A stretch of 49,631 nucleotides of DNA from Verrucomicrobiales bacterium (GTDB lineage Bacteria > Verrucomicrobiota > Verrucomicrobiia > Limisphaerales > JACDHS01), in contig JAQGOU010000006.1 of the NCBI GenBank assembly GCA_028293445.1, positions 1 through 49,631 on the forward strand, written 5' to 3'. Below, one piece after another: positions 1 to 49,631 of the stretch. The position numbers and the translations under genes are program-made. Below the pieces are notes generated by a model. The model ran no database searches and had not been told where the DNA came from. It worked only from the letters and a program-made list of their open reading frames with translations. Every line of letters begins with the position of its first letter. Position 1 is the first letter of the stretch.

Positions 1-15
1 GAAAACTGAATCGGT

Positions 16-375
16 TTAACCTCCGGCAAAAACAGGACGGAAGCCGGCTTCTTCCAGGATGCGGGCCACTTCAGCGCGTTTGTCGCCTTGGATTTCGATG
101 TGCCCGTCCTTGACGGTTCCGCCGGTGCCGCAGGCTTTCTGCATCTGCTTGGCCAGCTTTTCCTTTTCAGGTAAACCGATTCCCACGAAGTTCGTGATGA
201 CGGTGACCGTTTTGCCACCGCGTCCGGCTTTGTTGCGGAGAATGTCGACGCGGCCACGGCTTTTCTTACGCTCGATCGGTTCCGGAATATGTTCCGGGCC
301 GGGCGGCAAGCCTTCGATGTTTAAACTGGCGAAAGGGTTGTTGCCGAACTTTTGCTGGTCATCAGGGCCGTCCAT
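16..375 (-). CDS. yciH: Translation initiation factor SUI1/YciH family
   Basis: Motifs GRGGKTVTVI, CGTGGTVKDG and IEIQGD are typical of bacterial SUI1. Confidence 0.92.
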   Translation of the reverse strand: MDGPDDQQKFGNNPFASLNIEGLPPGPEHIPEPIERKKSRGRVDILRNKAGRGGKTVTVITNFVGIGLPEKEKLAKQMQKACGTGGTVKDGHIEIQGDKRAEVARILEEAGFRPVFAGG

Positions 376-531
376 ACGTTGCTAATTTAAACCGAAGAAT
401 CGCGGCTGTGAATGCTTTTCGGTGGCGGAGTATTTTATGCGCAGGGCAATAGAGAGTTCTCGGAGCATCGGTTTGAAAACTTACGCTCCGAGAGTCGCCG
501 GATTGACCTCGCGCCCGAAACATGTTGAAAC

Positions 532-870
532 TTGGCCATGGCAACACCTGATTTGAAAATTGAAAAGATCGTCACCGGCACCGGCGCGGCACCGAAAAAA
601 GGTCAGACCGTCACCGTGCATTATACCGGTTGGTTCACCCACGGCGGGAAATTCGACAGCTCGGTCGATCGCAAACAACCGTTCAGCTTCGTGCTCGGCG
701 CGGGACAAGTCATCGCCGGTTGGGACGTCGGCGTCGCGGCGATGAAGGTCGGCGATAAAGTGAAACTCACAATTCCGCCGGAGCTGGCTTATGGTCGCGA
801 CGGTTATCCTGGTGCAATCCCACCGAACTCCACGTTGGTCTTTGAAGTCGAATTGCTGAAGATCGATTGA
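532..870 (+). CDS. FKBP-type peptidyl-prolyl cis-trans isomerase
   Basis: [38 protein letters not shown]; start may be 538. Confidence 0.97.
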
Positions 871-890
871 TCGGCAGCCGACGGGTTTAC

Positions 891-1304
891 ATGAGTGCTC
901 TTTCAGCTTTAACGGAAAACGAAGATCAACTGGCCCAGCGCATGGCGGCGCTCGGCGTGCGCGAAGCGGATATCGAGGAGACGTTCGTGCGCTCGGGCGG
1001 GCATGGCGGACAAAATGTGAACAAGGTATCCACCTGCGTGGCGCTGGTGCATCGGCCGACCGGCATCCAGGTGAAATGTCAGACGACGCGGCACCAGGGG
1101 CAGAATCGTATTCTGGCGCGCGAACTTCTCATTGAGAAACTGGAAGCACGCAAAAAGAGTGCGGCCGATGCGGAACGCGCGCGGGTGGAGAAGGTGCGCC
1201 GACAAAAGCGCGGGCGAAGTCGTGCGGCAAAGCAACGGATCCTTGCGGACAAATCGCATCGTGCGACGAAGAAGGATTCACGGCGCCGGCGCGTTGATGA
1301 TTGA
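891..1304 (+). CDS. Codon-independent peptidyl-tRNA hydrolase / release-factor-like protein (RF-1 GGQ domain, basic tail)
   Basis: [15 protein letters not shown] motif, Arg/Lys-rich C-terminal tail, no codon-recognition domain; ATG at 891 chosen over TTG at 867. Confidence 0.9.
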
Positions 1305-1356
1305 TTGGCGAGTGTCTTTGGTTGAGCCGTCGCTTCGACCTGTCATCCGGCGACGC

Positions 1357-1660
1357 TTTTCCCAGAGCAGGAAAATACTTTCCGAGCTCAGCGGCCATTT
1401 TTCCGGAGTAGAAAAACTCTTTCCGAGGTCGGCGGACCTTTTCCCAGACCGGTAAAACACTTTCCGAGCTCAGCGAGCCTTTTTCCAGAGTAGAAAAACT
1501 CTTTCCGGCTCGACGGCGCTTTTCCCAGAGCAGAAAAACACTTTCCGAGCTCGGCGGACCTTTTTCCGGAGCAGAAAAACTCTTTCCGAGCTCAGCGGGC
1601 CTTTTTCCAGAGCGGTAAAACACTTTCCGAGCTCGGAAAGTTTTTCCCGGAGTGGAAAAT
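1357..1660. repeat. Degenerate tandem array, about 41-bp period, about 7.5 units of paired palindromes
   Basis: CTTTCCG(AG) anchor at 1378, 1419, 1460, 1501, 1541, 1582, 1623. Confidence 0.92.
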
Positions 1661-1801
1661 CCGTAGTTTTGGTCAAAAATCGAGGTTTTTGGAACGCATT
1701 TAGGACCGTCGGCCGTGAATCTGTCCCTTAGGAGAGACAATCGTCCCGGTGATCCTCGATGGTGTGGCGCGGGTACGACCGTTGTTCCGCAACCAATCGA
1801 A

Positions 1802-2662
1802 TCATTCGCCAGGAGACCAATCGGCGGGAGCGAGTGCTTCGATGCCGGGATTTCGAAAGGCAATGCGGCGTTCTTTGTAGAGGGCGCCGAGGGCTTGTTT
1901 GAAAGCTTTTTTGCTCACACCGAATTTCGCACGGATGGTTTCCGGCGAACTATCGTCGTCCAAAGGGAGTTTGCCTCCATTCTTTTCCAGAGCGTCGAGA
2001 ATCAGCTGCTTGAGCGGGACTACGCGCTTGTAACCAGAAGCATTCAGACTGAGATCCATTTTGCCGTCGGGTCGAATGGCGCGGACAAATCCTTGTAGTT
2101 TCTGGCCGATATCCAGCGGTGCCGGGAGTTGATCGTGATAAAGGAGACCGCGATGCGAATTTTCGACAATGGCGTTGTAGCCGAGCGGGGTTCTATCAAT
2201 GACGATGAGATTTACCGGTTGTCCATTGCGATAGTTTGCAGGCTGGCGACTCAAATGGCGGTGGAGTCGTGTTGTTGCCACGATGCGATTGGTTTTTTCA
2301 TCGAGCATGACATAAGCGACGATCTTTTGACCGACACGCACCGGAGCATCCTGTTCGCGAAAGGGAAGCAGCAGATCTTTCGAGAGCCCCCAATCGAGAA
2401 AGGCGCCGATGCGGGGATTCACGCTGATGACTCTAAACTCGGCGAATTCGCCCACCATGGCGCGCGGCATCTCGGTCGTGGCGACCAGGCGATCCTCCGA
2501 ATCGAGATAAATGAAGACGTCGAGGAGTTGTTTCGGGGCAACGTCGTGAGGCACATACCGACCGGGCAGCAATACTTCGCCGAGCTCACCGGCATCGAGA
2601 TAGAGGCCGGGCGCGGAAGCGCGGACAATGGAGAGAGTGTTGCGTTGACCGATCGTTGCCAT
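1802..2662 (-). CDS. cvfB: CvfB-family S1 RNA-binding protein
   Basis: EVLLPGRY, VFIYLDSEDRLVATT, GAFLDWGLSKDLLLP, C-terminal winged helix SKKAFKQALGALYK. Confidence 0.9.
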   Translation of the reverse strand: MATIGQRNTLSIVRASAPGLYLDAGELGEVLLPGRYVPHDVAPKQLLDVFIYLDSEDRLVATTEMPRAMVGEFAEFRVISVNPRIGAFLDWGLSKDLLLPFREQDAPVRVGQKIVAYVMLDEKTNRIVATTRLHRHLSRQPANYRNGQPVNLIVIDRTPLGYNAIVENSHRGLLYHDQLPAPLDIGQKLQGFVRAIRPDGKMDLSLNASGYKRVVPLKQLILDALEKNGGKLPLDDDSSPETIRAKFGVSKKAFKQALGALYKERRIAFRNPGIEALAPADWSPGE

Positions 2663-2773
2663 AACACGGCAATATAACTTGCCAGACCGAAAGTGGAGAA
2701 AAAATTACCGGAAGGGAGGTGAAGCGCGTTGCGATTTTGGAGTGAGCCGGGGTCCCCACGCGCGAGAAGGACT

Positions 2774-2847
2774 GGCTGGATCGAGGCCGGGGCTGTCCAC
2801 CTTGCCGAAGCAAAGTCCGGACAAACCGCCGGCCATCAGATCCGACC
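2774..2847 (-). ncRNA. Long stem-loop with cUUCGg tetraloop 3' of the histone-like ORF (structured UTR or small RNA)
   Basis: Minus strand has four nested helices: GGAUC/GAUCC, GGCCGG/CCGGCC, UGUCC/GGACA and ACUUUGC-UUCG-GCAAGGU. Confidence 0.5.
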
Positions 2848-2853
2848 GGAAGA

Positions 2854-2946
2854 CTACTTCTTCTTAGCGGCTTTTTTTGCAACCGGCTTTTTAGCGGCTA
2901 CTTTTGCTGCGGGTTTCTTAGCTGCTGCTTTGGATTTAGCTGCCAT
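2854..2946 (-). CDS. 30-aa Lys/Ala/Pro-rich histone-H1-like micro-protein (MAAKSKAAAKKPAAKVAAKKPVAKKAAKKK)
   Basis: Translated by hand (ATG 2946, TAG 2854); A-rich leader; start context TAATACTATGGCAGC is identical to that of groEL in this window. Confidence 0.8.
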   Translation of the reverse strand: MAAKSKAAAKKPAAKVAAKKPVAKKAAKKK

Positions 2947-3521
2947 AGTATTATGTTTTCTTTTTTTAGTTTACTTGATTCCGGAGACAACGTTTCGCCG
3001 GAGATCATGGAAACCATGCCCTGTTTTAACGGGTTTTGTAAACAACGGACGTAAATTCATTTTAGGATAATCGGATCGCGTGGACCGATCCGATCACGAC
3101 ATCACTGCGGCCCAATTTCGTCCGCGGGAGAAATTCATTGCGTAGACAATAAATGCCAATACTCATTTATACCCTGTAAACATTGACGCAAAACCTCTCC
3201 TGCTCTTTTCTCGAGCGGGCTCAGATCATTGCGTGAACGGGTGCATTTTTATTTCACGACGCCGTCACCAAAGCTCCGGCATGCACGCGACATTCTTGCG
3301 CTCACGACCTCGCGATGAAGTTTTTTTTCGCCATTTGAGAATTAAAATTCGCGACGAATGCTTTTCCCGGCGCTCTTTTCCGCCGTTGTGATTTTCGAAT
3401 TTCTCATTTTACAAAATGAACCCGCGCATCTTTTTTATGGCGCGTAAACACGAAAAATGCGCCTCACAAAAAAGAACTCGCGTGCGCGTGACGAACCCAG
3501 GTTCTTTGGAGCCATTCTATG

Positions 3522-3549
3522 TTGACATCCTCTTATCTATTTAGAGGAT
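3522..3549 (+). promoter_or_regulatory. TTGACA -35 element overlapped by inverted repeat ATCCTCT-N9-AGAGGAT (possible operator)
   Basis: TTGACA at 3522-3527 and the inverted repeat at 3527-3549, just upstream of the prepilin-like gene; -10 element unclear. Confidence 0.35.
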
Positions 3550-3555
3550 ACGCAG

Positions 3556-4434
3556 GTGGTCAGGATACAACTTCCGCGGCAAAGGGTTTCGCGGCCGATA
3601 AATCAGCGGCTCGGTTTCACATTAACTGAATTGTTAGTGGTGATCGCTGTTGCGGTCGTCCTGGTCAGTTTGCTGTTCCTGGTGATCACCCGGTCAAAAT
3701 GGATGGGCCAGAGCAAATATTGCCTGAGCAATCTCAAACAACTAATGACGGCGAACCAGCTTTATGCTGGGGACAATCAGGATTATCTGCCACCCAATGA
3801 GCCGATTGCTCACGGACAAACGGCGCCGTGTTGGGTGGGTGGCTACTTGGATTTTGCCTCCGATAACACCGACAATACGAACAGCGCTTTGCTGACCGAT
3901 CCCCGGTATTCAAAGTTGGCCCCGTATGCCACTTCGGCCTCGTTGTATAAGTGTCCTGGCGACCCGAGCGTTGTCTCAGGGCTCGGCGCTCGCGTTCGTA
4001 GTGTTGCCATGAATCAGGCAGTTGGGACGCGAGCGAACCGTGAGCCGGTTTCGGGCGCCTGGCTGCCCGGGGGCTGGGATGACCGACAAACGTCCTGGGT
4101 CACCTATCCGAAGTTGTCGAGCATGACGAACCCGTCCCCGGCAATGCTCTGGGTGTTGATCGACGAGCAACCGGACAGCATCAATGACGCCGGCTTTGCG
4201 GTACAATGCAAGTTCGCGACCGGGGATGACGCCGTGATCATCGATTTTCCGGGTGTTTTCCATGAGGGCGGGACAGGAATGGCTTTTGCCGATGGCCACT
4301 CGGAAACCCGCCGTTGGACCGGGCAAGCCATTCAACCGAAGCCAGACTACAAGGGCTGGACGCATCGCAAGCCGGCACGAGACAGTGAGGAAGATTTGAA
4401 ATGGCTACAGGTGAGAACTTCCGCGGCGAAATGA
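3556..4434 (+). CDS. Prepilin-type N-terminal cleavage/methylation and H-X9-DG domain protein (PVC-type)
   Basis: GFTLTELLVVIAV, CLSNLKQL, YKCPGD, IDEQPDSIND, FHEGGTGMAFADGHSE. Confidence 0.9.
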   Translation: MVRIQLPRQRVSRPINQRLGFTLTELLVVIAVAVVLVSLLFLVITRSKWMGQSKYCLSNLKQLMTANQLYAGDNQDYLPPNEPIAHGQTAPCWVGGYLDFASDNTDNTNSALLTDPRYSKLAPYATSASLYKCPGDPSVVSGLGARVRSVAMNQAVGTRANREPVSGAWLPGGWDDRQTSWVTYPKLSSMTNPSPAMLWVLIDEQPDSINDAGFAVQCKFATGDDAVIIDFPGVFHEGGTGMAFADGHSETRRWTGQAIQPKPDYKGWTHRKPARDSEEDLKWLQVRTSAAK

Positions 4435-4679
4435 TCGGCCGCAAAAAGAGCTGAATTCAGAATTACCGCCGGCATTCTTTCGGATCGCACACGTTTGCCT
4501 GCCGGCATTCTCGCATCGCGTGAAGGGGCTGCGGATAAACTGGACGGCCTCTCTGTGTAATCCCTTGGCCGTCGACGGCACTACATGGTTTCACAAGATC
4601 CGCCGCTTCACGTCGAGCCAGTACAAGAAAAAGCGCGAGCGTTCCGCAACGCCCGCGCTTGTGTTACCCATCCAAATGA

Positions 4680-7600
4680 CTATTCGTTTGAAGAAGCCGT
4701 ATCGACTTCGATAATGCGATAAACTCGTTCTTTCGTCGCATTGCTGACGGCCACAGATTCCGTGGCTTGCGTCGCAGTGATCGGCGCGTTGAGACTCACC
4801 CAAGCGGTGCCTTCGCTGCTTTCTTTGTATTGCACCTGATAGGTTTTCCCGACGATCGCATTCCACGTGAGGGTCGCTGTTTCATCCGAAGAAACAATAT
4901 CTCCGCCGTCCACGGACAGTGCACCAACACTGTCAGCAATTACCACCACGGTAATGTCCTTAGAATCCGCTTTCGGGGATGATCCATTCGTCGGAGCATC
5001 TTGTACGGTGACCGTGATGAGATTGGTCGTTCCAGCAAACGTCGCGTCGGGTGTCCAACTGAAGGCGCCTGTGGCTTCATCCATCACCGCGTTCGTTGGC
5101 GCATCGGCATCAATCGTGAAGCCGAGCAATTCTCCAACGTAAGCATCCGGATTTACGCCGGTCGCCGTGAAGTTGATTGTGCTGCCGGCTTTAACAGTCA
5201 CTGGACTGCTGAGCGATGCCGTCGTGACTACCTGGAAGTTATCCATATAGACTTTGTACGTTCCTGTGCCGCCTGCGGGCACGAGGGCCAAATGTTCCAG
5301 CACACCTTTACCGGAAGCGAGGACGCCATTACCCGTCATGGAACGACAGGCTTCAGCAGGCAGGTTGAACGTTAGAGTAGTCCAATTGCTCGCCACGAGT
5401 TGACGATTGGGGAAAGGAGCACCGCCGACCACATTGGTGACGCCCACGAATTCAATGTTTCCGGATACACCACCATTGGCTCCGATCTCAGCGGTTCCGC
5501 CGGTCTCACGAAGGCCCAAGCCAACTTTCAATGCTTTATCGGACCAGATGTCGAATCGAACCGTCTGGCCCAGATCAATCGTCGGGTTCGGAACGAATTG
5601 CGCATCGCTAGTGGTAAGACGTACCCATGGATTCGTCGTCCCGGTCTTGAAGTTGAACGTCGCAAACATTACCCGGGTGCTCGTGTGGCCTGCCGGATAG
5701 GTATTCGTCACGCTCGTCAGATTAGGCGTGGTGTTCAAGAAACCCGACATCCCCGGAGCGAACGTCGGTTGACGGAACATAACGATACCGCTGGATGTGC
5801 CGGATGAGAACGTTTGGTAATCGACAACGGTTTCAGTCACCGTGGCAGAGCCAAGGGTCAGCACCGGTGGCGCATTCGTCGCTGAGATGATGATGGTAAT
5901 GTCCTTCTCGTCATAGAGTGGTGGCACTCCATTATCCGTCACGCGAATGGTGATAATGTTGGTGCTATAACCGCCCGAGGATGGCCATGTGAACAACCCT
6001 GTTGACGGATCGATTGTCGCGCCAACCGGCGGTGTGCCTTGCAAACTGAACGTCAGCGTGTTGGCGGGGAGATCATCGTCTTCGGCTTCCCCTTGCAGCA
6101 ACACCACTTCTCCTGAAGCAATTTCGACGGCCTGATCCGGGAATCCACCGAGTCTCGGCGGGGTGTTCACTTTGTTAACAACAATCGTTACATTCTTCGA
6201 GTCGCTAAGATTACCCGGACCGTCGTCGGTTACCGTCACGGTAATCACGTTTGTGCTTGGTCCCTGAATTGAATCGGGGGTCCAGGAAAAGACGCCGGTG
6301 GCAGGATCGATTTCAGATCCAGCCGGGGCGTTTGTACCAAGGCTGAAAGTTAGGTTTTGACCCGGCAGATCTGCGTCCGTAGCAGAGGCAGTAAACGAGA
6401 GCGATGTTCCAGTATCAACCACCAGATTAGTTGTGACACTGACGACCTGAAAGTTATCGAAGTAAGCATTATAAACTCCCATACCTCCCGCTGGAACTAG
6501 CGCGAGATGTTCGAGAACGCCTTTTCCAGTCGCAAGAACTCCATTACCCGTGAAAGCACTGGTCGCTTCGCTTGGCAGGTTGAACTCCAGGGTGGTCCAG
6601 ACTCCCGCAGCCACGGTGTGGGTGGGATTGGGTCCGGTGCCAAGTGCGCCACTCGATCCAACGAATTCCAGCGAACCAGTTGTTCCACCGTTTTCGCCGT
6701 AGTTTGCGCCAGTAGCAGTCTCACGAACGCCCAGTGCGATCTTGAGAGCCTTGTCGGTGTAAACATCAAACCGGACTCGTTGATTCAGGTTAATCGTCGG
6801 ATTCGGCAAGGTGCTCGCATTAAAGGTGCTCAGGCGCAGCCATGGGTTCGTCACGTTCGTTTTGAAACTAAAGTTCGCCCACAAAACGCGCGAGCTGATG
6901 TTCCCTGCCGGGAATGTTCCCTCGACCGAAGTCGTGTTCGCAGTTGTCGTATCCAGGAAGCCGCTGGTTGTACTGGAATACGAGGGCTGATGGAATAACA
7001 CCGTTCCATTGTACGTTCCATCAGACAACGTTTCGAAGGTGGCTATATTCGTTATCGTCGTCACCGTCGTATTTACGTTGAGAACTGGCGCAATGTTTAC
7101 TTCATTGACGACGACGTTGAAGCTTTGCCGTGCAAATAATGCCGGTGAGCCGTTATCCGTGACGCGCACGGTGACGGGATAAGTATCGGGACCATCTGCT
7201 TCAGTGGTCGTCCAGGAAATCGCACCGCTCGCTGCATTGATGGTCATTCCTGCAGGGGCGCCGGCTTCGAGACTATATGTTTTTCCATTTGCTGGCAGAT
7301 CCGAATCGGTGGCCGAAGCTGTGACACTTAAGGTGCTTAGCTCATTGATCGTCTGCGTCGAAATCGTTGCGAGCACAGGAGCGACGTTAACTTCCAGCAC
7401 CGTCACAGTAATGGTCTCGAAGTCATTTGAGTTCGGAGATCCATTGTCTGTAACTCTAACTGTTAGCGGGAATGAGCCCGGACCTTGAGCTTCTGTGGGG
7501 GTCCAGGTGAAGGCGCCGCTCGCGCCGTCGATGGCGGCACCTGACGGCGCACCAGCGTCGAGGGAATAAGTCCGGGTTTGCCCGACATCCGGATCCGTGG

Positions 7601-10070
7601 CAGGCGCGGTGAAAGTCAACAAGGCTCCTTCGCTCACGGTTTTGTTTCCAATCGCGGCCAACACGGGGGCGGAGTTTCCGGTGGAAATAACACTGACTTT
7701 GACAATTTCAAAATCTTGTCCGCCGAGCTGATCGGTGACGCGAACCGTAATGTTCCAGGTGCCCACTTGGCCTGCAGTCGGAGTCCAGGTGAACGCTCCG
7801 GTTTTCGGATGAATCGCTGCTCCGGCGGGAGCTCCTGCATCAAGGCTGTAAGTTAACGTGTTCTGTGCGATAACCGCAAAGTCGTCGAGATACACCGTAT
7901 AAGCGCCGCTGCCGCCCGCTGCGGATAACGCGACATGCTCAAGAACCCCCTTTACGGCAGCAACTGCACCATCACCCGTAAAGCCCTTCTGGCTTTCAAA
8001 GGGAATGTTGAAGGTCAACGTCGTCCAATTCGACGCCGTAATCGCATGGTTCGGAAGAGGCGCGCCGCTCACAACGTTTGTCACTCCAGCCCAATCGATA
8101 GTTCCGGTCGAGCCGCCGTTCGCACCGTAAGCGACGGCTGTGCCTGTCTCGCGCACACCAACGCCCACTTTCAATGCCTTTGTGGAGTAGAGCTTGAAGG
8201 AGAGCGCTTGGGCTCCATCGATTGTCGGGTTCGGGATATTCGGCACGTTGAACGTGTTTAGACGAACCCATTCATTCGTAGTTCCGGTTCTAAACGTCCA
8301 GCCTACTTTCATCACTTTGGCACTGCCGTTCCCAGTCGGACCGGTCGTTACTACCATGGTGTAGTTGGTCAAGGCTGTGTCGATAAAGGCACTTGTTGTT
8401 GCCGAGTTCGCTGGCTTGTTAAACATCACCGACTCGTTCGCCGAGTTGTGCGCGAAGCTTTCAAATGTCTGCCACGTCGTTGTTGTGACCGAATGATTCG
8501 GATCGGTCGAAGCAGCGGTGAACGCGAGCGGTTGGCCCGCGGTTACCTGCTTGGTCCCGATGGCTGACAAGACAGGAGGCGCAGCCGGTGTAGTCGCACT
8601 TGCGACATTGGAATAGGTCGAGTTGCCGTTGGCGTTGTACGATCGCACGCGAAAGTAATAGAGCGTATTCGCCGCGAGTCCCGTGCTTGCAAATGTCGTA
8701 GCGGCCGCGGCATTCGTCGCGATCTGCGTAAAGGTTACGTTGTCCGGAGACCGCTCAATTTTAAATCCAACTTCGCTGCTGGAATTGTCCGTCCAGGCTA
8801 TATCGATCTCGGACGAACTGACTGCGCTGGCGGTTAATGCGGTCGGCGCCTGCGGTGCCGTGATATCACTGGCCGTATTCGAATAGGCGGAGTTGCCGGC
8901 TAAATTGTAAGCACGAACGCGATAATAATAGGTCGTATTCCCCGCGAGTCCGGTATTCGAATATGTAACCACGTTTACCGCGGTCGTCGCTATTTGAGCG
9001 AAGGTGACGTTATCGCCGGACCGCTCAACTTTGAATCCCGTTTCGTTCGCCGAGTTTTGCGTCCAGGCAAGATTAACCTGGGAACTGGAAGCAGCCGTCG
9101 CCGTCAAAGCCGTCGGCGCCGCTGGCGGCACGTCGGCGGTTGTGGCGTTCGCCGTGTTGGAATAGCCAGAGTTGCCGGTCGCGTTATAGGCGCGAACGCG
9201 ATAGTAATATGTGGTCGCTGCGGATAATCCGGTATTCGGATAGGTGAGCACATTCGCACCTACCGTAGCGATTTGCACGAATGTCCCCGCAGCGGCGGGC
9301 GCGCGTTCGATTTTAAAACCGGTTTCGATGCCGGAGTTATCTGCCCATTTCAAATTGATCTGCGTTGTGGAAGCTGCTGTTGCCGTCAAGGAGCTCGGTG
9401 CCGAAGGGGTCGAAACCGTTCCTTTAACAAGGTCTACGTATCGGGTCCAATCCCAGTAGGCGCCGGGATCGGTATGGTCGTTGCAGTTGATGAAGGCGTC
9501 GCTATACCCTTGCCCCGACATCCAGGTGCGCCATGCCGAAATACGTTTTTGATCGTGACCGATGATGTGGTTGCGGTCTTTTGCAAGAGAGTACTTGTCG
9601 CAGACGTGCCGCGTAGCGAGGGAGGACGTGTTATACATGGCGTCCGTAAACCATGCCGGATTGCTCACAAAGCCTTCATGCTCCGTGCCGTGGCAATATT
9701 GATTCCAACAGCGCGCGCCCCAGGAATAATAGGCTTCGCGCACCATCTGTGTGATTTCACCCGCTGCATAATCCGAGCTCGTGTCCTTTTTGCCATTAAC
9801 GCAATAGGTCATGCTTACCATCGTGCTGGATCTCTGAAAATAAGAGATGGTCGAAGCGTAATATCCCTCCATATCGTGCTCGACCATGAAGCGATGGCCA
9901 TAGCCCGTTGTATACCAGTGGCCGGAATAGGCCGATCGCCATACCGCCGGGGCGTAATCCGTGCTCGCGTTCACTCGAAGAACGCCGCACAAAATACTTA
10001 TCAGCAACAGGAGTTTTAGGACTTTATTCGCGCCGTAAAAACGCGCGACCGCGGATGTGGTGGTTTTCAT
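4680..10070 (-). CDS. Secreted multidomain N-acetylmuramoyl-L-alanine amidase (Amidase_2 + 3 FN3 + putative Ig/cadherin-like repeats + 3 copies of a ~200-aa domain)
   Basis: Signal peptide; HDMEG, TEHEGF, IIGH and HTDPG amidase motifs; LxWxDNS and YYYRVRAYN FN3 repeats; TYSLDAGAP...GAFTWTP repeats. Confidence 0.88.
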   Translation of the reverse strand: MKTTTSAVARFYGANKVLKLLLLISILCGVLRVNASTDYAPAVWRSAYSGHWYTTGYGHRFMVEHDMEGYYASTISYFQRSSTMVSMTYCVNGKKDTSSDYAAGEITQMVREAYYSWGARCWNQYCHGTEHEGFVSNPAWFTDAMYNTSSLATRHVCDKYSLAKDRNHIIGHDQKRISAWRTWMSGQGYSDAFINCNDHTDPGAYWDWTRYVDLVKGTVSTPSAPSSLTATAASTTQINLKWADNSGIETGFKIERAPAAAGTFVQIATVGANVLTYPNTGLSAATTYYYRVRAYNATGNSGYSNTANATTADVPPAAPTALTATAASSSQVNLAWTQNSANETGFKVERSGDNVTFAQIATTAVNVVTYSNTGLAGNTTYYYRVRAYNLAGNSAYSNTASDITAPQAPTALTASAVSSSEIDIAWTDNSSSEVGFKIERSPDNVTFTQIATNAAAATTFASTGLAANTLYYFRVRSYNANGNSTYSNVASATTPAAPPVLSAIGTKQVTAGQPLAFTAASTDPNHSVTTTTWQTFESFAHNSANESVMFNKPANSATTSAFIDTALTNYTMVVTTGPTGNGSAKVMKVGWTFRTGTTNEWVRLNTFNVPNIPNPTIDGAQALSFKLYSTKALKVGVGVRETGTAVAYGANGGSTGTIDWAGVTNVVSGAPLPNHAITASNWTTLTFNIPFESQKGFTGDGAVAAVKGVLEHVALSAAGGSGAYTVYLDDFAVIAQNTLTYSLDAGAPAGAAIHPKTGAFTWTPTAGQVGTWNITVRVTDQLGGQDFEIVKVSVISTGNSAPVLAAIGNKTVSEGALLTFTAPATDPDVGQTRTYSLDAGAPSGAAIDGASGAFTWTPTEAQGPGSFPLTVRVTDNGSPNSNDFETITVTVLEVNVAPVLATISTQTINELSTLSVTASATDSDLPANGKTYSLEAGAPAGMTINAASGAISWTTTEADGPDTYPVTVRVTDNGSPALFARQSFNVVVNEVNIAPVLNVNTTVTTITNIATFETLSDGTYNGTVLFHQPSYSSTTSGFLDTTTANTTSVEGTFPAGNISSRVLWANFSFKTNVTNPWLRLSTFNASTLPNPTINLNQRVRFDVYTDKALKIALGVRETATGANYGENGGTTGSLEFVGSSGALGTGPNPTHTVAAGVWTTLEFNLPSEATSAFTGNGVLATGKGVLEHLALVPAGGMGVYNAYFDNFQVVSVTTNLVVDTGTSLSFTASATDADLPGQNLTFSLGTNAPAGSEIDPATGVFSWTPDSIQGPSTNVITVTVTDDGPGNLSDSKNVTIVVNKVNTPPRLGGFPDQAVEIASGEVVLLQGEAEDDDLPANTLTFSLQGTPPVGATIDPSTGLFTWPSSGGYSTNIITIRVTDNGVPPLYDEKDITIIISATNAPPVLTLGSATVTETVVDYQTFSSGTSSGIVMFRQPTFAPGMSGFLNTTPNLTSVTNTYPAGHTSTRVMFATFNFKTGTTNPWVRLTTSDAQFVPNPTIDLGQTVRFDIWSDKALKVGLGLRETGGTAEIGANGGVSGNIEFVGVTNVVGGAPFPNRQLVASNWTTLTFNLPAEACRSMTGNGVLASGKGVLEHLALVPAGGTGTYKVYMDNFQVVTTASLSSPVTVKAGSTINFTATGVNPDAYVGELLGFTIDADAPTNAVMDEATGAFSWTPDATFAGTTNLITVTVQDAPTNGSSPKADSKDITVVVIADSVGALSVDGGDIVSSDETATLTWNAIVGKTYQVQYKESSEGTAWVSLNAPITATQATESVAVSNATKERVYRIIEVDTASSNE

Positions 10071-10144
10071 TTTCGTTTTAGTTCCTGAATTGGGTGTTCA
10101 GAAACAATAGGTTTTTTAACAACTGTTGCGGGATAAGTGTAGGT

Positions 10145-10174
10145 CTTATACTACGTCGAAAGCTCTTTTGTCAA
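10145..10174 (-). promoter_or_regulatory. Putative sigma70 promoter of the amidase gene
   Basis: Minus strand TTGACA-N18-TATAAG, about 75 nt before the ATG at 10070. Confidence 0.5.
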
Positions 10175-10305
10175 TAGGGCTTATAGAATATATGGAAAAA
10201 TATTGCCTTTCGGCCTTCGTGTGTAGTAAACAGCCTATGCGCTTTGACGGGGGGCGGTGATGGACAAGATCTTCTATCGCATCGTACACTACGAGCACCT
10301 TTCCC

Positions 10306-11595
10306 ATGAAGCGCATACAAACAACGGCGTCGCGTGTTGCGATCAAGAAAAAGAACCGGGCGCCGAGCCAAATCTCAAAGGAAGCATTCTTGAACCTGGG
10401 ACAAAAGTTAAGTTCAGCGAATACGGCAAAGGACGCCGCTCGCATCATACTGAAAGCCGCAGATAAACTTCTCGGATGGGAATGCGCGTACCTCTACGTT
10501 TATTCGCCTCCCGAAAGACGCATTTATCCCGTTCTCCTGGTTGACATCAAAAACGGTCGCAAGGTGGAGTTTCCTTCAACCTATACTCCCTATAAACCGA
10601 CCGCACTCGTCCAACGCGTTCTCTCGGGCGGTGCTCAACTCATCCTGCGAACTAAAAAAGATTTATCCTCGCACGGCATGATTCCCTTCGGTGATACAAG
10701 CCGGCTCTCGGCTTCCATTATGATCGTGCCGATTCGACGGAAAACCCGAATCACCGGTTTTCTCTCCATCGATAGTTACGCGCACAATGCCTACGACGCG
10801 GAGGACCTGGAGACACTGCAATCGCTCGCCGATCATTGCGGTGGCGCGCTGGAACGCATCGCGGCGCAAGAGGCGCTTCGCGAAAATGAACAAAAGCTTC
10901 GCGCCCTGGCAACGAGGTTACAAACGGTGCGTGAGCAGGAAAGCCTGCGGATGGCCCGGGAAATTCACGACGAGATGGGCCAGGCGATGACAAGTTTGAA
11001 AATCGATTTGCTCTGGCTGGAAAAGAAAATTGCAGCGTCCGAGAAGGGGATCGAGCCCCTGGTGAATCGAATTCACTCCATGGTTGAGGTCACGGACACC
11101 GCAATCAAAAGCGTGCGGAAAATTTGTACGGAGCTTCGACCCCGCATTCTTGATGACTTAGGTTTGGTCGCCGCGATCGAATGGCAGGCACGCGAGTTTG
11201 AACGCAGAACGGGCCTCGCCTGCAAAATCCGTGTGCCGAAGAAACCGCTTTCTCTCGACGCGGAGCGGGCAACTGTCGTCTTCCGCATTCTTCAGGAAGT
11301 TCTGACCAACGTGGCGCGACATGCCTCCGCGCATCAGGTGTCAATTGCACTGCGGGAGGCTGAAAGCAACGTGACGCTTTCGGTTCAGGACGACGGTCGT
11401 GGCATTTCTGAAGCAGAAGTCGGCAGCACCAAATCGCTCGGCCTTTTGGGGATGCGTGAACGGGCTTTTGCCTTTGGCGGTGAAATTAAAATCACTAGTG
11501 CCCGCAATAAAGGAACAGCCGTTTCCGTAAGAATTCCGTTGCATTCGAAAACTAATGGCTCAGTTTTGAATCATGAAAGTCCTGATCGCCGATGA
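10306..11595 (+). CDS. GAF-domain sensor histidine kinase (HisKA_3/NarX-like)
   Basis: GAF region, H-box MAREIHDEMGQ, QEVLTNVARHA, DDGRG, GLLGMRERA. Confidence 0.93.
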   Translation: MKRIQTTASRVAIKKKNRAPSQISKEAFLNLGQKLSSANTAKDAARIILKAADKLLGWECAYLYVYSPPERRIYPVLLVDIKNGRKVEFPSTYTPYKPTALVQRVLSGGAQLILRTKKDLSSHGMIPFGDTSRLSASIMIVPIRRKTRITGFLSIDSYAHNAYDAEDLETLQSLADHCGGALERIAAQEALRENEQKLRALATRLQTVREQESLRMAREIHDEMGQAMTSLKIDLLWLEKKIAASEKGIEPLVNRIHSMVEVTDTAIKSVRKICTELRPRILDDLGLVAAIEWQAREFERRTGLACKIRVPKKPLSLDAERATVVFRILQEVLTNVARHASAHQVSIALREAESNVTLSVQDDGRGISEAEVGSTKSLGLLGMRERAFAFGGEIKITSARNKGTAVSVRIPLHSKTNGSVLNHESPDRR

Positions 11596-12202
11596 CCACG
11601 ATGTGGTGCGGCGCGGCCTCAAACAAATTCTGGAAGAAGAGTTTCACGCCATCAAGTTTGGCGAAGCCCGCAACGCCGAAGAAGCCATCGCCCTTGCCTC
11701 AAAGCAAACCTGGGACGTTGTCATTCTCGATATCAATATGCCGGGCAAAAGCGGTTTCGAAGCGATGAAAGAAATTCGCGCCGCTCGACCGAAGCTGCCG
11801 ATTCTCATTTTAAGTGTTCAACCCGAAGATCAGTATGCCATTCCTGTTTTGAAGGCTGGCGCTTCCGGTTACCTCACCAAAGACAGCGCGTCGGCCGAAT
11901 TGGTCAACGCCTTCAAGAAAGTTGCTTCCGGTGGAAAATACGTCAGCCCGAGTATCGCGGAGAAGCTCGCCTCTTCCCTGACGGACGCGCGGGACAAGGC
12001 GCCACACGAGTTGCTGTCCGTTCGTGAATTTCAAGTGATGCGTTTGCTTTCCTCGGGCAAGACGCCGAGTCAAATTGCTTCCGAACTTAAGTTGAGCGTT
12101 CAGGCGGTGAGCACTTATCGCAGCCGGATTTTGCAAAAACTTAAGATCACGAACAACGCCGACCTTGTTCGCTACGCCATGCAAAATGGTCTTGTGCACT
12201 AG
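11573..12202 (+). CDS. NarL/LuxR-family response regulator
   Basis: VLIADDH, LDINMPG, GYLTK, LSVREFQV HTH; overlaps the kinase stop. Confidence 0.95.
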   Translation: MKVLIADDHDVVRRGLKQILEEEFHAIKFGEARNAEEAIALASKQTWDVVILDINMPGKSGFEAMKEIRAARPKLPILILSVQPEDQYAIPVLKAGASGYLTKDSASAELVNAFKKVASGGKYVSPSIAEKLASSLTDARDKAPHELLSVREFQVMRLLSSGKTPSQIASELKLSVQAVSTYRSRILQKLKITNNADLVRYAMQNGLVH

Positions 12203-12311
12203 ACAGCTCAATTCATCCATTCACCGTATCCGGCTCCGTTTCCGCGATTGCAAATTACCACGGCGCACCTTACAAAGTCAGCGCGCCCCGAACTCACGAA
12301 ACATAAAAGCT

Positions 12312-13268
12312 ATGAACCGTATCGTACAAACATTGGCTCTCATCTCTCTCGTCTCCACGGCGGCGTTTGCCGAGGAGCTAAAATATTCCATCGCTCCGAA
12401 TTTCTTTGAACAGACTCCCGGTGGCCAGACGCTTGGCGCTTGTCATGGCGGCACAGTCATCGATAAGGCCGGCAATATATATGTCAGCACCGATACAGAT
12501 CGCGGAATCGTCGTCTTTTCGTCCAAAGGCAAATTCCTGCGCGCGTTCGGTCCACCGCGCATTCACGGTTTGGAACTTCGCGCCGAAAAGGGCGGAGAGG
12601 TTATCTATGCCGCGCGTCCGTCGGATCACGAAGTGATCAAGCTCAAGCTGGACGGCACGCAGGAATGGTCCATCCCGTTTCCGAAAGAAGCGGGCCACTA
12701 TCAAAACGCCGATGGCTATAAACCTTGCGCGGTCACCGTTGGGCCCGACGGTTCGATTTTTGTGGCTGATGGTTACGGCTCCAACTACGTGCTGAAATTC
12801 GATAAAGACCGCAAGTTCGTGAAGAAGTTTGGCGGAGCCGGCCCTGAGGAAGGCAAGTTCAACACCTGTCACGGTATCGCTCTGGATACGCGCGGAACTA
12901 AACCGCTCCTGCTCGTTTGCAATCGCAATAATAATCGCGTCGAATATTGGGATCTCGAAGGTAATTTTGTGCGTGTGATCCAAAAGGATTTGCGCATGCC
13001 CGCGGCAGTGCAGATCCGCGGCGACTACGCGGTGTTTCCTGAGTTACAAGGTCGCGTCACAGTGTTGGACAAAGAAGGAAAGATTGTCGCACAAGTTGGC
13101 GACAATCCGATTGCCACCCAGCGTGCCAACTACGGTTTGCCTAAAGACCAATGGAAGGACGGTATCTGCAACTCGCCACACGGCGCGGCCCTGGACAAGA
13201 AAAACAATATCATTGTGTCGGAGTGGAGTTTGTTCGGCCACCTGCATAAGTTTGTTCGCGCAAAATAG
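12312..13268 (+). CDS. Secreted NHL-repeat beta-propeller (PAL-like)
   Basis: Signal peptide from ATG 12312 (MNRIVQ...AFA); IFVADGYGSNYV, FNTCHGIALD, CNRNNNRV, SPHG. Confidence 0.8.
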   Translation: MNRIVQTLALISLVSTAAFAEELKYSIAPNFFEQTPGGQTLGACHGGTVIDKAGNIYVSTDTDRGIVVFSSKGKFLRAFGPPRIHGLELRAEKGGEVIYAARPSDHEVIKLKLDGTQEWSIPFPKEAGHYQNADGYKPCAVTVGPDGSIFVADGYGSNYVLKFDKDRKFVKKFGGAGPEEGKFNTCHGIALDTRGTKPLLLVCNRNNNRVEYWDLEGNFVRVIQKDLRMPAAVQIRGDYAVFPELQGRVTVLDKEGKIVAQVGDNPIATQRANYGLPKDQWKDGICNSPHGAALDKKNNIIVSEWSLFGHLHKFVRAK

Positions 13269-13345
13269 GTCTTAATAATTCGAGCAACGCAGCTTTCCGT
13301 TCCTTATCGAAATCGACTGCTGCGTGTTCTTCACTTTCGAATCGC

Positions 13346-14224
13346 ATGTCTGGTTGCCGCAAAGTTTTGCTCGGTTCATTGATCTTACTATTCATTGGCA
13401 TTCAACTCTCCGTTGCTGCTGAAGCGATCAAACACCGGCTCATTCTTTGCGAATATCCACAACGCATCATCGAAGTTTCTGCCGAAGGGAAACTGACGTG
13501 GGAGCATCAGACGCCGAGCGTCATGGTGATGTGCGAGGTGTTCACCAATGGAGATATTCTCTACGCCTGCGGAGGTTCTCCCAGTGGTGCGCAACGCGTC
13601 AACCGGGATCACAAGGTTTTATGGAATTACGTCAGCTCCTGTCCACAGGTGATGGCTCTTTCTGCGTTACCGAACGGCAATGTGTTACTCGGCGAACAAG
13701 GACCTTGCAGAGCCGTCGAAGTGACCGCGAGCGGCCAGGTAGCGCACACGGTGGATTTGATCACCAGCGAAAAGGAGTTCCATCGTCAGCTGCGACACCT
13801 GCATCAACTGGCAGATGGGCATATTCTGGCCTGCCACGAAATGGAGGGTGCGGTGCGCGAATACACCTCAGATGGAAAAATGGTTTGGGAATACCTTGGC
13901 GTTCCTTCCGTCTTCGAAGCCCTGCGACTGAAGAACGGGAACACATTGATCGCCTGTGGCACGCAAAAACGCGTCATCGAAGTAAGTCCCGAAAAGAAAA
14001 TCGTCTGGCAATTCGGCGCCGAGGACGCACCGGAGTTGAATCTGACGTGGATCACCAGTTTGCAGCAGCTCAAGAATGGTAATTTCGTGATCGGAAACTT
14101 TTTGCGAGGCCAGGAAGGGAAGGGCGCGCACGCCTTTGAAGTCACGCGGGAGAAAAAAGTCGTTTGGACCTTTGCGGATCATCATTTGGCAAAAACCGTT
14201 ACCGAAGTGCGCGTCCTTGAGTGA
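13346..14224 (+). CDS. Secreted beta-propeller (PQQ/arylsulfotransferase-like repeats)
   Basis: Repeated LxNGNxLI...EVxxxGKxVW motifs; signal peptide. Confidence 0.75.
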   Translation: MSGCRKVLLGSLILLFIGIQLSVAAEAIKHRLILCEYPQRIIEVSAEGKLTWEHQTPSVMVMCEVFTNGDILYACGGSPSGAQRVNRDHKVLWNYVSSCPQVMALSALPNGNVLLGEQGPCRAVEVTASGQVAHTVDLITSEKEFHRQLRHLHQLADGHILACHEMEGAVREYTSDGKMVWEYLGVPSVFEALRLKNGNTLIACGTQKRVIEVSPEKKIVWQFGAEDAPELNLTWITSLQQLKNGNFVIGNFLRGQEGKGAHAFEVTREKKVVWTFADHHLAKTVTEVRVLE

Positions 14225-14420
14225 ATGCGTTAGAAATAATTGGCGACCAAGCCAGGAATAATTCCGGCGCTAATTTGCCCACGAAAGCTTTCCCCTCTTT
14301 TTTCTCCGGGCGAAAAAGCGGGAGCTTTTAAGCTCTCCCGAAACTGGCTCCGTTTCTGTTTTGCCTCGGATCCTTTCCACGGACGAAAGTTGCCAAAAAA
14401 TCGACTCGATTTAGCCTCCC

Positions 14421-14780
14421 GGAAAAAATTCCGCTAAAAATCCGGACCTTTTGCACACACTCAAAAACTTTCCGCTAAAAAAATATGAGATTTGCACTGT
14501 GTGCAAAAACTTCCGCTAAAAAAATAAAAGTTTTGCACACACCGGAAAACCTTCGGCACGCGGATAACTTTTTTGCACACACTTAAAAACATTCCGCCAA
14601 AAAAATATAAAATTTGCACTGTGTGCAAAAACTCCCGCTAAAAGAATAAAAGTTTTGCACACTGTGCAAAATGTTCCGCGAAAAAAATAAAAGTTTTCTA
14701 CTGTGTGCAAAAGTTCCGGCGAAAAAGTTTTTTCTTTTCAACTCAGTGGAAAAAATTCCGCTAATTAGCGGAATTTTTTT
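14421..14780. repeat. Degenerate tandem array, about 41-bp period, about 9 units, ending in a 30-bp perfect palindrome
   Basis: CCGCTAAAA-like anchor at 14431, 14472, 14513, 14554, 14594, 14635, 14676, about 14716, 14758, alternating with TTTGCAC..GTGCAAAA. Confidence 0.92.
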
Positions 14781-14952
14781 AGGGAGGTGCAAACCAACCA
14801 GCGACAAGGACTTAGAGATTTTGACCAGTTTTGCGCTGTGAAAAATCGAAAATGGCAGGATTTCTTCCGGTAACGTTATCGGGAGTTCGTCGTGTCGCGG
14901 TTCACCCGTGGAAAATTTCACCGGCATTTGCGGCGGCACACGGCGTAATAAA

Positions 14953-16398
14953 CTAATTCATCTTCTTCCGTTTATAATCCGGATTGGACGCCGGGCTTTG
15001 GGCTCCTACGTTTTTCAACCAGTCGTGCAGAAGCAATTTCAATTCCTCCGTTTTTTCGGGCATTGTCGTCGAAAGGTCCTTTTTCTCGGAAGGATCCAGG
15101 TTCAAATTGTACAGTTCCGCGTGCTTGTCTTCGTAGTATTCCAACAGCTTCCAATCCCCGGCACGCACAGCGCTCACTGGACCTGTGGTTTGATAATAAT
15201 GCGGGAAGTTGAAGAAGAGTTCCTCGCGCGCTTGCGACCCTTTTTCATTTTTTAAAAACGGCAACAGGCTCGTCCCATCTGCGGATGTGTTCTTAAGATT
15301 TGCGGCAGCCGCGATCGTCGAATATAAATCTGTCGAAATCACGGGTGCGGAACAGACTTTTCCGGCGTGCGTCACGCCGGGGCACCGAACAATCAACGGA
15401 ACCCGAATGCCGCCTTCATAGAGCGAACCTTTCCCGGATCGAAGCGGGTAATTATCGGTGACCTGCTGCTTATCCCATCTACCGATGTAACCGCCATTGT
15501 CAGAGGTGAAGATGACCAGGGTGTTTTCTTCCGCGCCACACGCCTTCAATTTCGCCAGCACGCGGCCGACACTATCGTCCAGGCTCTGAATCATGGCTGC
15601 ATATTTGGCGTTACGATGATGCAGGCTGGGATTCGCTTTGAGTTTCTCCGCGTATCGTTCAACGTATTCCGGCTTCGCCTCCACCGGTGTGTGCGGCGCG
15701 TGATGCGCCAGATAAAGGAAAAATGGTTTCGCCTTTGCATCGTCGATGACCCGCATTGCCTCATCCGTCAGGCGGTCGCTCAAATATTCGTTGGTGTTAC
15801 CGAATTCCAGATGCGGGACATAACGGAAGCCGTCGCCCCAGGTATTCGAACCGCGATACGGAAAGAAATAGGTTTCAGGCGCGCCCCAATGCGTACCACC
15901 GATATTCGCATCAAAGCCAAACCCTTCGGGATAGTGCGATGCGTCCCCCAGATGCCATTTGCCGACGAGCGCGGTGACATAGCCCGCGTCATGAAGCACC
16001 GCGGCAATTGTCTTCTCTTCTAGAGGCAGATTGCCGATGGCAACAGGAGGAACAAGCTTTTGATTTCCGGCGGACTGCAATGTCGCTTCAAACCAAGTCG
16101 TCATATGCAGGCGCGCGGGATGTTTGCCCGTTAGAATGCTGGCTCGCGTTGGCGAACAGACCGGCGACGCGCTGTAACAATCAGTGAAGCGAACGCCTTC
16201 GCTCGCGAGACGATCAATATTCGGCGTCTCCACCAAATCCCCGCCATAACAACCCAGATCAGACCAGCCCAGGTCATCAGCCAGAATGAGAACGACATTC
16301 GGCGGTCTGCTTGCGGCGGGCGACGCGATCACCACGCTGAAAAGAAACGCCACGACCATGCAGGGCGTAATGAGGACGCGCGGTGAAAGCCAAGGCAT
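14953..16398 (-). CDS. Sulfatase (S1, formylglycine-dependent)
   Basis: PNVVLILADDLG, CSPTRASILTG, GKWHLG, SDNGG, KGSLYEGGIRVP. Confidence 0.96.
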   Translation of the reverse strand: MPWLSPRVLITPCMVVAFLFSVVIASPAASRPPNVVLILADDLGWSDLGCYGGDLVETPNIDRLASEGVRFTDCYSASPVCSPTRASILTGKHPARLHMTTWFEATLQSAGNQKLVPPVAIGNLPLEEKTIAAVLHDAGYVTALVGKWHLGDASHYPEGFGFDANIGGTHWGAPETYFFPYRGSNTWGDGFRYVPHLEFGNTNEYLSDRLTDEAMRVIDDAKAKPFFLYLAHHAPHTPVEAKPEYVERYAEKLKANPSLHHRNAKYAAMIQSLDDSVGRVLAKLKACGAEENTLVIFTSDNGGYIGRWDKQQVTDNYPLRSGKGSLYEGGIRVPLIVRCPGVTHAGKVCSAPVISTDLYSTIAAAANLKNTSADGTSLLPFLKNEKGSQAREELFFNFPHYYQTTGPVSAVRAGDWKLLEYYEDKHAELYNLNLDPSEKKDLSTTMPEKTEELKLLLHDWLKNVGAQSPASNPDYKRKKMN

Positions 16399-16451
16399 GC
16401 GAGGAACTTAGAACGCCACGCGGAAGTTGTTCAATTTGATTTGTGCGCGAT

Positions 16452-17057
16452 CTACTGCAGCACGATGGTCCGAAAAGTTAGATTGATCCTCGGCGTTTTG
16501 ATTTTCGTCGCCTTCGGCAGGCGGTGCTGCCAGTGGGTTTGCGTGGCGTCTTTCATCATGAGCAGGCTGCCTTTCTCAAGGACCACGGACACCACCTGCT
16601 GGGTTTGTTTGTGTTTGAAACAAAATTTCCGTTCTGCACCGAAACTGAGTGATGCGATGCTGGTGTTTTTGCCGAGCGCCTTTTCGTCGTCGCTGTGCCA
16701 CGCCATGCCTTCGTTCCCGTCGTGATAAAGATTCAACAGACATGAATTGAAGGTTGTCGCGGTGAGTTTCTCCACGCTTGATTTGAGGGTCACCAATTCT
16801 TTAGTCCAAAGCCGCGCCTGTTTGGTACTGCCCGAATAGGTATAAAAATATTCGGCGTCGCCATACCAGGCTACCTTCCGCGCGGTGACAATATGTTTGC
16901 CGAAAATATTTGCCTCGTCGTTCTTCCACGCAATGGTGTCCAACAACGCCTGAAAATAGTTCTCCGCTTGCTGCTCGCTGAAGATTGGCCCGTAATAATT
17001 CACGGTGCCGTCACACGGCAACAGATTGACGCTCGGCTCGCTCGCAAACAGGTTCAT
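16452..17057 (-). CDS. alkB: AlkB-family 2OG-Fe(II) dioxygenase (ALKBH2/3-like)
   Basis: NSCLLNLY, WHSDDE, WQHRLPK, RINLTFR; ATG 17057 overlaps the ada stop (ATGA). Confidence 0.92.
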   Translation of the reverse strand: MNLFASEPSVNLLPCDGTVNYYGPIFSEQQAENYFQALLDTIAWKNDEANIFGKHIVTARKVAWYGDAEYFYTYSGSTKQARLWTKELVTLKSSVEKLTATTFNSCLLNLYHDGNEGMAWHSDDEKALGKNTSIASLSFGAERKFCFKHKQTQQVVSVVLEKGSLLMMKDATQTHWQHRLPKATKIKTPRINLTFRTIVLQ

Positions 17058-18148
17058 ACTCCGGATGCTCGGCCCTTCATCTGGTTTCGTTCTCTTTCCA
17101 ACAAAGCGCGCTTGCGTTCCACGCCCCAACGATAACCGGAAAGATTGCCGTCGGTCCGCACCACCCGATGACACGGAATCGCGACTGCGATCGCATTCGC
17201 AGCGCACGCACCCGCCACCGCACGCACGGCTTTGGGCAGGCCGATGCGCTTGGCAATTTCTGTATAGTTCGCCGTGGTTCCGACCGAAATCTCGCTGAGT
17301 GCTTTCCAAACTCGCTGCTGGAAGGCGGTGCCGCGCACGTCGAGAGGCAGGTTCAAACCGAGTCGTGGCGTTTCAATGAAACCAACGACACGAGCGACCA
17401 CACGTTCAAACTTTTTGTCGCCCCCAATCAACCGCGCCCGGGGAAATCGGTTCTGAACATCTTTACAAAGATCTTGCGGATCATCTCCGAGTAGAATCGC
17501 ACAAACTCCCTTCTCGGACGACGCCACCAGGATTGATCCCAATGAACATTCGCCTACCGCGAAGCGAATCGTCGTTCCTTCTCCCCCTGCGCGATAACGC
17601 TTCGGTGCCATCCCGAGCATCTGGGAAGAGTCCGCGTAGAAGCGGCTATTAGAATTGAATCCCGCGCTGTAGATCGCAGTGGTCACAGTGTTGCGTTTTG
17701 CGAGTTCACTGCGGGCTCGTTCATTACGCTGCGCCTTCGCGTAGGCTTTCGGAGTGAGACCGACCCGCTTCGTGAAGACTCGATGGAAATGAAACGGGCT
17801 CATGCCCACTGCTTTCGCCAGAACGCCAAGGTTGGGCGATTGCGTAGCCGTCGTTATTAGCCTGCAAGCCTTGGCCACCGTCGCGGCGTGCAATTCCTCG
17901 AGCGCTTGCCCATTCGGTTGACACCGCTTGCACGCGCGAAATCCTGCGGCTTCCGCTTGCTCGCACGTGACGTGGAACTGAATATTGTTGCGGAGCGGCA
18001 AACGAGCCGAGCAGGACGGACGGCAATACACTCCTGTTGTTTTTACCGAATAGTAAAACGCACCATCCGCTTCGCTGTCGCGCTGGACCACTGCCTCCCA
18101 TCGCGCCACGTCACTCGTATATGCTCTGTTTTTAGATACCGCTTTCAT
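17054..18148 (-). CDS. ada: Bifunctional transcriptional activator / O6-methylguanine-DNA methyltransferase Ada
   Basis: Zn finger YCRPSC...FRACKRC, AraC HTH, active site IPCHRV. Confidence 0.96.
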   Translation of the reverse strand: MKAVSKNRAYTSDVARWEAVVQRDSEADGAFYYSVKTTGVYCRPSCSARLPLRNNIQFHVTCEQAEAAGFRACKRCQPNGQALEELHAATVAKACRLITTATQSPNLGVLAKAVGMSPFHFHRVFTKRVGLTPKAYAKAQRNERARSELAKRNTVTTAIYSAGFNSNSRFYADSSQMLGMAPKRYRAGGEGTTIRFAVGECSLGSILVASSEKGVCAILLGDDPQDLCKDVQNRFPRARLIGGDKKFERVVARVVGFIETPRLGLNLPLDVRGTAFQQRVWKALSEISVGTTANYTEIAKRIGLPKAVRAVAGACAANAIAVAIPCHRVVRTDGNLSGYRWGVERKRALLERERNQMKGRASGV

Positions 18149-18171
18149 TAATTCATTCTTCTTCTGAGCTG

Positions 18172-18220
18172 AATATAGCAATTCTTCCGACGAAAAAACT
18201 CTGGTTCTTGCTTTTCAATT
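18172..18220 (-). promoter_or_regulatory. Ada box and extended -10 of the ada-alkB promoter
   Basis: Minus strand AAT-TGAAAA-GCAA (18220-18208) fits AAT-N6-GCAA; TGcTATATT at 18180-18172. Confidence 0.72.
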
Positions 18221-18310
18221 CCAGCTTGTGTTCAGGCCGGGGGCCTCAGATTCATAAAAACGACTTGGACTAACCGCCGGTCGCCGGTAACAATTTACGT
18301 TCTCACGAAT

Positions 18311-19633
18311 ATGCGTTCACTTATTTTTCGCTCGGGCTTTTCGATCCTGGCTGGGTTCTGTTTTTTTTCCCTTTCCTCCGTTGCGGCCGAGAAGGCGCGC
18401 TGGTTCAAAGGGAATACACATACTCATTCGTTCTGGAGTGATGGTGATGAATTCCCGGAAATGATCGCCGACTGGTATAAAACCCATCAATACGATTTCC
18501 TCGCCTTCTCAGATCATAACTCGGTACAGGACGGAGAAAAGTGGCTGCCCATCAATGACCCTAATCGTCCCGCGATTCTCAAGAAATATATCACGCGCTT
18601 TGGTGTGATCGGTGTGGAACAAGAAAAACGCAACGGCACGAATTATGTCCGTTTGAAAAAGTTCCAGGAGTTCGAACCTCTTTTCCAGGAAAAGGGGAAG
18701 TTCCTGCTGCTGCGCGGCGAAGAAATTTCTGCGTCCGTCCCTGGCACCCCTCTTCATATTGGCGCCGTCAACGTGACCACCTTGATTGAACCCCACTACG
18801 GCAGCAACGTCGCCAACATTACCGAGGTGATCGATCAGAATCTCGCGGCCATCTTTGAGCAACGCAAAAAAACGCGTCAGCCGGTACTCGGGCATGTGAA
18901 TCATCCGAATTTTCAATGGGCCATCACGGCTGAAGAATTGATGGCGGTAAAAAACGAACATTTTTTCGAAGTCTTCAACGGTCATCCCCACGTCCACAAC
19001 GACGGTGATGCCACCCACTCTGGCACAGAACGGATTTGGGATATCATGCTCACGCATCGCCTCACTGATTTGAAATTACCCGTCGTTTACGGGATCGCAA
19101 CCGATGACTGTCATCACTATCAAGTCTGGGGCGCGCGGAAAAACAATCCAGGTGAAGGCTGGGTCATGGTGCGGGCGAAGACGTTGAGTGCCAAGAGTCT
19201 GATTGAGGCAATGGAACAAGGAGACTTCTACGCGTCGAGCGGAGTCACGTTGCGCGACGTGCGCCGCGATAAAAAAACCTACACCGTGGAAGTTGAACCC
19301 ACCAGCGGTGTCGATTACACCATTCAATTCATCGGCACCCGCGCCGGTTTCGATCCGAAGAGCGAGGCCGTGTTGGACAAGAATGGCACCGCTCTCCGTG
19401 TGTCGCGTCGGTATAGTCCGAGCATTGGTGAAGTGTTCCAGGAAGTTAAGGGCACCGCCGCCACTTATACGCTGAAGGGCGATGAGATCTACGTTCGTGC
19501 CAAAATTGTTTCTTCGAAGATGAAATATCCGGAAGCCGCCGCGACGGCACAGAAGAATTCCATGGAAACATTTGAGTCGGCGTGGACGCAACCACTCGTG
19601 AATGCGAAGGTAAAGCTGGCCTCTAAAAACTAA
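18311..19633 (+). CDS. Secreted PHP-domain metallo-phosphoesterase
   Basis: Signal peptide; GNTHTHSFWSDG, SDHN, NHPN, ATDDCH. Confidence 0.85.
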   Translation: MRSLIFRSGFSILAGFCFFSLSSVAAEKARWFKGNTHTHSFWSDGDEFPEMIADWYKTHQYDFLAFSDHNSVQDGEKWLPINDPNRPAILKKYITRFGVIGVEQEKRNGTNYVRLKKFQEFEPLFQEKGKFLLLRGEEISASVPGTPLHIGAVNVTTLIEPHYGSNVANITEVIDQNLAAIFEQRKKTRQPVLGHVNHPNFQWAITAEELMAVKNEHFFEVFNGHPHVHNDGDATHSGTERIWDIMLTHRLTDLKLPVVYGIATDDCHHYQVWGARKNNPGEGWVMVRAKTLSAKSLIEAMEQGDFYASSGVTLRDVRRDKKTYTVEVEPTSGVDYTIQFIGTRAGFDPKSEAVLDKNGTALRVSRRYSPSIGEVFQEVKGTAATYTLKGDEIYVRAKIVSSKMKYPEAAATAQKNSMETFESAWTQPLVNAKVKLASKN

Positions 19634-19647
19634 CCGCGAGGCGCGGT

Positions 19648-20298
19648 TTAACCAGGCCGGTTTTTACCGAGAAATTTCACCACCGCTTCCGTGCGCGACC
19701 GCACCTGAAGTTTTTCGTAAATATTTCGCAGATGATTGCGCACTGTAAAAACGCTGATGCCGAGCATGTCAGCGATTTCCTTGTATTGATAACCCTTGGC
19801 CAGGTGCGTGAGGATTTCGTGCTCGCGCCCGGATAGTTCCGCCGTCTGCTCGGAGGTTTTTCCCATGTCCTGCACATATTGCACAACCTTCCGTGCGATC
19901 TGACTGGACATCGGTGAGCCCCCTTTTTGGACCTCCGCTATCGCTTCGATAATTTGCACCGGCGCCGTTTGTTTAATCAGGTAGCCGCTTGCGCCCGCCA
20001 TCAACGAATCGAAAATCTTCGCGTTGTCCATGTAAACGGTGAGCATGATCACCTGCAACTTCGGGCGCACCGCTTTCAACTTCCCGACGCATTCTATCCC
20101 AGAGATTTCTGGAAGGTTGATATCCATCAGAACAACATCTGGCCAATCGAGCGGCAGCCGTTTCAACGCCACTTCGGCATTCGGAAACGTGCTGATGCAG
20201 CGATAGCCGGGCGTGCCGTTGATAAGGATGCTCATGGTTTCGCGCACACCGGCGTCATCCTCCACGATGGAAACTTTGATCGGGTTGGTTGTGCTCAT
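19648..20298 (-). CDS. NarL/LuxR-family response regulator
   Basis: IVEDD, MDINLP, LSGREHEIL, TVRNHLRNIYEKL. Confidence 0.95.
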   Translation of the reverse strand: MSTTNPIKVSIVEDDAGVRETMSILINGTPGYRCISTFPNAEVALKRLPLDWPDVVLMDINLPEISGIECVGKLKAVRPKLQVIMLTVYMDNAKIFDSLMAGASGYLIKQTAPVQIIEAIAEVQKGGSPMSSQIARKVVQYVQDMGKTSEQTAELSGREHEILTHLAKGYQYKEIADMLGISVFTVRNHLRNIYEKLQVRSRTEAVVKFLGKNRPG

Positions 20299-23279
20299 GT
20301 CTGCTCAGGCTTGGGGGTTTTGATCGGAAATTGAATCGAAATCTTAGCGCCTTTTCCGGCAGCGCTCTGCAATTCAAACTGGCCACCGACTGCTTGCATC
20401 CGTTTCTGCATATTTTTCAAACCGTTCCCGGCGTGGGCTGCTTCAGTCGGGCTAAATCCTTTGCCATCGTCCTCCAGTGAAAAAAATAAAATGCCGTCAC
20501 CACTGCGTAGCTGCATGGTGGCTGCTGTGGCGCCCGAATGTTTAACGACGTTGTTTAAACATTCTTTCACCACGGAAAAGAAATTATGCCGCACATCGGA
20601 GGGTAATTGGATGTCTACTACTTTGTCGGGAAACTCGAACCGGCTTCGAATGGAAGCAGTTTCGAGATAGGCCTGCGCATACTCATGAATGTATCCGACA
20701 AGTTTTTCGAGCGAATCGTTTTCCGGGTTCACTGCCCAGACGATGGCGTCGAGGTTGCGCACCACATCGTGCACGGCCGAGTTCATTTTCGTGAGGTGCG
20801 CTGGCGTGTCAGTGGCATTCTTTTTTGAGGCCAATTCACTCAAGAGAAGAATTTCGGTTAACCGCGCGCCGAGTTCGTCGTGCATATCTTGGGCGATGCG
20901 GGTGCGCTCGCGTTCGACAGCATGCTCCTCTTCAGTGCGACGCAGCTGCGATTTAATCTTATGCACGGACACATAACGTACCGTTCCCACTACTAGGCCG
21001 GAGGCGAGCAGCGCCAGCGCGCTCATGAACCACCAGCTTTTATAAAATGCCGGCGTCAGCGACACATTAAATGTGATCCCCTTTTGATTCCACAGGCCGT
21101 CACTGTTGCAGGCTATCACGCGGAATTGATACTCACCTGCAGGCAGGCGCCCGTAATGAGCCTCCCGCTTCGTAGCGTCGATCCAATCGCTATCCCATCC
21201 GTCGAGTTTGTATTTAAAGGCCATCTTTTCCGGCGCATCAAAACTCGGGGAGGTAAACCGAAATACCATTTCGTTTTTATTAGCCACCAGGCGCACGGGC
21301 TGTGTTGAGTCTACTTCATGGCCATCAACGAGGACCTCTTCCAGGTGCAGTTGGGGCGGTTCCTGATTGAATGTTTCCCGGCGCGGATCAACAACAACAA
21401 CCCCTCTACTCGTGGGGACCCAGAGCTTTCCATCCTGCGTTTTACAGAGCGCGGTGCTTCCTGTTCCTTTGCATTCGGTGCTTAACATTCCGTCTGCTTT
21501 GCCGAACACCGTGCAGGAGATTGTCTTCTCCAGCCCCGCTTCAAAATCGGCCAGGTTCTTCTTGTGGATACAGAATATCCCGCGGGACGATGTGAGCCAC
21601 AGCCGGCCGAATTCGTCTTCCTGAATCCCGTGGATCTGGTCATGGAACAATCCATTCGTGGTCGTGAAGGTAGAAAAGGTTCCGTTGTGAAAACGATTCA
21701 GGCCGCCCATCGTTCCGACCCAGACACTGCCTTCTTTGTCTTCAAAGATTACTGACACGAAGCGGTGCGAAAGACCGTTCTGCACTCCATAGCTTTTAAA
21801 CGTTCCCTTTTCTCCAATGGCCATTCCCCCATCCGTTCCACACCACAACCTGCCCTGCCGATCTTCATAAAAGCACTCAATCGAATTGGATGGCAGCCCG
21901 TTCGCGACGGTGTAGCGCGTGAATTCTGAATTCTGGTATGCCGCCAGCCCGCTCCTTGTGCCGACCCACAAAACTCCTTTGCTGTCTTCAAACAATGCGC
22001 GAATGGAGTGATCAACAAAGCCTTCCTTGCTGCGAAGGTGATCGATCCTCTCGTTCGACATTCGATTTAGTCCGCCGTCATAATCCATGCCGAACCACAT
22101 CTCACCTGCGCGACTGGGGAGAAGCGTTAAAACCAAATCACTCGAGAGGCGTTCGGTCCGTGAAAATTTTTGGATCTCATTCCCGCTGACCTTGTTGACA
22201 CCACCACCCCACAAGCCAATCCAAACCGCACCGGCTTTGTCTTCCGCAATTGAGCTGACGGAGTTGTGCGAAAGTCCATTCTGCATCGTGAGCGTCGTCA
22301 GCACCCGGCGCTTCATCCGAATCAAGCCATCCCGCGTGCAGACCCAGAGATTTTGCTCGCGATCTTCGCTGATGCCATAGACGCGGTCGAAAGATCCGCC
22401 ATCCGTCGCCGTTTCGATGATGAACTTTTCTTCACTGCGCCGGGTCAGCCCATTGAGAGTACCGATCCAGAGCTGTCCCTCGTGATCTTCAAAAACGGAG
22501 CTGACGATGTTATCCGACAGCCCGTCTTTCTGCGTGAAATTCCTAAACTTCCCATCTTTGAAGCGGCTCAACCCGTAATGCGATCCGACCCAGAGATTTC
22601 CAGAACGATCCAGGCAAAGCGCCCGCGTTGAATTGTGTAGCAATCCCTGCTTCGAGGTGTAGGTCGTGAATTTGCCTTCCGCATAGCGGGACAGGCCCGA
22701 CGCCGTGGCGATCCACAAGTTGCCCTTGGTATCTTCGCATATCGCACGAATGGAGTTATGAACAAGGCCATCGTTTGTGGTGAAATTGGTGAAAGCGCCG
22801 TTCTGGTGTTTGAACAGGCCTTTCGATCCCGTCCCGATCCACAACGATCCGTCCCTGCTCTCAAAGAGCGTGGTGATTGCATCCTCACCGATCACTTTCG
22901 GAATTGGGAATGGCCTGATGGCGCCTCGCAAAATATGCGTGACAGTTCCCGAATCGGTTCCAATAAAGATCGCACCGGATTGGGTTTGGTGGATCGCTGT
23001 GATCATCTGATTGCTGAGCCCCGTGGTGGTAATGGTGACGAACCTCGCCCCGTCGAAGCGGGCCAGGCCTGCTTCCGTGCCGATCCACAAATAATTGTCC
23101 GCTGACTGAGCCGCGCTCCGGACAGCGTGCGTTGGAAGTCCATGTTCTGACTGCCACCGCTGGGAGATATAAGATTCGGTCTCTCTGACCACGGCCGCCT
23201 GAAGTTGGGGCACGACCGAGAGCGCCACGCACAAGGCGAGGATGAGAAGGCGACACTGCTGGCTTGCGCTCATGTTCAA
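20295..23279 (-). CDS. Membrane sensor histidine kinase with Reg_prop beta-propellers, Y_Y_Y and HisKA_3 domains
   Basis: Many GLxxNxI...EDxxGxLWIGT repeats, YKLDGWD...Y, a TM helix, IAQDMHDELG. Confidence 0.93.
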   Translation of the reverse strand: MNMSASQQCRLLILALCVALSVVPQLQAAVVRETESYISQRWQSEHGLPTHAVRSAAQSADNYLWIGTEAGLARFDGARFVTITTTGLSNQMITAIHQTQSGAIFIGTDSGTVTHILRGAIRPFPIPKVIGEDAITTLFESRDGSLWIGTGSKGLFKHQNGAFTNFTTNDGLVHNSIRAICEDTKGNLWIATASGLSRYAEGKFTTYTSKQGLLHNSTRALCLDRSGNLWVGSHYGLSRFKDGKFRNFTQKDGLSDNIVSSVFEDHEGQLWIGTLNGLTRRSEEKFIIETATDGGSFDRVYGISEDREQNLWVCTRDGLIRMKRRVLTTLTMQNGLSHNSVSSIAEDKAGAVWIGLWGGGVNKVSGNEIQKFSRTERLSSDLVLTLLPSRAGEMWFGMDYDGGLNRMSNERIDHLRSKEGFVDHSIRALFEDSKGVLWVGTRSGLAAYQNSEFTRYTVANGLPSNSIECFYEDRQGRLWCGTDGGMAIGEKGTFKSYGVQNGLSHRFVSVIFEDKEGSVWVGTMGGLNRFHNGTFSTFTTTNGLFHDQIHGIQEDEFGRLWLTSSRGIFCIHKKNLADFEAGLEKTISCTVFGKADGMLSTECKGTGSTALCKTQDGKLWVPTSRGVVVVDPRRETFNQEPPQLHLEEVLVDGHEVDSTQPVRLVANKNEMVFRFTSPSFDAPEKMAFKYKLDGWDSDWIDATKREAHYGRLPAGEYQFRVIACNSDGLWNQKGITFNVSLTPAFYKSWWFMSALALLASGLVVGTVRYVSVHKIKSQLRRTEEEHAVERERTRIAQDMHDELGARLTEILLLSELASKKNATDTPAHLTKMNSAVHDVVRNLDAIVWAVNPENDSLEKLVGYIHEYAQAYLETASIRSRFEFPDKVVDIQLPSDVRHNFFSVVKECLNNVVKHSGATAATMQLRSGDGILFFSLEDDGKGFSPTEAAHAGNGLKNMQKRMQAVGGQFELQSAAGKGAKISIQFPIKTPKPEQT

Positions 23280-23416
23280 AGAGGGATGCGATGAGTGTAT
23301 CAGGCAGGTGTCGGGTTTTGAAAACGTTTTTCGCGGTGTTATTCTTCCGTCCGCAATCGCAACCGCCGGGATTGGTCTCGCCTGTTCGTTTCTTTTGTAT
23401 TTAGATCCGCCGTCCT

Positions 23417-24515
23417 GTGCTCACAAAGCAATTTTTCGTTTTATGCTTTCTGCTTGGCTTCGCTTTTCCGCGTTGCGCTGTCTCCATGGAATCAATTGAG
23501 GTTTCAGCAGATCACGAGCATTTCGCGTTCAGCAAATCGAAAGCCAAGTTCTCTCCGCGAGGTTTTAATTATGACCGTGATTACAAAATGCGTTTGCTGG
23601 AAGACTACTGGGATACGGAATGGGAAACCGTCGTCGAAGATTTTCGGGAGATGAAACAGCTCGGCGCCAATGTTGTTCGCATTCATCTACAAGTGGCGAA
23701 ATTCATGGAAGGTCCTGATAAACCAAACCGCCGCTCTCTCTCTCGTTTGAAACAGCTGCTGAACCTGGCAGAAACGACCGGCCTCTATCTCGACATCACC
23801 GGCCTTGGTTGTTATCGCAAAGCAGACGTCCCGGCCTGGTTCGAACACCTCAACGAACAGGACCGTTGGACTCTCCAGGCCAACTTTTGGCGAGCCATCT
23901 CAAAATCTTGTTCGAAAAGCCCCCGCTGTTTTCTGCTACGACCTGATCAATGAACCCGTGGTTCCAGAAACCCGCTCGACCGATTGGCTCGTAGGACAAC
24001 TGGCCGGATTTTACTATGTGCAGGCCATTTCGCTTGATCGAGGGGATCGAACGCGCAGCGCTGTGGCCGCAGCCTGGATTTCAAAACTGACGAAAGCGAT
24101 CCGCCGCGAAGACCAAAGGCACCTCATCACCCTCGGCTTTCTTCCCAACAGTGCCGAAGCTTCCGGTGGCTCCGGTTTCCCTCCGCGCGAGGTGGCTCGC
24201 GATTTAGATTTCGTTTCGGTGCATCTTTATCCTAAACCCGGACATTTAACGGAGGACTTGGCTCTCTTACGCCAGTTTGCGATCGGCAAACCGCTCGTCA
24301 TTGAAGAAACTTATCCAATGCCGGCCAGTGCTGCTGACTTGAAAACGTTTCTCGAGGCCTCAATTCGGATAGCTAACGGCTGGATCGGGTTTTATTGGGG
24401 CAAACCGCCCGCAGAACTCCGCGAATCCAAACAAATCGGCGATCACATCCTCTTGAGTTGGTTAACTGTGTTCAAGGAGCTGAATCATTCGAACCCTCCT
24501 GGGAAGGAAAAATAA
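23417..24515 (+). pseudogene. GH5-like (clan A) glycoside hydrolase split by a +1 frameshift (or a sequencing error)
   Basis: ORF 23417-23953 (GFNY, ANVVRIHL) and ORF 23805-24515 (YDLINEP, SVHLY, IEET) join if one C is removed from the C5 run at 23920-23924. Confidence 0.75.
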
Positions 24516-24750
24516 TTGTGAACTGTTCACCGGTTACGTTGGAATCCTCCGTGAATAGTATGGGTGCAACTTTAATAACATCGACTAAAGCGACATACGG
24601 GAACTTACCGACAGAGTTATCAGGGGGTGCTGACGCCCGTTTTGAGCCCGTCCGTCCTGACGGATTGGAGTTGTTTGACTTATTCACACCCCTTAATAAG
24701 AATAGACTTTTAGATTCAAAGAAGTCTTTAATAGAGCGTTGTGGATCGCG
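24516..24750. other. Putative replication origin oriC
   Basis: Consensus DnaA box TTATTCACA at 24680-24688, then CCCC and trio-like TAA TAA GAA TAG in an AT-rich tract; degenerate boxes nearby; dnaN, mnmG and parS close by. Confidence 0.6.
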
Positions 24751-24752
24751 CA
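24678..24752 (+). repeat. Direct repeat copy 1 of the dnaN leader and first codons
   Basis: 24697-24752 aligns ungapped with 25647-25702 at 45/56 identities by hand, including the identical 17-mer TAAGAATAGACTTTTAG. Confidence 0.88.
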
Positions 24753-24835
24753 CACCATCGATTTAAGTAAATCGACCCGATTCCAACCCGGTGTCCAGAC
24801 CTTGCCGTCAGGACCGTTGTTTTAAGAAGAAGCGT

Positions 24836-25477
24836 ATGAAAAAATTAGTTTTGTCTGTCCTCCTACTAGTTGCGGCGTTCGCCAGCCACGGAATGGTCCT
24901 CTGTGTGGTCAACAAAACAGATGCCCCTGTGACGCTAACGTGTCAATACGGAGGCCTGATGACTGTGGATCCCGGGACTACGAACGAAGTTTCCGTCGTT
25001 CTTCCGACTCTGCCCATCACATTTTCTCAGCCATTCGATCCAGCCGTTGGCTTTGAGCCCACGACGGTTGCCTGGGTCAACTGGATTACCGATTACAACA
25101 TCACCATCACGAAAGCACGCTTTTGGAATGACCCGGCCAAGTTGCTGCGAGTCAACCTGCGTCCAGTCCGCATCGAATACGTCACAGTGTGGAATGATTG
25201 CGCCGAAAATTTCAGAGTCGTCGATGTGAACACCCATCGGTTGTACGGGATCGTCTATGGAACGAACGACAGCGAGCACGATCACTTCACCACGTTTCGG
25301 TTTGTGAACAGGGTGAACCTGATGTTTCGCCAGCCCTTTAACGCCGAGTTGCATCGCGTTCCGACCGGTCACGTGCGCATCCCCGCCGGGGGCAATTGGA
25401 ATGTTTTTGTGTCGCAACCGGCTGGCTATCGCTTCAACGGCGACGTGTTGCTGAGCAAGATGGAAACGGCACCGTAA
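24836..25477 (+). CDS. Hypothetical secreted protein with a two-fold internal repeat
   Basis: MKKLVLSVLLLVAAFASHG signal peptide; ITFSQPFDP..PT resembles LMFRQPFNA..PT; followed by a terminator. Confidence 0.7.
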   Translation: MKKLVLSVLLLVAAFASHGMVLCVVNKTDAPVTLTCQYGGLMTVDPGTTNEVSVVLPTLPITFSQPFDPAVGFEPTTVAWVNWITDYNITITKARFWNDPAKLLRVNLRPVRIEYVTVWNDCAENFRVVDVNTHRLYGIVYGTNDSEHDHFTTFRFVNRVNLMFRQPFNAELHRVPTGHVRIPAGGNWNVFVSQPAGYRFNGDVLLSKMETAP

Positions 25478-25525
25478 GCCTTGCCGAATTCTGCAGGGTG
25501 GCGGTCACCCCGAGTGTTTATTTTG

Positions 25526-25559
25526 GACCTCCCGACGAAAGCGGGAGGTCTTTTCGTTT
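25526..25559 (+). terminator. Intrinsic terminator
   Basis: GACCTCCCG-acgaaag-CGGGAGGTC followed by TTTTCGTTT. Confidence 0.85.
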
Positions 25560-25625
25560 CCATACCGCAGAAAAATCGGAATCACGCCGGAAAACTCCTC
25601 ACTCCTTGACACCTGGGGTTCTTTC

Positions 25626-25702
25626 ACTTATTCAGAACTCTTAAAGTAAGAATAGACTTTTAGTTTCAAAAAAGTTTTCATTAGCGCGCCATGAATCTCG
25701 CA
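25626..25702 (+). repeat. Direct repeat copy 2 (functional dnaN leader and start)
   Basis: Core offset 950 bp from copy 1; DnaA box reads TTATTCAGA here. Confidence 0.88.
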
Positions 25703-26797
25703 ATAGCAAAAGATCAAATCATTCACGGGTTGCAAGCGGTCCAAAACGTCGTCAGCACACGAACCACGCTGCCGATTCTTTCGAATGTGCTTTTGCGCGC
25801 CGAAGAGAACATGCTGGAACTGACCGCGACAGATCTGGACGTAACCGTCTCCTGCTCAGTGGAAGCGGCCGTAAAAAAGGTGGGCTCAACGACGGTTCCT
25901 GTGAAGAAAGTTTATTCACTCATCAGCGCGTTGACGAATCCCGAAATCGAATTCGAAGTGGACGACAAAAACGCCTGCAGCATCCGCGCAGGCTCGTCGT
26001 TTTATAAGATCAACGGTCTCGCCGCCGAAGAATTCCCGCCGATCCAAAAATTTAAAGAGAACAAAAAGATCACGCTCCCTCAGGAAAAGCTGAAGAGCAT
26101 GCTCAAGAAAACGTCCTTCGCGATCTCCACGGACGAATCGCGTTACGTCTTGAACGGAATTTTCATCAGCCTGAAGGATCACAAGATGACCATGGTTGCG
26201 ACAGATGGCCGCCGCCTTGCCCTCGTAGATGAAGAAGTGGAACTCGGCGACACCACGGGAGAATTCATCGTCCCAACGAAGGCTGTGAACGAATTGAGCC
26301 GCCTGCTCAGTGACAAGGGTGAAGTTGAAATCAAATTTACGGAAAACCAGGTCGCCTTCGCGTTGAAGAACGAAAAGGGCGCTTCGATTTTGATCATTTC
26401 GAAATTGGTGGAAGGAAATTACCCCAATTATCGCCAGGTGATCCCGGCTGAAACCAAGGAACGCATTCCTTTGGTGCGCGAAGAATTTCTGGCCGCCTTG
26501 AAGCGCGCCGAAATCATGACCAGCGACAAGGCGAACTCGGTGAAACTGCATTTCACGAAGAACAACCTCGCGATCACGGCCAATTCCCCCGAAGTCGGTG
26601 AAGCCCGCGAAAGCATTGCCGTGAATTACAAAGGCAAGGAATTCGCGATCGCGTTCAACCCGGCTTACATGATTGATCCCCTCAATGCGTTGAGCTGCGA
26701 CGAAGTTTATCTCGAACTGATCGATGAACTGAGCCCCGGCGTCCTGAAGACCAACGCGCCGTTCCTCTACGTCGTCATGCCGATGCGTTTGAGCTAG
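25691..26797 (+). CDS. dnaN: DNA polymerase III beta sliding clamp
   Basis: TLPILSNVLL, ATDLD, SRYVLNG, VATDGRRLA, LVEGNYPNY, VVMPMRL. Confidence 0.98.
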   Translation: MNLAIAKDQIIHGLQAVQNVVSTRTTLPILSNVLLRAEENMLELTATDLDVTVSCSVEAAVKKVGSTTVPVKKVYSLISALTNPEIEFEVDDKNACSIRAGSSFYKINGLAAEEFPPIQKFKENKKITLPQEKLKSMLKKTSFAISTDESRYVLNGIFISLKDHKMTMVATDGRRLALVDEEVELGDTTGEFIVPTKAVNELSRLLSDKGEVEIKFTENQVAFALKNEKGASILIISKLVEGNYPNYRQVIPAETKERIPLVREEFLAALKRAEIMTSDKANSVKLHFTKNNLAITANSPEVGEARESIAVNYKGKEFAIAFNPAYMIDPLNALSCDEVYLELIDELSPGVLKTNAPFLYVVMPMRLS

Positions 26798-26829
26798 GAA
26801 GCTTCGGCTGGAGCTGATTTATAATCTTG

Positions 26830-26861
26830 AGGCTGCGATCCTGATGATCGCAGCCTTTTTC
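26830..26861 (+). terminator. Intrinsic terminator after dnaN
   Basis: AGGCTGCGATC-ctgat-GATCGCAGCCT followed by a T-run. Confidence 0.88.
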
Positions 26862-26894
26862 GTTTCAATAGAGGCGGATAATCGATCTCAAGCG

Positions 26895-27003
26895 TCCAAC
26901 CTCCAAGCTCCAGAGAATTTCCAAAAGCCAAAATCCAATCGTCAGTGGTGAGTGGCCAGGCCAAGCCGAGCTTGGCAATCGGTTATTGGCTTTTGACTAT
27001 TGC
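26895..27003. repeat. Inverted pair of 7-bp-period microrepeat tracts
   Basis: CAA/CAG at 26897, 26904, 26911 and 26922, 26929, 26936; complementary TTG/TCG at 26972, 26979, 26986, 26993, 27000. Confidence 0.6.
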
Positions 27004-27084
27004 TCCTCAGGTAGGCTGAAGTTCAGTAGCTGAAAGGATCACGAAAGGCTGCCACACATGCTTCCCATTGCTCATCAGCCAGTT

Positions 27085-27290
27085 AAGGCCTTTCTAAAAG
27101 GCTTTAAAAAATCGGTTTACTCAGAAAAGGGCATTTTAAAAGTCTTTCAAAGAGCCCTAAACTGGGAAAACCCCTTTTCAAAAGTCTTTTGGAGAGGGGT
27201 AAACCGAGAAAAGGGCTCCTTAAAAGTCTTTTGAAAAGGCCTTTCCCGGGGAAAACGCATTTTAAAACCCTTTTTGGGAGGCACTTTTTC
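27085..27290. repeat. Degenerate tandem array, 42-bp period, about 5 units
   Basis: AAAAGTCTTT-like anchor at 27096, 27138, 27180, 27222, 27264. Confidence 0.85.
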
Positions 27291-27476
27291 TTCCCAGCGA
27301 CCATTAAATGCCGCTGAGACACCCTGTTTTCCCGGAGAGGACTTTGAGTCGAGACGGAGCCGAAAGTCGATCGAAAGTGCTTTCCAAAGCCGAACGAAGA
27401 CAAGGGCCACCTTTTTGGAAAGGAGCAGATTAGATTTTCCATTTCCGCGCGCATAAAGTAAAACCTCGCCCGCGTT

Positions 27477-29072
27477 ATGAAGTTCACAAAAGAACAGCTC
27501 TGGGAACGGTTCAAAAAATATTACTTCGAGTTTCCAACGATCGGTCTGGCGATCGATGTGAGCCGGATGAATTTTTCGGAAGATTATTTCGACAGGATGA
27601 ACGCGCCAATGGCGAAGGCGTTTCAGGCGATGGCGGAAATTGAACGCGGCGCCATCGCGAATCCGGATGAAAAACGGATGGTCGGACATTACTGGCTCCG
27701 CAACCCGCAACTCGCTCCGACCCCTGCTATCACTAAGGAAATTGAAGATACGCTCGCGGCGGTGAAATCTTTTACCCGCGAAGTTCATGACGGAAAAATC
27801 CAGGGCGAACGCGGTGCTTTCAAAAATGTGCTCGTGATCGGCATCGGCGGCTCGGCGCTCGGGCCGCAATTCGTCAGCAACGCCCTCGGCCATCCGCTGA
27901 CCGATAAAATGGATGTCTTTTTCTTCGATAACACCGATCCCGACGGGATGGACAAAGTCATCTCGAAGATTATCAATGAACTCGGGCAGACGCTTTGCGT
28001 AGTGATTTCCAAATCGGGCGGAACCAAAGAAACCCGCAACGGCATGCTCGAAGCCGAAGCCGCCTTCACGAAGGCCGGCTTGAACTTCGGCAAACACACG
28101 GTTGCTATCACCGGTAAGGATAGCGAGCTCGACAAAGTGGCGGTGAAGAACAATTGGATCCGCCGGTTTCCCATGTGGGACTGGGTTGGCGGACGAACCA
28201 GCGAATTGTCGGCCGTTGGCCTTCTTCCAGCCGCCTTGCAAGGCATTGACATCGATTTAATGCTAAAAGGGGCGAAAGAGTGCGATGAGGCGACACGCAG
28301 GAATAACGTTACCGAAAACCCTTCTTCCCTGATTTCTTTGGCATGGATGCAGGGATGTAACGCTAAAGGTGAAAAAGACATGGTTGTCCTCCCTTACAAG
28401 GATCGGCTTGAGCTTTTCTCGAAGTATCTTCAGCAACTGATCATGGAGTCGCTCGGAAAAGAACGAGACCTGGATGGTAAAGTGGTGAATCAAGGGCTCG
28501 CAGTTTACGGGAATAAAGGGGCAACCGACCAGCATGCTTACGTCCAGCAGTTGCGCGAAGGGGTGCACAATTTCTTCGTCACGTTTATCGAGGTATTGCA
28601 GGATCGAGGCGCGAAATCGTTGCCCGTTGAGCCACGCGTTACGGCGGGCGATTACTTGAGCGGCTTCTTTCTCGGAACGCGCGAGGCGCTCTTCGATAAC
28701 GGACGCGAATCGATCACGATCACGATTCCGAAGGTTTCGCCCTATTCTGTTGGGGTGCTGATCGCGTTATTTGAGCGAACGGTCGGACTTTACGCCTCGT
28801 TGATCAATGTAAACGCATACCATCAACCTGGAGTGGAGGCCGGAAAGAAAGCGGCCAGCGCGGTGATCCAGCTTCAGCTGAAAGTGCTCGATTATCTTCA
28901 GGAGAAGAAGGGTCACGCCTTAACCTCCGCACAGATCGCCAGCGGCATCGGCGCGCATGACGCTTTTGAAACGGTGTTCAAAATCAGCGAGCATCTGTCG
29001 GCCAATCCCGATAGCGGCGTGAAAAAAGCCGCCGGCAAAACCCCATTTGAATCTACCTACCAGCTAGCGTAA
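27477..29072 (+). CDS. pgi: Glucose-6-phosphate isomerase
   Basis: [47 protein letters not shown]. Confidence 0.98.
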
Positions 29073-29085
29073 GTTCCGCGCCTCA

Positions 29086-31101
29086 ATGTTTGTCTACCCC
29101 AAAAAATACGACGTGATCGTCGTCGGAGCCGGCCACGCGGGCGTGGAAGCGGCTTTGGCGGCCGCGCGAATGGGATGCCAGACGCTTTTGCTGACCATTA
29201 ATGCGGATAGTATCGGGCAAATGTCCTGTAATCCGGCCATTGGCGGTCTTGCCAAAGGACACCTGACCCGGGAGATCGACGCCTTGGGTGGTGAGATGGG
29301 AAAGTGCACAGACATGACCGGCCTGCAGTTCCGGATGCTGAATATGAAGAAGGGGCCGTCCGTTTGGGCTCCTCGCGCCCAGTGCGACAAGAAAGCCTAC
29401 CAGTTCCGGATGAAGTGGATTTGCGAGCGGGAAAAGAATCTCGACGTCAAGCAGGGACAGACCTCGAAGCTCCTGCACAAGGATGCGGAAGTTTGCGGGG
29501 TCGAAACAACCCTGGAGATCCAATACCTCAGCAAGACGGTGATTATTACCACGGGAACGTTCCTTCGCGGATTGATGCACGTCGGCAGCAACCAGCAACA
29601 GGGCGGTCGTTTGGGAGACGCGGCGTCGATGGGGTTGTCGAGTTCACTGAAGGAAGTCGGTTTGGAGTTGGGCCGCTTAAAAACCGGAACCCCACCTCGG
29701 CTCCTGAAGAGCTCCATTGATTTTTCCAAGACCGAGATCCAGCCCGGGGACGAACCGGCACCATACTTTACCTATTGGAAAGATGATTTGTTCCACGTGG
29801 AACAAGGAGACCCGGGAATGGAGCCCCGACCGTACGACCAGTACTTTGCCGTCAAAGAAGGCAAAAAGTTCCACGTGGAACAAAACGACCAGTATCCGCG
29901 CGGATCCATTCTGGAGCAGATCGGTGGACAGCTTCCTTGCTACATTACCTACACGACCGGGAAGACGGCCGAAGTCATTCGGGCGAACCTTCATAAATCA
30001 CCGATGTATTCGGGCGTGATCGAAGGGGTGGGGCCGAGGTACTGTCCCTCCATTGAAGATAAGATCGTCCGGTTTGCGGATAAGGAGCGGCATCAGATCT
30101 TTTTGGAACCGGAAGGGATCGCGACCGACGAGATTTACGTCAATGGCTTCTCCACCTCGCTGCCGTTCGATGTTCAGTATGAATTGGTGCGGACCATTAT
30201 CGGTTGCGAAGAGGCGGAGATTCTTCGTCCGGCGTATGCGGTCGAATATGATTTTTCATTCCCGACTCAGCTCCATGCGTCCCTGGAAACCAAGGGTTGT
30301 CGGAATCTTTTCCTCGCGGGACAGATTAATGGCACCTCCGGATATGAGGAGGCGGGTGCTCAAGGATTAATGGCTGGAATTAATGCCGCTCGTCGGGTGC
30401 AACAGCGCGAACCGGTTATCTTGCGTCGTGATCAGGCCTATATCGGCGTGCTCATCGATGATCTGGTGACGAAGGGGACCTCCGAGCCGTATCGGATGTT
30501 TACGTCCCGGGCCGAGTATCGGCTGATTCTGCGGCAGGACAACGCCGATATGCGCTTGAGCGAGATCGGGCATGATATTGGTCTCTTGCCCTCGCGCAAC
30601 TATCGCAAGTTCCAGGAAAAAAAGCTCGCGATCGAGTGCGAACTGGATCGTCTGGGAAAGACCAGAGTCGGACCTGATTTGTTGGCGCGATTGCTGAAGC
30701 GGCCGGAAGTGGCTTACAAGGATCTGCCAAATCGACGGGAAGATCTCAGCGACGAAGTGGTCCTGCAGGTGGAGATCGCGATTAAGTACGCCGGCTACAT
30801 TGATCGTCAGGACGCGGAAGTCGCGAAGTTCAAGACGCTCGAAGATAAACAGATTCCGCCTAACTTTGATTATGCAACGGTCCACAGCCTCCGAAATGAG
30901 GCGCGGCAAAAGCTGACGAAGATTCGTCCAGGGACGATCGGCCAGGCTTCCCGTATTTCGGGTGTCTCGCCGTCGGATATTAGCATCCTGATGATTTGGC
31001 TGAAACGCGGCTCCCCGGCCAAGCCGGTTGAGGAGCCCACGGATGTCTGCGCAGCGGCGGAACATCTGGACGAAACGCCGCCTTGTTGTGGCGATTTGTA
31101 A
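29086..31101 (+). CDS. mnmG: tRNA uridine 5-carboxymethylaminomethyl modification enzyme MnmG (GidA)
   Basis: GAGHAG, MSCNPAIGG, KTGTPPR, GPRYCPSIEDK, AGQINGTSGYEEA, YRMFTSRAEYRL. Confidence 0.98.
   Translation: MFVYPKKYDVIVVGAGHAGVEAALAAARMGCQTLLLTINADSIGQMSCNPAIGGLAKGHLTREIDALGGEMGKCTDMTGLQFRMLNMKKGPSVWAPRAQCDKKAYQFRMKWICEREKNLDVKQGQTSKLLHKDAEVCGVETTLEIQYLSKTVIITTGTFLRGLMHVGSNQQQGGRLGDAASMGLSSSLKEVGLELGRLKTGTPPRLLKSSIDFSKTEIQPGDEPAPYFTYWKDDLFHVEQGDPGMEPRPYDQYFAVKEGKKFHVEQNDQYPRGSILEQIGGQLPCYITYTTGKTAEVIRANLHKSPMYSGVIEGVGPRYCPSIEDKIVRFADKERHQIFLEPEGIATDEIYVNGFSTSLPFDVQYELVRTIIGCEEAEILRPAYAVEYDFSFPTQLHASLETKGCRNLFLAGQINGTSGYEEAGAQGLMAGINAARRVQQREPVILRRDQAYIGVLIDDLVTKGTSEPYRMFTSRAEYRLILRQDNADMRLSEIGHDIGLLPSRNYRKFQEKKLAIECELDRLGKTRVGPDLLARLLKRPEVAYKDLPNRREDLSDEVVLQVEIAIKYAGYIDRQDAEVAKFKTLEDKQIPPNFDYATVHSLRNEARQKLTKIRPGTIGQASRISGVSPSDISILMIWLKRGSPAKPVEEPTDVCAAAEHLDETPPCCGDL
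29789..29804. promoter_or_regulatory. parS site 1 (perfect palindrome TGTTCCACGTGGAACA)
   Basis: Matches the chromosomal ParB-binding parS consensus. Confidence 0.9.
29867..29882. promoter_or_regulatory. parS site 2 (aGTTCCACGTGGAACA)
   Basis: 15/16 identical to site 1, 78 bp downstream. Confidence 0.87.
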
Positions 31102-31219
31102 TTTGCGGAGCCGAGGGTTGGGCTGAACTTCTCTTCGCGAAAAGCATTTTCAAAAGGTCAAAAAATAGTATTTTAACCGCAGCGCTAAAATCGCCGGACG
31201 TCAGGAACCCTTTCCGCAT

Positions 31220-32857
31220 ATGAACGAAGCATTCGCCGATAAGATTCAGATGCAACACATGTTGTTCTCGGAATTATCCAACATGTTCGGCCACGAGGTC
31301 CCGCTTTACGACAAAGCTCTGTTGGTGAATAAGGAGTGCAACAAAACCGTTTGCGATCTGCTCGCTAAACATTACCCCGGGTTTACTCTTTCCGACAGCC
31401 AACTGGATAAGACCAGTGGCGAACGACATGGCGCCATCCGCATCGGCAAAGCCGACGAATATCGCTGGGTCACTGGTTTCTTCGGCGCCTTCGGCATGGA
31501 GCCGCATAATTACTACGACATGACCAATGTCGGCAGTAAAAGTCAGCCGATCGTTGCGACTGCCTTCCGTTCCCGCCTGAATCCTGAGCATCGCATTTTT
31601 TGTTCTCTCCTAATGACGGACTATTTTGATCCGGAAACCAGGAAGCGAATCGAAGGGTTGTTGGCGACGCGGGAAGTCTTTTCCGATAAGGCAAAAGGCC
31701 TCATTGAGAAGAACGCGAAGCAAGGCGGCTTGAGCGAATCAGATGCGAAGGAACTAATCCGCGAAGGGACAACTCGAATCTTCAAATGGACTGGCAAAGC
31801 GCGTGATCATCATCTCTACCAGGATCTTTCCGCAGCTGGATTCAAGATTGCCGCAGACATCGCCTGCTTTGAATCGCATCATCTTAACCACCTGACTCCA
31901 AATACTTTCTGCATGGATTTCTATACAGCATCCATGAAGTTCTGCATGGGGGAATTGGATTCAGAAACATATCACGTCCGAGCGAGCATGGCCTTGGATC
32001 GCTTGATGGAATTCGCGGATTGCGACTACATGAAGTTGCATTTCAAGCACCTGACCCTGGCCCAAATTCATTCGTTTGGTCGCGGTGATGTTCCGGCCTA
32101 CGATATCATGGGTGCGGTGGTAAAAGTCGGGCGCCGCTTTCGGGAACCGGATTTGGATCTGACAAAGTTAAAGCATGCGGGCTTTAAGGATTTCACGGAA
32201 GGCCCCTCTGAAGATACGCCGATCTTGTTGCGACAGGATGCTTACAAAGCTTTGACCGAACCGGTCACATTTCACGAAGCAGATGGCTCGAAGGTGGAAA
32301 CGGTTCATACCGCGCGCTTCGGTGAAGTGGAACAACGCTTTTACGCAACGACGCTGGTGGGTCGGGAGCTTTATGACAAATGTCTGGCTGAGGCGGATGT
32401 CATGAAAGAGAAGAATCCCGGCCTCATGAAGAAGGATTACGACGAGTATCGAAAAGCTTACGCGAACTGTTTCGCCGCATTTCCCAAGACGCTTTCCGGG
32501 TTACTCACGCAAAAGTTGGTTTACGGGCGCTTCAGCCCCACGGAAAAAGGATTGGAAGCGGCGAAGAAGAAGCAGATGGTCGGCAGTGACCTTTCCGACT
32601 TGATGCAGCGCGGCTATGTCCAGGTGGAAGGGTTGCGTTACGAAGATTTCCTACCGGTCAGCGCGGCCGGCATCTTCGCTTCAAACCTCGGTCAATACGG
32701 GACGAAATCGACGGCAGCCGAAAAGCCGGTCTATCGGAAAGAACAGCTCGAGGAAATCATGGGAAGAAAGATTGTGGACTCGAATGAGACTTATCGGAAT
32801 CTTGAGGCCGAGTCAGTGGCAAAAACCCGCGCACAGCTCGGAATCAAAACGAATTGA
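31220..32857 (+). CDS. DUF1338 / 2-oxoadipate dioxygenase-decarboxylase (HglS/YdcJ-like)
   Basis: ERHGAIRIG, NHLTP, ARFGEVEQR, YEDFLPVSAAGIFASN. Confidence 0.85.
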   Translation: MNEAFADKIQMQHMLFSELSNMFGHEVPLYDKALLVNKECNKTVCDLLAKHYPGFTLSDSQLDKTSGERHGAIRIGKADEYRWVTGFFGAFGMEPHNYYDMTNVGSKSQPIVATAFRSRLNPEHRIFCSLLMTDYFDPETRKRIEGLLATREVFSDKAKGLIEKNAKQGGLSESDAKELIREGTTRIFKWTGKARDHHLYQDLSAAGFKIAADIACFESHHLNHLTPNTFCMDFYTASMKFCMGELDSETYHVRASMALDRLMEFADCDYMKLHFKHLTLAQIHSFGRGDVPAYDIMGAVVKVGRRFREPDLDLTKLKHAGFKDFTEGPSEDTPILLRQDAYKALTEPVTFHEADGSKVETVHTARFGEVEQRFYATTLVGRELYDKCLAEADVMKEKNPGLMKKDYDEYRKAYANCFAAFPKTLSGLLTQKLVYGRFSPTEKGLEAAKKKQMVGSDLSDLMQRGYVQVEGLRYEDFLPVSAAGIFASNLGQYGTKSTAAEKPVYRKEQLEEIMGRKIVDSNETYRNLEAESVAKTRAQLGIKTN

Positions 32858-32914
32858 GTTTTTTAAGCGTTTTTGTTCACTTCGAGTAGCGTGCTTTTCA
32901 TGCGGGCTGCGTGA

Positions 32915-32974
32915 ATGTCACATTTGGCACACAATGTGTGACATGAACAAGGTAAGTGTGCCAAAATGTCTCAC
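32915..32974. promoter_or_regulatory. Putative upstream activator (bEBP) sites of the dnaK promoter
   Basis: TGTCACATTTGGCACAC and GTGTGCCAAAATGTCTCA form an inverted pair 80-140 bp upstream of the -24 element. Confidence 0.6.
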
Positions 32975-33051
32975 TTCCAAGCATTTCCATTTATCGACAT
33001 TTGATTCGTAAGTGCTTATATACAAGTGGCTTAAATTAGGATTCACCTCGG

Positions 33052-33067
33052 TGGCACCTCTACTGCT
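33052..33067 (+). promoter_or_regulatory. sigma54 (-24/-12) promoter of dnaK-groES-groEL
   Basis: TGGCACctctaCTGCT gives GG(33053)-N10-GC(33065), 48 nt before the dnaK ATG. Confidence 0.72.
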
Positions 33068-33114
33068 AAAGAACTCTTGAGCTTTTACGCTCTTTTGAAA
33101 GGAAACCAGATTTT

Positions 33115-35049
33115 ATGGCTAAAGTTTTAGGTATTGATTTAGGAACAACCAATTCTTGCATGGCGGTGATGGAAGGCGGCGAACCTCTCGTTTTGGAAAA
33201 CTCTGAGGGTAAACGCACAACGCCGTCCGTAGTCGCATTTGCAAAAAACGGCGAACGCCTCGTCGGCGAAGCTGCCAAACGGCAGGCCGTGACCAACCCA
33301 CGCAATACGGTTTATTCCGTGAAGCGCTTCATGGGTCGTAAATTTGAAGAGGTCCAGGAAGAATTAAAGCGCGTCCCATACAAAGTGGTGAAAGCTGCTA
33401 ACGGCGACGCCGCTGTTGAAGTTGAAGTGGACGGCAAGCCGAAGCAATTCACGCCGCCCGAGATTTCCGCGATGATCCTCGCGAAATTAAAAGCCGATGC
33501 GGAAACACGCCTCGGCGAAAAAGTAACCCAGGCGGTGATTACCGTTCCTGCTTACTTCAACGACTCACAACGTCAGGCTACTAAAGATGCGGGACGCATC
33601 GCTGGCCTCGAAGTGCTTCGTATCATCAACGAACCGACGGCAGCTTCCCTCGCCTACGGTCTCGATAAAAAGAAAGACGAAGAAATCGCGGTCTACGATT
33701 TGGGCGGCGGTACATTCGATATTTCTGTTCTCGAAATCGGCGATGGTGTTTTCGAAGTGAAGGCGACCAACGGTGATACTCACCTCGGTGGTGACGACTG
33801 GGACAATCGCATCATGGATTGGATCCTGGATGAATTTAAGCGTGAGAACGGCATGGACCTGCGCAAGCAGCCGGATGCATTGCAGCGCATCAAGGAGGAA
33901 GCCGAAAAAGCGAAGATCGCGCTTTCGAGCGCTCAGCAGTACGAAATTAATCTTCCGTTCGTGACGGCAGATGCCACTGGGCCGAAACATATTTCGATGA
34001 AGCTGTCGCGGGCGAAAATGGAACAGATGTGCGACGACTTGTTCGAACGCACGATCGGGCCCGTTAAAGCATGCTTGAAAGACGCCGGTGTTGGCGTGGA
34101 CAAAATCAATGAGCTCGTGCTCGTCGGCGGCATGACCCGCATGCCCCGTGTGGTTGAAGTTGCGAAAACGCTCGTCAACAAGCCGCCTCATCAAGGTGTG
34201 AATCCGGACGAAGTCGTGGCGATCGGCGCTGGCATTCAAGGCGGCGTGCTCAAGGGCGACGTAAAAGACGTGTTGCTCCTGGACGTGACCCCGCTCTCGC
34301 TCGGTATTGAAACGCTCGGTGGTGTGTTCACGAAGTTGATCGAACGCAACACCACGATCCCGACACGCAAATCGGAAATTTTTTCGACGGCCTCAGATAG
34401 TCAACCGGGCGTAGAGATTCACGTGTTGCAAGGCGAACGCCAGTTCACCCGCGACAACAAAACGATCGGCAAATTTAATCTGTCAGACATTCCGCCCGCC
34501 CCGCGCGGCGTGCCGCAAATCGAAGTTACCTTTGACATCGATGCGAACGGCATCCTGCACGTCAACGCAAAAGATCTTGGCACTGGCAAAGAGCAGAAGA
34601 TCACGATCACCGCGAGCAGTGGTCTGTCGAAGGACGAAATCGAGAAGATGCGCAAGGACGCGGAACTGCACGCGGAAGAAGATAAAATCAAACGCGAAGA
34701 AATCGAAACACGCAACGAAGCCGATGGTGCCGTGTATCGCACGGAGAAGTTGCTCAAGGAAAGCGGCGACAAACTCACCGCGGATAACAAAGGCAAGATC
34801 GAAGGCGCTCTCAACGAAGTGAAAGAAGCGCTCAAGGGCAATGACGCGGCCGCGATTAAGACCGCAAGTGAGAAACTGAACACCGTTTGGCAGGAAGCAT
34901 CTGCTGAACTTTATAAGGCCGCTTCTGAAAAGGCGAAAGCCGGCCAGGCTGGTCCGCAACCAGGCGCTGACGCTGGTCCCAAAGAAGGCGGCGAGAAGAA
35001 GGACGAAGGTCCGATCATCGACGCTGAAGTCGTGGACGAGAAAAAATAA
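33115..35049 (+). CDS. dnaK: Chaperone DnaK (Hsp70)
   Basis: [41 protein letters not shown]. Confidence 0.99.
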
Positions 35050-35053
35050 TTCG

Positions 35054-35100
35054 CACGCGAAGGCGCGGGAGAGTCTTAACTCTTTCGCGTTCTTCGCGTG
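35054..35100 (+). other. Intercistronic hairpin between dnaK and groES
   Basis: CACGCGAAG..CGCG..GAGAGT pairs with ACTCTT..CGCG..CTTCGCGTG. Confidence 0.65.
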
Positions 35101-35194
35101 AGTTCGTTCCCTAAAACAAATTTCCCGATCGCGAGTGCGACGGGGTCTTTTGATTCGTTAACAAATCAGAAATAGAAAAAGGAAAAGAAACACT

Positions 35195-35488
35195 ATGGCA
35201 TTAAATGTAAAACCTCTCGGCGACCGCGTAATCGTGGAAGCTGTTGAAGAAAAAGAAGTCAAAAAGGGCGGCATTATCATTCCCGATACCGCTAAAGAAA
35301 AACCGACCGAAAGCATCGTGCGTGCACTCGGCACCGGCAAAACAGACGACAAAGGCAACAAGATCGCTTTTGAAGTCAAAGTGGGCGATCGCGTTCTGAC
35401 CAGCCAATACGGCGGCCAGCCGATCAAGCTCGACGGCAAGGAATACAAAATTCTGAGCTCGGACGACATCCTCGCGGTGATCGCTTAA
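35195..35488 (+). CDS. groES: Co-chaperonin GroES
   Basis: [27 protein letters not shown]. Confidence 0.98.
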
Positions 35489-35506
35489 TCCAACAAACAA
35501 TTTTAA

Positions 35507-37177
<1,671 letters not shown>

Positions 37178-37210
37178 GCCGAATAGATTTCGGAGGAACT
37201 GAAGAACACG

Positions 37211-37245
37211 GCGAGGCTGGTGCACACCAGCCTCGCTTTTTATTT
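37211..37245 (+). terminator. Intrinsic terminator after groEL
   Basis: GCGAGGCTGGTG-ca-CACCAGCCTCGC followed by TTTTTATTT. Confidence 0.88.
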
Positions 37246-37389
37246 GCTGGGAGCGCGTGACGGTGTCAGACAAGACCAGCCCACACGCTTCCTGGCAAGC
37301 GACATCGATATAATTCTGACCCAAGACTACGCAGTCGCTCAGTAGGCGGTCAAAAGAAGTGATCCGGTTGCCGGAGATTCCGTCTTAGC

Positions 37390-39127
37390 TTAGGGCTTTT
37401 TCGGGGAGCGTCGCAGAACCAGCAAGAGCGCCAAGCCGCTACAACCCCAGCCGAACCAATCGCCATGCAGATTGTAGAATGTTGGAGATGCTTTTCGAGC
37501 GGCGGTGCGAAGCGGGATCTTTGTCACTAGATATCCTTCGCCGTAGACTGTGCCCTTGGCGTCACGGAAGATTTCACGAACGCGTCCGTTCTCATCGACC
37601 CAACAGGTTAGCCCATTGTTTGTGCAGCGGATGAGCGGGATGCCGTTTTCTACGGCGCGAAACACAGCGTTCATGGCCTGTTGCCATTGCGCGGCGCTCT
37701 TGCCGAACCAACCGTCGTTCGTGAGGTTTAAAAGAATATCCGTGTCGCGATTGACGTGTTCTCGTGCGTAATGCGGAAAGACATCTTCGAAACAAATAAG
37801 CGGAGCAATGGTGGCGGGGGGGATCAAGCAGTTCAAAGGGGACTGGACCTTTGCCGGCGGCGAAGCTGCCTGGAATCGGCGTGAGATACTTTATGAATGG
37901 AAGCCATTTCTCGAGCGGAATGTATTCACCGAAGGCAACGAGCCTCTGTTTGCGATAAGTTTCAACGTAATTGCCGTCAGGTCCGAAAAGGAAACTGGAG
38001 TTATAATAATTGGTTTCGGTCGGGAGATATTCCGCGTCGTCTGCGCCGAGAATCATCCAGGCTCGCTGTGAGGCAATGAGGTTCGTGATGGCGGCGTAGT
38101 TTTCCTTGTCCAAGCCCGGCAGGGCTGCCTCCGGCCAGAGGAGGAGTTGCGGCTTTTCTGCGAGCGCGTTGGCCGAGAGACTCATCAAGGTGCGAAAGCG
38201 ATTGGGTGTTTCGGCCGGATCGAAAATTAATTCCTGCGGGATGCTCGGTTGGATGAGTGCCACTTTTAATTCCCGCCCGGGTGCCGGTGCTTTGCTGATA
38301 CGGTCTGTTCCCCAGGCAAACACGGCCGCCGTCACAGCGACAGGGAAGAGAATTTCCGAAAGCCACATGCGGCGCTCCGTGGGTTTGTGGATGAAAACCA
38401 AAGCGAGCGATAGCAGCGACGAGGAAAACCAGACTAACAGAAAGGTGACCCCATAGACGCCGGTCGTCGACGCGATTTGAATCAGTGGCACAAGCTTGTG
38501 CTGCGAGACGCCAAGAAAATTCCATGGGAAACCGCTGAGAAAACGGGCGCGCAACATTTCCAGGGCTACCCAGAATACGGCGCACGACAGCGCCCAGAGG
38601 GTGCGGTCGATCCAGGCCGACTGGAGAAATTGTTCGCGAAGCGGTAATTCAGCTCCAGTGAACCGGCGCTTCGCCAGTCGTTGACAAAGCCAAACCCAGG
38701 TCGCGATAAACAGTCCGAGATAAAGATTCAGCGCCAGCCACCCACCCACGGCGCCGGCTGGAAACGGAATGAAGAGCAGCCAGTAAATCGAGGTAAGGAA
38801 GTGCACGACTCCCGCGACGTATCCGATGCGAAACGCTTGCCATCCCTGCGTGCCAAATGCAGCGGCCAAAATTAATCCCGGAGCGATCCACGCAAATCCA
38901 GCAACACCTGCGTTCGGAAAGGCGAGCGTGAGCAATAAGCCGCCCACCGCCGCCAATAAGTAGCGCCACCAGCAAATTGCTTTGAAATTGATTTTATTCA
39001 ACGGGCAAAATGTAACCACGAATCGAGATGTATAAAGACGAATAAACAGTAGGCAATTCGCCCAGGTGACACGTGTCTGCTGCATTTTACACTGCCAGCA
39101 TGTTGCGGCCTCGCCGCGTGGGGGCAC
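37390..39127 (-). CDS. lnt: Apolipoprotein N-acyltransferase, apparently frameshifted at a G7 run (37816-37822); start uncertain (likely near 39020)
   Basis: TM segments, GFPW, WPEAA, YYNS and KQRLVAFGEYIP in one frame; ICFED, TNDGWF and RCTNNG in the next. Confidence 0.88.
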
Positions 39128-39136
39128 GCGGCCTAC
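39113..39136 (-). repeat. Single REP-like element (GTAG plus palindrome)
   Basis: Minus strand GTAG-GCCGCGTG-CCCC-CACGCGGC. Confidence 0.6.
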
Positions 39137-39241
39137 ATCTTGCCCGCTGTCGGTCGGCTACCGTCAGCGTGCGTGTTCGTAATGCGAGATGCGTTTCTTC
39201 TGCATACACGAATGTTGTAAATTGTCCGCGACACTTTTAGT

Positions 39242-40324
39242 TTGGCCTACTGCTTGAGCACTCAAAACTCACAATCGAATAGTCCGAGCCCGCGACAGTT
39301 GGGCTACCGCATGCCGGCCGAATGGGAACCTCATGTCGGCACCTGGTTTTCGTGGCCGCGACCTGAAGGAATCAGCTTCCCGGATAAATACGACACCGTC
39401 CCGCCGGTTTATGCCGAGCTCATCAAACAGATCGTGCAAGTCGAAGAGGTGAACATCAATGTGTGGCACCGAGAGATGGAAGAATGGGTGCGTGGCCTGC
39501 TGACCAAAGAAAAGGTTCCGCTCGCGCGCGTGCAGTTCCATCATTTTCCAGCCTACGAACCATGGTGCCGTGATCATGGACCAATTTTTCTGTTACGGGA
39601 TCAGCCAGGAAAACATGAGCGAGCGATTGTGGATTGGGGTTACAACGCGTGGGGTGGCAAGTATCCACCATTCGATCTGGACGATGCTGTTCCGCAGCAT
39701 GTGGCAAAGTTGCGCGGGTTGCCCCTCTTCTCACCGGGCATTGTCATGGAAGGCGGTTCGATTGAGGTGAATGGGCGCGGCACGGTCTTGACGACCGAAG
39801 CCTGTTTGCTGAATCCGAATCGGAACCCGCATCTGTCCAAAGCGGAGATTGAGAAATATCTCTGCGACTATCTGGGGTGCACCAATGTGCTTTGGCTTGG
39901 TGACGGTATCATCGGCGACGACACGGACGGACACATCGACGATCTCACGCGGTTCATCAATCCGACAACCGTAGTCACAATCATCGAGAAGGATCCAGCC
40001 GATCCCAATTGTGAAATCCTCGCGGACAACCTGAAACGACTTCACACCTTACGCGATCAGGACGGCCAACCACTCCGCATTGTGGAACTGCCGATGCCGC
40101 GGCTGATTGAATTTGAGGGGCAACGGTTACCGGCGAGTTACGCCAATTTTTATATCGCCAATAAAATTGTCGTGATGCCGACCTATCGCGACAAGAACGA
40201 TCAGGTGGCGATTGATATCCTGCAACGCGAGATGCCGAACCACCGGGTCATCGGTGTGGATTCAACCGAATTAATTTGGGGACTCGGCTCGTTCCATTGC
40301 ATCAGCCAACAGGAGCCCGCCTAG
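39242..40324 (+). CDS. aguA: Agmatine/peptidylarginine deiminase family (start may be ATG 39311)
   Basis: MPAEW, WCRDHGP, EGGS, DTDGHID, SYANFY, GSFHCISQQEP. Confidence 0.93.
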   Translation: MAYCLSTQNSQSNSPSPRQLGYRMPAEWEPHVGTWFSWPRPEGISFPDKYDTVPPVYAELIKQIVQVEEVNINVWHREMEEWVRGLLTKEKVPLARVQFHHFPAYEPWCRDHGPIFLLRDQPGKHERAIVDWGYNAWGGKYPPFDLDDAVPQHVAKLRGLPLFSPGIVMEGGSIEVNGRGTVLTTEACLLNPNRNPHLSKAEIEKYLCDYLGCTNVLWLGDGIIGDDTDGHIDDLTRFINPTTVVTIIEKDPADPNCEILADNLKRLHTLRDQDGQPLRIVELPMPRLIEFEGQRLPASYANFYIANKIVVMPTYRDKNDQVAIDILQREMPNHRVIGVDSTELIWGLGSFHCISQQEPA

Positions 40325-40327
40325 CCC

Positions 40328-41104
40328 GTGAAGACCGAAGCCCCAGTCATTGAAATGCAAAACGTCTCGATCGTCTCGCCGCAGGAAGCGGATGTGGCGC
40401 AGGTCGAGAACGTGAACTGGCGCGTGCAGCGGGGTGAATTCTGGATCATTGGTGGAAGTCACGGTTCCGGTAAAAGCAATCTGCTCTCAACGGCCGCGGG
40501 ATTGCAAAATCCTCTTCGCGGTAAGGTGACGCTGTTTGGACGCGACGCTTCCGGCACGCGCGAGAAAGAGTTGGAAGAAGAACGCCGACGCATCGGTCTA
40601 GTGTTTCAGAGCGGCGGCCGTAATCTTTCCCGGCTGACTATTGCTGAAAACGTGGCGTTACCGCTCCGGTATCACGGCAATTTATCGGAGGCTGAAGTGG
40701 AACACGAACTGCGTCGGATTTTGGAACCGATGGAATTGATCCCGATGGCGAAAAGTATGTCGAAGACGGTGAGCCTTGGATGGCAACAACGAACGGCTTT
40801 AGCCCGTGCGCTGACGCTGAAGCCGGAAGTTCTGTTGCTCGACAAGCCGCTGAGTTCTGTCGAGGCACGCCACCGCCGCTGGTGGTTGGAGTTTTTGCCG
40901 AAATTGTTTTCAGGTTCAGCCTTGGAAGATCAGCCGGCGATGACGGTCGCCCTGGTGACGGACGATGTTGAACCGTGGATCAATATCGGCACTCATTTCG
41001 CCGTGTTGAAAAAGAACGGTTGGCAGTTTTTGGGAAACCGCGCAGAGTTACAGCGCGATGAGAAACAACTGCGCGAATTGTGGGCAGATGAACTGATCTT
41101 TTAG
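40328..41104 (+). CDS. MlaF-like ABC ATP-binding protein with degenerate catalytic motifs
   Basis: Walker A GSHGSGKS, Q-loop VFQ, ENVALPL, ALARAL; adjacent to an MCE gene. Confidence 0.85.
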   Translation: MKTEAPVIEMQNVSIVSPQEADVAQVENVNWRVQRGEFWIIGGSHGSGKSNLLSTAAGLQNPLRGKVTLFGRDASGTREKELEEERRRIGLVFQSGGRNLSRLTIAENVALPLRYHGNLSEAEVEHELRRILEPMELIPMAKSMSKTVSLGWQQRTALARALTLKPEVLLLDKPLSSVEARHRRWWLEFLPKLFSGSALEDQPAMTVALVTDDVEPWINIGTHFAVLKKNGWQFLGNRAELQRDEKQLRELWADELIF

Positions 41105-41106
41105 CG

Positions 41107-42384
41107 ATGGCGCAACAAGACTTAACTCCACAGCTTCGCACCCGGCTCAGCCGCGTTGAACGCGCCGTCGGGCTCTTTGTCACGTTCGCGACACTCGTGC
41201 TCCTGGCGGGGTTTGTGTATTACATTTACCATAGGGCGAAGAGCAAAGGCTGGTTTCTCACCAAAATCGTTTACCAGACAGGAGTCAACAACGCGGCGGG
41301 TCTTGCGATTGGCAATCCAGTAAAGCTCATGGGCTTTAACGTCGGCGAAGTAACGGAAATTATTCCCAACGAACCGTATGACTACTACGGCGTCACGCTG
41401 AAGTTCCGAATCCAAGATCCAAACTTTGGTTACATTTGGACCGACTCAAAAGTGCGCGTTGCGGCGGCAGATTTTCTCGGCAACCGCTACCTGGAAATTT
41501 TGAAAGGGAGGGAAGGAATTCCGACGGTGCTCACAATCAACAAAAAGGCTGTTGGTCTGCTCGATCGCAAGGGTGTGGAGAGAAAGTTTAAGGAAGAGTT
41601 TTCCGTGCTTCTCAAGAAAATCCAAGAGGAGAACCCGGATTTCAACGAACACTCTGCACGTGCTGAGGCGACCAATGCGGTCCAAAGCTTCCTCAACGGG
41701 CAGGCAAAAACACGCTCCGAATTGTACTATGTTGCTCTTTCCAATACGAACGAGGCTTATTGGCTGGATCCGCTTGAATCGCCGGCGCTAACGGATCGTC
41801 TGGAGACGGTTGTCAACATGGTAGAAGCAGCGCTTCCCAATGTCCTGGGTCTGACGAATAAGTTGACGAGTCTTTTGGGCGGCGCGAATACCACGGTCGC
41901 TGAAGTAAATGCGATTCTCAAAGACGTGCGTCCTGTCGTGACGAATCTTTCCTTCATTACTTCAAACTTGCGCGAGCCGAAAGGTTCCCTTGGTGAATGG
42001 ATTCTGCCGAAAAACATTAACTCGCAACTCGAGAGCACCCTGGCCAGCGCCGATTCGACCATGCGGACAGCGGACGCCACCCTTAAGACCGCGCGGACCA
42101 CGCTACACAATACGGATACCAATATTACGCTGCTTGTTTCGAACCTCAATAACTCACTCGAGAACCTCGCGAATCTCACGAGCAATTTGAACGCCCAGGT
42201 TCAAGTGAACACGAATATCATCAGCGCACTTTCTGAAACTATTGTGCATTCGGATGACCTGATACAGGGCTTGAAACGTCATTGGCTTCTACGCTCCGCC
42301 TTCAAGACCAACAAGGTGCAAAAGGGTGAATCGCCTTACCCCTCCAGGACCGAGCCGCTGGCGATTCCGCGCCTGAAGAAGTAG
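41107..42384 (+). CDS. MlaD/MCE-domain protein
   Basis: N-terminal TM, AAGLAIGNPVKLMGFNVGEV, FLGNRYLEI, helical C-terminus. Confidence 0.88.
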   Translation: MAQQDLTPQLRTRLSRVERAVGLFVTFATLVLLAGFVYYIYHRAKSKGWFLTKIVYQTGVNNAAGLAIGNPVKLMGFNVGEVTEIIPNEPYDYYGVTLKFRIQDPNFGYIWTDSKVRVAAADFLGNRYLEILKGREGIPTVLTINKKAVGLLDRKGVERKFKEEFSVLLKKIQEENPDFNEHSARAEATNAVQSFLNGQAKTRSELYYVALSNTNEAYWLDPLESPALTDRLETVVNMVEAALPNVLGLTNKLTSLLGGANTTVAEVNAILKDVRPVVTNLSFITSNLREPKGSLGEWILPKNINSQLESTLASADSTMRTADATLKTARTTLHNTDTNITLLVSNLNNSLENLANLTSNLNAQVQVNTNIISALSETIVHSDDLIQGLKRHWLLRSAFKTNKVQKGESPYPSRTEPLAIPRLKK

Positions 42385-43332
42385 TTACTCCTTAGCGGAA
42401 TCCTTATCGATCACCGCGCGCGGATGGAATTTCCGGTGAACCTCGCGTAATCGTTGTCCGGCCACATGCGTGTACACTTCGGTGGTATTGATCGTCGCGT
42501 GACCGAGCAACTCCTGGATCACACGTAAATCCGCACCATGCTCGAGCAGATGTGTGGCGAAACTGTGTCGAAGCATGTGAGGCGTAATATTCTTCGTGAT
42601 GCCCGCGCGCCGCGCTCGATCTTTGATCCGCTTCCAGATTGTCCCGGATGCAAACGCTGTGCCGCGCTTCGTCAAAAAAACATTCGCCGTCGACTTTTTG
42701 TTCACAAGCGCAGGACGTCCTGAATCCAGATAGCGTTGAATCGCTTCGATTGCTTTCTTGCCCACCGGCACGACACGTTCCTTGTTTCCTTTGCCGATAA
42801 CGTTGATGAATCCAGCCTCCAGTTGCAGTTGCTCGAGCCGAATGTCCTTTAACTCCGAGCGGCGCAGTCCTGAAGCGTAAGCTAATTCCAGAATCGCCTG
42901 ATCGCAGAGCGTGTGCGGCGTTTGAATCGGCTCCGGGCTAAGCAATTGATCGATGTCCGGGTCGCTGAGAGATTTCGGCAGCCGTTTCCAACGACGTGGT
43001 AACGAGAGATTTTCGGCAATGTTTGCCGGCAGGAATTTCTCCTGTTCTGCAAATTTATAAAGGGCACGCAAAGCAGCAATCTCGAGATAGACGCTTTCCG
43101 AACTTAACGTACGGGTCGATTCCTTCGGCTCCGTTTCAAGACTGCGCGAGCGCTCATACTCAATAAACGACATGAGGTGCGACAACTCGACCGACTTCCA
43201 ATCGCTCAGATTATTTTTTTGCGCCCAGTCCGTAAATCTGAACAGCAGGCTCGCATAAGTGCTCGCGGTGCATTCGGAGTGACCACGTTCGTGGCGAAGA
43301 TACGAGAGGAAATCTTCAACGAGAGCACGCAT
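42385..43332 (-). CDS. xerD: Tyrosine recombinase XerD/XerC
   Basis: LAYASGLRRSEL, GKGNKERVVP, TPHMLRHSFATHLL, QELLGH, TTEVYTHV; XerC not excluded. Confidence 0.88.
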   Translation of the reverse strand: MRALVEDFLSYLRHERGHSECTASTYASLLFRFTDWAQKNNLSDWKSVELSHLMSFIEYERSRSLETEPKESTRTLSSESVYLEIAALRALYKFAEQEKFLPANIAENLSLPRRWKRLPKSLSDPDIDQLLSPEPIQTPHTLCDQAILELAYASGLRRSELKDIRLEQLQLEAGFINVIGKGNKERVVPVGKKAIEAIQRYLDSGRPALVNKKSTANVFLTKRGTAFASGTIWKRIKDRARRAGITKNITPHMLRHSFATHLLEHGADLRVIQELLGHATINTTEVYTHVAGQRLREVHRKFHPRAVIDKDSAKE

Positions 43333-44263
43333 GATATTTGGATAAAATGGTTTCCACGATCGCGCCCGGCTCACTCGTGGGCGTCAGATGAGTCCAATCC
43401 AGATACATCTTGCGCCGGAACCAGGTCATCTGCCGTTTGGCGTACTGTCGGGTGCGAATCTTCACCAACTCCACCGTCTCAGCCAGCGACCGTTCGCCTC
43501 GCAGATGCTCAACGACCTGTCGATAGCCGATCGCCTGCAATGCTGTTTGATTTCCATCGAGGCCACTCGCCAGCAACGATTGGGTTTCGTTGACCAGGCC
43601 TTGCGCAAACATTTCATCCACTCGGAAATCAATTCTCCGCCGCAAATCTCCGGGCTCGCGGGATAATCCGAACAGAAATCGTTTGTCTGGAGTCTCGGCC
43701 GTTGGCTTCTGCCAAGCGGAACGCTGTTCGGAGAATGGTTTGCCCGTCAAACGAATCACTTCAATAGCGCGAATGACCCGGCGCGGATTCTTCTGATCGA
43801 TCCTATCGAAGGTGACGAGATCTTTCTCCTGTAACTCACTTAATAACGTCTCGAGCGGAGACGCTTCCAGTTCGGCGCGTAAATTTACATCCGAAGGAGG
43901 CGCTTCTCCCAATCCTTCGAGGAAGGCTTTGAAATAAAGACCGGTTCCACCACAAAAAATCGGGATGCGCTTTCGGGCGCAAATATCCACGACTGCTCTC
44001 TGGGCCAACTCACAAAACTTTGCAGCGTCGACTGCGCCAGTGAGTTCGGCTACATCGATGAAGTGATGAGGAATCTTTACTCGCTCAGCAGCACTTGGTT
44101 TGGCCGTGCCGATATCCAGACCTCGATAGACCTGCATCGAATCAACCGAAATGATTTCGCCAGCAATCTTTTCGGCCAGAGCCAGGGCAACGGCTGATTT
44201 TCCGACGGCGGTGGGACCGGCGATAAAAATCGGCTGCTGTTCAGGTAAAGGATACAGAGTCAT
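43316..44263 (-). CDS. miaA: tRNA dimethylallyltransferase
   Basis: GPTAVGKS, DSMQVYRGLDIGTAKP, GGTGLY, TRQYAKRQMTWFR. Confidence 0.97.
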   Translation of the reverse strand: MTLYPLPEQQPIFIAGPTAVGKSAVALALAEKIAGEIISVDSMQVYRGLDIGTAKPSAAERVKIPHHFIDVAELTGAVDAAKFCELAQRAVVDICARKRIPIFCGGTGLYFKAFLEGLGEAPPSDVNLRAELEASPLETLLSELQEKDLVTFDRIDQKNPRRVIRAIEVIRLTGKPFSEQRSAWQKPTAETPDKRFLFGLSREPGDLRRRIDFRVDEMFAQGLVNETQSLLASGLDGNQTALQAIGYRQVVEHLRGERSLAETVELVKIRTRQYAKRQMTWFRRKMYLDWTHLTPTSEPGAIVETILSKYHACSR

Positions 44264-44277
44264 TGGGAACGGCGGCG

Positions 44278-45069
44278 CTACTTTGTACGAACAGTTCGTC
44301 GTGGCAGAAGGAAAAACAGCGCGAGACCGGCTGTAATGATTCCGATGCTCACAAATTGCCCGGGACTGATCAGCCCATTAAGATAGTACTCGGCCGGTTT
44401 ATAATCGGCGCGGAACAACTCTACGATGGAACGCAGAACGGCATAGCAGATCAGATACATCGCAAAAACTTGTCCGCTGAATTTTTTGCGCTGATAAAAC
44501 CACGCAAGGAACAAATAAAGACTGAAGTTCAACACCGCCTCATAGATTTGGGTGGGATGCACCGGGGTAGCCAGTCCCCCCATGACATGGGTTTCGTGTC
44601 CCTCTGGAAAAGTAATCGCCCAGGGCAAGCTGCACTGTTTGCCGAAACAACATCCTGTCATCAGACAGCCAATTCGTCCAAATGTATGACCCAGGGCGAT
44701 ACTGGGTGCCACGGCATCTGCGAACTTCCAAAGGGGAATCTTTTTCAAGCGGGTATATAGAACCATGGCCAACAGCGCGCCAATAAAGCCGCCGTAAAAA
44801 ACCAACCCGCCCTTTTGAATCATGAAAACCTCAGTGAAAGGTTTGTTCGCGAATTCCTCGCGCCAATACGAGATGACGTGAAGCAACCGTGCCCCAACCA
44901 TGGCACCGATTAACAGCCACGGTGCTGCATCACTGATCTGGTCTGGGGTCAATCCATCCCGCACGCCTCGGCGGCCAGCAGTCCAGATGCCCGCGATGAA
45001 ACCGAGCGCGACAAGAATGCCGTACCAATAAATCGTGAGTGGCCCTAAATGAAATGCAATTGGATGCAC
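44278..45069 (-). CDS. lgt: Prolipoprotein diacylglyceryl transferase
   Basis: IYWYG, GARL, GGLVFYGG, GRIGCLMTGCC, HPTQIYE. Confidence 0.96.
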   Translation of the reverse strand: MHPIAFHLGPLTIYWYGILVALGFIAGIWTAGRRGVRDGLTPDQISDAAPWLLIGAMVGARLLHVISYWREEFANKPFTEVFMIQKGGLVFYGGFIGALLAMVLYTRLKKIPLWKFADAVAPSIALGHTFGRIGCLMTGCCFGKQCSLPWAITFPEGHETHVMGGLATPVHPTQIYEAVLNFSLYLFLAWFYQRKKFSGQVFAMYLICYAVLRSIVELFRADYKPAEYYLNGLISPGQFVSIGIITAGLALFFLLPRRTVRTK

Positions 45070-45077
45070 GAATTAAC

Positions 45078-45115
45078 AATCTAGATTTCAAATTTGAAAA
45101 TACAAATTTCAAATC
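45078..45115. repeat. 7-bp tandem microrepeat in the divergent promoter region
   Basis: AATCTAG ATTTCAA ATTTGAA AATACAA ATTTCAA. Confidence 0.6.
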
Positions 45116-45220
45116 AGGTCTCGACCGGATGCAGAAATGAGGCTTTTTGCCCGGCGCTCTTCAATCCCCCACTTTGCGATTTGTTCTTTTCGTTGATTGG
45201 TGCATTTTGGCCACGGACTC

Positions 45221-48200
45221 ATGACCATTTGGACACTGATATTCCGCAGTCTGCGCTTTCACGCCCGGTCGCATCTGGGTGCGTTGCTCGGGGCGGCTAT
45301 CGGCAGTGCGGTCCTCATTGGCGCATTGATTGTGGGGGACTCGGTTCGAGGCAGTCTCCGTGACATGGCATTGCAGCGGCTCGGGAAGATCGAGTGCGCG
45401 CTTGTGGGCGGCGATCGGTTGTTTCGTTCGGCGCTCGCTCACGACCTCCTCTCCATCGGGAACTCAACGACGGACGGTACTGTTACACCCATATTAACCA
45501 TTCCAGCGATGGCGACCCGCTCTGACGGGAGCGCACGGGCAAATCGCGTGCAGCTGCTCGGAGTGGAAACCAACATCGTCCGATTGGGAGGGGATCTAAG
45601 ACTGGCAAATTTGCCCCCGGGGACGGTCGCGCTGAACGAGGCTCTGGCGTCGCATCTGCGCGTGCAACCGGGGGACACGGTGATCTTCCGTGCGGAAAAA
45701 GCCTCCGCTCTTTCACGCGAAGCGCCCATCTCCCCGCAATCTGAATCATCCATTGTGTTGCGGCTAAAGGTTCACTGCGTCATCGCCGCGGAAAATCTCG
45801 GGAACTTCAATTTAGCAGCCACTCAGCTTACACCCTTCAATGCCTTCGTCTCTCTTGCTGAATTGCAAAAGAGCGCTCATGCAGAAGGTCGAGCGAACCT
45901 GCTCGTCGGCGCTCTCGAAGGCTCCACATTAAACCCGGATTACTTCAAAAAGGTTTGGAGATTGGAAGATGTTCAAGCCGAATTGAAGCTGCTCCCGGCC
46001 GCACAGCAGATCGAACTGCGTTCTGAACGAATCTTTATCGATCCCGCTCTCACAGAAGCCGCGTTGAAAAACAGCGACCGTGTCCGTGGGCGACCTTGGA
46101 CAAATTCCAATGCAATCGATGCTGATCAAAAGCTCGCCGCCGAACTGACGAACGTACAACCGATACTCACTTACTTCGCGAATCAACTTCGATCCGGCGA
46201 ATATGCAACGCCTTACTCCATGGTGACGGCCACAACAGCGCCGCGCGTTCCGGCCGATCTAAAAGAAGACGAAATTGTAATCAATGAGTGGCTCGCCGAG
46301 GATTTGCAGGCGAGGCCTGGAACCGAAATTGAAGTCACCTATTTTCTTCCTGAATCAGCCGGCCATCTCGTAGAACGGACCAATCGCTTTCGCGTGCGCA
46401 GTGTAGTCCCGCTTAGCGGTCCTTACGCCGATCGCACCTTGATGCCGGAATTTCCTGGCATTACCCAAGCGGAGAAGACACAGGACTGGGACGCGGGCTT
46501 TCCACTGGTTCACAAAATTCGTCCCAAGGATGAGCAATACTGGAAAGAGCATCGGGGCACACCAAAGGCTTTCATTTCACTGACGGCGGGGCAGAAGCTC
46601 TGGGGAAATCGATTTGGCAATCTCACGGCGATTCGTTTTCCACTTCTAACCGTTGCGCAGGAAACAGATCGTGTAGCACGAACCAAACAGGCTCTCGAGG
46701 TAAAAATCCTTTCGGAGGTCCATCCAGCACAACTTGGTTTGCGCTTCGAACCAGTGCGCGAGCGGGGCCTTGCTGCGGCGTCGCAATCAGAAGATTTCGG
46801 AGGGCTCTTTCTTGGCTTCAGTTTCTTTTTAATTATTGCGGCTGTGCTCCTCATGGCGCTGCTCTTCCAGTTTGGGTTGGAACAGCGTGCTCCCGAAATT
46901 GGCACTCTCCTCGCTTTGGGATTCACACCTAAACGCGTTCGCAGGTTGCTACTGGTTGAAGGCGCAATCATTTCACTTGGCGGCGGGTTTATTGGCGCGG
47001 TCGGCGGGATTTTCTTTGCCAAGGCGATGTTGCAGGGGCTGACGACGATTTGGCGCTCGGCGGTGGGGACTTCGTCTCTGCAGTATCACGCCACCGGCAC
47101 GAGTCTGGCGATTGGTTTTACGGCGAGCTTCCTGATCAGCACACTTACAATCTGGGCGATGCTGCGCAAACAGGCTCGCCAACCCGCACGGCAGCTTCTG
47201 AATGAAGGTTCCAACAGTGAGATTCAGAATACGGCTTCCATAAAACCGAAGCGCCAGTTTGCTCAGTGGATTGCGTTAGGATGCTGCTCGAGCGCGATCG
47301 GATTGCTGGGCTGGGCCATTTCGCAAAAGGAAAGTCACTCCGCGGAAACATTTTTCTTTTCCGGAATGTTGTTGCTCGTCGGCGCACTTGCCGGTTGTTC
47401 CGTGCTTCTGCGCAAGCTCGCACAATCGCATGCCGGCAATCACGTTTCCATGATGGCGGTCGCCCTCCGCAATTCCACGCGCCGCCGCAAGCGTAGTCTC
47501 ACCACTATTGCCCTCCTCGCCAGCGGCGCTTTTCTGATTGCAGCAATCGGCGCATTTAAACTCGATTCCAATCAAAACGCAGAAAAGCGTTCGTCCGGCA
47601 CGGGCGGTTTCGCCTTCATCGGGGAGACAACCTTGCCCATCGTGCAACATTTGAATGAGGCCCCCGGTCGCGACTTCTTCGGCTTGAACGAAAGGGATCT
47701 CGCGGGTGCATCGTTTGTCCCGCTCCGAGTGCATGACGGCGACGATGCCAGTTGTTTAAATCTTAATCGGGCACAGAAACCGCGCCTTCTCGGCGTCCGG
47801 CCTGAAGAATTGTACAGTCGCAAATCGTTCACGTTTGCAGGTCTTGCGAAATCAATTCCTGCGGATCAGGGCTGGCTGTCGCTTTCCACCACAAACATCG
47901 AAGAGATCCCGGCGATTGGCGATGAGGCATCAATCGCCTGGGCATTGCACAAGAAAATTGGGGATACACTCGATTACACAGACGAACGCGGGAATGTATT
48001 TAGAATTCGCATCGTCGGTGCGGTCGCTAATTCTATTCTGCAAGGAAGTCTCATTATAGATGAACAAGCGTTCACAAAGAAATTTCCAGGAGATACTGGC
48101 TACCGCATGTTCCTGATCGATGCCCCGCGTGCACAGTTACCGCAACTTTCTCGCGAGCTTTCGCGCGGTTTAAAAGATGTCGGACTTGAACTTACACCCG

Positions 48201-48619
48201 CCAACAAACGTCTCGCCGCTTTCAACGCAGTGCAGAATACTTATCTCAATACCTTCCAAATCCTCGGTGGGTTGGGCCTGCTTTTGGGCAGCGCTGGTCT
48301 CGGGGTTGTGGTTCTCCGCAATGTTCTCGAGCGTCGCAACGAACTGGCTTTGCTCCTCGCTGTTGGATTTCGAAAGCGATCACTCCGCATGCTTGTCCTT
48401 AGTGAACACGGCGTTCTGCTGGTGCTCGGTCTTTGCATCGGCATCGCCGCCGCACTGCTCGCCGTTTTGCCGGCATTGATTTCGCCACGCGGCGACATAC
48501 CTTATGAATCATTGGCCATCACTCTCGGTGCGATCCTGCTGAGCGGATTGCTTTGGACGTGGGTGGCCACGCGGGCGGCGTTGCGCGGGGAGTTATTGAA
48601 AGCATTGCGGAACGAATGA
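45221..48619 (+). CDS. Large FtsX/MacB-like ABC transporter permease (two FtsX halves)
   Basis: EQRAPEIGTLLALGF and ERRNELALLLAVGF motifs, multiple TM helices, large periplasmic loops. Confidence 0.88.
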   Translation: MTIWTLIFRSLRFHARSHLGALLGAAIGSAVLIGALIVGDSVRGSLRDMALQRLGKIECALVGGDRLFRSALAHDLLSIGNSTTDGTVTPILTIPAMATRSDGSARANRVQLLGVETNIVRLGGDLRLANLPPGTVALNEALASHLRVQPGDTVIFRAEKASALSREAPISPQSESSIVLRLKVHCVIAAENLGNFNLAATQLTPFNAFVSLAELQKSAHAEGRANLLVGALEGSTLNPDYFKKVWRLEDVQAELKLLPAAQQIELRSERIFIDPALTEAALKNSDRVRGRPWTNSNAIDADQKLAAELTNVQPILTYFANQLRSGEYATPYSMVTATTAPRVPADLKEDEIVINEWLAEDLQARPGTEIEVTYFLPESAGHLVERTNRFRVRSVVPLSGPYADRTLMPEFPGITQAEKTQDWDAGFPLVHKIRPKDEQYWKEHRGTPKAFISLTAGQKLWGNRFGNLTAIRFPLLTVAQETDRVARTKQALEVKILSEVHPAQLGLRFEPVRERGLAAASQSEDFGGLFLGFSFFLIIAAVLLMALLFQFGLEQRAPEIGTLLALGFTPKRVRRLLLVEGAIISLGGGFIGAVGGIFFAKAMLQGLTTIWRSAVGTSSLQYHATGTSLAIGFTASFLISTLTIWAMLRKQARQPARQLLNEGSNSEIQNTASIKPKRQFAQWIALGCCSSAIGLLGWAISQKESHSAETFFFSGMLLLVGALAGCSVLLRKLAQSHAGNHVSMMAVALRNSTRRRKRSLTTIALLASGAFLIAAIGAFKLDSNQNAEKRSSGTGGFAFIGETTLPIVQHLNEAPGRDFFGLNERDLAGASFVPLRVHDGDDASCLNLNRAQKPRLLGVRPEELYSRKSFTFAGLAKSIPADQGWLSLSTTNIEEIPAIGDEASIAWALHKKIGDTLDYTDERGNVFRIRIVGAVANSILQGSLIIDEQAFTKKFPGDTGYRMFLIDAPRAQLPQLSRELSRGLKDVGLELTPANKRLAAFNAVQNTYLNTFQILGGLGLLLGSAGLGVVVLRNVLERRNELALLLAVGFRKRSLRMLVLSEHGVLLVLGLCIGIAAALLAVLPALISPRGDIPYESLAITLGAILLSGLLWTWVATRAALRGELLKALRNE

Positions 48620-48643
48620 CTTTTTAATCACGGATAGACACAG

Positions 48644-49294
48644 ATGAACACGGATTCAAAACAATTCCTTTTACTGGTCGCGGCTCTCTCGATGGTAACA
48701 TTTGGTCAGGCCGCCGAACCGAAAGCGCTTTACGCAAATACGTTTGATATGGTCACGGTCGGCCCCCTGCCCGAAGAGTTTCTTGTGATCGATGGCGCCT
48801 TCGCCGTGAAAGAGGATGGCGGGAATAAGTTTATCGAACTGCCCGGCGCACCACTCGACACCTTTCGTTTATTGTACGGTCCCACCACCAACTTTAACGT
48901 CGCGGCTTCCGCAAAGATCCTTGGCACGGCCAAGGGCCGTCGCTTCCCCACATTCGCGGTCGGCTTGAATGGGGTGGGTGGATATCGCCTGCAAGTTTCA
49001 CCTGCGAAAAAGATGCTGGAACTTTACAAAGGGGACGACCTCCTCAAGGGCGTTGCTTACGAATGGAAATCGGGCGAATGGACACAGCTGCGTTTGGAAA
49101 TGAAAAAAGCGGGGGAGGGAAAGTTTGTGTTACAAGGCACAGCTTCGGCCAAATCCGAAACCGAACCAAAAGAACCGCAGCTTACCTTCGAGGCAAATGC
49201 CACGCCATCAAACGGTCGGCCTTCAGTGTGGGGCAGCCCCTATTCCGGGACTCCGATCTGGTTCGATGATTTGTCTCTTTCGGTCAGCAAATAG
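48644..49294 (+). CDS. Hypothetical secreted protein (possible jelly-roll/LamG-like fold)
   Basis: Signal peptide; beta-rich sequence ending IWFDDLSL. Confidence 0.65.
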   Translation: MNTDSKQFLLLVAALSMVTFGQAAEPKALYANTFDMVTVGPLPEEFLVIDGAFAVKEDGGNKFIELPGAPLDTFRLLYGPTTNFNVAASAKILGTAKGRRFPTFAVGLNGVGGYRLQVSPAKKMLELYKGDDLLKGVAYEWKSGEWTQLRLEMKKAGEGKFVLQGTASAKSETEPKEPQLTFEANATPSNGRPSVWGSPYSGTPIWFDDLSLSVSK

Positions 49295-49296
49295 AA

Positions 49297-49631
49297 TTAC
49301 CAATCGGTCGGTTGGTAATCTTTTAAAAACTTCCCCCAGACATGTTCACCGGTGTTAAAGCCGGCAATGATGGGATCCACGATTCGCGCGGCCCCATCCA
49401 CAATATCCAGCGGCGGATGAAAGCGATGTTCTTTCGTTTTGCGCTCCGCAATCTGCACCGGATCTTCGTCCGTGACCCAACCTGTATCCACACTGTTCAT
49501 GTGAATGCCATCCGCGTGGTAGTCAGCAGCCGAAGTACGCGTCATCATGTTGAGCTCCGCCTTCTCCATGTTCGTTTGCGGTTGGCGGTTCGTCTTATAT
49601 TTTCGATAAAACTGACCTTCTACTGCCGACA
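49297..49631 (-). CDS. SDR oxidoreductase, C-terminal part (runs off the window)
   Basis: [43 protein letters not shown]. Confidence 0.85.

Follow-up and report, generated by a model that had tools for sequence, protein, structure and literature searches.

Dispersed tandem arrays with a strict unit length of 41 or 42 bp and free sequence occupy 1.3% of the DNA of a Limisphaerales genome (G000, 6.89 Mb), in about 361 non-coding arrays that belong to 92 sequence families. That the geometry stays constant while the sequence varies is strongly supported. New here are a one-sided IHF-like box at the array edge and the helical phase-lock of the array dyads to this box. Among the readings considered, a structural role at the DNA level fits best.

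Arrays in the window and across the genome

The window, i.e., the whole analysed stretch of 49,631 nucleotides, contains three arrays (Table 1). They are real, and TRF confirmed their periods of 41, 41 and 42 bp, reporting 6.8 copies with 79% matches for array 1 (1356-1659), 6.1 copies with 69% matches for array 2 (14449-14726) and 2.6 copies with 70% matches for array 3 (27123-27231). Genes for an RF-1-domain (ArfB-like) protein and a CvfB protein converge on array 1, those for a beta-propeller protein and a sulfatase converge on array 2, and array 3 sits in the tandem gap between dnaN and pgi. The first-pass annotation had described the three as unrelated in sequence, and they do fall into different blastn families (6, 6 and 2 members) with no match longer than 12 bp between them. 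The palindromes it listed are also present, two of them perfect (Table 1) and a 13-bp odd one visible in the sequence of array 3. Rfam gave zero matches within the window.

Table 1. Positions of the arrays, palindromes and flank elements in the window
Feature	Position	Strand	Description
Array 1	1356..1659		Period 41, ~7 units, sequence family of 6 copies
Perfect 20-bp palindrome	1622..1641		Array 1 end, where another copy of the family has the box
Cassette enclosing array 2	14252..14928	-	677 bp, 93.6% identity to the copy on contig C5
Array 2	14421..14780		Period 41, ~8 units, sequence family of 6 copies
Perfect 30-bp palindrome	14750..14779		Box-proximal end of array 2
Array 2 one-sided predicted flank box	14788..14817	-	Matrix score 13.0, reads into array
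Array 2 second flank word TGGTCAAA	14820..14827	-	Points into array
Array 3 degenerate flank box, weak	27058..27087	+	Score 5.2; other family member 14.5
Array 3	27085..27290		Period 42, ~5 units, sequence family of 2 copies

Genome-wide, 369 arrays were detected, of which 8 (7 families, all of period 42) were excluded as genuine coding repeats; blastn grouping gave 99 families, 92 of them non-coding. The first-pass annotation would have been refuted by a lack of enrichment of intergenic repeats at 41-42 bp, and this refutation did not come about. A lag scan with a threshold of at least 62 matches per 100 at each locus found 240 loci at 41 and 93 at 42 (333 together) versus 3 at 40 and 0 at 43, and at other classes 0 loci at 20, 12 at 21 and 0 at 52. 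TRF placed 284 of 382 arrays at period 41 or 42, with further ones at the multiples 82 and 122/123. The steps from unit to unit were 41 bp (1,033 cases), 42 bp (222), 40 bp (17) and 43 bp (4), with a mean of 41.2 bp, or 4 x 10.3; identity between adjacent units is about 0.71, and any 11-mer is common to at most 3 of the 92 family units. The proposal of a shared geometry without shared sequence is upheld by this strict period over 92 unrelated families. Across 47 copy pairs of 29 families, arrays carry 84 indels to 1,703 substitutions, compared with 110 to 1,307 in the shared flanks (odds ratio 0.59, pooled p = 3e-4; by family 17 versus 8). Conversion between units might produce such a deficit, and detection by period is biased towards arrays with few indels.

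Remnants of genes for repeat proteins of 7 or 14 amino acids, or artefacts of assembly, are a scarcely credible source of such arrays. The excluded coding repeats speak for this origin, as do the 77 of 369 arrays no more than 100 bp from a contig end, a position by which arrays help to explain fragmented assemblies. Against it, period 41 (254 of 369 arrays) is out of frame, and stop codons occur in 5 or 6 of the six frames in each window array, in array 2 in all six; for the period-41 majority this rules out the gene remnants that the first-pass annotation had kept as an option. Called ORFs overlap 16 arrays, and 353 lie outside them. Parts of array 2 recur with 0-1 differences in contigs from a public run, possibly that of the source sample itself, and the same periods occur in four relatives of the same taxonomic family, at 32-102 arrays per Mb.

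Flank box, helical register and symmetry of the unit

A box with a matrix score of at least 12 reads into the array in 90 of 361 cases and away from it in 8, compared with 8 of 661 controls. It never stands at both edges, and families with a scoring box make up about a third of the 92. The exact IHF consensus WATCARNNNNTTR points into 20 of the 361 arrays and away from 7 (control 12/796); 48 of the 90 boxes are within one mismatch of it, and at one of its positions 27 of the 90 agree with it. Among 55 held-out arrays, the matrix found 13 boxes into versus 6 away from the array, and the IHF consensus 6 versus 1 when exact and 18 versus 17 with one mismatch. The IHF consensus and a 9-bp proline spacing are given in the available text of PMC8421141, and in the perfect 27-bp form of the box two halves that follow the consensus have their TT/AA steps at a distance of 9 bp. 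This form occurs in at least 158 viral loci, and the box motif was found elsewhere at tRNA 3' ends, an integrase junction, an ICEclc end and upstream of dnaA. tRNA 3' ends, integrase junctions, ICE ends and the region upstream of dnaA are places where IHF works.

Three HU/IHF proteins are encoded in the genome, one of which best matches IHF-beta with a score below the curated cut-off; HU/IHF proteins are present in array-poor relatives too. The box is a predicted IHF-type bending site that the IHF-beta-like protein may bind. A two-box pattern is followed by a downstream array in 11 of 13 hits in G000 and 4 of 5 in relatives of the same family, compared with 0 of 9 in other families. The Flavo-1 RNA (RF01705) was tried as an identity for the box and rejected, with a best genome match of 15.7 bits against a cut-off of 42, a consensus unrelated to the box, and zero matches in the loci with the perfect palindrome.

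Within the window, a clear box is missing in two of the three arrays. The copy that forms array 1 has lost it (score 1.5), and one other member of that family scores 19.6; in the relative G002, the dnaN-pgi gap is occupied by a 42-bp array of unrelated sequence whose box is clear (18.0). The box of array 2 agrees with 6 of the 9 specified IHF-consensus positions on the + strand (14802-14814) and may be an IHF binding site; here TGGTCAAA sits 12 bp before TAAGT, compared with 33 bp in most families.

The dyad axes of the arrays lie 16-17, 26.5-28, 37.5-38 and 48 bp from the box centre, and their phase at 10.3 bp reaches R = 0.95 over 19 families, the 16.5-bp class being partly circular because the matrix was trained on windows that touch the array start. 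Eleven held-out arrays of relatives gave R = 0.90, and the 30-bp palindrome of array 2 has its axis 37.5 bp from the box centre, which is on the 10.3-bp lattice. In approximately a third of the families, the array is thus in fixed helical register with the IHF-like box.

The paired palindromic halves attributed to the unit hold statistically. A best 9-bp dyad of at least 8 of 9 was reached by 28 of 99 family units and by 14 of 1,980 shuffles, and, where two dyads were scored, the second lies exactly half a period away in 61 of 71 period-41 and 11 of 17 period-42 arrays. That the final half is the most palindromic holds if it is taken as the unit adjoining the flank box (7.11 versus 6.1-6.5 of 9; 21 families, p = 0.007), and is not clearly so in array 3. 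T- and A-tracts are common as borders, while several families do without them. Phased curved DNA, another earlier suggestion, was not borne out, since the predicted intrinsic curvature of the arrays (7.18) does not exceed that of run-shuffled tandem controls (6.85 +/- 3.5).

The palindromes are likely DNA dyads rather than RNA stems. Strings of RNA hairpins that act as terminators, mRNA stabilisers or small RNAs would account for the better folding of the three window arrays than of shuffles (z -2.9, -8.4 and -5.6) and for four terminator-like sites near array 2 against 1.6 +/- 1.5 expected, and the available part of PMC8625621 reports B. coagulans satellites as transcribed. This explanation is nevertheless very unlikely. 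Folding follows from DNA symmetry alone, two-sided Watson-Crick changes show no compensatory excess (131 versus 137.9 in column shuffles), and G-T amounts to 124 versus 157 for A-C on the box strand (p = 0.056, counts non-independent). Nor do the arrays have an orientation relative to genes or, in the window, any Rfam match. The gaps of the 369 arrays are tandem in 126 cases, divergent in 80 and convergent in 41, with 106 at contig edges and 16 overlapping ORFs, and the flanking gene ends are 5' in 378 cases versus 3' in 239. A location downstream of a gene 3' end is therefore true of the three window arrays and not of the genome as a whole.

Turnover of the cassettes and rival explanations

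Among 220 orthologous gaps, none held arrays in both genomes and 9 held them in one only, and the filled gaps are 190-914 bp longer than their empty orthologues; therefore, the blocks move or turn over. Only 3 of 20 array loci of G001 and G002 matched G000 arrays. From the start of the box downstream, the identity between copies is 0.82-0.92; more than about 70 bp upstream of it, the value drops to less than 0.45, one end being roughly fixed near the box. Variants of the units are common in register between copies, and thus the cassettes are copied whole. The contig depth over ~14286-14933, which overlaps the array 2 cassette, is 2-6 times that of the flanking genes; the ends of this cassette are ragged, and neither a terminal inverted repeat nor a target duplication was seen. 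A MITE or non-autonomous IS was rejected, as 113 copy-pair alignments have ragged ends and the printed pairs contain no terminal inverted repeats or target duplications. No cognate enzyme for the arrays was found. The dnaN gap holds arrays in two congeners, which counts against purely random placement. A link to the origin, raised earlier, is unsupported because the window density (3 in 49.6 kb) matches the genome mean (361 in 6.89 Mb), and so is one to the histone-like micro-protein, which the window query did not find in array-bearing relatives.

A possible, though less likely, alternative is that the cell needs a certain density of sites at which IHF/HU, gyrase or some other chromosome protein bends and wraps the DNA, their positions being flexible, so that host benefit rather than self-copying keeps the geometry. 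The similar array density in the four relatives, the period kept as sequence turns over and the deficit of array-free contigs longer than 20 kb (11 of 67 versus 16.8 expected) agree with this, as does the BIME precedent, in which, as far as the available text of PMC3333891 goes, an IHF site lies in the BIME-1 linker and gyrase cleaves at BIME-2 in E. coli. Moreover, five of six family genomes carry three HU/IHF genes, and G003, with two (80% complete), has no array in 56 kb, a comparison of gene counts that rests on two outgroup genomes. Against such host sites, positions are not conserved, the other families of the order that were sampled are essentially without arrays, curvature does not exceed controls, and no histone fold was found in G000, G001 or G005.

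That the arrays are REP/BIME (REPIN) elements mobilised by a Y1 transposase of the RAYT type seems very improbable. In the available text of PMC3333891, BIMEs are likewise intergenic, palindromic, tandem and variable in presence, with an IHF site in the BIME-1 element. The arrays are also lineage-specific, Y1 transposase domains exist in the genome, and 39 of 99 units contain CGTC where shuffling gives 25.8 +/- 4.4, but without a fixed terminal position in the consensus list. In contrast to REP units, the arrays lack the GTAG tag (4/99 units versus 26.6 expected), fall into 92 unrelated families where REP elements have a small set of conserved types, and keep a fixed period with free sequence; their IHF-like box is single and stands outside the array on one side. 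No Y1 transposase is linked to them: Y1 domains occur in 28 of 31 relatives regardless of arrays, no array lies beside the three Y1 genes of G000 (89% complete), and of 12 other Y1 loci, one has a clear array at ~1 kb and one more a low-complexity signal.

The polar order of upstream word, IHF-like site and array at fixed spacing resembles CRISPR leaders of types I-E, I-F and I-C, which have IHF site(s) and an upstream motif (bioRxiv 2023.05.26.542337); IHF sites at phage and ICE ends are grouped with them as similar IHF-anchored systems. An enzyme recruited by the IHF-bent leader might duplicate a fixed 41 or 42 bp at the leader end, as Cas1-Cas2 with IHF does at CRISPR leaders, and the period would then be a ruler of birth that needs no later function. 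The most palindromic unit standing first, and period 41 being already present in high-identity, weakly palindromic arrays (rho -0.26, p = 0.04, 63 families), speak for such templated addition. We consider it improbable. Unlike CRISPR, the arrays have no unique spacers or adjoining cas genes and occupy hundreds of loci; adjacent identity is flat along them (0.62-0.66), with no young end, and the in-register variants point to whole-cassette copying. No enzyme that tracks arrays was found: Cas1 was not found in array-bearing G001 (95% complete), nor reverse transcriptase in array-bearing G001 and G002, and the CRISPR of the genome itself lies apart from the arrays as a type V-B locus of the ordinary kind. 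The arrays were rejected as CRISPR arrays themselves, since both unit halves repeat and the sole Cas1, on contig C341, has its own ordinary array and no 41/42 array.

Relation to known satellites and proposed explanation

The F-plasmid centromere sopC consists of 43-bp repeats with a palindromic SopB site. The arrays resemble it in a tandem unit of roughly four turns with a dyad for a dimeric protein; sopC is one locus with one sequence and a linked ParB gene, whereas the arrays have hundreds of loci, 92 sequences and no linked gene seen. A closer likeness is to the satellites of constant length and variable sequence described in Bacillus at 20-21 and 52 nt (Subirana and Messeguer, PMC8161180) and in Leptospira at 46 nt (PMC6749651). 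According to the available text of PMC8161180, there are several families per genome, inverted signals inside the unit and just 'a few' 40-41-nt repeats, related to the 20-21 class. The arrays share with them the non-coding nature, many unrelated families per genome, 4-10 units, a constant period close to a whole number of helical turns, short signals with their reverse in the unit, and restriction to a lineage with partial conservation between relatives. Such satellites also have a few short signals that recur in every repeat of a species; in the arrays, T- and A-tracts are frequent without being universal, and no 11-mer recurs in more than 3 of the 92 family units. They differ in a 41/42 period without a 20/21 sub-period, in a new phylum and in the number of ~361 arrays, and the flank box, polarity and phase-lock are not described in the available text of the two papers. 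The arrays are a four-turn variant of these satellites, filed as a variant because their period differs from the described 20-21 and 52 nt; to call them a new element class, as was first done, overstated their novelty.

The strict period, inversion symmetry, one-sided boxes, phase-lock, cassette copying to new gaps, and gain or loss of arrays between congeners are the observed base of our explanation, in which the proteins are inferred. The dispersed non-coding cassettes, with ~7-8 units of 41 or 42 bp, would be scaffolds of double-stranded DNA whose unit length is set by a protein that binds once per two or four helical turns. The register would start from the predicted IHF-type bending site at one end, where a single IHF-beta-like protein may bind the near-symmetric box as a homodimer; a second dimeric or filament-forming protein would occupy the array, and the folded complex may get the cassette copied or retained. 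A protein-bound, four-turn DNA scaffold with an IHF-type start site, copied as a cassette, has in our judgement about an even chance of being right.

A bolder version is tentative and rather doubtful. In it, the arrays would be a hitherto undescribed class of four-turn nucleoprotein cassettes anchored by IHF. Homodimeric IHF would bend the leader box and thereby fix the register in which a second protein polymerises along ~300 bp of dyads two turns apart, and the folded complex would be both a copy-and-paste unit and a chromosome-folding module. If this is true, helix-quantised bacterial satellites (21, 41/42 and 52 bp) would all follow from one principle.

The papers on repeats of fixed length and free sequence left the reason for the length open, as far as their available text goes, and named no protein. 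Here, a four-turn length is kept over 92 families, and about a third of these are phase-locked to a box that resembles the target of a known DNA-bending protein, for which the genome has a gene; the helical register to this predicted box provides a testable handle on constant repeat length. For the organism, it means that 1.3% of the chromosome of a common soil bacterium is a fast-turnover element without transposon ends.

Abundance, period and symmetry of the arrays

The 41/42-bp pattern is real and strong in the Verrucomicrobiales genome (6.89 Mb in 659 contigs, 89% complete) from which the window comes. TRF (score ≥70, span ≥60) found 382 arrays, 201 of them with period 41, 83 with 42, four with 40 and one with 43. 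The dominance of 41/42 was also seen in an independent lag scan, with 240 loci at lag 41 and 93 at 42, against three at 40, none at 43, none at 20 and 12 at 21. The three arrays that the first-pass annotation had reported in the window are present at those places with those periods (see table); they belong to three separate blastn families and share no match longer than 12 bp, which bears out their description as mutually unrelated. Searches of the window with Rfam and ARAGORN gave no matches.

Features located in the window and elsewhere in the same genome (G000)
Feature	Location	Strand	Remarks
Array 1	window:1356-1659		period 41
Array 2	window:14421-14780		period 41
Array 3	window:27085-27290		period 42
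30-aa Lys/Ala-rich ORF	window:2854-2946	-	like histone H1-like tails; no NCBIfam match
dnaN, pgi, mnmG, dnaK, groEL and xerD-like genes	window:25691-43332		clustered; local array density equals the genome mean
Box copy upstream of dnaK	window:33006-33035	+	score 15.7; no array
Type V-B CRISPR locus	G000:C341:1522-8407		Cas12b (1,435 aa), Cas4-Cas1 fusion, Cas2; array cut by contig end

A looser scan gave 382 candidates; 13 fitted a short period better and were discarded, and the remaining 369 arrays sum up to 92.7 kb, with a median of 258 bp and 99 families including 37 singletons. Remnants of repeat-protein genes had been named as the case against a new element; eight arrays in seven families are indeed coding and were removed, and the other 361 arrays in 92 families were kept as non-coding. 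The length of arrays away from contig edges peaks at 264-390 bp. In the 63 families with at least four units, the step from unit to unit is mostly 41 bp (1,033), followed by 42 (222), 40 (17) and 43 (4), and identity within arrays is 0.71 for adjacent and 0.65 for distant units. Contigs C221, C327, C568, C617 and nine others carry further repeats: four period-127 arrays assembled from the modules of a period-42 family and, as a separate repeat class, nine arrays of perfect heptamers.

The units exceed shuffles in dyad symmetry and have a second dyad half a period away. The "paired palindromes" of the first-pass annotation thus come down to a single property, that of a periodic block roughly resembling its own reverse complement. 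High-identity arrays are somewhat less palindromic (rho -0.26, p=0.04; group contrast p=0.17) but hold to the period. Phased curvature, one of the roles proposed earlier, finds no support, the intrinsic A-tract curvature being no greater than in tandem units shuffled by runs (AA/TT z=1.7 at the fourth harmonic). Strings of RNA hairpins fare no better, since covariation inside arrays is not above shuffles and there is no G-T bias.

Gene context was taken from 5,583 genes predicted with a codon-model caller of our own. Among intergenic gaps no shorter than 300 bp, arrays were found in 39/116 convergent, 73/287 divergent and 120/502 tandem ones; the siting downstream of gene 3' ends seen in the window is not general. 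Their orientation follows neither genes nor GC skew, and no replication-strand preference was found (38/76).

A one-sided box in helical phase with the units

A TAAGT-NNN-TG motif lies 10-60 bp outside one array edge, pointing into the array in 58 cases and away in eight. With a matrix trained on this genome, a box scoring at least 12 was found at 90/361 arrays, reversed at eight and in 8/661 controls, and never at both edges. Among the 162 matches scoring at least 15, 92 precede an array, 38 are in other intergenic sequence, 25 are coding and seven point away; many of the 38 precede decayed arrays, as judged by eye. A second word, TGGTCAAA, is directed inward in 45 cases versus four and stands most often 33 bp before TAAGT. 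The two words combined occur 13 times in this genome (one match at a contig end), three times in the family relative G001 and once each in G002 and G004, and an array follows in 11/13, 3/3, 1/1 and 0/1 of these, respectively. The pattern occurs once each in 9/296 other genomes, about the level of reversed controls, and there an array follows in 0/9.

Measured from the box centre, the dyad axes fall at 16-17, 26.5-28, 37.5-38 or 48 bp. In the 19 families passing the length and dyad filters, dyad phase relative to the box gives R=0.95 at 10.3 bp, versus 0.26-0.36 at five other periods, and held-out arrays, of which 11/16 passed the filter, give R=0.90. The most palindromic unit is the box-proximal one.

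The reverse complement of the box resembles the IHF consensus WATCARNNNNTTR, for which the accessible text of PMC8421141 describes a 35-bp site with two proline intercalations 9 bp apart. Exact consensus matches point into 20/361 arrays and away from seven, with 12/796 in controls; at one mismatch the counts are 99, 48 and 131. For 55 held-out arrays, matches into versus away are 6 vs 1 (exact), 18 vs 17 (one mismatch) and 13 vs 6 (matrix). A perfect 27-bp palindromic form of the box has TT and AA steps 9 bp apart and is common in viral contigs, at no fewer than 158 loci. There this palindrome, made up of two IHF-consensus-like halves, lies between genes, often with several copies per contig and in close pairs (L091-L248). 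Our literature searches found no description of this viral palindrome, and no viral locus with the motif continues into a 41/42 array. The perfect palindrome occurs in 13/151 genomes of the order by tally, with none in the row of the present genome. Three of 34 metagenome matches to the motif abut a tRNA 3' end and 0/34 precede a 41/42 array; in the order, the motif also occurs between an integrase and tRNA-Lys and upstream of dnaA, and in the available part of PMC6050381 it falls within the primer for one ICEclc end.

Three HU/IHF genes were found in the genome, one (G000:C508:816-1142) with its best match, below the cut-off, to IHF-beta. The other two are near-identical HU-like paralogues (contigs C392 and C72); three HU/IHF genes are present in 5/6 family genomes versus two in the outgroups G009 and G016. 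The likeness is suggestive of a predicted IHF-type site, on whose near-symmetric sequence we infer that an IHF-beta-like protein might bind as a homodimer.

Cassette copies and distribution among relatives

Between members of a family, unit variants match in register and the likeness extends into as much as ~200 bp of flank, in blocks of 221-595 bp (10th-90th percentile, 113 alignments) whose ends are ragged, with no terminal repeats seen. Copies are 0.82-0.92 identical from the box inward; in the 30 bp ahead of the box this drops to 0.63-0.68, and more than 70 bp away it is under 0.45. Relative to substitutions, the arrays have fewer indels than the flanks that copies share (17 vs 8 families; p=3e-4 when pooled). 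A separate dispersed element of ~230-320 bp (90-98% identity) lies near several arrays (contigs C577, C483, C166, C620 and C169).

Sampled sequence of relatives in the family, rather than whole genomes, gave 32 lag 41-43 loci per Mb in G001 (586 kb), 33 in G002 (606 kb), 58 in G004 (224 kb) and 102 in G005 (147 kb), and none in 56 kb of G003, whose assembly is 80% complete. In 512 kb from ten genomes outside the family there was a single lag-42 match, which rings at six other lags too. More distant dnaN sequence (71 loci, 1.15 Mb) contained two lag-42 matches, of which one is a 14/28 multiple and the other lacks TRF support. High-identity period-43 arrays occur in family-level relatives (L268, L069, L062), and array period may drift by genus. 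No match was found in phages or plasmids.

The earlier idea of comparing filled and empty orthologous gaps was taken up with G001 and G002: among 220 gaps shared with them, nine are filled in one genome, 211 empty in both and none filled in both. The dnaN gap, checked separately, departs from this: both the present genome and G002 have a 42-bp array there, and the two are unrelated.

Candidate enzymes, known repeats and a proposed mechanism

None of the enzymes tested tracks the arrays: Cas1 is present in 4/6 genomes, reverse transcriptase in 3/5, an IS91-type enzyme in 1/5 and Y1 in 28/31. A Cas1 fusion similar to that of the type V-B locus (see table) occurs in G002. Of 13 tyrosine-recombinase loci, 12 were checked and 0/12 are within 3 kb of an array. 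The 30.7-kb contig C352 carries three tyrosine recombinases and no array, which suggests that recently acquired DNA lacks arrays. A histone fold above the cut-off was found in 0/5 genomes. The 30-aa ORF was found in 0/5 family relatives, a weak result because the query is short and of low complexity.

A 2020 survey of bacterial satellites reportedly included a 22/44-nt class. Bacterial repeats of constant length and variable sequence, of 20-21 and 52 nt, are described in the accessible part of PMC8161180 as several families per species with inverted short signals and function unknown, and the B. coagulans units printed there contain an inverted signal pair. The present arrays agree with that definition as available to us, except in length (41/42 nt). 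Leptospira has 46-nt repeat families (PMC6749651, in part), and transcription of satellites has been reported (PMC8625621, in part). Compared with the features in the available portions of PMC3333891 and PMC3733652 (REP/BIME) and bioRxiv 2023.05.26.542337 (CRISPR leaders), the arrays came out as neither REP nor CRISPR, nor as MITEs. Flavo-1 RNA, as partly described in PMC2864571, was rejected on testing as the identity of motif or arrays. Literature searches, whose coverage left out most subscription papers, found no description of 41/42 arrays or the flank motif.

The arrays are a four-turn variant of a known, unexplained kind of repeat, set apart here from descriptions available in part. Their unit length would be set by protein binding on a double-stranded DNA scaffold starting from the predicted IHF-type site, a mechanism whose prospects we consider evenly balanced. 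What is new is an anatomy that is polar and in phase with the helix, which points to a DNA-bending protein.
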